Below are positions 1-64,000 of a stretch of DNA of 64,000 nucleotides, in pieces. Source of the stretch: Bispira polyomma (taxonomy: Eukaryota); contig OZ287755.1 in NCBI GenBank assembly GCA_965649765.1, positions 54,498,001-54,562,000 on the forward strand. Direction: 5' to 3'. Each line of letters starts with the position of its first letter. The first letter of the stretch is position 1. The position numbers were made by a program, and so were the translations under genes. The notes under the pieces are model-generated. The model saw nothing but the letters and a program-made list of their open reading frames with translations. It was not told the origin of the DNA and searched no databases.

Positions 1-183
1 TTTCTAAGCACTTTAGACCAACACCCTACTATATAGCTAGAGCTTGACTCACTAAGGGCCATTATAAATCCTATATAGCTCCCTCAAAAATGTATTAAGT
101 AAGCATTCAGATGCACAAAGCTGTGACAATTACCAGTATGGCATATCTGTACCAAAACATGCAAACTTGATGTTGCATGCAAA

Positions 184-405
184 TTTAAAATTTAGTTAGA
201 CTTTACGTTGTGATTAGGTCATATTGCGATGCCCAGATTCAATGGTGGACGAAACCAGTGCTGAAACCACAGACTGTAAACCTCCGACCTATGGCAAATA
301 CCTGACAAACTTTCCCACATGAAGGAATGAATGGGATTCGTACCCACATTGGTCAGAGGCCAGTGATTGTAAAGCAAGCTCTTCTAACCACTAGGCCACT
401 GCAGC
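184..405 (-). mobile_element. tRNA-derived SINE, family A copy
   Basis: The minus strand begins gctgcagTGGCCTAGTGGttag (A box) and has a degenerate B box (ggattcgtaccc on plus). The body aligns by eye with copies at 535, 2873, 10374 and 17474. Confidence 0.75.
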
Positions 406-534
406 ACAAAACTACATGTATACAGCTGGAGCCTGACCAACTAAGGGCTGCTGTTAATCCCTGAAAAAAGCATCCAGATGTATGTGACTGTAGCATACTA
501 GTATAAGGCATACCAGTACCAAAAGGTGTAAACT

Positions 535-710
535 AGACGGCCAGTTTTAATGGTGGAAGAAACCAGTGCTGAAGCACTATAAACTACCAACCTACAGCAA
601 GTACTCTCACAAACTTTTCCACATGACGGAACCAATAGGATTCAAACCCACATCGGTGAGAGGCCAGTGATTGCAAAGCAAGCTCTTCTGACCACTAGGC
701 CACTGCAGCA
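535..710 (-). mobile_element. tRNA-derived SINE, family A copy (3' end missing)
   Basis: Contains ggattcaaaccc...accactaggccactgcagc and the same body as the 184-405 copy. Confidence 0.75.
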
Positions 711-2872
711 CGAGTTTGAGTGGCTCGGGTGGGTCAGTGTCCATTCTAGGAATTTTAAAATGTGGGGGACAATCTCCCACTGTCACTGAAAAAGTAGGGC
801 ATTGTAATTTTAAATGGGGGACAAAAATTTAGCACTTTAGCCAATATTTAGCCATCAAATTAAAATAGCTTGTATTCCAAAAAAGTACATTGAAAATAGA
901 CAACACCATATATGCTGTCTGATATATGCATCTGAAGTGCAATACAAATAACGAAAACTTCCCTTTTATGGTTGCTAGGGTTTCAATAAATTATACACTG
1001 TATTTATTATGCCATGCTGGCTAAAGTGGGAACAAATCTTGCACTCGCTAGGTGGCACTTGCGATTTGCTGGAAAAAAACTATAGCTGTTGATTGGTTGT
1101 CACAGGACAACTCCTCGATTTTGAACCAATGAAAATGTAGCAGGCAAACAATGACTGTAGTTTAATATTTTAGAAGCTGCGCAAAGTGAGACATTAGGTA
1201 CTTTTGTTTACAAAATGGAAGAATTTGCGATTAGAGAAAATGTTATAAAATAAAGCCGATTTTAGGTATTTTATTGTTCTAAAACATTGCACAACACATG
1301 GACTTTGAACCCTGCATATCGCTCCCGCATTGAAACAATGAAAATGTGTTTTACTTTTTTTTATTTGGGTAGTGGTAGCCGCATACCATAACTCCTCTTG
1401 CGTTTTGCAATAAAAATTTAGGCGATCCCGCACAATACGCACCCTAGAATGAACACTGTAGATCACAGAACTTAGGATGTTTGCTGTGATGAACTCGCAC
1501 GTAACTTATGACGTTGCCTATGACATATCGTCATAGTTAAATAGTCAAAGATGACGATTTTTGCAAAGAAAGATGCTTACACCTGCGCAATATAAAGTCT
1601 AATATTTGTAAATAAAATTATGTCAGATTAAACCATCAGAACTATAAATAGCAGCCTAATGACGTCTGTAATGCCTTAAACACACTTGCGTATTAACATT
1701 AAAAACTATATCTTATCTGACGCACGTTCCCCACCCATATATCTGCCTGTCTGCAGTCATTAGACTATCGTACATTAATGAAGGTCAAAACAAAGTAAAA
1801 AAACAAACATTTTCACCTGTAGGGAGATTCATTAACCAGCTTTACAATGACGGGGATTTTAATATACCTTTTTTACAGAGAATACATTGTATTTTTATGC
1901 GAGTGATAATCCAATATTTTTGAAGAATTAAAAAAAAAAGATAGTAACTCAAGTCACTGTAAAAATGGACCCATTCGGCGAGCCCCAATCACTCATTCAC
2001 TACCCTTTAAATGGCCATGAACTAGGTTAGCTTGTTTGCAATAAGTCATAAACACAATTCTTTCTAAAGCATCTTTTCAGTTGTTTATTTAGGTGTTTTT
2101 TTTCGGTAGAGCATTTTATATTTTCTGTTCTTTTTTTTGTTGGTTCCTTTTTTCGTCTACTTTAAATGGATGCAGTTACACGACTAGCCCATTAAGGGAC
2201 AATGTTGTGGATGTCTTTAACTTGACATGTAAAAGATAACCAAGATAGCGTTACTTTAAGCATTTATCAGAAGCCTTCTAAAAGGGTACACACAACCTTA
2301 CTATTGGTCATTTGTTTAAAAAAAAATTACCACTTCATTAACATTTGATGTCATCCATCATGCAACTTACTATAATAGGTAAACTATAATGCAATTGTCC
2401 ATTAATATGCACTTTGTTGTTGCTTAAAGTTATCTTTTTATGACTGCATAAATGTGAGTGGAATCAGTCTCAATTTACCAGGACAATTTATCTGTACTGA
2501 GAGTTTTATCTAAACATTGACTCAAAATTGATTTTTACCTATAAATTAATTTGTTTCCATACATTAATGTATGGTTGTTAGTAATCACCAAATATAGTGG
2601 TAAAATAGAACACTGCGAGTTACAATAAATACTGCCCTGGATTTTGTAAAGTAACTATAAAATTCTCAATTTAAGGTTTCGTTTCATATTATTTGAATAA
2701 TTAAAGTTTAATAATAGATTTCATTTATTTGTTAATGAATTGACTTACACCAACGAATGCCTAGAAGTTTTTTGAATCGTCTGCTCACTATTACTGCACA
2801 AAGGTATTGGAATTGTTAGTTATCCAGCACCAGTTACTGCCATTCCCTTTACTGAATAGAGAGGCTTGAATT

Positions 2873-3258
2873 TAAATTTAATTTGAATTTTAGTTGAGTT
2901 TTACGTCGCTTTAAGTTTTTCACAGGTTAGGTCATATCACGACAGCCAAATTTAATGATGAAAAAAACCCAGAGCTGAAGCCACTGTAAACCATCGACGT
3001 ACAGCAAGTACTAAACTAAAGGGCTTTATACACCACCGACTACACGACACTACACTACACGACAGGGGTGCTGCGGCACGTCACGTCAGTGCTATTCACA
3101 TCAAACATGACACATTACTACATATAGTAGTGTTGTGTCATCGGCAGCCTGTGAAGCCCTTAACTTTTACCATATAAAGGGATGAATGGGATTCAAAACG
3201 GCATTGGTTAGAGGCCATTGACTGTGAAGCAGGCGCTTCTACCCACTGGGCCACTAAG
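2873..3258 (-). mobile_element. SINE family A copy interrupted by a MITE
   Basis: Tail/body at 2873-3016 and head at 3164-3258 (ggattcaaaac...cccactgggccact) match family A. Confidence 0.7.
3020..3160. mobile_element. PIF/Harbinger-like MITE
   Basis: Imperfect terminal inverted repeats agggcttta...tgaagccct, flanked by a TAA duplication (3017-3019, 3161-3163). A related element lies near 51968-52336. Confidence 0.65.
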
Positions 3259-3475
3259 CCTTGAGGTTGACCGTGACTGGTTATCTGGGTGACTAACAAC
3301 AAACAAACAAACCAATGAACATGGATGAATAACATAACCTCCTTGGCAGAGGTAATTATTGATCTTTTAACTAAAAATTTTCTATAATCTATCCCTGAAA
3401 TTGACTTTATACCCCCGTTTAATTTAATGGTAGCTTTGCCTTGTTTCTTCCCATGAGTATCTGAATAAGTGAGCA

Positions 3476-3635
3476 TTTCCATGCAGACAATTTTCTGAAG
3501 CGATCAGCCGACGGTAATTCTATTAGTTTCATTGAATTGTAACCAATTGTTTCCATGTGAGCAACGCCAAGCAATGCAAGGCCATTTTTTTAGCTCCTGG
3601 TAGCGAAAAAAATCGGCAAGCATCGCATGTTCCAT
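3476..3635. repeat. Dispersed repeat, second copy at about 44043-44250
   Basis: Both copies share tttccatg..caattttctga..atcagccga..tgtttccatgtgagcaa. Confidence 0.6.
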
Positions 3636-5336
3636 AAAAAACATTGTCGATTCTTTACTGAAACTAAAAATTTGGTGAGAAAGCTTATTTTATACGGTTT
3701 ATTGTGCTTTTTGTTGAATGAAAATCGGTTGAGAAATGGCTGAAATATTTAACTTAAAATATGGGTATCCATATTTTTTTAATGGAATTGCCATTGCCCG
3801 TCAGCTGGTCGCCTTAAAAAATTGCATCGATGTAAACACTCACTCCAAGTACTTTACAATTGATTGAACACGATAAGCCTGAAATATAGAAAGTTAATAG
3901 CAGTAATATAACAATGTTTCTGAGCTTCTTTTACACCTCCTACATGCATCATTCAGATTATAATCCACTTAATACACAAGCCCACAAACCTCCATTTATA
4001 ACCATAAAATGCTTTTTTTTATAAGGCTCAGCCTGACATTATTTTCACTTTGTAAAGGGTGCCGCCATGCTGGATATATGATGAAAGGCCCTCATGGAAG
4101 CAATTGGCCTGGCCAAACTAAGGGGTGCCAGATTGATATTTGTAGGGGTGCCAATCGGACCTGAGTGAAAACTTTTGTAGTGTGTGCTAGCCACAATGGT
4201 TTTTTTTTTAAATCAACTCTTGTGCATCTTAAGTAAGAATACCTTTATTTCCCTAGCTGGCAAAATATGAGGCTGCGTAGCTTCACAAGCTGGCTTTAAC
4301 GGGTAGTTGTTTTAAGCCCCAGAAAATGAACCACTTGTGAGTATTTTTCTGCAGCAATCTAAAGGCCAAATCACCAGCCTCTTTATGAGGACATTATAAA
4401 ATGTCACCCGTTTTTATGATCCCATATATAACAAATTCTCAAGTATTTTGGCTGCCTTTTATTATTTCTAGAGGCAATGATACAGTCTAGACGCAGTGCC
4501 CTATTACATGTATTTGTCCTTTTTTTGCATTATTTTCTATCTTAAACATTTTGCTAAATAAATAGTGGAACCTCCAAACACGTTTGGGGAGAAAGGTTTT
4601 GTTTGGAATTTTGAAAATATTAATAAAATCACAGAGGGCATTCTAGTATGAAACAATAGCAAAACATAACTTTTAGACAGTAACAATGAGAAATATTCAG
4701 ATAACTGAAGTTCAGATGTTCCACAATTAAACTGACATCTAATTTATTTGATACACTCTCACACACTACAGTTAAATGTACATGTATCGATGATACTAAG
4801 TTTTTGAGTTAAACTTTCAGAAATTTCAGTGCCCTATGTTTCCTTCAGGAGACTTAACACAGTAAAATTTGCATGTGCGACCATTCTTAAAGGACTACTA
4901 CCTAGAAAACTCACCATGATTTTGCAATAAAAGTGACCTTACAAGCCTCACTACTTACTACTGGTGAGTTCTATTAGACAACTAATGTAACGCACTCACA
5001 TGACCCTTAGTTTACCTGTAAAGATGCAACCACTGAAGTATATTTAGTCAGTCGCAATCGAATATAAACAAATAAAAGCGATCCCTGGTGTTTGAAAGCA
5101 CGTTTTATGAGTGGAAAAGAAAGAGACTGTAGAATTTGACACAGCACATAATAGACTATATATCAATGAATCTCCTTGCTGATCCACAGAAACTTATTTG
5201 AGTATGTCGTAAACTTGCAAATAAGCTTACTTTAAAGCATTTTTTGACACAAACGATGGTAAGGAATAGGAATCCTTTTCAAAATGCAAGATATTAGATG
5301 TAGTAAAATAGATTAGAACTAGAAAACGGTTTTTGA

Positions 5337-7460
5337 TAACAAAAACGAAGCGTCCCTAAAGTTAAAATAATAATGAAATTGTTTAGTGTACATTTTTGAT
5401 ATTGTTTAAAAGTTGACATACAAGCAGAATCAGCACTTTTGGTCAAATATAAGCTCGAAATCGCTCTATTTCCACCATTTCCGAGATAACAGACATTTTC
5501 GAAAAAGAGGCAGAAATTGAAGATGGTTGCCCAAATCAAAAATTACTTCAAAAGTTTACAAAAAGCAAAATCAACCCTGTGGGTCAAAAATGAGCTTGAA
5601 ATTGCTCTATCTAGCACTGTTTCTGAGATAAAGGACATTTTCGAAGAAGACGCAGAAATTCAAGATGGCCGCCGAAATTGAACATTCTTGTAAAGTTTAC
5701 ATAGAAGCCAAATCAACCCTTTGGGTCGAAAATAAGCTCGAAATCGCTCTATCTAGCACCGTTTCCGAGATAACGGACATTTTTGAAAAAGACGCAGAAA
5801 TTCAAAATGGCTGCCAAAATTGAAAATTTTTTGAAAGTTTACATATAAGCAAAATCAACCCTATAGATCGAAAATGAGCTCGAAATCGCTCTATCTAGCA
5901 TCGTTTCCGAGATAACGGACATTTTCAAAAAAGACGCAGAAATTTAAGATGGTTGCCCAAATTGAAAATTTTTTGAAAGTTTACATATAAGTAAAATCAA
6001 CCCTGGGTTCGAAAATGAGCTTGAAATTGCTCTATCTAGCACCGTTTCCGAGATATTGGACATTCCCTGTGGGTCGAAAACAAGCTTGAAATCGCTCTAT
6101 CTAGCACCGTTTCCGAGATAACGGACATTTTCGAAAAAGGCGCAGAAATTCAAGATGGCCGCCAAAATTGAAAATTTTTTGAAAGTTTGCATATAAGCAA
6201 AACCAACCCTGTGGTTCGAAAATGAGCTTGAAATCGCTCTATCTAGCACCGTTTCCGAGATAACAGACATTTTCGAAAAAGACGCAGAAATTCAAGATGG
6301 CCGCCAAAATTGAAAATTTTTTTGAAAGTTTACATGAGTAAAATCAACCCTGTGATTCGAAAATGAGCTCGAAATCGCTCTATCTAGCACCGTTTCCGAG
6401 ATATTGGACATTTTCGAAAAAGACACAGAAATTCAAGATGGCCGCCAAAATTCAAAATTTCGTGAAAGTTCACATATAAACAAAATCAACCCTGTGGGTC
6501 AAAAATGAGCTCGAAATCGCTCTATCTAGCACCGTTTCAGAGATAATGGACGCTTTAAAAAAAAACCTTTTTAAAGTTTTTGAAATTGAAATCGTTTTAT
6601 CTCAGTAAAGATCGCATATTTTTGGATGGGGTAAAAAATAAATAAAAATTCAGGCTATTCTTTAAAAGTTACGCGCTGCATGTACTGGTCTAAAATTAAA
6701 AATAAAAAAAATCCTCACGCTCAAAAAAACACCCATCAACACATTTTTTTCCCCATTTTGTATGATTGATCGACCCTGTCAATCAGTCAATTATCACCAG
6801 ATTGATCTAAAAATTTACGGACATCTATGCTTTGGTATTTGCAACGTGCATGCCAAATTTCATTAAACTATGACATGTACTTTAAAAGAAAAGTTGATAA
6901 AAGTGCAAGATAGAGCAAAATAGAGCAAACTACTCATTTGAAGTACTCAGTACTCATTGAGTACTGGACTTAGAACTGTGAGATTTTTACATCAGACATA
7001 AAATCAAAAGGTAGATGAATAACTTATACCAAGAAAAAGCCGAAATCCCAATAGTTTCTGAGATAGCAAAAAAGTACCGATTTTTCACATTTCAATAAAA
7101 ATCAATCGGTTGGCAATCGGTCAATTATCATCCGATTAATCTCATCAGCGTCTCCCGTGCTGAAAATTGCCTTACCAAGGTACATACCAAATTTCATTGA
7201 GCTATGATGAATACTTTCTGAGAAAACCTAGTGACAAGCACTTTTACACCCCCAGGGTCACCTGGCATTTAAGTAGGCCAAAGTTCAAAGCCAAGAATAT
7301 CAAAAAAATTTCCCACTCCTGGTTAAGGGAACTGCCAAAAAATATTTTGATGCAGATAATATTGAAGGAGATATTCAAGGAAGACCATGCGGCAGCGGCG
7401 GCAGTGGCGAGGAAACCAGGGGTGAAACCAAATAAGCGCCCTTTTCAAGGGACGCTTAAT
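5337..7460 (+). mobile_element. Helentron/HINE (DINE-1-like) non-autonomous element carrying a satellite array
   Basis: 5' subterminal aagcgtccct (5348-5357) is the reverse complement of 3' agggacgctt (7448-7457), which is part of a terminal hairpin (7434-7457). There is an internal tandem array and a GGC-rich microsatellite near 7390. Confidence 0.6.
5440..6552. repeat. Tandem array, unit about 141-142 bp, about 8 copies plus one truncated unit
   Basis: gaaa(t/c)gctctatctagcac-type marker recurs at about 5457, 5598, 5740, 5882, 6023, 6088, 6230, 6371 and 6513. Confidence 0.95.
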
Positions 7461-7764
7461 TATCATACTCAGCATTAAATTTATACATTAGTGGTGTCTA
7501 CAACAGTGATGCACTTGAAATCCGCGATCATTTATCTAATTTTTTTCAAATTATTTTTCCTGGTATAAAATTTATAAATGTTACTTGAATACTAAACTAA
7601 TATATATGGTAAAATCGAAGCATTTCTCCTCTTTGAAATTGCATCCATATGAATCTTTCAAAAGACAAGAACTCAAAAAAACAAACAATGAATATAAAAA
7701 TATTATCAACCTTAAGTTAAGCTAGACTTGTACTAAAGTAAACAGGTACTTGATACTACAAGAA

Positions 7765-7853
7765 AATACTTGATACTTGATACAGATACTTGATACAATA
7801 CAGATACTTGATACAATACAGATACTTGATACAATACAGATACTTGATACAAG
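7765..7853. repeat. 18-bp minisatellite (gatacttgatacaataca)n
   Basis: About 4 direct copies visible. Confidence 0.85.
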
Positions 7854-9857
7854 AAAAGCAATAAAGCATTCTTCTCTTGATCAGGCATGCATAACAGTTA
7901 AATATAAATCACATCAAAATGGAGAATGAAATGTCCACTGGGAATTAAAGCAAGACTAGAAATGTGTCCCCAGTGACCCTACAGATGCATAATATAAATG
8001 ACCTACTCCAACATTACAGGCACGGCAAAAGAAAGTGTTGTTTGTTATTCATGAACAGGACGGACAAACCGAAAGCAACATGCTTCCTCTAAAATAAATT
8101 CAGGCTCGGGAGGGGCTTAAAAATTGAACTTGGAAACACGAGTCTGCCGTGTTTTCTTGGCAAATGTCCTTGTACATTCAAACATAATACCCAGAGTCAA
8201 GTCACATGCCAATTATAGTGAAGTAATAAGAGGTAATATCTTTTACTGAGCAAAATGTCACCAAAATAAGATAGAAATGACAGATAGCACAGAATAGGAG
8301 TCACATTATCGGAAGAACAGAGTCTACTTGGTAGCTTTACAGTTTAGTTCTGAACCCTTGCAGCCTGAGCACAAGATATACTGGATTATCAATAATCCAA
8401 TCTACTATATAATGATGAATGATAAACCTAAAACAAAGGTATGGATCTATTAGGAACTTATAAAACAAACAATAACACAGATGAAACAGGATCCTGCAAA
8501 AGCATAAATGCATAAAGTCAAAAGACTTGAGTATAGTTATTTCAAAACTGCTTTCTTTTAACTTAAACCACCAGATCTTAAGTCAAAGAGATGCTGTGGT
8601 GTACGTTTCCTGATCAAAAAAAAAATATGTGAAAAAAATGTTGACGGATGAGTTGTGAGTAGGAGCAGGGGTAGTAGATTACTGGAGGGGGGAGGGGAGA
8701 GGGGGTCAGAGGCACATACATCACATTTAGCCCTGGAGAAAAAAGAAGTCTACAAGAATATACTGGCACCAAAGGACAGACAGACAAACATCTGAAATAT
8801 GAAACAGGGGGACAATATATGCTCAGATAAATACTTTATCTTAGAATGGAAGCTTTTCGAAAATTTTGTCAGCCAACCATTTTTTACTAAAACATACACA
8901 TATCTGAAATATGAAACATTCTCTCAGAATGGAAGCTTTTTAAAAATTTGACTTATGTCAGCCTATCATTTTCACTGAAACACTTATTGTTTTCATTTAT
9001 CAGCCAGTTTTACATTTTAAAATTAAGAATATTTGTCAATACCAAAAAAACTGTTCTGGTGGTTTTAAATATAATCTTTACCGCCAGCTTCGAAAATATA
9101 AGATTTGACTTTTAAACTTTATACTCTCAAAGAATACAGTTATTATCTACTGCAATTTTTGTACTGCCAAATCTTGTATTGGTAGGAATTACAATTAGAA
9201 TGTTGTTCGAGCATGACACAAAAGCAGCAATCAGCATATTTATGTTTAAATGAATAAAATAATTCATGCATATGATCACCATATCATAACTTTTGACATT
9301 TAAAAGAGCGAGCTGATCACATAGATAACACCCTACTTATGCAGGGATAGGATGCTGCCATATAATTCATCAAAAGACTTCCACTTAATGGACAACTTGA
9401 TATACAAAGATAAATTTGAAAATTTGGGACACTGTTACTTGTCCTGCATTTCAGAATATTGAGACTAATACAGAGATGCTATGTTATACAAAAACAGGGA
9501 TATTGAGATTGCTCTTGAGACACTGTGCTAGTTTAATTCATCTGAGACACCGCAATATCTCAATTCAGAGATGTTGATACTGATTCTGAGACACTGTAAT
9601 GGTAACCATTCCATTCAGGGACACTGAGACTGATTCTGAGTATCACCTCATCACATACTTATTACACTTTGGGCTTACGGTCCTACTTGACAACCATATT
9701 CCATCAGTACACGTGTACATACAAGTTTCTCTGTTGTCAATTCATCCTCATATACTGTGATATCTAAATTGATGGATACTTACTGCTCCTGAAACATTCT
9801 GATATCCTGATTCAGGGATACTTGAGAACAATATTCCATCAGTACATGTGTACGTAC

Positions 9858-9974
9858 CAGTTTTTCTGTGGTAACCACGGCAGCAAGTAGACATTCTACT
9901 TCCTTCTTAAGTGCCTGGTTACTGTCTTCTAGACTTTTGATCTTTTCTACTTCTTGCTCAGTATTTTGATTCAA
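9858..9974 (-). CDS. RIMBP2: RIMS-binding protein coiled-coil exon (LNQNTEQEVEKIKSLEDSNQALKKEVECLLAAVVTTEKL)
   Basis: Acceptor ttctgttccAG, donor CTG|GTacgt, 117 nt, phase 0-0, heptad-like sequence. Same strand as, and frame-compatible with, the upstream exons. Confidence 0.75.
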
Positions 9975-10373
9975 CTGGAACAGAATAGAACACAGTGTGT
10001 AATAAACTAAGCAGTTATGATAAATCATGGCAACAGTTTAGGCAATTTTCAAAAAGGTTCAACTGAGCATTTCCAATGAAAGGTTTGCTAACAAACTAAC
10101 AGAGATAATATTCACAATTTAACATCATTAATAATGAATGCCACAGTATTTAATGAAGTTGTACTGTAATCGCAAAGGAAACTGTTTCATGTATAAGGAT
10201 TAAAACCACTCTAGTCTTCAAGAAAACAACTAACATCAAGATTAAAACGGTTATCACTTAAAATTTTAATGATTGTTTTACTTGTTCAAATCATATTGAT
10301 CATCTTCATTTTAAAAAAATGTAGTCAAATTCAATATGCTGTTGTACCCACCACAAGACTGCACTCCTTGTAT

Positions 10374-10569
10374 TTGAATTTAGTTCACAACGGTCAGATT
10401 TAAGGGTGAAAGAAACCAGTGCTTAAGCCACTGTAAACCACCAACCTACAGCAAGTACTTAACAAGCTTTTCAACATGAAAGAACGGATGGGACAGATTC
10501 AAACCCACATTGGTGAGAGGGTAGCGATTGTGAAGCGATCACATTTAACCACTAGGTCACCGTGGCAAC
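10374..10569 (-). mobile_element. SINE family A copy
   Basis: Contains gaaaccagtgct..aaaccaccaacctacagcaagtac..ttcaaacccacattggtgagagg..aaccactagg. Confidence 0.7.
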
Positions 10570-11687
10570 CCCCGGACTGTTTGGACACCCATATTTTCTG
10601 TTAATTCTTTTATTAATATAAGAAGATATATATATATAGACAACTGACATCAATTTTAGTTTCATTTTAAAAGATGTCACTTGTCTTTTCACATGTCAAA
10701 TGAAATTAAGAAACCACAGGATGGCAAACATTCTTTTTTTGTTATCTAATCCCTGGTATAAATGTTAGCACGTAACTGACACACACATACCCTTAACCGA
10801 CTTAACCTTTATGTCACATTTACAATCATTTAGTGAAAGAAAATACTTACACAGAACTGTAAAACTAATATCAATAGAAGAACAGCATAAATTTTTGCTT
10901 GAAATTAATTTCAGGTACTTTTCGCTTTCGGCTGAAAGAGCGAATAACAACTTCCTAATGAAACAGTAGAACTTGTACTTACCTTCATGCAAAAGAAAAG
11001 TGGCCGACAGTGAAACTAAATTCCAGTAAAGTCATGAGAAAATTGTAAATTTAGTGAAATTTTATTACAGCTAGCTATAATTTTTGCTTCTATAGTAGCA
11101 AGCAAAACGGGCCACCTACCCACAGCCAGAAGGTCTGCAGCTTCCCATCCATGGATACAGAGGTCATTTAGTGCAAAACAACCTGCATCAACAGGACTAT
11201 CCAAGAACAATGTAACACTTTAAACGGTTCCCCCTTGGGATGGGATGTTTGCGTGTAACATTCTCCATGTATCCATTGTCAAATTGTATAAAGCAAGCAA
11301 AACAAATATTGTAAGGCATCGGCAAAACACTTACTATTTCCGTCCAATCTTACTGCTGCCTTAATGCAATACCGAATGATCATTTTCTGTGTATTTTTCT
11401 CTCTAGATGTGAAAACAACACTTGAAGAACTTCACCAGTTGAATATCTCTATACACATATTACTTAACTTTGATGAAATTTAAGTTCCTAACCAGTATCT
11501 ACACTATTAAATCATGTTATGTTAAGTATATCTGATAAAAAAAATATTTTAGTCCACAAATACGGAATATTTTTGTGTATCCAAATGTCACCTAGTATAA
11601 ACTGAATCCATTTGTTTGCGGTAACACATATAAACAAGTGTTAACGTGTCAACCATTTTGTAATTTTTTAGTATATCTGGCATTTAC

Positions 11688-11738
11688 CTGTCTTATAATT
11701 ATCCCAATATCTAACTCAATGGACTCCATGTCACTCAT
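11688..11738 (-). CDS. Candidate short alternative first coding exon (MSDMESIELDIGIIIRQ)
   Basis: ATG-initiated 17 codons ending CAG|GTAAAT in phase 0, compatible with the exon at 9974. Could be chance. Confidence 0.3.
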
Positions 11739-12763
11739 TCCAATGTGTTTAATTCTCCAACTGCTGTATACTCAAATAGCATTTCTATTTTTATGTACCG
11801 TTTATCCACACTAAATCTTGCTATTTCCCTGTTGTTTGAATTATACGGCTGCTCTGTAGTGTGATGACTGCTTAAAAATAAACATATTGTACCAGACATA
11901 ATAGTTGATTAAATCATTGCGACAAATTACAACCTAAATTTCAATGGATATTTGCTAATTAACTGCATACCTTCATTTAATATAATTACAGATAACACTA
12001 AACTGCTTCTATCTATCTAAAACTGCTTTATCTGAACTTATGTTATCTGATATTATTGACTCATTGCTACTCTCAAAGTTTATGTTTTGCTACTGTTTCA
12101 TACCAGAAATGTCTCTACTATGTTATCAATTTTCTATTATCCAAACAAAATTTTGCTCTCCCAACAAGTTCGGATAATAGAATATCTACTGTACTTCTTT
12201 TTAGTTCTATATTTTTCTGTACATTAAGACAAAATCTGAATATCCTTAACATATCTACTTCACAAAAATCTCAAGAAAAAAAATTCGACCCTTAGATCCC
12301 AATGCTTGATTTTACATCTCCATATATGTTTACTTTTTTTGTTCACTTGATATTTTTGGAAAATTTAAAACAACAAGTTTTCATCATAAATTTGGTAATA
12401 TATAACAATTATTACCACAGTATGTCTATATAAGTCTACCATCCATCATTTATAACACATAAATATGAACATTATTCATTTGTTCGATAATTGATGTCAC
12501 TACCCTTGCTAATCCCTCACCATTTATCATTTCAGTGCCATAAAGCTCAGTTATTCTACATTGCATTTCTCTTACAGTAAGCCATCTAAAATGTGCCATC
12601 GTATCATACAATAAACAGTTCACATGACAGGTAAAAATAACCAATCTTAAATCATGCACTACTTAAAAGGAGCTTAATGTATTGCATTATGTATTTTTAA
12701 CATGCTTTATTGCTGCGAGACATCTTCCAAAGCGCAACAACCGAATTGATCAACCCGCTGAAT

Positions 12764-12983
12764 CTGATATTTGCCACCTAGAAAATGTTGTGCTTTTGGT
12801 AGAATTGTGGGTAATATTTGCTTATATTGAGATTTTTGTAAACATTTTGCCTTACTTACTTACTTAACACCTAAATTCCAAGTTAATTTTCCCCCCAGTA
12901 TTTATTAATTTGTCTTAAATTTTATAAATTTTAGGGGGTGGTAAATTTCAGATACAGTGGCGAATTTTAGATTCCTTACTCTA
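12764..12983. mobile_element. MITE family gagtaaggaatctaaaatt (partial, inverted copy)
   Basis: Reverse complement of the 15589-15818 copy. Confidence 0.65.
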
Positions 12984-15588
12984 ATGCAGGTAGCACATTT
13001 TAGCAAAAGGCAAACTTTACATTGTTTACACCACACACAGTATCACACATACAGAAGGTAAAGCAATGCCCGGCTCACATTTTTTATTTCCTTGCTGTTG
13101 TATTTTCCAAGTGACTGGCAAGGTCAAAAAGGCACTCATCAGTTTTACTTATCAGTCTAATCTTCTGTGAAAATGTCACCTCCCGGGTTTGTGACAAGTC
13201 TCCAATGTCAATGTCATTAAGCATTAGTAGTTATAGTCACCACGATTCTGCTCTAACCATACTCAGTTAGCAACTGAGAAGGGGGTCCACAAAAATTGTT
13301 GCACTTATTCATCTTATGGTCAAAAACTACCTAATCAATTGCAAGCTTAACCTAAAAACTCAAGCTAAGATTTAACGTATCCACATTCTCTGGCTACTAG
13401 TTAGTCAGTGAAGTAAATGTAAAATATGACTGCGTCTTTAAATTCAGTACGAAAATCTATTTTTTACATTGAATGGTTATATATAACATAATTAGCCTTC
13501 ATTTGAGTCGAGTATGAGATTAAGTTTGTTTGGAAAAAATGGGGCCTATTTTTTTTCTGCATTACTACTTAACAATAATAATCCATTCTTAACTAAAAAC
13601 CAAATTCTAGCTGCCCTTTATGTGTATACAGCTGTGAATATTTGCAGTTATTCCTAAATTCTGATGATTGTATTTGACATCCTCAAACATAAAAACTACA
13701 AAACTCCATTCCTATAGTTTTATCTGTAACCAATTCAAACATTAACCTTCATCAAAACTTGCATCATCCACATAAACGATCGTTGATTGCCATTCCAAGT
13801 GGTGCAGTGACATAAATCACAGTAACCAAGAAAACACTTCCTTTCATAAAAAATCTTGTTTTTGACTGATTCCGATTTATTTCATATGTTCTTCAATGAC
13901 AATAGTCACGGTCACACAATTTTAAACACGTGTTGGAAGTTATTTAATTTTGCCTCGTTCCAAACATTGTATTTTGAGAAATTTTGCTCAAACAGTCAGT
14001 TGTGTGTACTGCAAAAAAAAAAACACTTTTTTAAACAAACAAAAAATATTTATCATCATCTTATTTCCAGCTGATTCAAGATTTGCTTTTAGAAAAATTA
14101 AAATTACCTTTTTTCACATTCCATGTGTTTAGGCAATCAATAGTTAATTACACATACCAATTGGTTTTCTGCAGCGCACAGACAGAAGCCATGTATCTTT
14201 GTGTGTGTGTATATAGGAGCCAAATATTTCCAGTTTAACACTTCCCCAACAATAGGTGTATATTGTGACCTAACCTCCCTACTCTAATGCCTCATTCACA
14301 CGGCACCGATTACAGATTGATCAACGAATTCAGAAATTATAATGCACAAAACCAAATTTTATACACTTGTAATATGCACACAGTCAGAATATTCGTCCGA
14401 ATTTATGCACTACTGTGTCACGTTTTTCTTATGTTATGACATCATATTTACCGTTAAATTTTGGTGGATTGACGAGATCAGTAATCTTCCTCAACAACTT
14501 GTGTGCAAATTAGATAAAAAAGGATTTGTGCAACTTTTGATCCTGACCGAATTTCTAGATCAAAATATTCCCGACTCGGCGCACTGTGAATGCCCACAAC
14601 TACCGTCAAACTATTCACCTTTATTACTGTTTTAAGTGATAAAGACAGACACAGTCACTTAATTATTACAAGTTAACCCTATCAGTTATTACCTCTGACC
14701 ATACTAGCAGTATTATAGGTTTCTTCATGTTTTTTTACCTTAAAACTACAACAGAATGCAATAGAATTGCCTCCGTTTGTTTAATACACAGCAACAAAAC
14801 CCCCCTGTGACTTAAAACAAAAAACACACCCTGCTTCCAATCTGAGTAGAAGAACATATACTTTTTAGTTAAAGTCACAAATCGATGGCATTTGGAGGGC
14901 AGGGGAGAGAGAGGGGGAAAGACAATGTCTCAGCCATATTTCCTCCACACTGTCCAACTGTTCACACCTCCTGTTTCTTGTATCCAACAATCCTCCCCCA
15001 CTTTCCCCATTAATATCACTATTTTTCTTTATTCCCAGAGAATCTAAATCATCCAAATACCACCCCCTTACATTTTATATGAAAAAAGAAACATCCCACC
15101 TCAAAACTTCTCAAGCAGTGTAAATATATAGTAGTGTAAATAAATATGTAGATAATCCCGTTTCACTGCACGCCAGCCCAAAAAAACCAAACAATAGTGG
15201 TCTTTTAAAAAAGACAGTGGCGCACAGTGTGACTGAACACCACTCAGTTTGGCCAGGTCGATTGCTTCTAACCAATCCATGAGGTCGTTACATATTATTT
15301 TGAAACATGACGGCTGTGCCTGAAAAATATAAATCTGTCACCCCTTAGTTTCACCAGGTGAATTGCTTTTAACCAATCCATGAAGGCGTTACATATTTCC
15401 AAACATGGCCGCGCCCTTTTCGGAATAAAATCAACATCAGACTGATCCTGATAAAAAAAACCAGTTGCCTGCTAACAACAATCTATTTTAATGCTACCTA
15501 AGACAGATACTTTGAGTCCTTGAGGGGACAGAGGCAGTTTAAGCCATTAGTTCAAAGCTCTGGGTGAATCCCATACCACTCCAATGGA

Positions 15589-15818
15589 TAGAGTAAGGAA
15601 TCTGAAATTTGCCACTGTATATGAAATTCGCCACCCCTAAAATTGAAGCCAAAACAATCAAAAACTGGGCGAAACTTAACTGGAATTTAGGTAAGTAAGG
15701 CAAACTAGTCACACAAATCTCAATTTCAACAAATATTACCTACAATTATACCAAAAACACACCATTTTCTGTGTGGCGAATTTCAGAAACAGTAGCGAAT
15801 TTTAGATTATTTACTCTA
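15589..15818. mobile_element. MITE, about 230 bp, TIR agagtaaggaatct...agatt(cc)ttactct
   Basis: Terminal inverted repeats with TA flanks; further copies near 12764, 38429 and 43141. Confidence 0.7.
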
Positions 15819-16141
15819 TAAACAGGCCAGGGAGTAAAAAATACCAGCAAGGTGTCACACAAACAGGAATCCATGCCAGATTCTTCACTTTATAAGGGTC
15901 TATTGTCTACACAGGACATCTGAGAAGGGGATAACAATTTTATCCCCATTTTTATTCATTCTTTCCCCGGCATCCCTCCCCCACTTTTTTATATTTCTAC
16001 GTAAAGCCACAATAATTTTTCATCAACACTCAGGGAATATTGAAAAGGGCAACACTTAAGGAGATGGGTTTTCCTTGCATTCTATAAAAAGAGGCATTAT
16101 TTATCAGGTAATTTAGGATTCTGCTGATACTCCTAACTTAA

Positions 16142-16351
16142 CCCTTTCGACTCGAAGAGAAAACTATCGCTGGGAACGGGAGGAAATTTTTTTCTAAAGA
16201 AATAGGTCACTCAGATAGCTGGATTCACTAAAACACACATTATCAAGACCACTTCCGGCATTTAATAAAGGCCTCATGTATAATTTTTTAAACAGGGAAA
16301 GTCTGCTAAGGTACTGCCAGAGGTTAGTCGAAAATCTAGGTATCAAAAGGT
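16142..16351. mobile_element. piggyBac-like MITE
   Basis: TTAA|ccctttcga...tcaaaaggt|TTAA; the TIR is imperfect. Confidence 0.45.
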
Positions 16352-17473
16352 TTAACCTTCATATCTGTCTGGTTGGAAACTTGATACAAAAATCTTCTAT
16401 CATTCAGACGGCTATGAACTGATATCATTATATTGTATTTTGCATTTTTAACTTTTGTGCTTCATTGCTGCGAGGCATCGTTTAAAACTCAACAACAGAA
16501 TCAATTAACCGATCGAGAAGTCCAACAAATATAGCCAAGGTTGCAATTATGTAATGAAAATTTAATAGGCCATCAATCAATCAATCGATCGGGTAACCAT
16601 GTGCTTAATCTCCTACTGCCCATGACATCAATTAAGCTTTAAATATGGTGACAAACATTAAACCACTTAGCATTAAGATAATTTTTATTGAAAGCCCTAT
16701 TTCAATTGGGTGAAAGACATTGTATTGTTTGACATAAAATAATGTATATTTTTTACATCACCAAGTCTATCTTTAGTTAACCTCTATTTTTCCCCTCGTA
16801 ATTTTGTTAAGGGTTTTAAATATGTGGCAAATTTGAAATTTCTTACTGTACTGTACAGTTATTGCCATCTTTCTCCTTCACATAAGCAAAAAAATCCAGT
16901 CTGTTGTATTTGTCACAACATTCACAGAATGTCAAACCCATATTCTTTTCTTTCATTACTTCTCACACTTGTTCTTTGATCTTCTTCGTAAGACACTTAT
17001 TTGCATTAAATGGATACAAAACCCATTCCTCCTCTTAGTCTGCCTTACAGCTGAATGTTTTACCAGAGTACAAAGCTGGGATCTTTTATTGGCTAAAGAA
17101 TTTTACTTTGAGTATAATTTCTATTAATTTTCTCTTTTTTTGTGGGGTGAGGTAGCTTGTATTTTACATGAAAGATGGGTTCGTTACATCTATATATGGA
17201 TTAGAATTTATCTCATTAGATAATACAGTACCCATATTCTCTTACAATGACACTTAAAGGTTTCAAAGCTAATTTTATATCAATTAAATTTTTGTGTAGC
17301 TTTTATTGATCCACACTATTTGTTTTTTATGTTTGAGTTTTAGAATGCCATACATGCTAACATGTGTCCTTCTTTTCAATCTTGTATATATAATTATTAT
17401 ATTATATCATGTATATATTATTGTTAATTTATTTATCTACTTATTTAGTCTTTGTTCTACATTTTGTTTGAAT

Positions 17474-17702
17474 TTAGGATTTGGTTGGGTTTTGACTCAC
17501 TTTTAACAGCTTAGGTCATATCACGACGGCCAGATTCAATAGTGGATGAAACCAGTGCTAAAGACACTGTAAACCACCGACCTACACCAAATAACAGAAA
17601 AACTTTCACACAAAAAAATAACAAACAAGATTCGAACCTACATTGGTGAGAGGCCAGTGATTGTAAAGCAGGTACTTTTAACTACTAGACCAATGCAGCA
17701 GC
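17474..17702 (-). mobile_element. SINE family A, near full length
   Basis: B box gattcgaacc, A-box remnant and ttaggtcatatcacgacggcc tail. Confidence 0.75.
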
Positions 17703-19076
17703 CCCACATTTTGTTGGAAAAATACAACAGATTTTGTTTCATTAGAATTTGTGCATATTTTCCTTGTCTGACTGTAGGTTCATAAAATACAAGCTGGCAG
17801 ATGCTTTAAATACAAAATGATTACGACACACAACCATGGTAAGAAATAAGAATATATTTTGGGAGAACTGAAATAAGTTCATCAAATCAAAATATCTCTA
17901 TACAATGATGGCGGGTTATTCTCTAATAAAATGTAACCAGGTTATATGTAAACCTTTCTTCTACATTTATGTAACAAAAGACATATTATACAGAATCTAT
18001 TGTTTAGATGAAAAACCAATTTGGGAAAACCAGATTTTAGTATTTAGCAGCCAATTTCAGCACAGAACACATTCAGTGTCTCTAGTTGTCCCAAGCTTTG
18101 AATAAATTACTGCCAAACTTTTAGCTACACAACCATATCCTTGGGACGCTGTTTGAACTGTGGCCAGACCTTTTAAACTCCCTTATAAAGTTCTTTTTTT
18201 TTTCAATCAAGGCCCTTTATCAAAAGCGTGGCCTAGGTTTGTCATCAATGTTCTTTATACATATTTCCATAAAACATAGTGTCATTTATTGCTCAGTTTG
18301 TCAATACATAGTACCTATATGCATTCTCCATTGAATGAAAAACAAAATAGGTTTCTATGTATGTATTTTAAGTAATACAAACTTTCCATTCTTCACACAA
18401 AAACCAAAAAGCTCGGCACAAAGCATTTAACATTTTCTCTGCTAGAAGGAGAATGCTGAGATTTCTCCACTATTTAATAGTCCATTGTGGATTGGTAAAG
18501 AGGCCTGCTAGTGTCTGAGATGTGATTGAATTAAGACTCTATAGGGACCACTGAAGTGCCTCCTATCTCTTTATAACACACAAAACATACTGTGTAAGAT
18601 GTCTATACTCTTTGCTGGCCCTGTAACCTTAATTAGAGTTTTGTACAATTTGAATTTGCCAAATAAAATATACCTTTTTTCCTTCTTTTAAATATTTTGT
18701 TTGAATTAAAAGACTTTTAACATGTATCGAATTTAGAATCACTAACAATATTAGGGTCCTTTACTATTTAGGAACTTTTAATAACAATGTGTTTTATTAT
18801 GTGTTTTATTATCTTTTTCCTTTTTTTCAATATAAAATTTTAGTTTTATCAATGGCAAAAGTTTACACTGTATTAAATCTTGATTTGTATTATTTTTTGA
18901 CAGTTTCATTTTGCATTAAAACATTTTTGTATTTCCTGAAGCCTATAAATTTCTTATTAATCTCATTTGAAAGAAATACAAAGTACTAATCAGAAAGAAA
19001 TACAAAGTACTGAACACAAACTGTGACAAAGATAAGTTTGAATGTTTTCAAAAACTAGCATCTCCCTTCAGTAAAT

Positions 19077-19263
19077 ACAGTAGAGCCTCCATAATCTAAA
19101 CTTCTATTATCGTAATATTCAATTTTGTTAACTCATTTCCATTCTTCCACAATTAGGTTTTTCTATTGTTTTGTACACAAGTACCTCTTCTATTTTATGA
19201 ACCTTCTATCATACGAACACAATTTCACTCTTCCAACATGTTCGGATATTAGAGGTTCTACTG
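19077..19263. mobile_element. Tc1/mariner-pogo-like MITE (TIR cagtagaacctc, TA TSD)
   Basis: TA|cagtagagcctc...gaggttctactg|TA. Many relatives near 12110, 20263, 24809, 29511, 41273 and 63655. Confidence 0.7.
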
Positions 19264-19332
19264 TATAACTGCAGAATACAACAGCTAATACTATGTCATA
19301 ATTTGACACACTGACTGTGGTATATAGGATTT

Positions 19333-19861
19333 ACCGGTTCCGCTCTCGATATCGCCCATGTTCACGTAAGCGCCAATCCCCAACTTTTCAAATATTACAG
19401 AAAAAAGCCAATTATTTTTGCAAATAACGTATCATATAAGAACAAAAATCATAAACAAAGTATCATAAATCAATGTTTTTATATGCAAAACTTTGCAAAA
19501 CATACCAGTTTAAGGTAACCTAAATACTAAGAAACCATCGATTTGCGCTTCCTGTTTACACTGCGAATTTCTCACCTGGGAGCACCTGTAATTTTTGGTA
19601 CACAGTATGTTTTTACTTAATGACAGTTGGAGATAAAAACAACAATATGGGGCTGTTCTTTCGCAAGGAATTGTATGGATTTGTTGATTATTCTATTTCA
19701 CAGATCAAATGGGTGAGTTTTATGTACTTTATGTCATTTTATAGTGTTTATACGGATTGAAGTGAAAAACGAGTTCACGGAAACACCCTTGTTCTCGGAA
19801 ATGCCCACAATCCATTTCTTTGAATTTTCGTCGTTTTCACCCCTGGGCTGAGCAGAACCGG
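19333..19861. mobile_element. Non-autonomous DNA element with TIR ccggttc(c/t)gctc
   Basis: TA|ccggttccgctc...gagcagaaccgg|TA. Confidence 0.55.
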
Positions 19862-19904
19862 TAATTATCATTGTAGGTTAATGTGGCATCTCCTCTATTT
19901 TTAA

Positions 19905-20208
19905 CCTTGATTTAGTCACTCAATATTGAGTGTTACTCAAACTTTAGTTTTGGTGAATTACTGTGACCTTTAGCATTTGGTCACTTACTTTGGATTCAGA
20001 TATATTATTGATCACTCACTGTGTCATCAGCTTTAGTGTTGGTCACTTTCTGTGGCATTAAATCTGGCATTAGTCAATAACTGTGGCATCGGATATTGCA
20101 TTGGTCACTTACACTGGCATCAGATATGGTATTGGTCATTCGGTCACTTACTGAAGCATCAGATAGGGCATTGGTCAAAGATTGTGGCATCAGATGTAGC
20201 ATTTAGTT
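19905..20208. repeat. Degenerate tandem repeat of about 31 bp (cattggtcacttactgtggcatcagat)
   Basis: Repeated ttggtca..tggcatcag motifs. Confidence 0.7.
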
Positions 20209-20214
20209 ACTCAC

Positions 20215-20246
20215 TTGCTTGATTCTAGTGTGACAGCACGCGCTGC
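20215..20246 (-). CDS. Candidate 32-nt micro-exon (GSACCHTRIKQ), phase 1-0
   Basis: ccAG|...caa|GTGAGT. It exactly restores frame between the phase-1 donor at 20471 and the phase-0 exon at 9974. The polypyrimidine tract is weak. Confidence 0.45.
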
Positions 20247-20262
20247 CTGGTGTCATTATTGT

Positions 20263-20445
20263 ACAGTGGAACCTCTATTATCCAAACATGTCAGGGAGAG
20301 GTTGTTTTTTTTTCTTTATTATAGAAGTTACACACGAAATACAAGATGTATTTTAGTACAACACATTTTAGGAAAAGCCTAAATTCAGTTCATAAAACTG
20401 AGTAATATTTGGATAACAGAAGTTCGGATAATAGAGGCTCGTCTG
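20263..20445. mobile_element. Tc1/mariner-pogo-like MITE
   Basis: TA|cagtggaacctctattatccaaac...tcggataatagaggctcgtctg|TA. Confidence 0.65.
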
Positions 20446-20470
20446 TATTGATTAGAGTAGAGTGAATCAC

Positions 20471-20567
20471 CTACTGGCTCTAAGACTTGTCTCTCCAGTT
20501 TTAACCTCTCCTTTGCTGCTCGCTTGATGATATTCTCCAACTCCTGTAATTCCATTGGCTGCTGGAT
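20471..20567 (-). CDS. RIMBP2: RIMS-binding protein exon (IQQPMELQELENIIKRAAKERLKLERQVLEPV)
   Basis: Acceptor cttttgtgacAG. Overlapping donors end the exon at 20475 (phase 0) or 20471 (phase 1). Resembles the recalled RIMBP motif L..L.RE...E.LRLQRQI. Confidence 0.8.
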
Positions 20568-21695
20568 CTGTCACAAAAGGTTATATATACAATGTAGTTC
20601 AAAACGAGACTAATAAACTTGATGCGTGACCGTGAAATAAAAAAAAAAATTATATATACAATGTACTATATATACAGTCCATTGATTGATTGGGGTATTA
20701 ATGTCGCTTTCAACACATTGTATAGGACGACAAGAAGTTTTACTGGTGGGGGAAAGCAGTGCACATTAGTTCATCAAAATTCTACAATGTAAACCACGAG
20801 ACATCAGCAAGGAACTGCCAACTTTCGTACATAAAGCCACAACCAAGATTCGAACCTACAACGCTAAAGGTAGGTACATATACACTCGGTCAAATCTCCC
20901 AATAAAGACTCCTTATGAGAAAGTATAAAATCTGGTTATTACACACAGGTGTTCTTTATACATAGGTTAAAAATGAGGAAAACCTTCACAAAGGGTATTT
21001 TAATTGGTGGTCATAATATTATATTAGGCAATTCCCTCAACACAGGTTACTGAGCGTGTTTAACTTTATATACAGTAGAACTTTGGTCACGTGAACATAT
21101 TGGAAGAAGATCTTGTTCAGATAAATTCAATGTGTCATTAAAATATAAGAGGGATTTCTGTGTAAAACAAGAGGTAAATGAAATATTTGTGGGAAGATTA
21201 GACATGGGTTCCTGAAGCTCTAACCAGGTGAAAACGGACCTGATGTGTTACCATAGTAAGAGCTAATAGTTCTGCATAACTATTGTAGGTGTCACTTTGG
21301 CAAAATGGACTTAAATATAAAACAGCAATAAGATCATTTGGTACACTAAAGAGGGTTGTAAGAGGATGATAAGTGATCATCAAATTTGATCTTTTGGTTT
21401 CTGAGAGTAAACTAGGATCTGATCAAATTAAGGACAGTGCCATTTAGTACAAACAACTATTTCAGGGTGTCACACAGTAGGCCATGGTAAATGGTATCAT
21501 AAGCTGTTGAGATATCTAGAAGGGCGAGGGCTACATTTTCATCCCAATCCAAGGCAAGGTTTACGTCAACACTGATAGAAAGGAGGGCACTTTCTGTGGA
21601 ATGCAACTTTTTGTAAGCAGACTGGTGGGAGTTAGCAAGATATATGTTTTTTAAGGTGTCATAGATTTTAAGGGCTTTCTGACTTAGTAACTTAC

Positions 21696-21881
21696 CTGAG
21701 GTACATAACTGTGTGCTGTAGTGGTCAGTTGAGTGGTCAGCTGTTCACACTTGTGTCTAAGAACGTCCAACTCCCGCTCTTTCTCTGCCATCTTCTGACC
21801 ACTGTCCGAGAGCTCACGTACCCGCTGTCTGGTAAACGACTTACGCACAGACTCACCCTCCTGACCCAGTGACTCCCGTCT
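21696..21881 (-). CDS. RIMBP2: RIMS-binding protein exon (RRESLGQ...SFTRQRVRELSDSGQKMAEKERELDVLRHKCEQL...PQ)
   Basis: Acceptor ccccgttttaAG, donor CAG|GTAAGT, 186 nt, phase 0-0. Resembles the recalled FARQRARDL..KD.QI..L..EC.EL motif. Confidence 0.85.
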
Positions 21882-22472
21882 CTTAAAACGGGGTTGACAA
21901 ATAACAATGTAACACATCTATGCTATAAACTTCTACTATCTCAGCTTTCAATTTTATTAACTACTTTTTGAACAAAATTTCGCTACCACTGCTTTACTAA
22001 AACGATTACTAAATGGGTAAAATTGATGACACATTTTGTTTGTATTGTATTCTGGACTTGTGTGTATGTTATTTAGTGGGTGGACGATTAGACGACCAGT
22101 CGAGTAATTGTTGGTGATACTTCAAGATCGTTGTTGATCAGTCTTAATTTTATGTAATTGTTTATTCACCAAATACTGTTCCTAACTTCAACTAATAAGA
22201 TATTTTGATGTTTTAGTGTTATTTTATATAGTTTTCATGTCAAATAAAGCAATTTTTATCATTTTTATATTTGTTTTCGTTTACCGCCATGTTTACAGGA
22301 AGTAAGATAGTTTAACGGTAGACACTAAATGTTGAACGTTTGAATTCAACCAAATTTTTAACAGATCACCATATATTCGGCCCTGGATAGCAAAATGGGT
22401 AACTCAATACTTCAAACAATATAATTATGTGAATAATCAATCATCAGTCGTCAAATAAAGCAATTAATCGAC

Positions 22473-22776
22473 CAGGGGCGTAGCTACCATTAACGCCAGT
22501 ACGCCCTGGCGTACCAATTTAATGACAAGAGAAAAAAAAAAAATTTAAAAAAAAAAATTTGAAAATAAAAAAAAAAAAAAAATTTAAAGTCTTTTTTATT
22601 CTGTTTGTTTTAGTAGTACCATCGATTCATGTTATTAAATAATGTTTGTTTTACCAAAATATTATGTTGTCGCACACCCCGCCCGCCACGAAATGAATAT
22701 TTGGTAGGACAAAAACTAACCTAATATATTGGTTTAATTTGTAAGTACCAAATGAAAAATCCTGGCTACTCCCCTG
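22473..22776. mobile_element. Non-autonomous DNA transposon, TIR caggggcgtagc
   Basis: tcgac|caggggcgtagc...gctactcccctg|tcgac (5-bp flanking duplication). Confidence 0.7.
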
Positions 22777-23570
22777 TCGACCTGGAAAAAACAGGCCAAC
22801 TCTCATCCTTAATGTTCTTGTGTAACAAAAAAAAAAAATTCACGATAGCAAGTCTAAATTTATATTTTCTATTTTCATATCAGAAACCAGTTGACCAAAA
22901 AATAGATAATAAGGGAGAATTTGTCTTGAACATTGTGTACAAACTTTGAAATCAATAATTTCACATCATATCAATATTATTATGAGCTAATTTACTAAAA
23001 TTTTGCAAACCTTTTGTGGAAGTCTTTTTTCTGTTTACAGTTCATTTATTTTTCACTTATTAAGGATGAAACAAAATATTCCAATATATTTTATCATCAT
23101 TATATTGCAATACAAAATTGGAAAAGCAATATGTATTGGCACACCATTTTCACAGTAAAATCTATGAAATTCGTTCACTTTTTGGTATTCTATAAAGATA
23201 GTGTGATTTTTACAGTTTTTTAACTTTCTTATTTACAGATTCCGATTTTACTGCACAAGCTTTAGCACATGGACGGGAACTCATTTGATTTTGAAACTAG
23301 TTTTTCTTTTTGCAAATGTATTATTACGGGAATGTTATCCAATAGATTAAAATTGCAATTAGATTGGTTACCATTTTGACCCTTTTAACGTTAATTTGGG
23401 GGTGAATCTGCAATTTTGGGTGGCATGCGCATTACAATAAGAATGCACTCAAATTGATAGTGAAATATGTTTGTATAGACGTGACTCGTAGATCTTAATT
23501 TTTTTTGCTTAATTCACAAAATTTTTGCTTAAATTTAAGCGCATATGAACGTAAATGTAATCGTTGGTAC

Positions 23571-23705
23571 CTTAACATTCTGCTCCGTCTGTAGCTGTTT
23601 GGCTTTCTCCTCCAGACGGCGTGCTATTGCGGCAAGCTCTGCATTACGCTTCTTCAACTTCTTGATCTTCTCTTCTGACACTTCCTGTGTAGAGGTTTTC
23701 TTCTT
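23571..23705 (-). CDS. RIMBP2: RIMS-binding protein exon (KKKTSTQEVSEEKIKKLKKRNAELAAIARRLEEKAKQLQTEQNVK)
   Basis: Acceptor tttacatAG, donor AAG|GTacc, 135 nt, phase 0-0. Closely matches the recalled RIMBP/TSPOAP1 motif EEKV..LKRKNAELA.IA.RLEE.A..LQ. Confidence 0.9.
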
Positions 23706-23762
23706 CTATGTAAAGTACAACCAGGACAGGATGTCTTAACACTATCAGTTATATCTAGAGAG

Positions 23763-24132
23763 TAGGGATGCAACGGTACTGCCGGTATCCCAGTATTGAG
23801 ACAAAAATATTAGCCTACAGAAAGTAAATATTACTACCGGAGTTTCGAGACAATGTACATAAAATGGCAGGAGAACATCAAATTATATAAACAGATACCA
23901 TATATTCTGAAAATATAACCTGTTGTGCTACATTTTTGCAGATTTATAACCTTTATTTGCGATCTCATTAAGTGAAAACGTGTTTGTTTTGTTTGGCAAA
24001 CTCCACTTCCTGTAACATGCTGCATTCGTTTGGGGAGATACTAGAATAAATTTTCGGTATCCCGGAATGGGAACGGCTTTGCATTGATTGACGGGATTCC
24101 GACATACAGAAACTAGTATCGTCCCACCCCTA
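23763..24132. mobile_element. hAT-like non-autonomous element
   Basis: TAGGG..CCCTA termini and an 8-bp TSD ctagagag/atagagag (1 mismatch). A related end lies at about 61522. Confidence 0.6.
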
Positions 24133-24996
24133 ATAGAGAGTAAGAAATGTAAAATTCAACGCTCAGTATCTGAAAATTGAACTGGTAAATGGTTTTCTAG
24201 CTAAACGAGCGAGTCTTACTTCCTCCAATGGCCTTTTTCCTATATCGGCTTCATCTAGGCATAATATTTGGCAGATACAATTCATGACACCATTCTTTGT
24301 AATTATTTCTATACTGAATTAAGTTCCTTTGTCTAAATTTAAGCTTCTGAAGTATGATACTACTTGTATATATTGAAACTGGAAAGTAAGACAATTGGCT
24401 CAATAATGTTCCACAAACTGGTATAAGTCGATGTCATTAAGAGCCAGACTAGTTTTTCCGTAGATTTTTCTATATGAGGTACTGACATTATAGATAGCTT
24501 GGGAAATTTAAAAGGAGTACAGAATACAGACTTTTCCAATGATTATGCATGTCTAATGTGTGGGATTGTGTTAAAAAAAATTTAAATTTTTAAATATTAG
24601 TCTTAAATTCATAATGTAACACTAAAACGTCAAGATAACACTCTACCTAAATGATGTAGCCAAATCTTAATGTTATGATCATATTTAATGTGCCAATCTG
24701 CCAAATATGTCCGACACATATTGATGGACTATGTTAAATATGTCATCTGGTTGGATATTTGTACACATTAGCCTAGAGCACTGAAGGAGGGGGGGGCTGT
24801 TGTAAATACAGTGGTATCTTTATTAACCAAACATGTTTGAGAAAGAAAGATTTTGTTCGGATAATAGAAGACGCGTTTTAGTATACAAAACACCAGACAA
24901 AACATAGACTTGGGAGAGTGAAAATTTGTTCATAAAATTGAGTATATGGATAACAGAAGTTTCGATAATAGAGGTTCTATTGTAGAAGTGACCAGT

Positions 24997-25054
24997 AAGC
25001 AGTTGCTCACCAGTGTTTCGTTCTCTGACTTCAGCAGAGAGAGACCAGTTTGTT
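24997..25054 (-). repeat. Degenerate duplicate of the 3' end and donor of exon 25448-25582
   Basis: Encodes SLLKSENETL|GTGAG like the real exon, but with indels upstream. Confidence 0.75.
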
Positions 25055-25447
25055 CTATTTTGAAATATCATGTTCAGATAACAGAATCTTCATAAAATAG
25101 ACGAGACATTTTGGTATAAAGATGTTAACCCACCAATAAAACTAGTGGCCGGAACCAAGAGTAGAACCCAGGACCTTCTAATCATTAGACCAACTCCCTA
25201 AACACTAGGCCACGGTGGGGACTACGACGATTCCTCAACTGTGTTTCCTTTTTATTCTCTAACTTTAGCAGACAGACCCTTTTCTCCAAACCTCTAAGGT
25301 CTCACTATCAAAAGGAAAGATACATAAAATCATTGTGCATATTTGAAATGAGTGCATAACTCTTGTATTAAAATGTAAGGTCATATAAGTATAGGTTATT
25401 TCCATGTTACAGGAGTTACATCCCATTTTGGGGAAGCAGTTTCTCAC

Positions 25448-25582
25448 CAGTGTTTCATTCTCTGACTTGAGTAGAGAGACGCGTTTCTCCAGTTTGTTGA
25501 GCTGTGAGGTCAGTTCACTGATCTTTTTCTGTAAGACCCGCTCTTTGTCTCGACTCTCCTTCTCCTCGTGTAGACGTTTATG
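25448..25582 (-). CDS. RIMBP2: RIMS-binding protein, first common coiled-coil exon (HKRLHEEKESRDKERVLQKKISELTSQLNKLEKRVSLLKSENETL)
   Basis: Acceptor tgtatcttcAG, donor CTG|GTGAGA, 135 nt, phase 0-0. Joins the next exon to give the recalled ..LK.EN..L.K...EEK signature. Confidence 0.85.
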
Positions 25583-28500
25583 CTGAAGATACAGCAAAGG
25601 AAGAAAGGGGTAGAAAATTTTATACAGAAAGAAGAGATGGAAACCAATCGTGTCTTTTCTTTGGTTTTTGAAATACCTTTCTGCGATTATTAGATATATA
25701 GCTGTGCATTGATTAGGAACATAATATTTGATATTCGAACATGACAAGATTGTATCGTCTATTCTGATTGGTTCATAAGTGAGGTAAAATATTTGACAAT
25801 ACACAGGAACGGCCCAGATCGTATTCCTCCACAATGTTTCTGACGTCTAGTTAAATTAAGTCTTTAAGTAGCATTATTTAATTGTTAATATTGCAAGATT
25901 TAGGTTAGACCAATCGCATCAGGAGAACCAATGCATGTTGTTTCCACCAGAGCTGAGAAATGTAATATTTTTCCTCTGACAGTATCCGTAAAAATGTTCA
26001 AAAATTCCAATGCGGTGACCATTCCGTCTTTCCGAATGAGGCTAACATTCATCTAGGGCAAGATATGATAGCAATTAACATATCCTAAACATTTGGTGAG
26101 GCTCAGCCAGTCTGCAACAGTTTTCCCGTGATAGTGTTAATGAAGCAAATCTTTAATTAACCTGTCAGGTCATTTTGTTTTTAGAGAATGAGGTCATTTT
26201 GTTTTTAGAGAGTGAGGTCAAAGTTTACTTTTAGGAAGATTTACACATATAGGGAAACTTTACAGCAAATTTAGTAGAGATATCTAAAGCTTGGGAGAGT
26301 GCAAGTATATTTATAAAAAGTAATAGTGGGATAATAAAAGTTCAGATAACCGAGGTTATATTGTACTCTGTTAAAGCTTTGAGTGTCACAATGTCTATAA
26401 ATTATATTACAATTTACATTCAAAACAAAATGGAAAAAGTTAAAAGACCACATTCTGAAAGACAAAATGGTTGCCACAGTGGAATTGAACATTTTTACTC
26501 TGATGCTGTCAGTGGAGCTTAAAAGAGCTTTGTCAACAAGTTTTGAAGTTATCGAAGGATTGAAATTCCTAATCTTTCATAAAACATACATATTGGTCTT
26601 CAACATTACCAATACTTTAAAGTAGTTCAATATTTTAATATCCACTTATAAGAATCTCATTTTCTGTCACAAATTAAATCACCAGAAAAAATAATACAGA
26701 CCAAAGCCAGTTATTTAAATACAATTCTAATCAATTTATGGAAGTTTCAATTTTAATGTTATCAATAGAAAATTTTATTAAAGTAGTTACTATGTGCCAC
26801 AAGTGTTATACTCGCCTATGAATAATATATATGCTAACTTGGTAAGGATATAAAAAATTACTTTACAAATAGAAATGGTTAATGAAGCACGAGCATGACA
26901 CATAATTAATGAAATGAAACTAATACCTAGGTCTCATTAACACAAATCAAGCCTCCGAATGTGTCACAAATAAATCTGTGACAAAAAGTCGGAATGTTAC
27001 AAAGTGTTTCCAATTGATAAGTGACAATGTGACAGCATGTGTTGTAAATGTTGCAGTATGTGGCGGAAGGTGTGGGTTCATTTCAATAAAACTTATTGAG
27101 GATAAGTGACCATAAGTGTACACTCGTTCCTTGTTAGTGATGTCTACATCCCCTTTTGGTGTTAGAACTTTAGACAGAAGGTAACACAAATGTGACTTGA
27201 TATCAAAATGTGATGTCAGAAGGAAATCTACTGACGGATCGGCCACTTTTTATTGATTTATTTTGTTCATTTACCCAACTCCACAAATAGCCACACGTAA
27301 ATGAGACCAGGCCATAATGTGTCATTTCTCGCATTTCAGCTTGTCAAGAAAAAATTAGGCATTTCCTAAAACGTCTGTTTTTATCAAAAATATATCATTT
27401 TTAATTGGATGAAATTTAACTACATGTTGTTTTTTTATATTTTGAAAGTTCTAGTGCTCTATTTTGTCACTTCGCTGTCAGAACTTTTATATGTAGAGGT
27501 ATAAACTCCTTCATTTATACACAAATACCTTCCAGCTGACTGCTTTATCATAGCTAACAATTAACTCTAAATAATTGTATATAATTAGCTAACAAGCTTA
27601 GATATTCAAATTGTTAAAATGTACAGATTTTTTCATTCACTTTGCATGAGTAGAATCTCTTATTACTGTTTGACTTTGAGTGAAGTTTTATCAATTCCTA
27701 ATACCTATAAAGGGTATAAACATTTGAAACACTTTCCAAATTCACAACCATGAAATCCTGAAGGCATTCCCTCAGCGACCTTGACATATTATTAAGATAT
27801 CACATATTAAGTTAAATGACATATGAACAAAGAATTGTAAACTAATGTAACCTGATCAAGTCACAAATATTAAATTATATCATCCGTCAGAAATCCATGA
27901 AAAATGTGAATATGTTCGGACAATAGAAATACATATATAATATATATATATTTATAGTTTTGTACTAAACACTGTAAAGCATTTTAAAATGTGTTGAACT
28001 CTATCATTTTATAACTAAATCCCAAAATAAACAAGGGGCTATATAACCCAGGCTACCTTAAAGGACATTCAGTTAAGACACTGACACTGAATGTACAGGA
28101 AATCCTTCAAATTTAACACGACTTCCTTCACCCATTGAACTTGTCAAAGCTTTGTCAGAATCTAATTGGCACTACAATGCTGACCACCATTTTACATAGC
28201 AAAACACATTTTCTTTAAGACAGGTACCCTTTGAATTAGCCATTATTTGTAGCCACACTATGTTGTCAATCAATCAGGTAACACGGTACGTAATCTCTGC
28301 GCCAACAGATTCAAAGGCCCATTAGGCCCAAATTTAGGAGAGGTTATTTGTTGAACAATTGATCATATAAAATTGCAACCACAATATTGGGAGTGTCACC
28401 AATAATTAATTGACCAGACATCTAATTGTCCAGCCACAACTAAACTCCCCACCCCAAAAGTTGTCACTTTAGTCTTTGACTGTGACCTCTATGTGGTTAC

Positions 28501-28895
28501 TAGTAGAGCTGCAATAAGTAGTGAGTTTTGCACCCGAGTACTCTTTTACTATTACTCTGCTCTTTAACGAGTACTCTTTTTTTGTGTAAAAATTGCCAGA
28601 ACTTGCGTGATTTTCTTTAAAAAGTGATAAAATATGACTCAATTGAGATAAATTTTTTGAAAATATCTATAAAACTGTTGATATCAAACAATGAAAGAGC
28701 ACTCTTTTCCTGAATTCCTACTCTGAATAGTTTATTACTCTATTTTGTAACGAGTACTCGAGTACTCTTTTACAGCCCTAGTACTTACCCAATACTTGCA
28801 TCCACACTAACCAGTTATCAAAGGAACATCCTTGACGTTTTATTAGAAACTTTTCGATTTGTCCTTTTGGCCCCTACTCAGTATGTTCTACTTAC

Positions 28896-29471
28896 CCTAG
28901 TACACACGTGTCCACTCAAGTCTGCTGAACTTGCCCACGTGGCCCTTTTGACCAACTGACCACTCCTCCTCCTCCTCTCTACCTCACTAGCCACCTCCTG
29001 ACCATGGTACCTCTCCCTCTTACTGAGTACCTCACTAGTATCCAATGTACCTACTCTAGCCACAGTAGAGGTACCAGTACTCATACACTCCACACTCTTA
29101 CACTGTTCAGTGACCCGTGGTTGCCGTGACAACTTCTGTCTTACTTTATCCTTATTCTCTTTAACGGTGACACTAATGTTATGATAATGTGTCTTAGTCG
29201 TCATGGCCGACTGACTCCTTGACAACATATTGTGATTCTGTTTACTGGTTTCCATGGGAACCCAAAACAAGGAACCAGCAGGGACGATATCTGGGTACTG
29301 GAGGGCTGTGTGATGCTGTGTGTTGGTTTCACTTTCATTCTGTGAGCGTTCTAACACTGCAGAGAGCTGGCTGTAGTCCGTGTATCCAACATAATGTGGA
29401 GATCTCTCTTTGGTTACAACTTGGGGGGAATTTGCCTGGAATTCACTTACAGGTAAAGGTTGGGTCCACAT
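28896..29471 (-). CDS. Putative alternative N-terminal exon, 192 codons
   Basis: Long GC-richer ORF from ATG, ending AGG|GTAAGT in phase 0. Confidence 0.7.
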
Positions 29472-29966
29472 TGTTAACTACATTTTAAGGCCTTTATCAA
29501 AGGACTGTATATAGTGGAACCTTGTTTAAAATCGAATCAGAAGGGACCATAAAAATGTGTTCGACTGAACAGAAATTCTACTTAACAGGGTAAATTTTAA
29601 TTAAAAATATAACTTTTACTTAACTGGTCATTTCAATTATTAGAGTTCTACTTAAAGGGGGTTGACTATATAATTTTAATATAAATATATAGAGTAGAAC
29701 CTCAATTATCCAAAACTATCTGGAGACCAGAATTAATTAAAAGTCAAACTGTTGAAGCCTCAATTTGTGACCTACAAAGATTTCAAGCTCATGGGTTGTG
29801 AAAGAAACTGGTCAAGAATTTTTACAATACCTCAGAGACATAACTGCGAGGTCAAACTGAGGTCAGGGCATGACCTCACTTGTCTAATAAACCCCTCTCT
29901 GACGTTATTTGTTGCCTGTTTTGTTTTAATTAACACTGTGGACTCCAGCTATTTCCCCCTTCTCAC

Positions 29967-30131
29967 CTGTTTACTGTCATTAGTCACATCGTTATACTCT
30001 GTGGTATAATTATACTTCTCCTGTCCTACTTCCTGTTGTTCACTTGTCTCCATTTCCTCCTCTAAAGCCTCATATTTTATTGCCTCAATATCCTGCGACT
30101 CCACAGCCTCCTTTTCAGGTTCAACCTCCAT
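29967..30131 (-). CDS. Putative alternative N-terminal exon, 55 codons, Glu-rich
   Basis: ATG-initiated, coding-like composition, ends CAG|GTGAGA in phase 0. Confidence 0.6.
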
Positions 30132-31485
30132 AATTCTGTGCTATTTCGAATTTGGAAATGATCTTAATACCATAGGCCTGATTTCCCAGGGACATTTAAA
30201 GTTTTGAAGGTCAGGAAAGTAATGTGACTGAAATCACCACGTCTTATCAGTCTGGTCACCATACAGAAACAATTTTATTCTTTGGTGGGAGTCTATTTTA
30301 CACCCATTTATAATTTCTATCTTCCACTTTTTAGGTATTATCACAGAGTCTCACAGCATAATTTTATTTTATTTCCATTAAAACTTCCTGCAATAATAAT
30401 ACCATTCAGTTTATGTGCTATCGATATATTTCAAAAAGTGTAAATAGTATAAATCCTTTGGTAATTCTAAAGTATTCCACACAGAAGAATAACCCTACCT
30501 GGTGATTTCAATGTATCCGATAACACATTTTGTTAATATCACTTACATTTACTTAAATGACTTTTAAGTTTCCTTCAAACAAAAACAACACAAATTTCAC
30601 ATCACATTTTATCACATCTACTTTCTACCTAATTAGTACACCAAATTCTTGTCTAATTAACATCCTCTGCTGCTCAATACAAACTAAACATATCCTGCTG
30701 CATTCATTGAGTGCTCTAAAACTACTTGCAACATTCTGATTCTACAAACTTCTGATACTGAGGCAGAAACCTATCAGCTTACATAATTTGCACGTCAAAA
30801 GAGCTGTAAAAGGTACACAAACTATGACAATAACCACTGCGTCTGTCATTGAATGTGTGTATATTAAGAGTCTGTGCCACATTTGGCACAAAAATCCATC
30901 ATAAATAAATGACACTTTTCTCAATCTGTGGTAGGTGTAAAAGTATTCATCACAGTCAGGTCTTGTTTCCAGTGTTTGATATATACATGTATTCTATACA
31001 CATACACTAACACAGAGGAATTCCTTATAAAACTACCACGACAAAAACTCAAGCTTCATCAATCACGGTATGAATGACTTCATTATATAGAAATGTTGGT
31101 CACTTCTGATACTAGACCTTAAGTTCTACATGTTAAACACATGTATCATTATGAATTTCATAGATATTACCTGTACATGGATATAATGCAGATGAACATG
31201 TACATACACCGGCACATAGCACTCATATTCTTACTTTCAATTCTGTTTATCATATTTCCAATAAATGGATAAATATTTTAGTTTTATGTCATATGTGCTT
31301 CATGTTGAATCTTATATTTTGTATTTGTATCAAATTATTTTCTATAAATGGATGAATATTTTAGTTTTATAGCATAAGTTCATGTTGAATATTATTTGTA
31401 TCAACTCATTTTACATTAAATATTTTAATTTTATAGCATCAGTTTATGTTTAATGTTATTTGGTATTTGTATTATATATTTTTAA

Positions 31486-31961
31486 CATGCTTTATTGATG
31501 CGAAGCATCTTCTAAAGCACAACAACGAACCAACCATGTGTCCTACAACATAGACTGGGTTGTCAGCAGTAGGCAATGGCGTGGTCACATCGGGCCCAAA
31601 GATGTAATCCCACCTATGAAACTAGCAACATTAGCAGGGGGGCCACGGTGGCCTAGTGGTTAGCAAGCATTGCGCTTCACAATCACTGGTCTCTCACCTT
31701 TGGGCGGCGTGAGTTCGAATCCCGTCGATGCCTATGTGGGAAAGGTGGTAGTTCCTTACTGTGGGCCGCTGGTTTCAATGCAGAACCTTGACCGACTGTA
31801 TGCAGTGTTTCCTCCAGCGTTTCCAAATACCTGTCCCAATATAACCTACCAAAAAGGTACTAGAGTGGACGTTAGATATTCAAATTCAAAGCAACATTAG
31901 CAGGAGTCGAACCAGGGACCTTGTGATCATCAGACCAACTCTCTAACCACTAGGCCACGGG
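31486..31961 (-). mobile_element. tRNA-derived SINE family C, split by a younger SINE
   Basis: Head at 31905-31961 (gagtcgaacc B box; accactaggcca A box). Tail tttattgatgcgaagcatcttctaaagc is also seen near 12705, 16460 and 40020. Confidence 0.65.
31637..31890 (+). mobile_element. Full-length tRNA-derived SINE family B with 15-bp TSD
   Basis: A box TGGCCTAGTGG, B box GTTCGAATCC, ttcaaa tail. TSD agcaacattagcagg at 31624-31638 and 31890-31904. Confidence 0.85.
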
Positions 31962-32941
31962 AGATCACGAGTACCATAAGCACTTATGCACATACTAATA
32001 TCTTAAACAGGTTCTCAGAATATTTTTTATATTTTTGTATATTTTGTTTATTCAAAAACATTCTAATTTGATAAGTGTTTTAGCCATAGAAATTGATACA
32101 TGTGCATATAACAGCATCTTATATAAAACATTGGAAAGGATATGGTTTATGGGCATCATGGTTCTGTAAAGTTATACTGAAATGTAAATTGATATGCTAA
32201 TAGTAGCTAATAGAATGTTTACGGTGTATTCTGAATAGACACACCTTTAAGAAGAAAGAAACTGTACCATTTCTATATATTTGTGTGAGTGGCTCCATTC
32301 AAACCGAAAAGAGAAATATTTTAATGACCTTCAAGTTACCATATAAACAGAATTCTTATTTCAGAAATAGACAAAGTTTGTTATAAACTTTTAAAATGTA
32401 TCCTAAAAGTGTTACAGCTACTTAACTTTCCTGTCTACTGTGTATGAATCATATTAAGTAAAATGATATATTATATTAACTCCTGAAAGTAAATCAATCA
32501 TTTTGCTTTAAAATGCATCATAAAATTATAGAAGTATCCACTAGTATGGTTTTGACCATTCACAATCATTAAACTTGCAAAAAAATGAGACTTAAAAAAA
32601 ATAAACAATCAAAAAAAAAAACAGAAAATTTGATTCATTAAACTTTAAAAAAACTTAATTACTTAATTTTATTTTACTGAATGTTATATATCTTATGTTC
32701 GGTTGAAAATTTTTAACGCACAGGAAAGAAGTCAATAAGGATTTAAAAAATACAGCTATTCCAGTAATTGTTCAGGTGAGAACTAAGTTTCCAGCAATCA
32801 AATAAAAATATTAATTTGCAATACAATTCTACGCCCATATATTGCAATAATAATTCCACCCAGCAAATAGTCGTTAACAACAAGCTTCTCTACTTCTCCA
32901 CCAGGGTGACTAATTCCATCACCAAAGCAACTTTCTCACTA

Positions 32942-33087
32942 CTCTAAATCACTTTGAATCCATGTGTCAACTTTCACAGTGCTCTAAATCACTTTGAATC
33001 CATGTGTCAACTTTCACAGTGCTCTAAATCACTTTGAATCCATGTGTCAACTTTCACAGTGCTCTAAATCACTTTGAATCCATGTGT
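32942..33087. repeat. 40-bp minisatellite, about 3.6 near-identical copies
   Basis: (ctctaaatcactttgaatccatgtgtcaactttcacagtg)n. Confidence 0.95.
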
Positions 33088-34435
33088 TAATGCTTTTTTT
33101 TAAGAGTTAATTTCACACAAAACTAGGAACCACTTGAATCCAAAACGATGACCCAAAAGGTCCAAAGCAAATTGTACTGGCCGGTAATTTGTAGAAGATA
33201 CCAGATTTATGGGACGGCTTCGTGTTCTATCATTCCAACAAAGTAACTCATCGAAAAACCACTACCAAAATCATGTAATATTTCCATAAAACACCTGTGG
33301 ATTTTTCTCATTTAATTTACTGGCATTTACTTTGTTATTTAAAATATATATATCCAGTTTTGACTAATTACAAATGTCAATTGTATTATTTTTAAGTTAT
33401 AAAAAAAATATATCAAACACTTGATTATTAAAATTCCATTGTGTGTAATGGTTAAGTTTTACCAGCACATTTTAGGTGTATTGTACCATTAAAGCATCTG
33501 AAAGTGTACTACATACTTCTATATATAGGTTCTGCATTGATAAATAATATAAACATGCAAAATAAAGGAATGTCAATGCATGAGTGTCTTCTCTCTATCA
33601 AATGTTTATACACACACCTTTTCTAATATTACACACACATAATATTGGGTACATCTTATTACCAACATTTGACAATAGGTATTTATATCTTTTTTGAAAT
33701 AATACTCAATTCAAATGTTTTTCAATTATTTGCCACTCCATATATACACATACACACATGAATAGCATCTACATATTTGTGTCTTAAATTCTCAGTCAGT
33801 TTAGATTCCTTTTTTTTCAACTTAATGATTCACTTAACCCTTGAATCATGCAAAACCATTTGCCCTGTCACAATACAGACATACCTTAAAAAGGAAACTC
33901 TTTACAACACTATATACAGGTACTAGATACTCTATATACATCAGTAGGCATCTCCATTTTTGGCAAATCATATATATGTATACACATTTTCGAGATCGGT
34001 GAAATTACCTGGAAATTTTTTTGCTATGAATTTTAGTTCACGTCAGAGAATTGAGTATTTTATAATTAAACTGCAAGTTATCACAAGATAAGGCCTTGTA
34101 TTTAATCAGTACATTGTCTTTGTCTATACAGATCAATAGATTTAAATTACTAAAACATGTGCTGTGTAGTTTCAAGTACTGTATGTTCTCCTCTTGTAGC
34201 AGACAGTTCAAACACAGTATTAACCAGCAGAGAAGTTTTCAGAGAAGTTCTAAGACATTAGTTTCTGGGTTGCTGAGTTTTTGTTGTATTTTTGGTTGAT
34301 TTTTTGGATGTTTTTAACTTGACTTGCTCCTTTAACTTCTAGCCTTTCTTATGAAGTATCAGTTTTGATATTTCTTTTTGCAAAATCTCTTACTTTATGT
34401 GGGGTTCACACTATGGGGGTAAACTGTTTTTTTTT

Positions 34436-34683
34436 AAATTTGAATTTGAATATTTATCGTCCACTCTAGTACCTGTTTAGGTTATATTAGGATGAGTAGT
34501 TGGAAACCCTGGAGGAAACACCGCATACAGTTAGTTGATCAAGGTTCTGCACTGAAACCAGGGGCCCACAATAAGCAACTACCACCTTTCCCACATCGGC
34601 ATCGACAGGAGTCGAACCCACGCCAGCCGATCCCGGAGGTGAGAGACCAGTGATTGTGAAACAAAATGCTTGCTAACCACTAG
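34436..34683 (-). mobile_element. SINE family B copy
   Basis: Reverse complement of 31637-31890; a 3' fragment also lies at 39681-39762. Confidence 0.8.
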
Positions 34684-36091
34684 CGGTATGGAGAAGCAAT
34701 AAGAAGTTGTCAAAATCGCCTATTTACCGCAGGGAATCCAATCTATAATTTTGTTTAACTTCAGCTGGATTAGTATTAGATTTGAACAGTGCGTACAAAT
34801 AAACTATTATTATCATGTAATAGCACTAGTAATGTCATACATTAATTGTAGGTCTATGTTTTAACACAGTTACAGAGATAAACTTATGACATCGTTGGTT
34901 AAAATGATCACATTTGGGCTATTGACTTGGCTGCTAAATAGTGAATACTGATAATGCCCTACCAAATTAAATGTTATAGTATAATATCCTAATACCTTAC
35001 TATATATGTATACACAGTTACAGAGTATTATTAAAGGCTACCAGAAGATTTCTCATTAATGCCGTAAATGCACACAGACGGATTTGGTCTGAAGTCAAAC
35101 ATCCCCCTTGCACATACAAAAACGGTGCACAGGAGGTTCTAAAATGCTGGTAAATAGATTAATTTAAAAGCCATGTGGACAAACATTAACTCTCAGCAAT
35201 CCAATTGCATGTTAACTCAAACATGAGGCAAAACAAGAAGAAAAGCCTGATCCATAAAGGGAATCAGTGGGCTATGAATCTGTACCAGTGAATTCTTCAC
35301 TTAAAAGGTGATATCTTGAGCTCTTTTCAAAGTAAAAGCACAATATACATCTATAAACACTTTTCAATTTTTCGAGATACTCAGAAATGCAAATGATCAT
35401 GTCACTATTGTTTTGACTTTATTGGAAGTTATTGTCATTTTTGCACAGTTTTAAGGCTTTCTAATTACCTTCAGAGTTATAAAGATGTCCACTTTATTGT
35501 GTGAGACAGAAATATTGCCTCCAGCCTTTTTTCTTTGTAATATTTCAACATTTTAAACTATATATATTCAGGCCACTGGCTTAGGACTTAAACCAATTCT
35601 GAAGTAGTAAAATCGGATAAGTAGAAAAGTTAACTGTTTAACACTGAAAAGAAAATTCCTACAAGAACATTGACCTTTGTCCAATGAACATTTAGCCCCC
35701 TGACCCTGACGAACTACCCAGAAAATGACTGGTTATGGTTGATAAAACACATTTTTAATATTCTTACCAATTTCCTGCAGTAAATTAGAGGGAAAACAAT
35801 TGTCTAGACAATTATAACGACCTCATATATAACATGGAGAATCTGTTAAATTTTAATGTGTTAAAGAGTACTGACACAGCTTCTCATAGAGTAACCTGTT
35901 CACACACTGGCGGTATGGTAGGTGGTGCGAGAAGCTATTGTAACTTGTAACCTGGTACATCGGCTGTTCAATCTTGGGCAAATAGATTCCTCATATAAAG
36001 TGAAACTTGTTGAGATAAGTTTCACAGAGGGAAACAGACGATTACAGTGGTAATTACGAGTTGTAGTAGTAATAAGGAAATAGGCGGAGAC

Positions 36092-36232
36092 GGGTAGAAA
36101 CAGGTGATGACAAATGATTACTAGGATGGAAGAGTTACGGTAGTGATACTGAAATAGTCTGAAATATGCGGAAATGGGTAGAAACAGGTGACGACAAATG
36201 ATTACTGAGATGGAAGAGTTACGGTAGTGATA
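36092..36232. repeat. Local tandem duplication, about 85-bp period
   Basis: gggtagaaacaggtga..acaaatgattact..gatggaagagttacggtagtgatac occurs twice. Confidence 0.8.
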
Positions 36233-36785
36233 CAGATGTATTTGTAAATAGCTAGAAACATTTGTTTGACTTTTTTCCACCTTGGGGAGGTGAAAGTTTT
36301 AAACATGCCCAAAACTTCTGCCTCTCTGCCTCCCAGTAATAGCTGACTCACAGTTAAAAAGGTTCAGGAAGAAAGCTAAAGTTAAGGGAAGTTATAGAGA
36401 TTACCAGATGTTTCGCTGTATGACGTTTTTGACTGATGTTTTGGTTTGTTTGTGTTAAAACTCCTCGACTCCTTTTAACTTAAACTTTCTCAGCTATTAT
36501 ATAATATATTTTTATTCCATAGAAGTATCAGAAAGCATATTTTATCTGACTTTATGAATATATAATCTAAAAATCTGTATCGGGTTTTTTGACAGCTCTA
36601 GAAAGGACCAAACCAGGACTTATTTTCAAATTTTAATATTTTCATTTTTAGCTGTTATAGCTTGCAAAATGTTCGAAATTAGTCCGAAGATAGTGGCCCA
36701 CTAGTTACTATCCCTATAGACAAAAGAAAGTACTAGTCATCAGTACAGAAGCCACTATAGCACCCCAAACAAATCTATCACTTAA

Positions 36786-37868
36786 ACTAGACCTAGCGCA
36801 TCAGAGAACCGATGCATATTTGTATCCACCAAAAAGACAAAGCACCCGCAGTAGCAAGCACTCTAGCGAGCATCCAAGCTAGAAGCCTATGATTTCCTAT
36901 AGGGCATTTACGCTAAAGCCTTAAATGGCACAAGTGGGTTTGACATTGCAACCTGTGGGACGAATAATAAGTCTGTGATAGGCACCTTAAAGTTTGGCGT
37001 ACCCGTTTGACCTTGCATGAGGGATGCAAGGTTAAATGAGACCAAAAGATTAGCAGCCTATGATTTCCTGTAGGTTGGTTTCACATCCCAAACCTCTACG
37101 ACCATGATTTTCTTAGGTTGGTTTGACATTCCAAATCTCTAGGACCAATAATAAGCGAGTTATAAGCACTTTTAAGTTTGGTTACGCTTATTTGATCTTT
37201 AAGGAGGGGCCTAAGGTCAAACCTGACTAAATCAAAAGACTCCTAGCCCATGATTTCCTATAGGTTGGTTTCACATTGCAAGCCTGCAGGACCAATAATA
37301 AGTGAGTTATAAGCACTTTTAAGTTTGGTTATCCTCATTTGACCTTGAATGAGGAGCCCAAGGTCAAACCTGACCACATCAAAAGATTCCCAGTTCATGA
37401 CTTCCTATAGGTTGGCTTAACATGAAAAATCTCTAGGACCAATAATAAGGGAGATGTAGGCACTTTCAAAGTCTGCTATGTGGGGTACTTTGGCACTCCG
37501 TGGATGACCTTAAATGAACTCTGTGGATGACCTTGAATGAAGAGCTTCAAGGTCAAATGTATATATCTGTTATACATATCACCTATGAAGAGATTCAACC
37601 TTCTAGTTACAAGAACCAGCCAGTAGAAAAAGGTAGATAATTTTCAAAGAAAGGCCCATGGCGGCCATCTTGTTTTTTAGAATGAGGCTAATTTCAGTCG
37701 CAGAGATGCTTACCTCCCAATGAAGATATCCTGCAAATTTGGCTAAGCTAGCTAGTCTAGTTTTCCGCTGAGAGTGTTAAAGGTAAAAATCTCTCTACGG
37801 TGGCGGCGACGGTGGCGGCGACGGCGTAGCCAACGCTAAACCAAAGTATCCACCACGGTGGATACAAT
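36786..37868 (+). mobile_element. Second Helentron/HINE-like element with internal tandem repeats
   Basis: 5' gtatccacc (36822-36830) pairs with the 3' hairpin gtatccacc-ac-ggtggatac (37846-37865). About 4 diverged units (agcctatgatttcctatagg) and a ggtggcggcgac microsatellite. A related fragment lies at about 25905-26160. Confidence 0.6.
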
Positions 37869-38428
37869 TACTTTCTTGCTAATCAAAGCCTATGTTTAAT
37901 CCAATTACAGATTTTTTTTACTAAACTGTCTCTGTTCTATGCAAACATTTTACAAAACACAAAAGGTATATATAGAATAATTATTTTAGTCACACTTACT
38001 TGAATCCTTTGATAATCTAAATCATAAAAGGTAAAATAAAATAGCACTCAGCTAAAATGGCTTACAAGTTTTAAGCTTTTAAATATAATACACATACATG
38101 TATATAAATAGTCAGAGAATAAATTTATTTGTCTCCAGGGGATACATTATTTTGCAAGGGGATACAAAAATTTGGCAAGCCCCCCTGCCCATATTTTGTA
38201 TCCCCACACACTTTTTTTAGCGCTACACTGGTACACTAAGTTCAATTATAATTGTTACCAAACAAAAAAAATATATTTCCTGCCATCAAAAACCATGCAT
38301 TTCTGACCCCATATGGTTTATTTCTATTGTGACACATATAGCTTCTGTAATTTTTATCCTTTAAAATATTCCAGTTAACCTGTATGCAATATATTGGGTT
38401 CACCATATCTTTTTTTCTCAGCATGATA

Positions 38429-38641
38429 CAGTAAGAAATCTAAAATTCGCTCCTGTATCTATAATTCGCCACCCCTAAAATTTAAGCCAAATATTGTAAA
38501 AACTGGCGAAAAAAACTGGTAAGGAAGGCAAATTATTCATAAAAATATTAATTTAAACAAATATTTACCACAATTCTACCCAAATCACAACATTTTCTAG
38601 GTTGCGAATTTCAGATGGTGGCAAATTTTATACTCCTTACA
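38429..38641. mobile_element. MITE family gagtaaggaatctaaaatt
   Basis: Matches 15589-15818. Confidence 0.65.
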
Positions 38642-41006
38642 GCCACAACCACCCATTAACCAAAGTATGTATATGTTATATATCTTCCCAAACCTAATGT
38701 TTGTCCTGTATATTTTATATTACTTTTGAAACCACTTGAAAAAGGGTTTAATGGGGCCTTCAATCAAATCTGAGGATCCCAATATTTAAAACTTGAATAA
38801 CTTCTACTAAACTGCATATAATTACACCAAATTAATTTTGGACCAACTAGAGACCAAAAAGTGTATATATACCGAATTTTAGAGCACAACTCTCTGCAGA
38901 TTCAGAGATTACCCGGTGGACACATCGTAACCATGCGTAACCAAGGTTCTTCCACTATTCCCTTTCTCCAGGAAAGCATGATTATGCCAATAAGCATTGG
39001 TGGTGAATTATTAGAATTGAAATTGGAGCCAGCCATTATAAAGGACATAATAACAGCTTTCTATTGATACTTAATTAAAAATTTTAGGTCAACTATTCAT
39101 ATAGATACATCCAAATAATCAATTGAAATTTTTGGAAAAACGTTATAAAATAAATAACGCGGACTTGTTAATTATAATATGTATCCAGCGAAACCCCTGA
39201 TTTTAACGGTGAAATAATTAATACAGCCAATCAGAAATACAGTAACGGTGAAACCTCTGGATACCGTTATAGATAGGGTTCCCCGCACTACAAGTGTGTT
39301 ACCGCCATTGTGTGAACCCCGCATAAGTGTATGTAGGGGGTATGTTGACTGCAAGACAAGATCTAACCTGTATTATGCACTCATCCAGGACACCAACAAG
39401 GAAAAGCAAGACCAAATACCCAAGCTTTTATATCAATTCTATGCATTTTGATTTCCATGCTTTTCTGGAGATCAAGCTGTTTTTTTCATTATGTGCTTAT
39501 ATAGTTAATCTAATTTTTTGTAATAAACATTCCCGGGGGCTTTGTATTTTTTAAAAATAGTCTGGCTATTATTAAAGAAAACTAAGATGATAATGTGGAG
39601 GTGTAACATTACGTTACATAAAAATCACAGTATAAATGTATAAAATGATTAAACTAGCCACAGAATGTCTGGCTATAACATTCCTCCAGCGTTTCCAACT
39701 ACCCGTCCCAATATAACCTAAACAGGTACTAGAGTGGACGTTAAATATTCGAAATTCAAATTCTGGCTATAACATCGTATACCAATAAAATTTATATGTA
39801 GACCTGTATTATCATACAATTATCTAATATACGGCACTATTTTAACATTTGTCACAGTCTGCATGAAGGAGAGATGCAACAATTTTCCAGTATATTAGTT
39901 TAATGTAGTACCTACTGATATATTGGCATTAAGTGATCTAAAATATCTCTTTTACAAGGGGGGGGGGATGGCTATATAATTAGAGAATATTATTATTATT
40001 ATTATACATTATTAACGCGCTTTATTGATGCTAGGCATCTTCTAAAGTGCAACAGCAGAATCAGTGATCCAATTGTAAAGTCCATGGGCATAGCAAGGTT
40101 GTAAGGGTAGGGGCTTTAACAGCTGGTTAATCAGCAACAAACAACCAGACTGGGTGTTAACCCACCCCGTAGCGTCCGGTGGCAAGGGGCGCAACTCCCT
40201 TTCACGCTTTACATGGTGAAGGGTGTCATAGCCAGAGAGGGTTCTTTATTACAGAAAATACAGTATATATAGTTAGTTATCCACAATAACTTGTAGCATT
40301 TAGTCAAGAGTAGGGGAGACTTTTAAGTTTTAACAGTGCTGTGCTAAAGTTATTTAATGCAGTTTTACAAGAGTGTACAATGATTCTGTATAATGGTCTT
40401 TGTTGTTGGAAGAAGATTGGATACTAGGCCCAGTTTTACTTTGGAGAGCAACAAAGCATGCCCACGTTTTGCCGTGGCTGCGAGGACAATTAAAATGGGC
40501 ATAAGCAGGTACTCGGGTATTGCAACATAATTACGTCGGGTGTTTGCATCAGCTTCTTTAATAGGTCACAAACGGGCCAAATCCTGGACCAACTGAAAAA
40601 TTGCAACCTTCTTGTAAGTTGGCATTTTTTATGTTCTCGTTAAATGGGGCCAGGAAGCAGCTACTGTCACTCTTTGATCGTCTACGGAATGAGGACAATA
40701 TCTAATCACTTTATTTTCTGACATGTACCTGTAATATCGGCTCTTTTGATTTATTTTACAGGAAATACTTACATTTTGATGCACTAGTTGCACTCATGTC
40801 ACTTTATTAATGCATACCTCAAGTCCTGAGTACTCTTTTACTGATGTTTATGCAACTACCTAAACCAAACGGTAATATGGAAGCCACCACAACATCACAA
40901 TTTTAAAACTGTATAACACTACCTAAATTTACACCTTTTCTTGATGACATAACATGTTGAAAGGAAGCCCAGGCTTGAAGTTTCAAGCGGGTTCATGTTT
41001 TTAAGA

Positions 41007-41020
41007 GTTTCCATGGTAAC
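41007..41020. promoter_or_regulatory. RFX X-box-like motif GTTTCCATGGTAAC
   Basis: Matches the consensus GTHNYYATRRNAAC; lies 10 bp into the intron after exon 41031-41192. Confidence 0.45.
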
Positions 41021-41030
41021 TGTGACTCAC

Positions 41031-41192
41031 CTGCCTGACTTTCTGATTGGTTGCTGTACTTGTGGTGGTGGTAGGTGTGGACTTGTCTCCGTCCCTTAAC
41101 ACCTTGTACCTCACCTGGTCTGAGATGGGAGGTGTCTGGACCAGGTAGAGAGCCATGAGGCTCTGCCTGAACCAGTCATCCTCCACACTCAT
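41031..41192 (-). CDS. Putative alternative N-terminal or cassette exon, 54 codons
   Basis: ATG-initiated GC-richer ORF ending CAG|GTGAGT in phase 0. A possible acceptor would extend it to 41201. Confidence 0.65.
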
Positions 41193-41272
41193 TATACTGG
41201 GCTAGGTGTCAAGTATTACTGGGGACAATACTCAACCAGACATACACACACTCCATTCTCACAGACAGAAAT

Positions 41273-41473
41273 ACAGTAGAGAGACACTTGATTATCCAAA
41301 CACTTCTGTTATCCGGCCAAATATTCAATTCTTTGAACTTAATTGCACTCTCCTAGATTCATGTTTTTTCCTAATGTTTGTACTAAAATGCCTCGTTTTA
41401 TTTTAAGAATATTATCCATTATCCGAATAAAATCTTACTCTCCTACCATGTTTGAATAATAGAGTTTGCACTG
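41273..41473. mobile_element. Tc1/mariner-pogo-like MITE
   Basis: TA|cagtaga...cactg|TA with the family's ttatccaaac subterminal motifs. Confidence 0.55.
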
Positions 41474-43141
41474 TACTTCAGTAATCTGTAAATAATCTCA
41501 TGTAGAATCCCTAGTGTCACTGCCTCATTGTACATATCGGCACAATTCCAATAACATGAAGGGTGGATGATTTGCTTTTTAAATGATTCTTTTTAAGAGT
41601 CTACATTTTCCTCTTGTAACATATCTAACTTATATTCTTGGGGTAACAGAATGTACTTTAAACAATTCATTCTGGAACTACATTTTTTAGTCATTCCAGG
41701 AGTTCTAAGTGGTTACCTGTGAGGGTTCCGTTCTACCCTCAAATTGAGGCTAACATGAGTTTAAATGACTCACTCTTTGAGGTCACATGATGACAATGTG
41801 TCTCACAGCCATACTTTCGCACAGAGTAAAGCTATCCCATACACTGTCACTTCACAATAATATTACAGCTATGTGTAAAAAGTATACTGATAGTTCAATA
41901 CCATAACAATGACATTAAGCCATTTTTATTTGGCAAAATTTAATCCATTTTATACCGTAATGAACTAGTTATTTATCTTTCTTTATGTATTTTATGGGAA
42001 ATTCCCCATTAACAAAACCATCACTAAATGTTTATCTATTTACATTTCCATACAAAATAATTCTATTCATGCTGTTTCACATATCCTTGCATATATATCT
42101 GGACTATTATGTAAATATAATTCTATTTCATGTAATAATAAACTGCCGGAATTTCTCTTACAAAGACCTGCCTTGTAAAACCCAGTACTGCGCATTGTGT
42201 ACATATCCATTTTATAACCCAATATCTAAATACTCCAAAGCAATCAAAGCCAGCTTTCAAGGCATCGTGTATTTATTATCAATAATAAATGTCAATTTTT
42301 GCTTTCAAAATCAAGCTTAATAGTATACACAACTACACATATACACAACATATTGAAACCTCCATGTCACTTAAATCATTGCAATACTTTATGATTCCAA
42401 TTTCATAAATGCCATGTTGCTATCATGATATCACATGATAACTGCCTACTAGCTGGGCCTGGTTTGTTTTATTACTATTATTTACTGAAAGAAACTCAAG
42501 TTCCTCCACACTATGTATACAAATTATAGATTACTTTAAATGGGGAAGAGTACTCATTCAGTGTCAAAGTATTAAGAGGCCACTGGAAGCCATTGCATTA
42601 AGATGACTGCTCTCATAAGAGGAGAGACAACAGTTGTGATGTACTGGGTAAACATTTAATAAACACAACTTAAGGCTGATCTTAAATTGGTGGGGCACTA
42701 AGACATCAAGAGCAATAAAATTTGTTTGTATGTCAATATATAATGTCATGTACAGAGCAAAATACTACAATGTGAATATCCAGTATAAGTTACACACAAA
42801 AAACAGTTTTCATTTAAGATTTTACAGGTCACCTTTAATAGTTACATATCATACTTTTTAACTTCTAAAAGCGATGTGTATAACTATATATTTCACTCAT
42901 TTATCCTTAGATTTTTATTAAATGTGTCACAAAGGTGTTTTTTTTAACTTTGAGTTTGCATTATGTTAAGGCTGTATCTTTAAGAAGGTGGTTTTTAATT
43001 TAAGTTTGTATGGCGGTAATAAAGAAGGTCATTTTTAGTTTTAGTTTGCATTATGTTAGGGCGGTAATAAATAAGGTTGTTTTCAGTTTGAGTTTGTATT
43101 ATATTAATGAGGTCAAATTAGGAAAGTAGTTTTCAGGTTGC

Positions 43142-43375
43142 AGAGTAAGGAATCTAAAATTTGCCACTGTATTTGAAATTTGCCACCCCTAAAATTTAAG
43201 CCAAATCAATAAAAACTGGTGTAAAAATATAACTGGAATTTAGGAAAGTAAGGCAAAACAGTCTCAAAAATCTTAAATTCAGCAAATATTACCCACAATT
43301 CGACCAAAAACACAAAGATTTTTTGGGCGGCGAATTCCAAATAGTTGTCAGTGGTGAATTTTAGATTCCTTACTA
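43142..43375. mobile_element. MITE family gagtaaggaatctaaaatt
   Basis: TIRs agtaaggaatctaaaatt...aattttagattccttact. Confidence 0.7.
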
Positions 43376-45230
43376 ATAAGGCTGTACTTAAAGACTAAGG
43401 TCTAAAAGTGCCCTGGTTTTTGTGGGACACGAGAGAGCTACAGAGAATTGTAGCTCACAAACCCAATACACAGGTGTGAGCACAAAAATCAATAGATATT
43501 CAATAACTCAGCCTCTGCAGCTGGGACATCTAAGCAAAGGGATCTCTGTAAATACTTAAACTCCCTGCAAGGCTTTCAACTTTACTTTATACATCATGTG
43601 TATTATTATAATGAATAAAGTCAATATGTTAAAAGAAAGAGCATAATATTTTTACAGTAAATATTCACAAGCTTATATGGCATTTGTGCAGTTTTGTGAA
43701 AAATATCTATACAGTGTGTATCTGAAAATTACTTTTTTTTTCAGTTTTCACAGAAAGGTCGGCCTGTGTTACGTATGCAAGTGGTATGATATTTTTTATA
43801 TTGGCATCATCTGTATATTCAGTAAGTAGAACTTTACCATGTGCTGACATACATATACAAGGGAAAAGTATACAAATCTAATATATAGATTGTTGACTGG
43901 CGCTCAAACAGTTGACAAAAGACTAATGTATTGTCGGTTATGGACATGTGGGTAAACAGGATACCTTAACAGTCAGTATACCGAATTAACAATACCATAA
44001 AATAGTTGCTTAGGATAATTCATTCTAGAGACTAAGTGGATATTTCCATGAAGGCAATTTTCTGAGGCAATCAGCCGATGGCCGACGGCAATTTTATTGG
44101 TTTCATTGATTTAGAACTATCTGTTTCCATGTGAGCAATGCCGATAGGCGGCAGGCAATGTTATGCGCTCCTCCTAGCGAAAACATAAAAATTGTTGATT
44201 GCCATCGCCCACCGCCTGATTGCGGTAGCCCCATTGCCGACATGGAAACATGAACTTTTATTGCCCTGGAATGTGGGCTCACTATTTTGTTGTGGATAAA
44301 GCAAAGGCCAGCTATTCTTAGGATGTGCCAGCCTAAAGTACTCCTTATACACAGGAAGTACCATTATTAACAAATTAAGATTGACACAAAAACATCATAA
44401 TGTACTCAACACATGCAGAGATTTCTGCACATCTATACATAATGTTTCCATAGACACACTGTCTGCTAGGTTTGATAACATTGTACAGGAATCAAATGGA
44501 GTACTAAGTATCTTATCATTCCTCAATATAGGCAGCTGTGACAGAAGGATTACATCGGCAATATTATATATGATAATATCGGTACAGTGACAAGATCAAT
44601 ATCTACTGTTAGGACTCTACATTAAGTTTATAGTACATGTATTTGCATTTTAAAAATCAAACATTAAAGTTACTGTATCACATATACATATTGATACAAT
44701 AATTGTAAGCCTGACTGCAGTGAAGTCACAGTGAAGGCAAGGATCTATATGGGGACATTGTGAAGATAAGATCTTAAAAACATTATGAACTGCACAAATG
44801 TGATTGCTTTCGTTAAATCTATTGTTAATAATACTGTCATAAATGATTTTACTATAACCAGTTGACCCAGGTATTGTCTTTTGTTTATATACCTTAGAAC
44901 ATTAAGCTCTTGACGATATTGTCTGTTCACTCGGCTACAAGTCGATGGACAAGTGTATTCGCCAGTGCCATGTCTGTCCCCAAGCAGTTGACAGTATAAA
45001 ATATTACATTGCATTGTATAGCCCCTCAGCACATAGGAATAAAATCTATTTTGTACACTGCATTTGACATAAAGAAACAGATTTTTTCATTTGTAATGTA
45101 ATCAGTTGTTGCAAAAACGTCCTTTGTGACGTCATAAAAGTGGATCAAAGTATTTTCCCTCAGTACATTGAGTATTATTAGTAGTATTATTACATGCCAC
45201 TTTTTATACATAAAATCCCTGTATTTAATA

Positions 45231-48200
45231 TCACACATTACCTAGCATTAGTTTTAGACTACTTACACACAGCTTCCTGAAGGTCCTGAGCACTCCATCT
45301 TCACTGTACTTTCCACCTTTTTTTCTGGAAAGTTCATCTCGTTTGTAAGCATCTCTCCTCTCCCCAACTGCTAGACTCACAGAATTGTGCACTGTGTTCC
45401 GTTTGATCACAAGCTTTGACTGGTATCTATCAGTCACACCATTTACATTTATATTCTCTGCCTTTTCCCCTTGTTTTTCACTTATAAATAATGGTTGATT
45501 TCCATATTTTTTAGTATCCTCATTTGACCAAGGGTTATTAACTACAACTTCAAGGCCTTGAATGTCATCTTCAATATCACTATTATGACAAGACCTTGAC
45601 CTATCAACACACTTAGTTTGTTCTTGAGCTATAAGATAATGCTGATATGCTTCCAGTGAAGAGTCAGATATGTAAGACGTAGCTGAAGAATCCCTATTAA
45701 ACGCAGTTTCTGTGTCAAAACTGTTCCTCCAAATCAGTGGGGTCAGTCTGTTCTTTTCCCAGAAAGCTGAATCCTCATCAGAAGAACAGGTCCATTGTTT
45801 CTCAAGATCAGAATCTGGACAGTTACAGTAAATGCTATAACCATTCTCTGTGCTTGTAGCACAAAATACTGACAAAGAAACAGATGACATGACTTCCTCA
45901 TGGTATACTTCAGTATATCTTTTGACTTCCACATCCATACTAAATAGGACAGCAGTCAGGGCCAGTCTAAACATGTCACCTGGGTTGTGTACAACTGGCT
46001 GACTATGTTGCAAAAACATTTTCTTATCCTGCACACCATCGAGTTTAGAATGACAGTCATACTTTAAGTTAGGCCTAGAAGATATTGCAGTTGTTACAGA
46101 TTTGTTAATTAGTTCTGCATCTTCAGTACAAGTAGAATTACTACTAGTGTTTATGACATCATCTAACCAGCTTTGATTGGACGCATTAACTGGTGCACAA
46201 AGATTTTCCAGAATATCCAGACAGAGCCGCTCAGCAAATTCATCGACCTGTTTTGCGACAACAATTTCCTTGTGTACAATATCACGTGAGACTCTTGAGG
46301 GGATCTTTAACTCGGAATCTAAACCACAGTCTACAGCCGGTGATTGTTTTGTTCTCAATAAGTTCATCCCTCTACCTCTAGTATGTCTTACTTTCACATG
46401 TTTTATATGTTCACCACTTGTGACTGTTTCATGGTTACGTCTCTTTTCTGGGGCTCTGTCTACACTTTGCCAGGTACCTTTTTCAAATGTCACCAGGAAT
46501 GCTGTGGACTGCTCACCTTTATAAATCTCAAACATGTTGCCACTCACATGATTTTTGGGGTCACCATGTGAAAATGGCTGTTTATACTTTGAACTCCATT
46601 GTTTCAATCCACTGAACTTTTTACATGATGTTGATCTGGAAGAATAATTTCTGTTGTTTCTCTGTAAAATGCTATTGACCTCAACATTTGTATTGCCATG
46701 ACCAATAATTGTACTTCCATCAGCAAATACATGGTCACCAGTATTGTTGTCATTCAATGTATGTTCATCACTCAGAGAGACTTCTTTCTGCTGTTCCATA
46801 ATGTCCTTAGCACTGTCTTCTTTAATTAAACATATGTTCAGAACACTCTGACTATTGCTACCTGCTACCTCTGCACCATTTATGGCCACACCATCAATAG
46901 GGCAGTCACATTCACCACAACTGTCCTCAATAGTCAGGCTGTTTTCTAGTTTTGCGCCGGCTCTAGCCTCAGTTTCTGGAGAAAGCTGGACTTGTGTACC
47001 TAAACATGTATCTGCTATAGTAGTATGAGTGGTACAGCATTCAGATATATGAGAGAGTTTTGTATTTTCAGCAAAGTTTTCCATTTGTTCATTATCATTC
47101 GCTTTATGATCAACTACCAATATACTACCACTGAGAGGTTGTATCAATGGGCCGACGACTACATTTTCTCCACCCTCGTCTCTATCATTTCCTTGACCTG
47201 TGCTTGAAGCAGGTGAATTTTTATCACACAGATCATACACGTCATCACTAATTTCAGGTTGAAGAGAATTAATACCACACCCTTCTTCTTTACGATTATA
47301 ACTGTCTTCTACAATTTGGGTTTGATCATTTGTATGAGACATTGTTTGATCATTTTCATCTATTTCATTATCATCCATTACAGAGTTGTTTGAACTGTGA
47401 GTCAGCAAGAAGGTGTCACTGGTGACTTGTGCAAGTTTTACTGAACTCTCATTCACTTTGTATCTATGGTCATTAGATTCATGACATTCTTCATCATCAC
47501 TCACAACTGGAGAATTAGAATTTACAGAAGCTCTTCCAGTAACCTTTTCTTCAGGCACATCATCATATAAACTCTGAACCAGTGACAGAAGGTCACTGTT
47601 GATTAGTGCAAGCTTTATTGAACTCTCATTCCTTTTGTCATGAGTATAGACATCTTCAGGCACACCATCACAAGAACTCTGAACCCACGACACAAGGTCA
47701 CTGTTGGTTTGTGCAAGCTTCACTGAACCTTCACTGACATTGTCATGATCATGGACATATTCTTCATTATCAGTCACAACTGGAGTATCAGAATTTAAAG
47801 AAACTGTTTCATAATGCCTTTCTTCAAGCATATCATCATAAGAACTAGGAACTGGCGACACAAGGTCACTGTTGGTTTGTCCCAGCTTCACTACTGAACT
47901 GTCACTCACTTTATCATTATCACTAACAACTGAAGTATCAGAATTCACAGAAGCTGTTCCAATAAATGCTTCTTTAGGCACATCATCATATGAACTCAGA
48001 ACCAGCGACACAAGGTCACTGTTGACATGTGCAAGCTTCACTGAACTTTCACAGACTTTGTCATGATCATGGACATATTCTTCATTATCACTCACAACTG
48101 GAGAATTAGAATTCACAGAAGCTGTTCCAGTAAACTTTTCCTCAGGCACATCATCATATGAACTCTGAACCAGTGGCACAAGGTCACTGTTGATTTGCGC

Positions 48201-49724
48201 AAACTTCACTGAACTCTCATTCCGTTTGTCATAAGTACAGACATCTTCTTCATTATCACTCACAACTGAAGTATTAGAATTTACAGAAGCTGTACCAGTA
48301 TGGTTTTCTTCAGAAAGATCATCATACAAACTCTGAACCATTGGCACAATGTTGCTGTTAGATTGTGCAAGCTTCACTGAACTGTCAATCACTTTGTCAT
48401 TAGCACTGACATCTTCTTCATTATTGCTCAAAACTGAAGTATTAGACTTTACAGATTGTGAAGTTGTTGCAATATGCTTTTCTTCAACCAGATCATCACT
48501 CCCACCATCAGAAAGACTTAAGTTGCACAAGGTATCGTCACTGTCAGTAGAAGCATATAGAATGCCAGATGGGCTTTTCATTTGCATCGTAAAATGTTTC
48601 ATCCTTTGGCTATATTCACTAACCTTCAAATGTACAACAGGTGAATCATTCTCCAAGTCATTTTGTGTATCTTTATCAGTACCATTTTTTTGAGCTCTAG
48701 TGAGGTCTTCTAGTGGAGTACTAGTTCTATATTCTCCAGTAGGTCTGACAGTAGGATAAACATCAGTGGTTTCTAGACAGTTAGAATGTCCTATCATGTT
48801 ATAAAAATGAGGCCAACTAACCTCACATTCAATAGATACATCCTCTGAAGTATCATCAAAGCCTGCAATGTTAATTTCTTCTCGCTTTAGGCAACTCGTA
48901 GTTGTGTCATCAGGCAATGAATCTTGCAAAGACATTTCATCAGATATATCCCCTACACTGTTTTTGCGACATCTGAAACCAGCTTCACATGAGACTATAC
49001 TGCAAACTGCATGGCTGTAACATAATTTTTCCCACATCGGCAAAACATTTTCATCTGTGTTGATTTGACAATGCTCACCATGATGATTTGGTTCACAACT
49101 GTTATGGTCACAAATATTACCTTTGCCAGTGTGATACAATTCTAAGTGATTTTCCTTCACATTATTATCCTGAGAAGAAGTACAATTCAACCCTTTTAAT
49201 TTTGTATTTGGGACATGTACACTAAATTCATCTAACTCAGTTACAACTTTACTCATGACATATTCCTGCACAGTGTTATCACTTACTGTATTCCAGCACC
49301 AGTGTAAAATGTCACCAAAGCTCAGAGGTACACCCACAGAATCAAATATACCATCAGTGAAAAATCTCTGAAATTTATCAAAACTCAAACCAGAAGATAA
49401 TTTTTCATTAGTGTCTAGATGTTTTGTAGGTTCTTCTTGGTCGTTTTGTACACACCTTTCATTGTTCTCTGACAACCACAACTCTAATGATCTTGCAACT
49501 TCATCTAATAACCTTGTGATCTTGGCATTCTTGCTTGTCAATCTTTGGCTGGACCTTTTAGACCATGACACCTGACATGGTTGAACAAGGCATTTGGTGC
49601 AATAACTGCCTTCGCAAAAGTCACAGAATGGCAGAAAACGGCCTGAGACAGTGAACAAAGGCAGCCTATATCCATCATAGAGTAACCTCGGAATATGCTT
49701 TCTTGTTCCATTCCGGGTCTCCAT
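45231..49724 (-). CDS. 1497-aa uninterrupted acidic Ser/Asp/Asn-rich ORF; giant alternative first exon (to 45267) or nested intronless gene
   Basis: 4.5-kb open frame in AT-rich DNA, Kozak context gccATGG, phase-0 GTAAGT donor 11 codons before the stop. No RT or transposase motifs seen. Confidence 0.85.
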   Translation of the reverse strand: METRNGTRKHIPRLLYDGYRLPLFTVSGRFLPFCDFCEGSYCTKCLVQPCQVSWSKRSSQRLTSKNAKITRLLDEVARSLELWLSENNERCVQNDQEEPTKHLDTNEKLSSGLSFDKFQRFFTDGIFDSVGVPLSFGDILHWCWNTVSDNTVQEYVMSKVVTELDEFSVHVPNTKLKGLNCTSSQDNNVKENHLELYHTGKGNICDHNSCEPNHHGEHCQINTDENVLPMWEKLCYSHAVCSIVSCEAGFRCRKNSVGDISDEMSLQDSLPDDTTTSCLKREEINIAGFDDTSEDVSIECEVSWPHFYNMIGHSNCLETTDVYPTVRPTGEYRTSTPLEDLTRAQKNGTDKDTQNDLENDSPVVHLKVSEYSQRMKHFTMQMKSPSGILYASTDSDDTLCNLSLSDGGSDDLVEEKHIATTSQSVKSNTSVLSNNEEDVSANDKVIDSSVKLAQSNSNIVPMVQSLYDDLSEENHTGTASVNSNTSVVSDNEEDVCTYDKRNESSVKFAQINSDLVPLVQSSYDDVPEEKFTGTASVNSNSPVVSDNEEYVHDHDKVCESSVKLAHVNSDLVSLVLSSYDDVPKEAFIGTASVNSDTSVVSDNDKVSDSSVVKLGQTNSDLVSPVPSSYDDMLEERHYETVSLNSDTPVVTDNEEYVHDHDNVSEGSVKLAQTNSDLVSWVQSSCDGVPEDVYTHDKRNESSIKLALINSDLLSLVQSLYDDVPEEKVTGRASVNSNSPVVSDDEECHESNDHRYKVNESSVKLAQVTSDTFLLTHSSNNSVMDDNEIDENDQTMSHTNDQTQIVEDSYNRKEEGCGINSLQPEISDDVYDLCDKNSPASSTGQGNDRDEGGENVVVGPLIQPLSGSILVVDHKANDNEQMENFAENTKLSHISECCTTHTTIADTCLGTQVQLSPETEARAGAKLENSLTIEDSCGECDCPIDGVAINGAEVAGSNSQSVLNICLIKEDSAKDIMEQQKEVSLSDEHTLNDNNTGDHVFADGSTIIGHGNTNVEVNSILQRNNRNYSSRSTSCKKFSGLKQWSSKYKQPFSHGDPKNHVSGNMFEIYKGEQSTAFLVTFEKGTWQSVDRAPEKRRNHETVTSGEHIKHVKVRHTRGRGMNLLRTKQSPAVDCGLDSELKIPSRVSRDIVHKEIVVAKQVDEFAERLCLDILENLCAPVNASNQSWLDDVINTSSNSTCTEDAELINKSVTTAISSRPNLKYDCHSKLDGVQDKKMFLQHSQPVVHNPGDMFRLALTAVLFSMDVEVKRYTEVYHEEVMSSVSLSVFCATSTENGYSIYCNCPDSDLEKQWTCSSDEDSAFWEKNRLTPLIWRNSFDTETAFNRDSSATSYISDSSLEAYQHYLIAQEQTKCVDRSRSCHNSDIEDDIQGLEVVVNNPWSNEDTKKYGNQPLFISEKQGEKAENINVNGVTDRYQSKLVIKRNTVHNSVSLAVGERRDAYKRDELSRKKGGKYSEDGVLRTFRKLCVSSLKLMLGNV
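47415..48450 (-). repeat. In-frame coding tandem repeat, 168 bp / 56 aa, about 6-7 diverged units
   Basis: aaggtcactgttg at 48012 and 48180; protein unit SNxxVVSDNEE..SSVKLAQ.NSDLV..VQSSYDD. Confidence 0.9.
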
Positions 49725-52613
49725 GGCATTTGTAGATGTGTTTGTTTATTATTAAACATAAAATAATAGATTAAAACCAATGGTTAGTCTATTTGTCTGT
49801 TGGTCTATTTGGTTTATTAATGGTTTTCCATACCTTAAACATATTCACTGGTTATATAATACTGCTTACGATAAGTTTGTTTGATACATCAGAGTTATTA
49901 TAATAGTTTTTGCCATAGCTATACTGTTTGCCATTGCTATACCATGCAAATGACAATTGTAGTATGGAACAAATAAATGACTATTTGAAGTCTATCCATG
50001 TCTCAGCAAATAACTTGTTAACACCATTATAAGCTATTTTTAAATATATCCACTTACTGTATAAACACGATTTATTATTACATTCACAGTTCAATAAAAC
50101 AACAACATCAATCCATTAGATTAGACGAAATTATAGTACCTAATACCTGTTTTGCACATTATAATGTTACAGTCATATAATGTAAGCAAAGCTTAAAACT
50201 AATTATGAGCAATGACTGCAACTGGGCAGGAAGTCATGATAATAATTGACTCTAATCTTATGCTATGTGGCAATTTATTTGAAAATCTAACAGTATATAC
50301 ATTACAGAGTCTTGGATAAACAGTTCACACCTTCAATGGAATGCATATCCATATACATTTCTGCCAATGAAGAGTAAAAGTAGTTTGAAGTGTAACAAAT
50401 ACATGCTTTGTCACTCCCCATTTCTTTGGGCGTCTCAAATTTCATAACCCTGAGAACATGTAATCTGATCAAACAAGACTAATATCATATACAAAATGGA
50501 CATACAAACCATTTAAAACTGTCCAGCTCTCCAATGTTTTCTTTACCAATCCAAAATGTATACATTTGTTTAGTTTCCAGCAGTAATGTGTATACCTTTA
50601 CAGGGTGACTTTCTACATTTGGTGTATGTTTCCTAGTGCACACATAGTCACCTGTGTATTTAGTTATTTTCCCACAATACTTCTGGGTTAACTTTCTTCT
50701 CAGGTGGTATATAAGAATGTACAAGTGTTAAAAACACTGTTATATTTAGCTTGAACTTTAATTAGGCTGCCAAGTATTACAACAAGAGGTACTTCTGATG
50801 TAAAACAGTTGTTGATTTCATGCCATTTAATTGTTGTTTTCATTTTCTTTTCTCCAGAAACACTTATTAGTTTCAGTTCTGGGAGTAAAAATACACCCTT
50901 TCCTTTGATCCTTCATAGGTTCTTACTAAGTGCCAAAATCCTTCATACATTTTATGTACATATATATGTAAAATGCTACACGAGTTAGACCCATTGCAAT
51001 AATATCAAAATGGTGACACAAGTTCACTTTTTTTCATGACACACATTATTAGCGATTTCCTTTCATTAAAAGTTACTGTAAAATTTAAGCTTAAATTATT
51101 CTATAAAGACATAGACCTCTGAGGTCATCACATTCAATATCTACGTCATCATTAAACCACTTCCAAATTGAATAAAATATAAGCACATTCTTCAGGTGAC
51201 GTATCAAACCTTCGCGCCAGAAGATTTAAGTAACCACAGTGATTTAACTGTATTAATGATTTCAACTGACACAATTGCATGTGTCCACTTACTACGCAGT
51301 AAACACAATTTCGAACCTAACTATATAATCCAACTCTTCCTGAAATAACCTATTGGAACCTTGTTACAATGTATCCACAAATTTTGTCAGGGCACAAAGT
51401 TAGTGAAGTTTTAACTTCACTGTCTTGGAGTGAAGGATTAAAAAGGTGCATAATGTAAATTCTAGGAGACACTTAATACCAGTTAAACTCCCAGGTTTGT
51501 TACATAAACAACTACTTAAAATTTTGTTTCTATTTTATGCTGAGACATGATTCCAATTTGCTTCCACTAGTACAGTTATTCAGTGTACACCAAATCGCCA
51601 ATACTGTTCTTAACACTACACTACGGAATATGCAAATAAGGCATATATAAAATAACACTAGATTTGCCCTTATTTTTGATCACTTTTAAGTTTTAACTAG
51701 GTCAATTCATCTTGCCAAGAGGAATATCACATCATATTGATCTAATTAAAGATTTTGTAACATACTGAAGTAATTACACACAATGTATTCCCTTTTTTGA
51801 ACCACAACTTGGTGTTGAGAAGAAATCTGGTGGATATTACAAGCGGCAGATGAAATATTCTGAGCATTTGCGCCATGAATTAATCGTAACCTTTTTGTGG
51901 GCAAATAAAAAATATTTCCTAGCCAACGAGTAATGTACAATTTAAAAATATTTTGTTGAGAAAACTTAAGGCCTTTATAGATAGCCGACTACATATTACG
52001 ACACGACACGACACGACTATTCACATCAAACATGACATATTACTACCACATAATCCATCCAAAATACTTTTTTTTATATTCAAAAACTTTATTCTTGATT
52101 ATGAAGATACAAAGGTAGTTACAATATACCAGTATATACATTATTAAATAACATGGAAATCCAAAATATAATACATCAACAAAATTGAGATTATTTTCCT
52201 TTGCAGCCATTGTTTGCAAAAACAATATATGCAATGACAAGACAAGATTTATCCAAGTTAAATTGTCGTGTTGTGTAGTGTAATGTTGAGAGCAATCTAT
52301 ATAATCTCTGTATATTTTGTTACAGTCAAACCCCTTCAAGTAGAACTCTGACAAATGGAATTACCTGTTAAGTAGAAGTTAGTTTAGGGTCCCATTGTAA
52401 AGATTTATAATTAACATTCACACTCTTATGTGGAATTTCTGTTTAAGTAGAACACATTTTTATGGTACCTTCAGATTTCACTTAACAGGGTTGCACCCTT
52501 TTTTTTATTGTGTTGTCAGCGGTCTATGATGGGCTTTATGAGAATATAAAATTTAACTACTCTGGTTGTCCGGGCTTAGAGTATCCCCTAAATGTACTGA
52601 CTATTTAACTTAC

Positions 52614-53330
52614 CTGAGTGGAGTAGGCCCCTGGATGTGCCGGCCCCTGGATGGCTAGCTGTGACTGTGATTGTCTAGTACCCCCTCTCACATTGCCCAT
52701 CACCAGAGCAACATAACTGTGACTGTACTGACTGCTATTACTACCACTAGAAACAGGCCTAGGGATCCTAGACATGAACTGGGAAGGCTGTACACTTGAC
52801 AAGGAGTTGAATTTACAGTGAGAACAACAACTGACGTTTCTCTGTTTCTGTGATGCTGTGTTTTCTATACCTTTTTTATATACCTGAAGACTCCTACCAC
52901 TTCTGGGTACTACGTCTCTGCAAGTATTGGCCTTATCTGTTTTATCAGGTTTAAGCCAATTGTGTACTCCTAGTGTAGCATAATTTGAATCGGAATGATC
53001 AGAGAATTCATCAGGAGACGATAACTCATAGTTATTACCATCCCTATTAACGTTATCGTCGCCATAGTAATAACCTTCCTGACTCTCATCATATGATCCA
53101 GACCCATCCTCACTCAAGCTGTATGACAACAATTCACAATCCTCCTCGTCCTCAACTTTAATGTCTCCCAACCCACGGTTACCATGGTAACCACCACGCT
53201 CGGTTTCCATGGTATTGTCTGTTGGTTTTGTACTAGGATTGGTACTACAACTGTGACCATCTTTCTCATCCACTCCTTTGAACCTCACCCTGTATGGTCT
53301 ACCTCTAGTACTGCTTATATCAGCTAACAT
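52614..53330 (-). CDS. Putative alternative first exon, 239 codons (Ser/Asp-rich, SRIPRP motif)
   Basis: ATG-initiated long ORF ending CAG|GTAAGT in phase 0. Confidence 0.75.
53178..53191. promoter_or_regulatory. Perfect palindromic RFX X-box-like motif GTTACCATGGTAAC
   Basis: 14-bp perfect palindrome inside the exon; a second near-match GTTTCCATGGTATT at 53203-53216. Confidence 0.45.
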
Positions 53331-56300
53331 GATGTGCTAGTTATTGGGACATTTATTCGTGAAATAATGTGAGAAACAAATATCACCATGTTACCTTGTA
53401 ATTATCTTTCACCTTGTAACTCCTCTTTAAATATAATCCCTTTCTTAAATAATTTTTTTTGCTTTGAATTCAGTTTATAGTTGGTTGAACAAGGTATAGT
53501 TTATACTCTAATAGTACATAATCAGCTTTAAAGTCACAGAACCCTATTGCAAACAGACGTCAGTATCTGGCAATACATCTGATATAACATTTTTAGCTTC
53601 TGAAGGATAAGGCATGTGGCAACAGCATTAGACAAACACATGTACCAGACATTACTTCATCACATATATAACTGTATCACTATACACACAACAGTGTTTT
53701 ATACTATTTCTAGTTCCACAATATTATTTAAATGGTCCAGTTTATACCTTTGAACACTAATCGTGCCCAAATAATATTATATTCCAATACTATATCAGTA
53801 AAACATCAAAATGTAGTTTGAGGAACTAAGGAGTGCCAAAAAAACACACGCACAATTTATATTACTCCTTGAATTATGATGCTCCATGAAACAACATCAG
53901 CATTTCATTTTTTCAACACATCCAAGTAAACCATCATATATACCATTTTATAATACATATATACAGCTATCCACAAAAATACAGAAAGAGGTTACCAGCA
54001 TTTGTATTCCACCGATCCACACAAAAAAGCAAGGAACTCTGGTCCTAAAATTTGTAAGCTACCACCTCACTTTTTCTGTGACATTTTCCACAGTCAGAGT
54101 TTCCTCATAAAATATGCATTGCAGCATTCGGGCGTATAATATATATATAAAACACATATATAGTTAAAATGTACCATTCCAGTATTAAGCATGTAGTTAA
54201 TACACACAGAAATTGACCTTTTTCCAAATTCCTTCTGTTTTTCTATGACACTCGGTCACATATGATCATATCCATTTTAAATGCATGTATATTTAGCTTA
54301 TTCTAGTACTGGACACATGCTTAATATTAATTATAGCAATACATCTGTTGTCCTTTGGACATATATAGTTATGTACTATATCCCTTTTCAGTCTGGTGTG
54401 AATCGTTAGGTAGTTCTCCAATTTCACCAAGCTGCACATTTAGATAAAATGCCATGAAGTTTTATCCATATAAAATCCATAGCTAAATCCCACGAAAAAG
54501 GGCTTAAAGTTTAAGTCTAAAAAATATTATCAGTATGTTAAAGTTAAATGTAGATAGATTTCTTTACAAGAAAAGTAGATATCTTTACTGAATACTAGGT
54601 ATAAGCTGTTTTAGACTACAGTTGCATATTGTAAAAGTAAACAATGTACCAACATTGCCAAAAAAGAGTTCCTTTAATATATTTAAAATGTTCAACTCTA
54701 AAACATTTTAAGTCACAATAGAAGGTTGAACTATGTGCATCTTTCAAAAAATGGTCAAACTTGGCCGATATTTTTTATGAGCAAATAAAATTGTAAAATT
54801 ATTGTTCACTAAACTGTTTAAATGAGTGAATGAATTTAACAACTCACAAATGATCACTTTGGCATTCATCACACTTTAAGTCCTGTTATTACATTGATAT
54901 TTGTTTACTATTATAAGAGAAATGTACTATGCTGTATACGGTACATGTGTATCATAATACTGCAACAGTACTGGACCTACTGGTTGAATACAGTGTGTTT
55001 GGCAAGGGTTCTATTGTGCATAAAAATGCACACAAACCAGTCAGAATACAATGTACTATTACATCTGTGAAGTAATAAAGGATCAATATTGCTTATAGGT
55101 CAAGGTATTATTTAGCCACACAATAAACACAATGTGTTTGTTACAAGTATGTATTGTATATTATTTAATTTATTATTTATCAGAGTTATCAATGAAAAAA
55201 CCCACAAAAAAATGATGACTAATTGTTTTTCAAAAACTAACAGTTGTATTTTTTAATCAATCAATTTCCAAGTAAAGTGTATTAACCCCAACATGTTCGA
55301 AGAGCAAAATTTTGTTCAAATTATAGAAGATTCATAAAATAGATAAGGCATCCTGAGATGGTGTTAAGCCTTTAAGCAATATGAAAATGTGACTTTAAAA
55401 CCCCAATACTGTGAAGACAGTTTTAAATATACAAACTATTGGCACCAGTGTATGAAGGCCTCAGATCTTTATAAACTAAGTATGAGTTTTGAGTTTTAGT
55501 GTATTTTAAAAAATATGGCCCCTGGACTGGTATTCTGGAAATACACTCATCCTTAAACTCATACTCAACTCCAAAAAAGGCTTTGTGGAAATCCTCGTAC
55601 ATTGAATATCCTATACCTGTTATCAATCATTTTAATAGAGTTTTCAACACTGAATTCAAATATGCAGTCAGATTTTCAATAGGTTTACTTTGTATCCAGA
55701 CTTATAAAGACTCCAGAATTAAGTTGAGTATGAGTTTTAGTTGAGTATACGTTTGACAATTACAGCCTCTGGATTATATATGGCACATACTAAAAATTCC
55801 ATAATACATGTTACCACAGATCTGAGTCTGTTGACTTGTCCAGGTCTTTGATGAAGAAGAATATTTTGAAGAAATTTAACAAAAAGCTTTCTTGTTTATA
55901 TATGTCAGCACCAGTATCTCAACTGAAGATATTGTTTTCTTTCTGAAAAACATATCTAATAGGTGTTCAGGAAGATGGAAAAAATATTTTACTATTTTCA
56001 TATCATTATGTAAAAACTTGAAATAATCCCATGTTTCAAGTGCTTTTGTAAAAATACTAGCACAAAAGGCTTTCTATAAACTATGTAAACTCTCCACAAA
56101 AAGTCTTGCAAGTTATAAAAGTACAATTATCTTATAAAACAAATGATTTTTTTTTCCAGTTTCACATATAAGTGTACAGCGGATGGCATTTCTTACTCCC
56201 AGAACCTACATCTGTCGGCAAACAGTCAACACCTCAAAAATGTAATTATATTTTTCTTCAGTTCCAAGCAATAGGAAATTGTTAGTACGGCAGACTTCTC

Positions 56301-56560
56301 AATTTAATAAATTATATGTGAGGTCACTATTGCATGCCGGAAATAGTCTGTTGTATTGGTTTTAGTGACTCCAACTAATAAAATAATGGCAGCTATCTGT
56401 TACCAAAAACTTTCTTTCAGTTACCAGCGATAGTTTACTCCTGGGGTCAAAAGGGTTAATTACTAAATTTAGAAAACTGACAAAAAGCTCTCTTTCAACA
56501 GAGAACTTGAACATTAATCATTAATAACAATAATTGAGGCATTTATAGAGCGCCAAACTG

Positions 56561-57166
56561 GGATCCGGGAAAATTGCCCTCCTAGAAAACTGCCCTCCTA
56601 AAAAAACTGCCCTCCTTCAATTTTTTTTTTGGGGGGGTGGAAAAAAGCCCTCCCATTGCATCATGATGTGTTTGAAGTGTGCTATGAATTAATTCTTCTT
56701 CTTACTCAGGCTTTAATAATCAAAGGCACAGTCCTTTCATGTTATTGCAGTTAAAAGTATATGTGTTTGAAGTGTGCTGTGGATACATTCTTCTTCTTAC
56801 CAAGGGTTTAATAATCAACAGTTGACCTGGTTTTGTCAATCAGTGTATATAAAAGTGAGCAGCTATGGTAAGTTATTATTATCTTTTATCAGAGTAAAGT
56901 ATTTAAGAGTACATTCACTTTACAAATTAATTATGGAAAAAATAACAAATACCAGAGGAGGATTGAAAATTTGTTTTGAGGGTTTTATTTACACCAAAAA
57001 GTCTGTAAAAAAAAATATTTTCCCAAATATATAAACTGAGGCAAGGAGGGCTTTTTTTCACCCCCACAAAATTGGGGGGAGGAGGGCAATTTTCTAGGAG
57101 TGCATTTTTCTATAAGGGTAGTTTTCTAGGAGGGCATTTTACTGGGAGGGCAATTTTCCGTACACC
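56561..57166. mobile_element. Mutator-like (MULE) non-autonomous element
   Basis: Long G-initiated TIRs built of gaaaa(t/c)tgccctcc units; 9-bp TSD gccaaactg at 56552-56560 and 57167-57175. Confidence 0.8.
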
Positions 57167-57507
57167 GCCAAACTGACAAGAATCATCCCCTATCTTAGGC
57201 GCTGAGTTGTTTAGCAAAAAATTATGTTTTGTATTCAACTTGATCCTTTTCATCAATTAGAATTCATAAACTATTTCATATTTACTACATATGAAAGTTT
57301 TAAACTGAAATCAAACATTTATTGTGTTTCATTTTGAAATCCAAGAAAATAGCAAAAAATCTACATATCACGAGTATTGAGAAACAAACAGGGCTAGGGA
57401 AAGACTACTGGATTAACACAATAACCATAACTACAATGCCACAAACTGTGAGCTAATCCTACTGACTGCTCCAAGAAATCTGCTTTGCCAAGTATAAAAC
57501 TAGTGAT

Positions 57508-58938
57508 CGCATTTGGCATCGGGGATTGTTATTCAAACTGAAGAAATGGGGTATCAATGGTACATTACTCCAGTGGTTTGAAGATTACCTAAAAGATAGG
57601 GTTCAACGAGTTGTTATCAATGGTCAATTTTCAGACTGGAGCAAAATATTTGCTGGGGTACCACAGGGGTCAGTACTGGGGCCTCTTTTGTTTTTGGTTT
57701 TTATTAATGATATTACAGAAGTTGTAAAAAATTGTAGCTTAAGACTTTTTGCAGATGATACTTGCCTTTCTATTGAAGTTAACAATCGAATAGATTCAGC
57801 AATTAAATTAAATGAGGACATAAGAAATATTGAAAAATGGTCTCAGAATTGGCTTGTTACTTTCAATCCTTCAAAAACCGAATCAATGATTATTGGCCTC
57901 AAACATCACAAAAGTGAAAATCCAAGGTTATACTTACACAACACACCAATTGTTAATGTGGCTGAACATAAACATGTAGGGCTTTGGCTTGAGGATAACT
58001 TGGGCTGGCATATGCATATAGATGAAATCAGTACTAAAGATGGAAAGCGATTGAACATGCTAAAGCAGTTAAAATATCAAGTTAGCAGAATTACACTGGA
58101 AAAAATGTACTTTGCTTTTATTAGACCCATTTTGGAATATGGTGATGTTGTTTGGGCTGGGGCTAGCCACTCTGATTTACGCAAACTAGATAGTATTCAG
58201 GTTAATGCTATGAGGCTTGTGTCTGGTGCTCCTTTTAGATCAAACATTCGCTAACTCTTTGAGGAACTAGGCTGGCAAAATTTATGCAGTAGGCGTGAAC
58301 AGCATGTGTTGATAATGATGTATAAAATTACACATGATTTAGCTCCGAGTTATCTAAAAAACTTACTTCCTCCTACAATTGGAAGTACCATCACATATCA
58401 ACTTCCAAACCGACATGATTTTCAGGTTCGAAAATGTAGAATAAATATGCATCAAAGTTCTTTCATTCCAGCTGGGATAAAACTCTGGAATGAACTTGAC
58501 AACTCACTCAAATATATAACAACTCTCTCTACATTCAAATACATATTACGCAAACGACAATTTAAGTGTAATGAAAAACTAGTTAAATTCCGTAAAAAAT
58601 TGTTTGTTGAAGGTGAACGGTACTGGAATGCAATTCATGCTAGAATGCGCATGAACTGTAGCCCTGTTAAGGAACACCTCACAAAATATTTACATGTCTT
58701 GAGCAATTGCACTTGTGACTGTGGCCTATCTGATGAAAATAATACACATTTCCTTTTAGATTGTATAAACTATGCCATACCGAGACAGTTAATGTTAGCT
58801 AAATTATATGATATTCCTGCTGTTACAACTGAAACTCTATTATTTGGTAGCCTTGACTTGACATTTGAACAAAACCAGACAATATTTCGAACAGTTCAAG
58901 AATTTTTAAGGGAAACAAACCGGTTTCATAGTTTTTGA
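57508..58938 (+). pseudogene. LINE ORF2 reverse transcriptase remnant with one in-frame stop
   Basis: ORFs 57526-58254 and 58306-58938 are in the same frame, separated by TAA at 58252-58254. The endonuclease and RT N-terminus are absent. Confidence 0.9.
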
Positions 58939-59097
58939 TCGCTACAGTGCCCACACACCTTCTCATCTTTTCATTCATCATTCCATGTTATTTTTCTATT
59001 TTGTTTCTTTTGTAAAAAATATCTTCCTGTGAGAAGGCTTTATAATAATCTTTTTGATTTTGCCTGATTGTTTTGTTCCAATAAAATATTGTTTATG
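57508..59097 (+). mobile_element. 5'-truncated LINE retrotransposon (CR1/L2-like)
   Basis: RT motifs GVPQGSVLGPLLF and LFADD, C-terminal C-x-C...H...C, AATAAA near 59080, and a 12-bp TSD aaaactagtgat at 57496-57507 and 59098-59109. Confidence 0.92.
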
Positions 59098-59195
59098 AAA
59101 ACTAGTGATTTATGTAGTGTTCAAAGTCATAATGTGCTTAGTCATAACAGCAGTATCCTAAAGGTGTACATAATCAACCCAATGTTTAGTATTAC

Positions 59196-59228
59196 CTGCC
59201 TAGGTCTATAACTGTTTAACATGCTCAT
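59196..59228 (-). CDS. Candidate short alternative first coding exon (MSMLNSYRPRQ)
   Basis: ATG to CAG|GTAATA in phase 0; too short to exclude chance. Confidence 0.25.
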
Positions 59229-59456
59229 GAATATTAATGTAGATACAAGTCACATGACTGAGAACAAAAGAAAGTGCAGTCTCCGAAAGTGTGTCAACCA
59301 AGCTGGAAGAACAAAAGCAGAATAGTTTCCAAACCAGTGTTTTTATATTGAATTGATTAGGCTAAGGACTCCACAATTTAAGAGTTAACTTGAGCTAATT
59401 TATACCTACTAGATATACTTGTATACCTCTTTTTTTACTTATGGTAATCAGATTAA

Positions 59457-59754
59457 CCCTTATAACTCCTACATCCTTTTTGTAGCAGTCCACAGTATTT
59501 GCTATTCACAGGAATTGATGCCCGCAAATATTCCACAACCCAAATAATTTTTTTCTTTTCCTTCAAGTCAGAAGCATTTCCAACATAAAATAGGATTACA
59601 GAAATCTTTGTTTAAAGAACATATATGAGGCTGTTATGAAATACCAGGCAAGTTGTCAGTAATGTGTGTTTAACTGACACTAGCTATTTACAACCTATTA
59701 CCCTTGGCATTTCCATCAGTATACAGAAACACAATATTCCTAGTCAAAAAAGGG
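59457..59754. mobile_element. piggyBac-like MITE
   Basis: TTAA|ccctt...aaggg|TTAA. Confidence 0.55.
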
Positions 59755-62700
59755 TTAAACTGAAGTAATCACAAGCAAAATGTATGTTACATCCACAACA
59801 TAACTGTTATTTTTTTTTTAAAACAGTTGTATCTCTGCAAACTATAAATAATAAAACGATTTTAGTTTTATTGTATTTTATTAATCGAAGGAACTCGACA
59901 TTGGATCAAATACTTGTGTGAAAATATCCCAAAACACATGTACATGTGGGACAATATATCTCAAACGCTTAGATCCTATGTCTATAAATCCACCAAGAAA
60001 CCATCAAAACCAATACACAAAGTATTTTTAGTAAAATTTCACAATATCATTTGACGATCCCATTTAATAAACCAATGACACATTTTCACAATTCATCTTT
60101 TTTATTTTTTCCACGAATGACTGGAATTATCTCAGATTAGTAGATTAGGTATAATTAGAAAACTAATATTTCAATAAAAATGACATGTCCCCCCAAAAAA
60201 CAACACCTTGGTTCAGTAGATTAAAGTTGACACAGTCAGTTGTTTATAATGGCTAATAACGGCTTTTTGTCTTATTTGGCAAACATTAAGACACCTGCAT
60301 ACATACATAAACACACAAACGTATAGACAGTGACTAAATAAAAGATAGAAGAATGTATCTGTTAAATACACATACACACAAATAGCCTGGACATCTGACG
60401 ATTATGTCATAAATTAATATGTATATTGTGTGCGCTCATGGGCACCAATATTGATGTAGACATGAACATATCAATGTTGTAAGTTAAATAAAGTTTCCTA
60501 GTTTGTCCCGATATCGACTGACATTAAAACAATTTTGACTATGATTTTAATTTTTTTACACCCCACACTCAGGATTTTAGGACAAAAGGAGCCAGAACAA
60601 AGTGTAAACTACAACCAATAGTGTCACAAAAATGGGAGTTCAAAAGCTAACCTTGATAATAACGATTGACAGTTTGTGAAAATTTACTGCCCATATTCTA
60701 ATTTTGATACACTTTCATATTTGAAATATGGCAATACACTGTTTCTTTTCTCTGCAACTCGATCATGTATATTTTACTCCCTTATATAAAAGGCCGTATT
60801 TTAGTATGCGCCCAAAAGCACATTGGCGTCAAGCAAAAATATAAAAAATTATATATTTATTATTAGGTAAAATTGTAACTTTATATTTTGTCTTTTACCA
60901 GGTATGTATCGGCACTTTAGTTGGTTGGAATTGGTTTTCCAATGCATCAATCCGTGTGGCAGATAATCTATGCAAATAACATACACCAACTCGCAGCATT
61001 AGACAGTAGAGTCTTAAACAAGGCCAGTTCATCAGGTATAAGTTAATAACATAGAAGTTGTATAATACCAGTGTGTATCTGAACTTAATAACTAAAGCTA
61101 GCTAAACTTTATTAGTTTATTTCATATATAATCTTATCTAAACCACGCACAGAAACTGACTGTATAAATAGATATACAAGATTCTCTCTTGTTGCACTTA
61201 AAGTGGCCATCTGCCCACACTAATGTCTGCAGATTACATATTTACATGAAAGACCAAATGCAAATCAGGAACTTCAGAATGGCAAATTAAAGGGTGCTAA
61301 ACTTACCAAGGCTTTGTAAATAAATTGCATATTTGCATGTTGGTAACTGAAATTTATACTTAGCACAATAACTCCCTGGGATTCAAAGCACTGGTTAATC
61401 TTTTCTTGACTGGAAAATTACAGCCACCCAGTTGAATAGAGTGAACACAGGGATTTGACAATGACCATTGCTTCACATCCCTGAGGGTAATGAACAAGTA
61501 CCGTTTTAGGTTTTTCCATACTAGGGCTGCGTCGGTACTGCCGGTATCATCGGTATGAAACCATTTTATGTGTCGACCGAGTACAAAAGTCAATCACAGA
61601 AGATTCATCCAAAATTAACATTACATTTCTAAATCTGAATTAATCTTACTGATGATCTCAGCAAGGCTAATGATACTGAATAATAAAACTTCACAGACAA
61701 GGTTAAAATATACAATGTCATGTATGATGTATATACCGGTACAGTTTGTATACAGAAAGTGGGGGACAGGTAAGTTTTTAGTGCTCTATAATAACTTGCA
61801 AAATTTGATATTGCTTTCCGGAAGGTGAAAAACGAACGAAATCCAGTATATTTCGTCTCATATCTCAGTTTTCTAGTGAAGCGTATTTATAAGAGGTATA
61901 AGATTCAACTGAAATGCCTTCTCGAAAACTCTTAAAACTCATACACACAATAAGTGTGCATACTCCCAATATTTGTCCACAACGATACAAATTGTGGCAT
62001 ACCGTGAACAACACTAGTAGCTCTGGATATGTAGATTCAAATATTTATAATTCACCAGGAAAGTGTGTTTGCATGGATAACACCATATAAAATAAAAATA
62101 TACTGGAAGGGCACTCAGTAGAGTGCAAAAGGAATAATTACTCAGGACTTAATCCTTTGTAATTTGAGGCGAATACACAAAGGACCAGCTTATGACAATA
62201 TCATTAAACCTCCGTGTAAACATATTGGTACATTAACATTGGGATATTGCTCAAACTATGAGGCACACTGGTTATTTCAAGAGACTTGTTATTGGCTACA
62301 ACAGATACTAACCATAAGACTTTATATAGACAACTGTTTTGTCATAAATTTATAGTACATACTGTGCCGGTGAATACAGTGGATTTGGTATTACGAGAAC
62401 TGCCCTAACTCGAATATTGCCATAACTAGAAGTGATTTTCAAGTCCCAACAATTTATAGTGTAAAATGTAAGGGTAACTAGAAGTTTGATGCACCAATGA
62501 ACACTTTCTAATAGTTAAAGATTAGAAGTAACATGGTATAAGTAATAATAAAGTTTCCTTTCCATTTTCATTTGGTTTGAGCTGTTTAAAGAATATTGGT
62601 ATTTAATTGATAACTCAAAGTAGAAGTAAAAGGTGAACATTTTTCCACTTTGACTTTGACCAAATTTACTATATTAAGTAGACAATTCCAATTGAAGTTC

Positions 62701-64000
62701 ATTTTTAACACTTTGGGTTGATCGAGCTGAAGCTCTCTTGTCTGATCTTATAGCACATAACTTATTTCAATTCCAACAAACTCCTGCTTTGACTTTTTTC
62801 CACAACAAAATGCTTGTAATAAATTTTATCCTAACATATTACTTGAAATAACCTTTCACTCCCCCCGACATCAATGAATATAGTTCTATAAACAATTCAA
62901 CACATACAACTTTCACATAGCCTTTTTATTTCAATACAGTACTTATAGTTTCCTTTCAACAAAAGTGACAGGCAACGATCTCCTTGAGACGTATTTAGGA
63001 AAGGTCTTCAGTCTTCAGCTCAGTGTAATCATAAAACATCTTTATGTAAAAGACCAAACTCTGACTACTTAACCAAATCAATTAAACATGGCCTGAAATC
63101 GAGTAACAAGTACTAAGCTTCAAATTTCAAAAGTAGACCAACAAACAATGAAATAAATGAATAAAACTTATTTTCATGTGAGCAAATAGAAAAAGTTTGA
63201 TAATCGTTTGCAATAAAGAGACTTAACTTGTGAAAACATCTGGGGCCGTATTGACAAAGGTCTTAGTCTTCACCTAACCTCAATGTCTAAAACTTTTAAG
63301 ATTGCCTCGTGTTAGTGTTAACATTAAGCAAAGATATTTCCTTACTGTCACAGGGACTAATACCAAAACCTTTTCAGTCAAAAGACTAAATAATGAATAC
63401 GGACCCTGGTTTGTTAAGTTAATTACGGCCATCAGAACAAATAATGTCAATCCATACAGTGAATAGTGTGTCATCCCTGCAATAAAATTATTTCTCTAGC
63501 ACTCTTTCTAAATAAATAGCTTAGAATGCTGAACAACATAAATATAAATATATATGTAGATAGCAGTGAAAAAATTTAGTGAAAGTTTTGTATGTATTTT
63601 GTGTGTACAGTTTATGTCCCAAATGACATAAATGCCTTTCTATGTTATGAGCCTTCTATTAACTGAACTATTTCTCTTCCAACATGTTCTAATAATAGAG
63701 GTTCTACTACAAGTCTGCATGGGTGATAATCAATGCAAATCACATACTATGCTGTACTGTCACTCGCTGGAGTATATTTTTCGGTGAATAGCGCCCATGT
63801 TTGCAGACCAAGCACCGATAAATATCAACATACATTTCTCAAAGATTCAACAACTTACTAATAAACAAGAAACTTCTCTCACCTTATCAGTCACAAATAA
63901 CAAGAATATTTCCTGTTTTAACATATTCTTCCCACTTCACTTCATCAGAAAAAAACCAAAAAAACATTGCCATAAATTAGTACACAATAATATAGTTATG

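What the first reader, a model, noticed from the sequence alone, without database searches (positions are those of the whole stretch)
28896..53330. Array of unrelated variable N-terminal exons in phase with one RIM-BP constant region
Seen: five minus-strand ATG-initiated ORFs (52614-53330, 45267-49724, 41031-41192, 29967-30131, 28896-29471; 239, 1486, 54, 55 and 192 codons). Each has a GT(A/G)AG donor exactly at a codon boundary within 2-11 codons of its stop, matching the phase-0 acceptor of exon 25582. They show no visible similarity to each other. Established: RIM-BPs scaffold calcium channels at presynaptic active zones, and mammalian RIMBP3 acts in the spermatid manchette. Inference: promoter choice swaps disordered N-termini of about 50 to 1500 aa onto one scaffold. 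This is a variable-first-exon system reminiscent of clustered protocadherins, but built from non-paralogous exons.
Basis: partly seen in the sequence, partly recalled or inferred. Interest (0 to 1): 0.8.

Follow-up and report, generated by a model that had tools for sequence, protein, structure and literature searches.

The report
Five alternative RIM-BP first exons
An invertebrate gene for the synaptic scaffold RIM-BP is preceded by five unrelated, evolutionarily conserved start-codon exons, one of them 1,486 codons long, which most likely give the same scaffold five different disordered heads through separate promoters; no RNA data were available to prove the splice junctions.

Summary
Exon 25582 has a strong phase-0 acceptor.

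New evidence supports real exons. A related species (ENA contig, dS above 1) has all five in the same order and strand, upstream of the same first common exon (93% aa identity). Each keeps its ATG, an in-frame stop just upstream, a purine at -3 and the phase-0 donor. dN/dS is 0.10-0.40 for the four exons tested. Protein similarity ends at the donors. No other conserved coding block lies between them.

None can be an internal coding exon, because there is no phase-0 AG between the upstream stop and the ATG. The downstream gene is a complete RIM-BP: coiled coil, SH3-I, FN3/Ig_RIMBP2, SH3-II, SH3-III.

The exons are single-copy and mutually unrelated. They have no Pfam domain, and almost no relatives among 1.84 billion representatives.

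The junctions to 25582 and the separate promoters remain inferred. No RNA run exists for this organism in the tools.

The protocadherin comparison holds only for layout. There is no paralogy and no shared promoter motif. The closest analogue is the alternative-promoter N-termini of Unc13. This is a new member of a known kind, of moderate interest.

The parts
52614..53330 (-). Variable first coding exon V1 (239 codons; Ser/Gly/Asp-rich; conserved motif FMSRIPRP)
   Evidence: The ATG has an in-frame stop 2 codons upstream and no AG between them. Donor is CAG|GTAAGT. The orthologue in the relative (rel 5417-6316) has the same MLAD start and donor CAG|GTAGGT; dN/dS 0.40. Single copy in the genome.
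45267..49724 (-). Variable first coding exon V2 (1486 codons; acidic, net charge -106; conserved N-terminal about 450 aa with a Cys-rich motif, and a conserved C-terminal part)
   Evidence: In-frame stops lie 8 codons upstream with no AG before the ATG. Donor is TGT|GTAAGTAG, identical in the relative. Orthologue P0001/rel 10001-13498 is 30-37% identical; dN/dS 0.34-0.36. A distant homologue P0002 exists in a third species. Single copy. No Pfam domain.
47548..48455 (-). Tandem repeats (period 105-168 nt; protein units ...SVKLAQxNSDLVxLVQSSYDDVPEE...) inside V2
   Evidence: Found by TRF and in the repeat listing. No counterpart aligns in the relative: tblastn does not cover V2 residues 423-1005.
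41031..41192 (-). Variable first coding exon V3 (54 codons; the best conserved)
   Evidence: An in-frame stop lies 3 codons upstream. Donor is CAG|GTGAGT in both species. 67-69% aa identity; dN/dS 0.10.
29967..30131 (-). Variable first coding exon V4 (55 codons, Glu-rich)
   Evidence: An in-frame stop lies 3 codons upstream. Donor is CAG|GTGAGA. The collinear counterpart in the relative (rel 52766-52924, 53 codons) has the same ME(V/I)E start, VTNxxxQ end and CAG|GTGAGA donor, and lies about 420 bp upstream of the V5 orthologue. This is the weakest of the five.
28896..29471 (-). Variable first coding exon V5 (192 codons; Ser/Thr/Arg-rich)
   Evidence: An in-frame stop lies 2 codons upstream with no AG. 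Donor is AGG|GTAAGT in both species. 54-58% aa identity over residues 1-192; dN/dS 0.26. Single copy.
25448..25582 (-). First common (constant) exon, start of the RIM-BP coiled-coil N-terminal region, with a phase-0 acceptor
   Evidence: A polypyrimidine tract plus cag| lies on a codon boundary. It is 93% identical at protein level to rel 55057-55191, with the same tttttcag| acceptor; dN/dS 0.03.
23568..23705 (-). Second common coiled-coil exon
   Evidence: 96% identity by tblastx to rel 56588-56725.
21657..21887 (-). Third common coiled-coil exon
   Evidence: 65-73% identity to rel 57270-57500.
20472..20570 (-). Fourth common coiled-coil exon
   Evidence: 90-94% identity to rel 58666-58767.
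54071..54129 (-). Conserved non-coding block about 740 bp upstream of the V1 ATG (candidate promoter or 5'UTR element)
   Evidence: 83% nucleotide identity to rel 4466-4524, with stops in all frames.
43454..43528 (-). Conserved non-coding block between V2 and V3
   Evidence: 80% identity to rel 16315-16389, with stops in all frames.
42197..42317 (-). Conserved non-coding block about 1 kb upstream of the V3 ATG (candidate promoter or enhancer)
   Evidence: 73% identity to rel 18542-18659, with stops in all frames.

Best explanation
The 5' end of a RIM-BP (RIMS-binding protein) gene carries a tandem series of five alternative first coding exons (V1-V5) spread over about 25 kb. Each exon begins with its own start codon and ends in a phase-0 splice donor. 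None has an acceptor that could receive an upstream coding exon. A transcript started upstream of any one of them would therefore join that exon's donor to the first downstream acceptor in phase, which is the common exon at 25582. This would place one of five unrelated, low-complexity N-terminal extensions (54, 55, 192, 239 or 1486 aa) in front of the same coiled-coil/SH3/FN3/SH3/SH3 scaffold. Shown: exon anatomy, coding constraint, conservation of order, start codons and donors in a second species, and the RIM-BP identity of the downstream gene. Inferred: the actual junctions, one promoter per exon, mutually exclusive use, and any tissue specificity. In Drosophila the N-terminal coiled-coil region of RIM-BP binds the ELKS/Bruchpilot scaffold and governs vesicle recruitment (PMC7337501). 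The variable heads would therefore sit at the scaffold-facing end of the molecule. They could alter its partners or position, as the alternative N-termini of Unc13 do.
For: (1) Anatomy: ATG, length divisible by 3, and GT(A/G)AG at a codon boundary for all five; phase-0 acceptor at 25582. (2) In the window an in-frame stop lies 2-8 codons upstream of each ATG, with no phase-0 AG between them. None can be an internal coding exon fed from upstream. (3) The related species contig ena:ERZ22147071:ctg29198l has V1, V2, V3, V4, V5 and four common exons in the same order and strand. ATGs and donors are conserved: CAG|GTA(A/G)GT, TGT|GTAAGTAG, CAG|GTGAGT, CAG|GTGAGA and AGG|GTAAGT. (4) Coding constraint for V1, V2, V3 and V5: third-position identity is lowest, dN/dS is 0.10-0.40 and dS is above 1. 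V4 was not included in that test. (5) Protein alignments run from residue 1-5 to the last codon before the donor. Nucleotide identity is raised in the first 60 nt of each CDS and near random in introns beyond +12. The contrast is weak at some boundaries: the last 60 nt of V1 and the 60 nt upstream of V5. (6) All 10 start codons (5 exons in 2 species) have a purine at -3 (sequences). My estimate of the chance probability is about 0.001. (7) No other collinear conserved coding block lies between V1 and 25582; the three conserved blocks there are non-coding. (8) A third, more distant species has a V2-like ORF (P0002) with a phase-0 GT donor 6 codons before its stop. About 1 kb upstream on the same strand lies a possible V1-like ORF, which shares only the FMSRIPRP motif (E 0.018) and has a phase-0 GTAGGT. 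(9) The downstream gene is a full RIM-BP on the same strand: SH3-I, fn3, Ig_RIMBP2 (PF25523, 94 bits, E 5e-27), SH3-II and SH3-III. (10) The exons are single-copy and so not transposon-derived.
Against: There is no RNA evidence at all. The only public runs holding this DNA are genomic (share 0.92-0.96 over a mostly intronic stretch). No junction, transcription start or mutual exclusivity is demonstrated. Continuity between the coiled-coil exons in the window and the SH3/FN3 exons 68-100 kb further on rests on strand, order and known RIM-BP architecture, not on transcripts. V4 conservation is weak: 27% identity in a Glu-rich low-complexity segment, supported mainly by position, length, start and donor. 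The V2 orthologue in the relative carries one in-frame TAG at codon 895. This could be an assembly error, a small intron or decay of that exon in that species. Unconserved or very short exons that could accept these donors would escape the comparison.
Confidence: 0.7

Rival explanations
1. Some of the exons, most plausibly V1 and V2 at the far end, belong to one or two separate, lineage-restricted genes lying head-to-tail upstream of RIM-BP. Their donors would splice to short, poorly conserved 3' exons of their own rather than to exon 25582. The true RIM-BP first exons would be only V3-V5 or a subset.
For: V1 and V2 lie 20-27 kb from exon 25582. The V2 family and a possible V1-like ORF (motif-level similarity only) travel together as neighbours in a third species on an 8-kb contig where no RIM-BP exon is visible. 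V2 is large enough to be a protein on its own. No junction data exist.
Against: No collinear conserved coding block exists between V2 and V3, or anywhere before 25582, that could serve as their 3' exon. The linkage and order V1-V2-V3-V4-V5-common exon is kept in a species with dS above 1 despite large intron changes and a retroelement insertion. All five donors share phase 0 with the common acceptor.
Confidence: 0.15
2. The ORFs are independent single-exon genes or microproteins that terminate at the stops 2-11 codons after the supposed donors. The GT(A/G)AG motifs are not used as splice sites.
For: Every ORF does reach a stop shortly after the donor. V2 was separately noted as a 4.5-kb single-exon ORF (finding s1-582001).
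Against: The donor consensus is conserved in the relative at the same codon in all five. The residues after it are not: the tails are VSSLKLMLGNV versus VSSK, VS versus VGG, and VSRTY versus VSF. Protein similarity ends exactly at the donor. Five of five in phase 0 with the next acceptor is unlikely for unrelated genes.
Confidence: 0.05
3. The exons are chained in one long constitutive transcript (V1 to V2 to V3 and so on to 25582), not used alternatively.
For: They are all on one strand, in one phase, within one locus.
Against: In the window each exon has an in-frame stop 2-8 codons before its ATG and no phase-0 AG in between. The only early phase-0 AGs inside V2 lie in purine-rich sequence without a pyrimidine tract. 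Chaining would therefore truncate the protein. The start codon and the residues right after it are conserved in all five.
Confidence: 0.05

Closest known systems
Alternative-promoter N-terminal isoforms of active-zone scaffolds, especially Unc13/Munc13 (the Aplysia unc13 case is cited; the Drosophila and mammalian cases are from my own knowledge)
   Same: One constant functional core is preceded by alternative first exons that encode unrelated, largely disordered N-termini, chosen by transcription start site. For Aplysia unc13, four forms are described that arise from a family of alternative promoters (PMC9282427).
   Different: Here the gene is RIM-BP. There are five variants. One variable exon is a single 4.5-kb orphan exon. 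No transcript evidence exists yet.
Clustered protocadherin / UGT1A variable-first-exon clusters
   Same: A tandem row of first exons, each with a donor but no acceptor, lies upstream of shared constant exons. The layout implies that promoter choice determines the exon used.
   Different: The variable exons here are not paralogues and share no upstream sequence element. They number five, differ 27-fold in length and encode low-complexity cytoplasmic sequence. There is no evidence of stochastic choice.
RIM-BP family (Drosophila Rbp, C. elegans RIMB-1, vertebrate RIMBP1/TSPOAP1, RIMBP2, RIMBP3)
   Same: The constant part has the family architecture: N-terminal coiled coil, SH3-I, FN3 cluster with Ig_RIMBP2, SH3-II and SH3-III. 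The N-terminal region is the ELKS/BRP-binding end in Drosophila (PMC7337501).
   Different: The five N-terminal extensions have no detectable counterpart outside two related contigs. I found no report of such a first-exon series for a RIM-BP gene in three literature searches. That is not an exhaustive check.

Membership tests
RIM-BP gene family | Three SH3 domains in conserved order: SH3-I in the N-terminal half, SH3-II and SH3-III as a C-terminal pair | tested here: met
   SH3_2/SH3_9 hits fall on exons at about -68 kb (L011), -97/-98 kb (L026) and -100 kb (L027) relative to the window start. All are on the minus strand and in order. The individual exon hits are partial domains because introns split them.
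RIM-BP gene family | FN3 / RIMBP2-type Ig-like domain cluster between SH3-I and SH3-II | tested here: met
   PF25523 Ig_RIMBP2 scores 94.3 bits, E 5.4e-27. Weaker fn3 hits fall on neighbouring exons in L012.
RIM-BP gene family | N-terminal coiled-coil region belonging to the same transcript as the SH3/FN3 core | tested here: inconclusive
   Heptad-like, highly conserved exons (93-96% aa identity to the relative) lie at 25582, 23705, 21887 and 20570 on the same strand upstream of the core. No transcript links them to the core, and no direct alignment to a named RIM-BP was possible.
Alternative first coding exons (alternative promoters) | Each exon has its own start codon and a donor, and lacks an acceptor that continues an upstream reading frame | tested here: met
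   in two species. In the relative a few AGs lie between the upstream stop and the ATG of V3 and V5, but none is a convincing acceptor.
Alternative first coding exons (alternative promoters) | Each exon is spliced directly to the same common exon, and each has its own transcription start | not testable with these tools
   No RNA run for this organism. No transcript-derived proteins of relatives.
Protocadherin/UGT1A-type variable-exon cluster | Variable exons are tandem paralogues | tested here: not met
   All-against-all blastp: best E is 2.3.
Protocadherin/UGT1A-type variable-exon cluster | A shared conserved promoter element lies upstream of every variable exon | tested here: not met
   No 9- or 10-mer is shared by at least 4 of the 5 upstream 800-bp regions. 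The 8-mer count is no higher than in random controls. Degenerate motifs were not modelled.

The most novel reading that the evidence does not exclude
RIM-BP in this lineage is produced both as an ordinary scaffold and as a giant isoform. In the giant form a fast-evolving, orphan 1,486-aa acidic repeat-bearing head (V2) is fused to the ELKS-binding coiled coil. This would give RIM-BP a Piccolo/Bassoon/CLA-1-like long tether function, or a non-neuronal role. The five-head series would be a conserved, promoter-encoded code for where RIM-BP sits at the active zone.
Probability: 0.25. Interest if true: 0.55.

Novelty: new member of a known kind. Interest (0 to 1): 0.4.

Why it matters
If the junctions are confirmed, this is a clear example of a core active-zone scaffold whose scaffold-facing end is diversified by promoter choice rather than by gene duplication. 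The heads evolve much faster than the core (dN/dS 0.10-0.40 against 0.03). One of them is a lineage-restricted 4.5-kb exon with almost no relatives in public protein space. It would give a testable handle on how N-terminal disordered extensions tune RIM-BP placement or partners. It would also warn annotators that the large orphan ORF in this locus is probably a RIM-BP first exon and not a gene of its own. As a mechanism, alternative first exons are ordinary.

Tried and rejected
(1) RNA evidence. The look-up of sequencing runs on window:23400-31300 returned only three genomic holders from one study and no RNA run. Read laying was therefore not used, because DNA contigs cannot show splicing. My stretch was mostly intronic, which could hide a weak RNA holder. 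Even so, no RNA run of the same species label was added.
(2) Transcript-derived or annotated proteins. The word search with V2 found only the ENA ORF P0001. V5 found only the ENA ORF P0003. V3 found nothing. The length window of that tool excludes full-length fusions.
(3) Exhaustive profile search with the conserved V2 N-terminus. It found only P0001 and a weak P0002, so no annotated fusion to RIM-BP could be recovered.
(4) Pfam on all five exons: no significant hit.
(5) ESM Atlas with the V2 N-terminus and with V5: no usable hit.
(6) AlphaFold of V2 residues 1-450: mean pLDDT 28.9, unusable for a fold search.
(7) The transposon origin of the exons was rejected because they are single-copy. 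The three large ORFs in the relative's intron have no Pfam hit. From their sequence I read them as a retroelement with a tyrosine-recombinase-like end, inserted there and not part of the gene.
(8) The conserved blocks between exons were tested as extra exons and rejected, because all frames contain stops.
(9) A scan of 30 kb further upstream found no additional ATG-to-donor exon by the same criterion.
Every exon was searched by reference on its own.
Full report
**What is there**

The window is G000:C8:54498001-54562000 of a 1.04-Gb eukaryotic assembly with about 35% GC.
- V1 is 52614-53330 (239 codons).
- V2 is 45267-49724 (1486 codons).
- V3 is 41031-41192 (54 codons).
- V4 is 29967-30131 (55 codons).
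- V5 is 28896-29471 (192 codons).

Each starts with ATG and has a length divisible by three. Each is followed at once by GTAAGT, GTAAGT, GTGAGT, GTGAGA or GTAAGT. The frame closes 2, 11, 9, 5 and 5 codons later. The exon at 25582 is preceded by a pyrimidine tract and cag| on a codon boundary.

Judged by the donor criterion alone, the short ORFs could be chance. On the plus strand 1 of 32 ATG-ORFs of at least 50 codons has such a donor, against 6 of 41 on the minus strand.

**The downstream gene is RIM-BP**

Following the minus strand beyond the window start, I fetched 150 kb and listed open frames. Pfam finds these domains, in order:
- an SH3 exon about 68 kb below the window start;
- fn3 and Ig_RIMBP2 exons at 72-78 kb (PF25523, 94 bits, E 5e-27);
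- SH3 exons at 97-98 kb;
- a further SH3 exon at about 100 kb.

This is the SH3-I / FN3 cluster / SH3-II / SH3-III order that defines the family (PMC7337501). The exons at 25582, 23705, 21887 and 20570 encode heptad-like, charged helices. They fit the conserved coiled-coil N-terminal region. That they sit in the same transcript as the core is inferred.

**Comparative test**

A word search with V2 found one protein, P0001, on a 205-kb ENA contig. I walked along that contig with seven look-ups and built a 60.5-kb composite. It carries orthologues of all five exons and four common exons, in the same order and on the same strand.

| Exon | Position in relative | aa identity |
|---|---|---|
| V1 | 5417-6316 | 31% |
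| V2 | 10001-13498 | 30-37% |
| V3 | 20672-20827 | 67% |
| V4 | 52766-52924 | 27%; found by position, length, start and donor |
| V5 | 53343-53894 | 54% |
| First common exon | 55057-55191 | 93% |
| Next three common exons | downstream of these | 73-90% (tblastn) |

In every case the ATG is conserved, together with the next residues:
- V1: MLAD in both species.
- V2: ME in both species.
- V3: MSVEDDWF against MSEDDWF.
- V4: MEVE against MEIE.
- V5: MW in both species.

An in-frame stop lies just upstream of each ATG, and the phase-0 donor is conserved. The residues after the donor are not conserved.

Further points from the comparison:
- All ten start codons have a purine at -3 (sequences).
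- For V1, V2, V3 and V5, codon-position identity is lowest at the third position, and dN/dS is 0.10-0.40 with dS above 1. The first common exon gives 0.03. V4 was not included in this test.
- Nucleotide identity is raised in the first 60 nt of each coding sequence and is near random in the introns beyond +12. At some boundaries the contrast is weak, for example the last 60 nt of V1 and the 60 nt upstream of V5.
- A third, more distant contig (Logan, 8 kb) has a V2-like ORF (P0002) with a phase-0 GT donor 6 codons before its stop. About 1 kb upstream on the same strand lies a possible V1-like ORF that shares only the FMSRIPRP motif (E 0.018). It has a phase-0 GTAGGT near its stop.

**Can they be anything but first coding exons?**

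In the window there is no phase-0 AG between the upstream in-frame stop and the ATG of any of the five. The stretch before the V2 ATG is A-rich with no AG at all. An upstream coding exon therefore cannot read into them.

A six-frame comparison of the whole interval with the relative shows no further collinear coding block between V1 and 25582. The three conserved blocks (54071-54129, 43454-43528, 42197-42317) have stops in all frames and look regulatory.

The only conserved phase-0 acceptor downstream of the five donors is 25582. This supports the alternative-first-exon reading, but it is an argument from anatomy and conservation, not from transcripts.

**What the heads are**

- They are single-copy.
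- They are unrelated to one another (best E 2.3).
- They are rich in Ser, Asp, Glu, Asn and Thr.
- They have no Pfam domain.

V2 has a conserved N-terminal part of about 450 aa that includes a Cys-rich motif (FCDFCEGSYCTKC) and several short invariant motifs. It also has a conserved C-terminal part and an internal tandem-repeat expansion. No counterpart of that repeat stretch aligns in the relative.

A profile of the V2 N-terminus found only P0001 and P0002 among 1.84 billion representatives. AlphaFold gave pLDDT 28.9, and the Atlas gave nothing. The heads are fast-evolving, probably disordered, lineage-restricted sequences.

**What could not be done**

The single sequencing-run search returned only three genomic holders. 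No junction, start site or tissue pattern could therefore be examined, and read laying was not used.

**Comparison with known systems**

The layout resembles protocadherin or UGT1A clusters: first exons with donors and no acceptors, in a row before constant exons. Two defining features fail. The exons are not paralogues and share no upstream element.

The better analogue is the alternative-promoter N-termini of other active-zone scaffolds. Aplysia unc13, for example, has four forms from a family of alternative promoters (PMC9282427).

In Drosophila the RIM-BP N-terminal region binds Bruchpilot/ELKS and is needed for vesicle recruitment (PMC7337501). The variable heads would extend that end of the molecule.

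**Verdict**

- The five exons are real and conserved.
- The alternative-first-exon interpretation is the best explanation (about 0.7) but lacks RNA proof.
- The protocadherin analogy is superficial.
- This is a new member of a known kind, of moderate interest.

The earlier scan note s1-582001 on the 4.5-kb ORF describes the same V2 exon. My data agree that the ORF is real and of an unrecognised family, but they argue that it is a spliced first exon rather than a single-exon gene.

Noticed in passing
related contig composite 44210-48860 (L020:12163-16813): Three consecutive large ORFs (557, 474 and 491 aa) lie in the intron between the V3 and V4 orthologues of the relative and are absent from the window. 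They have no Pfam hit. The last ORF looks like a tyrosine-recombinase-type retroelement protein. I read it as a DIRS/Ngaro-like insertion.
   Followed up: partly
related contig composite, codon 895 of the V2 orthologue (about 12683-12685; L001): A single in-frame TAG interrupts the V2 orthologue, yet in-frame similarity to the window continues to the donor. It could be an assembly error, a small intron or incipient decay.
   Followed up: partly
window 36785-37853: Tandem and dispersed repeat (147-bp period at 37102-37466), 80-84% identical to a repeat in the relative at a non-syntenic place (rel 16595-17260). It is a repeat family shared between the two species.
   Followed up: partly
window 25300-25420: The intron just downstream of the first common exon holds a short interspersed repeat with more than 40 copies at 75-83% identity across the genome.
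   Followed up: no
window 5570-6550: A roughly 140-170-bp tandem repeat is also present as an array in the relative (rel 35500-36260, 63-88% identity). ORFs on both strands there are repeat-derived.
   Followed up: no
window 45267-49724, residues 30-46 of V2: A conserved Cys-rich motif (C-x2-C-x4-C-x2-C in the window and the relative, partly kept in P0002) sits at the very N-terminus of V2. It may bind metal. No fold could be predicted.
   Followed up: partly
window coordinates 83180-83920 (L014), minus strand: A 246-codon ATG ORF lies about 30 kb upstream of V1. It has no phase-0 donor and was not characterised. It may be the neighbouring gene or a mobile element.
   Followed up: no
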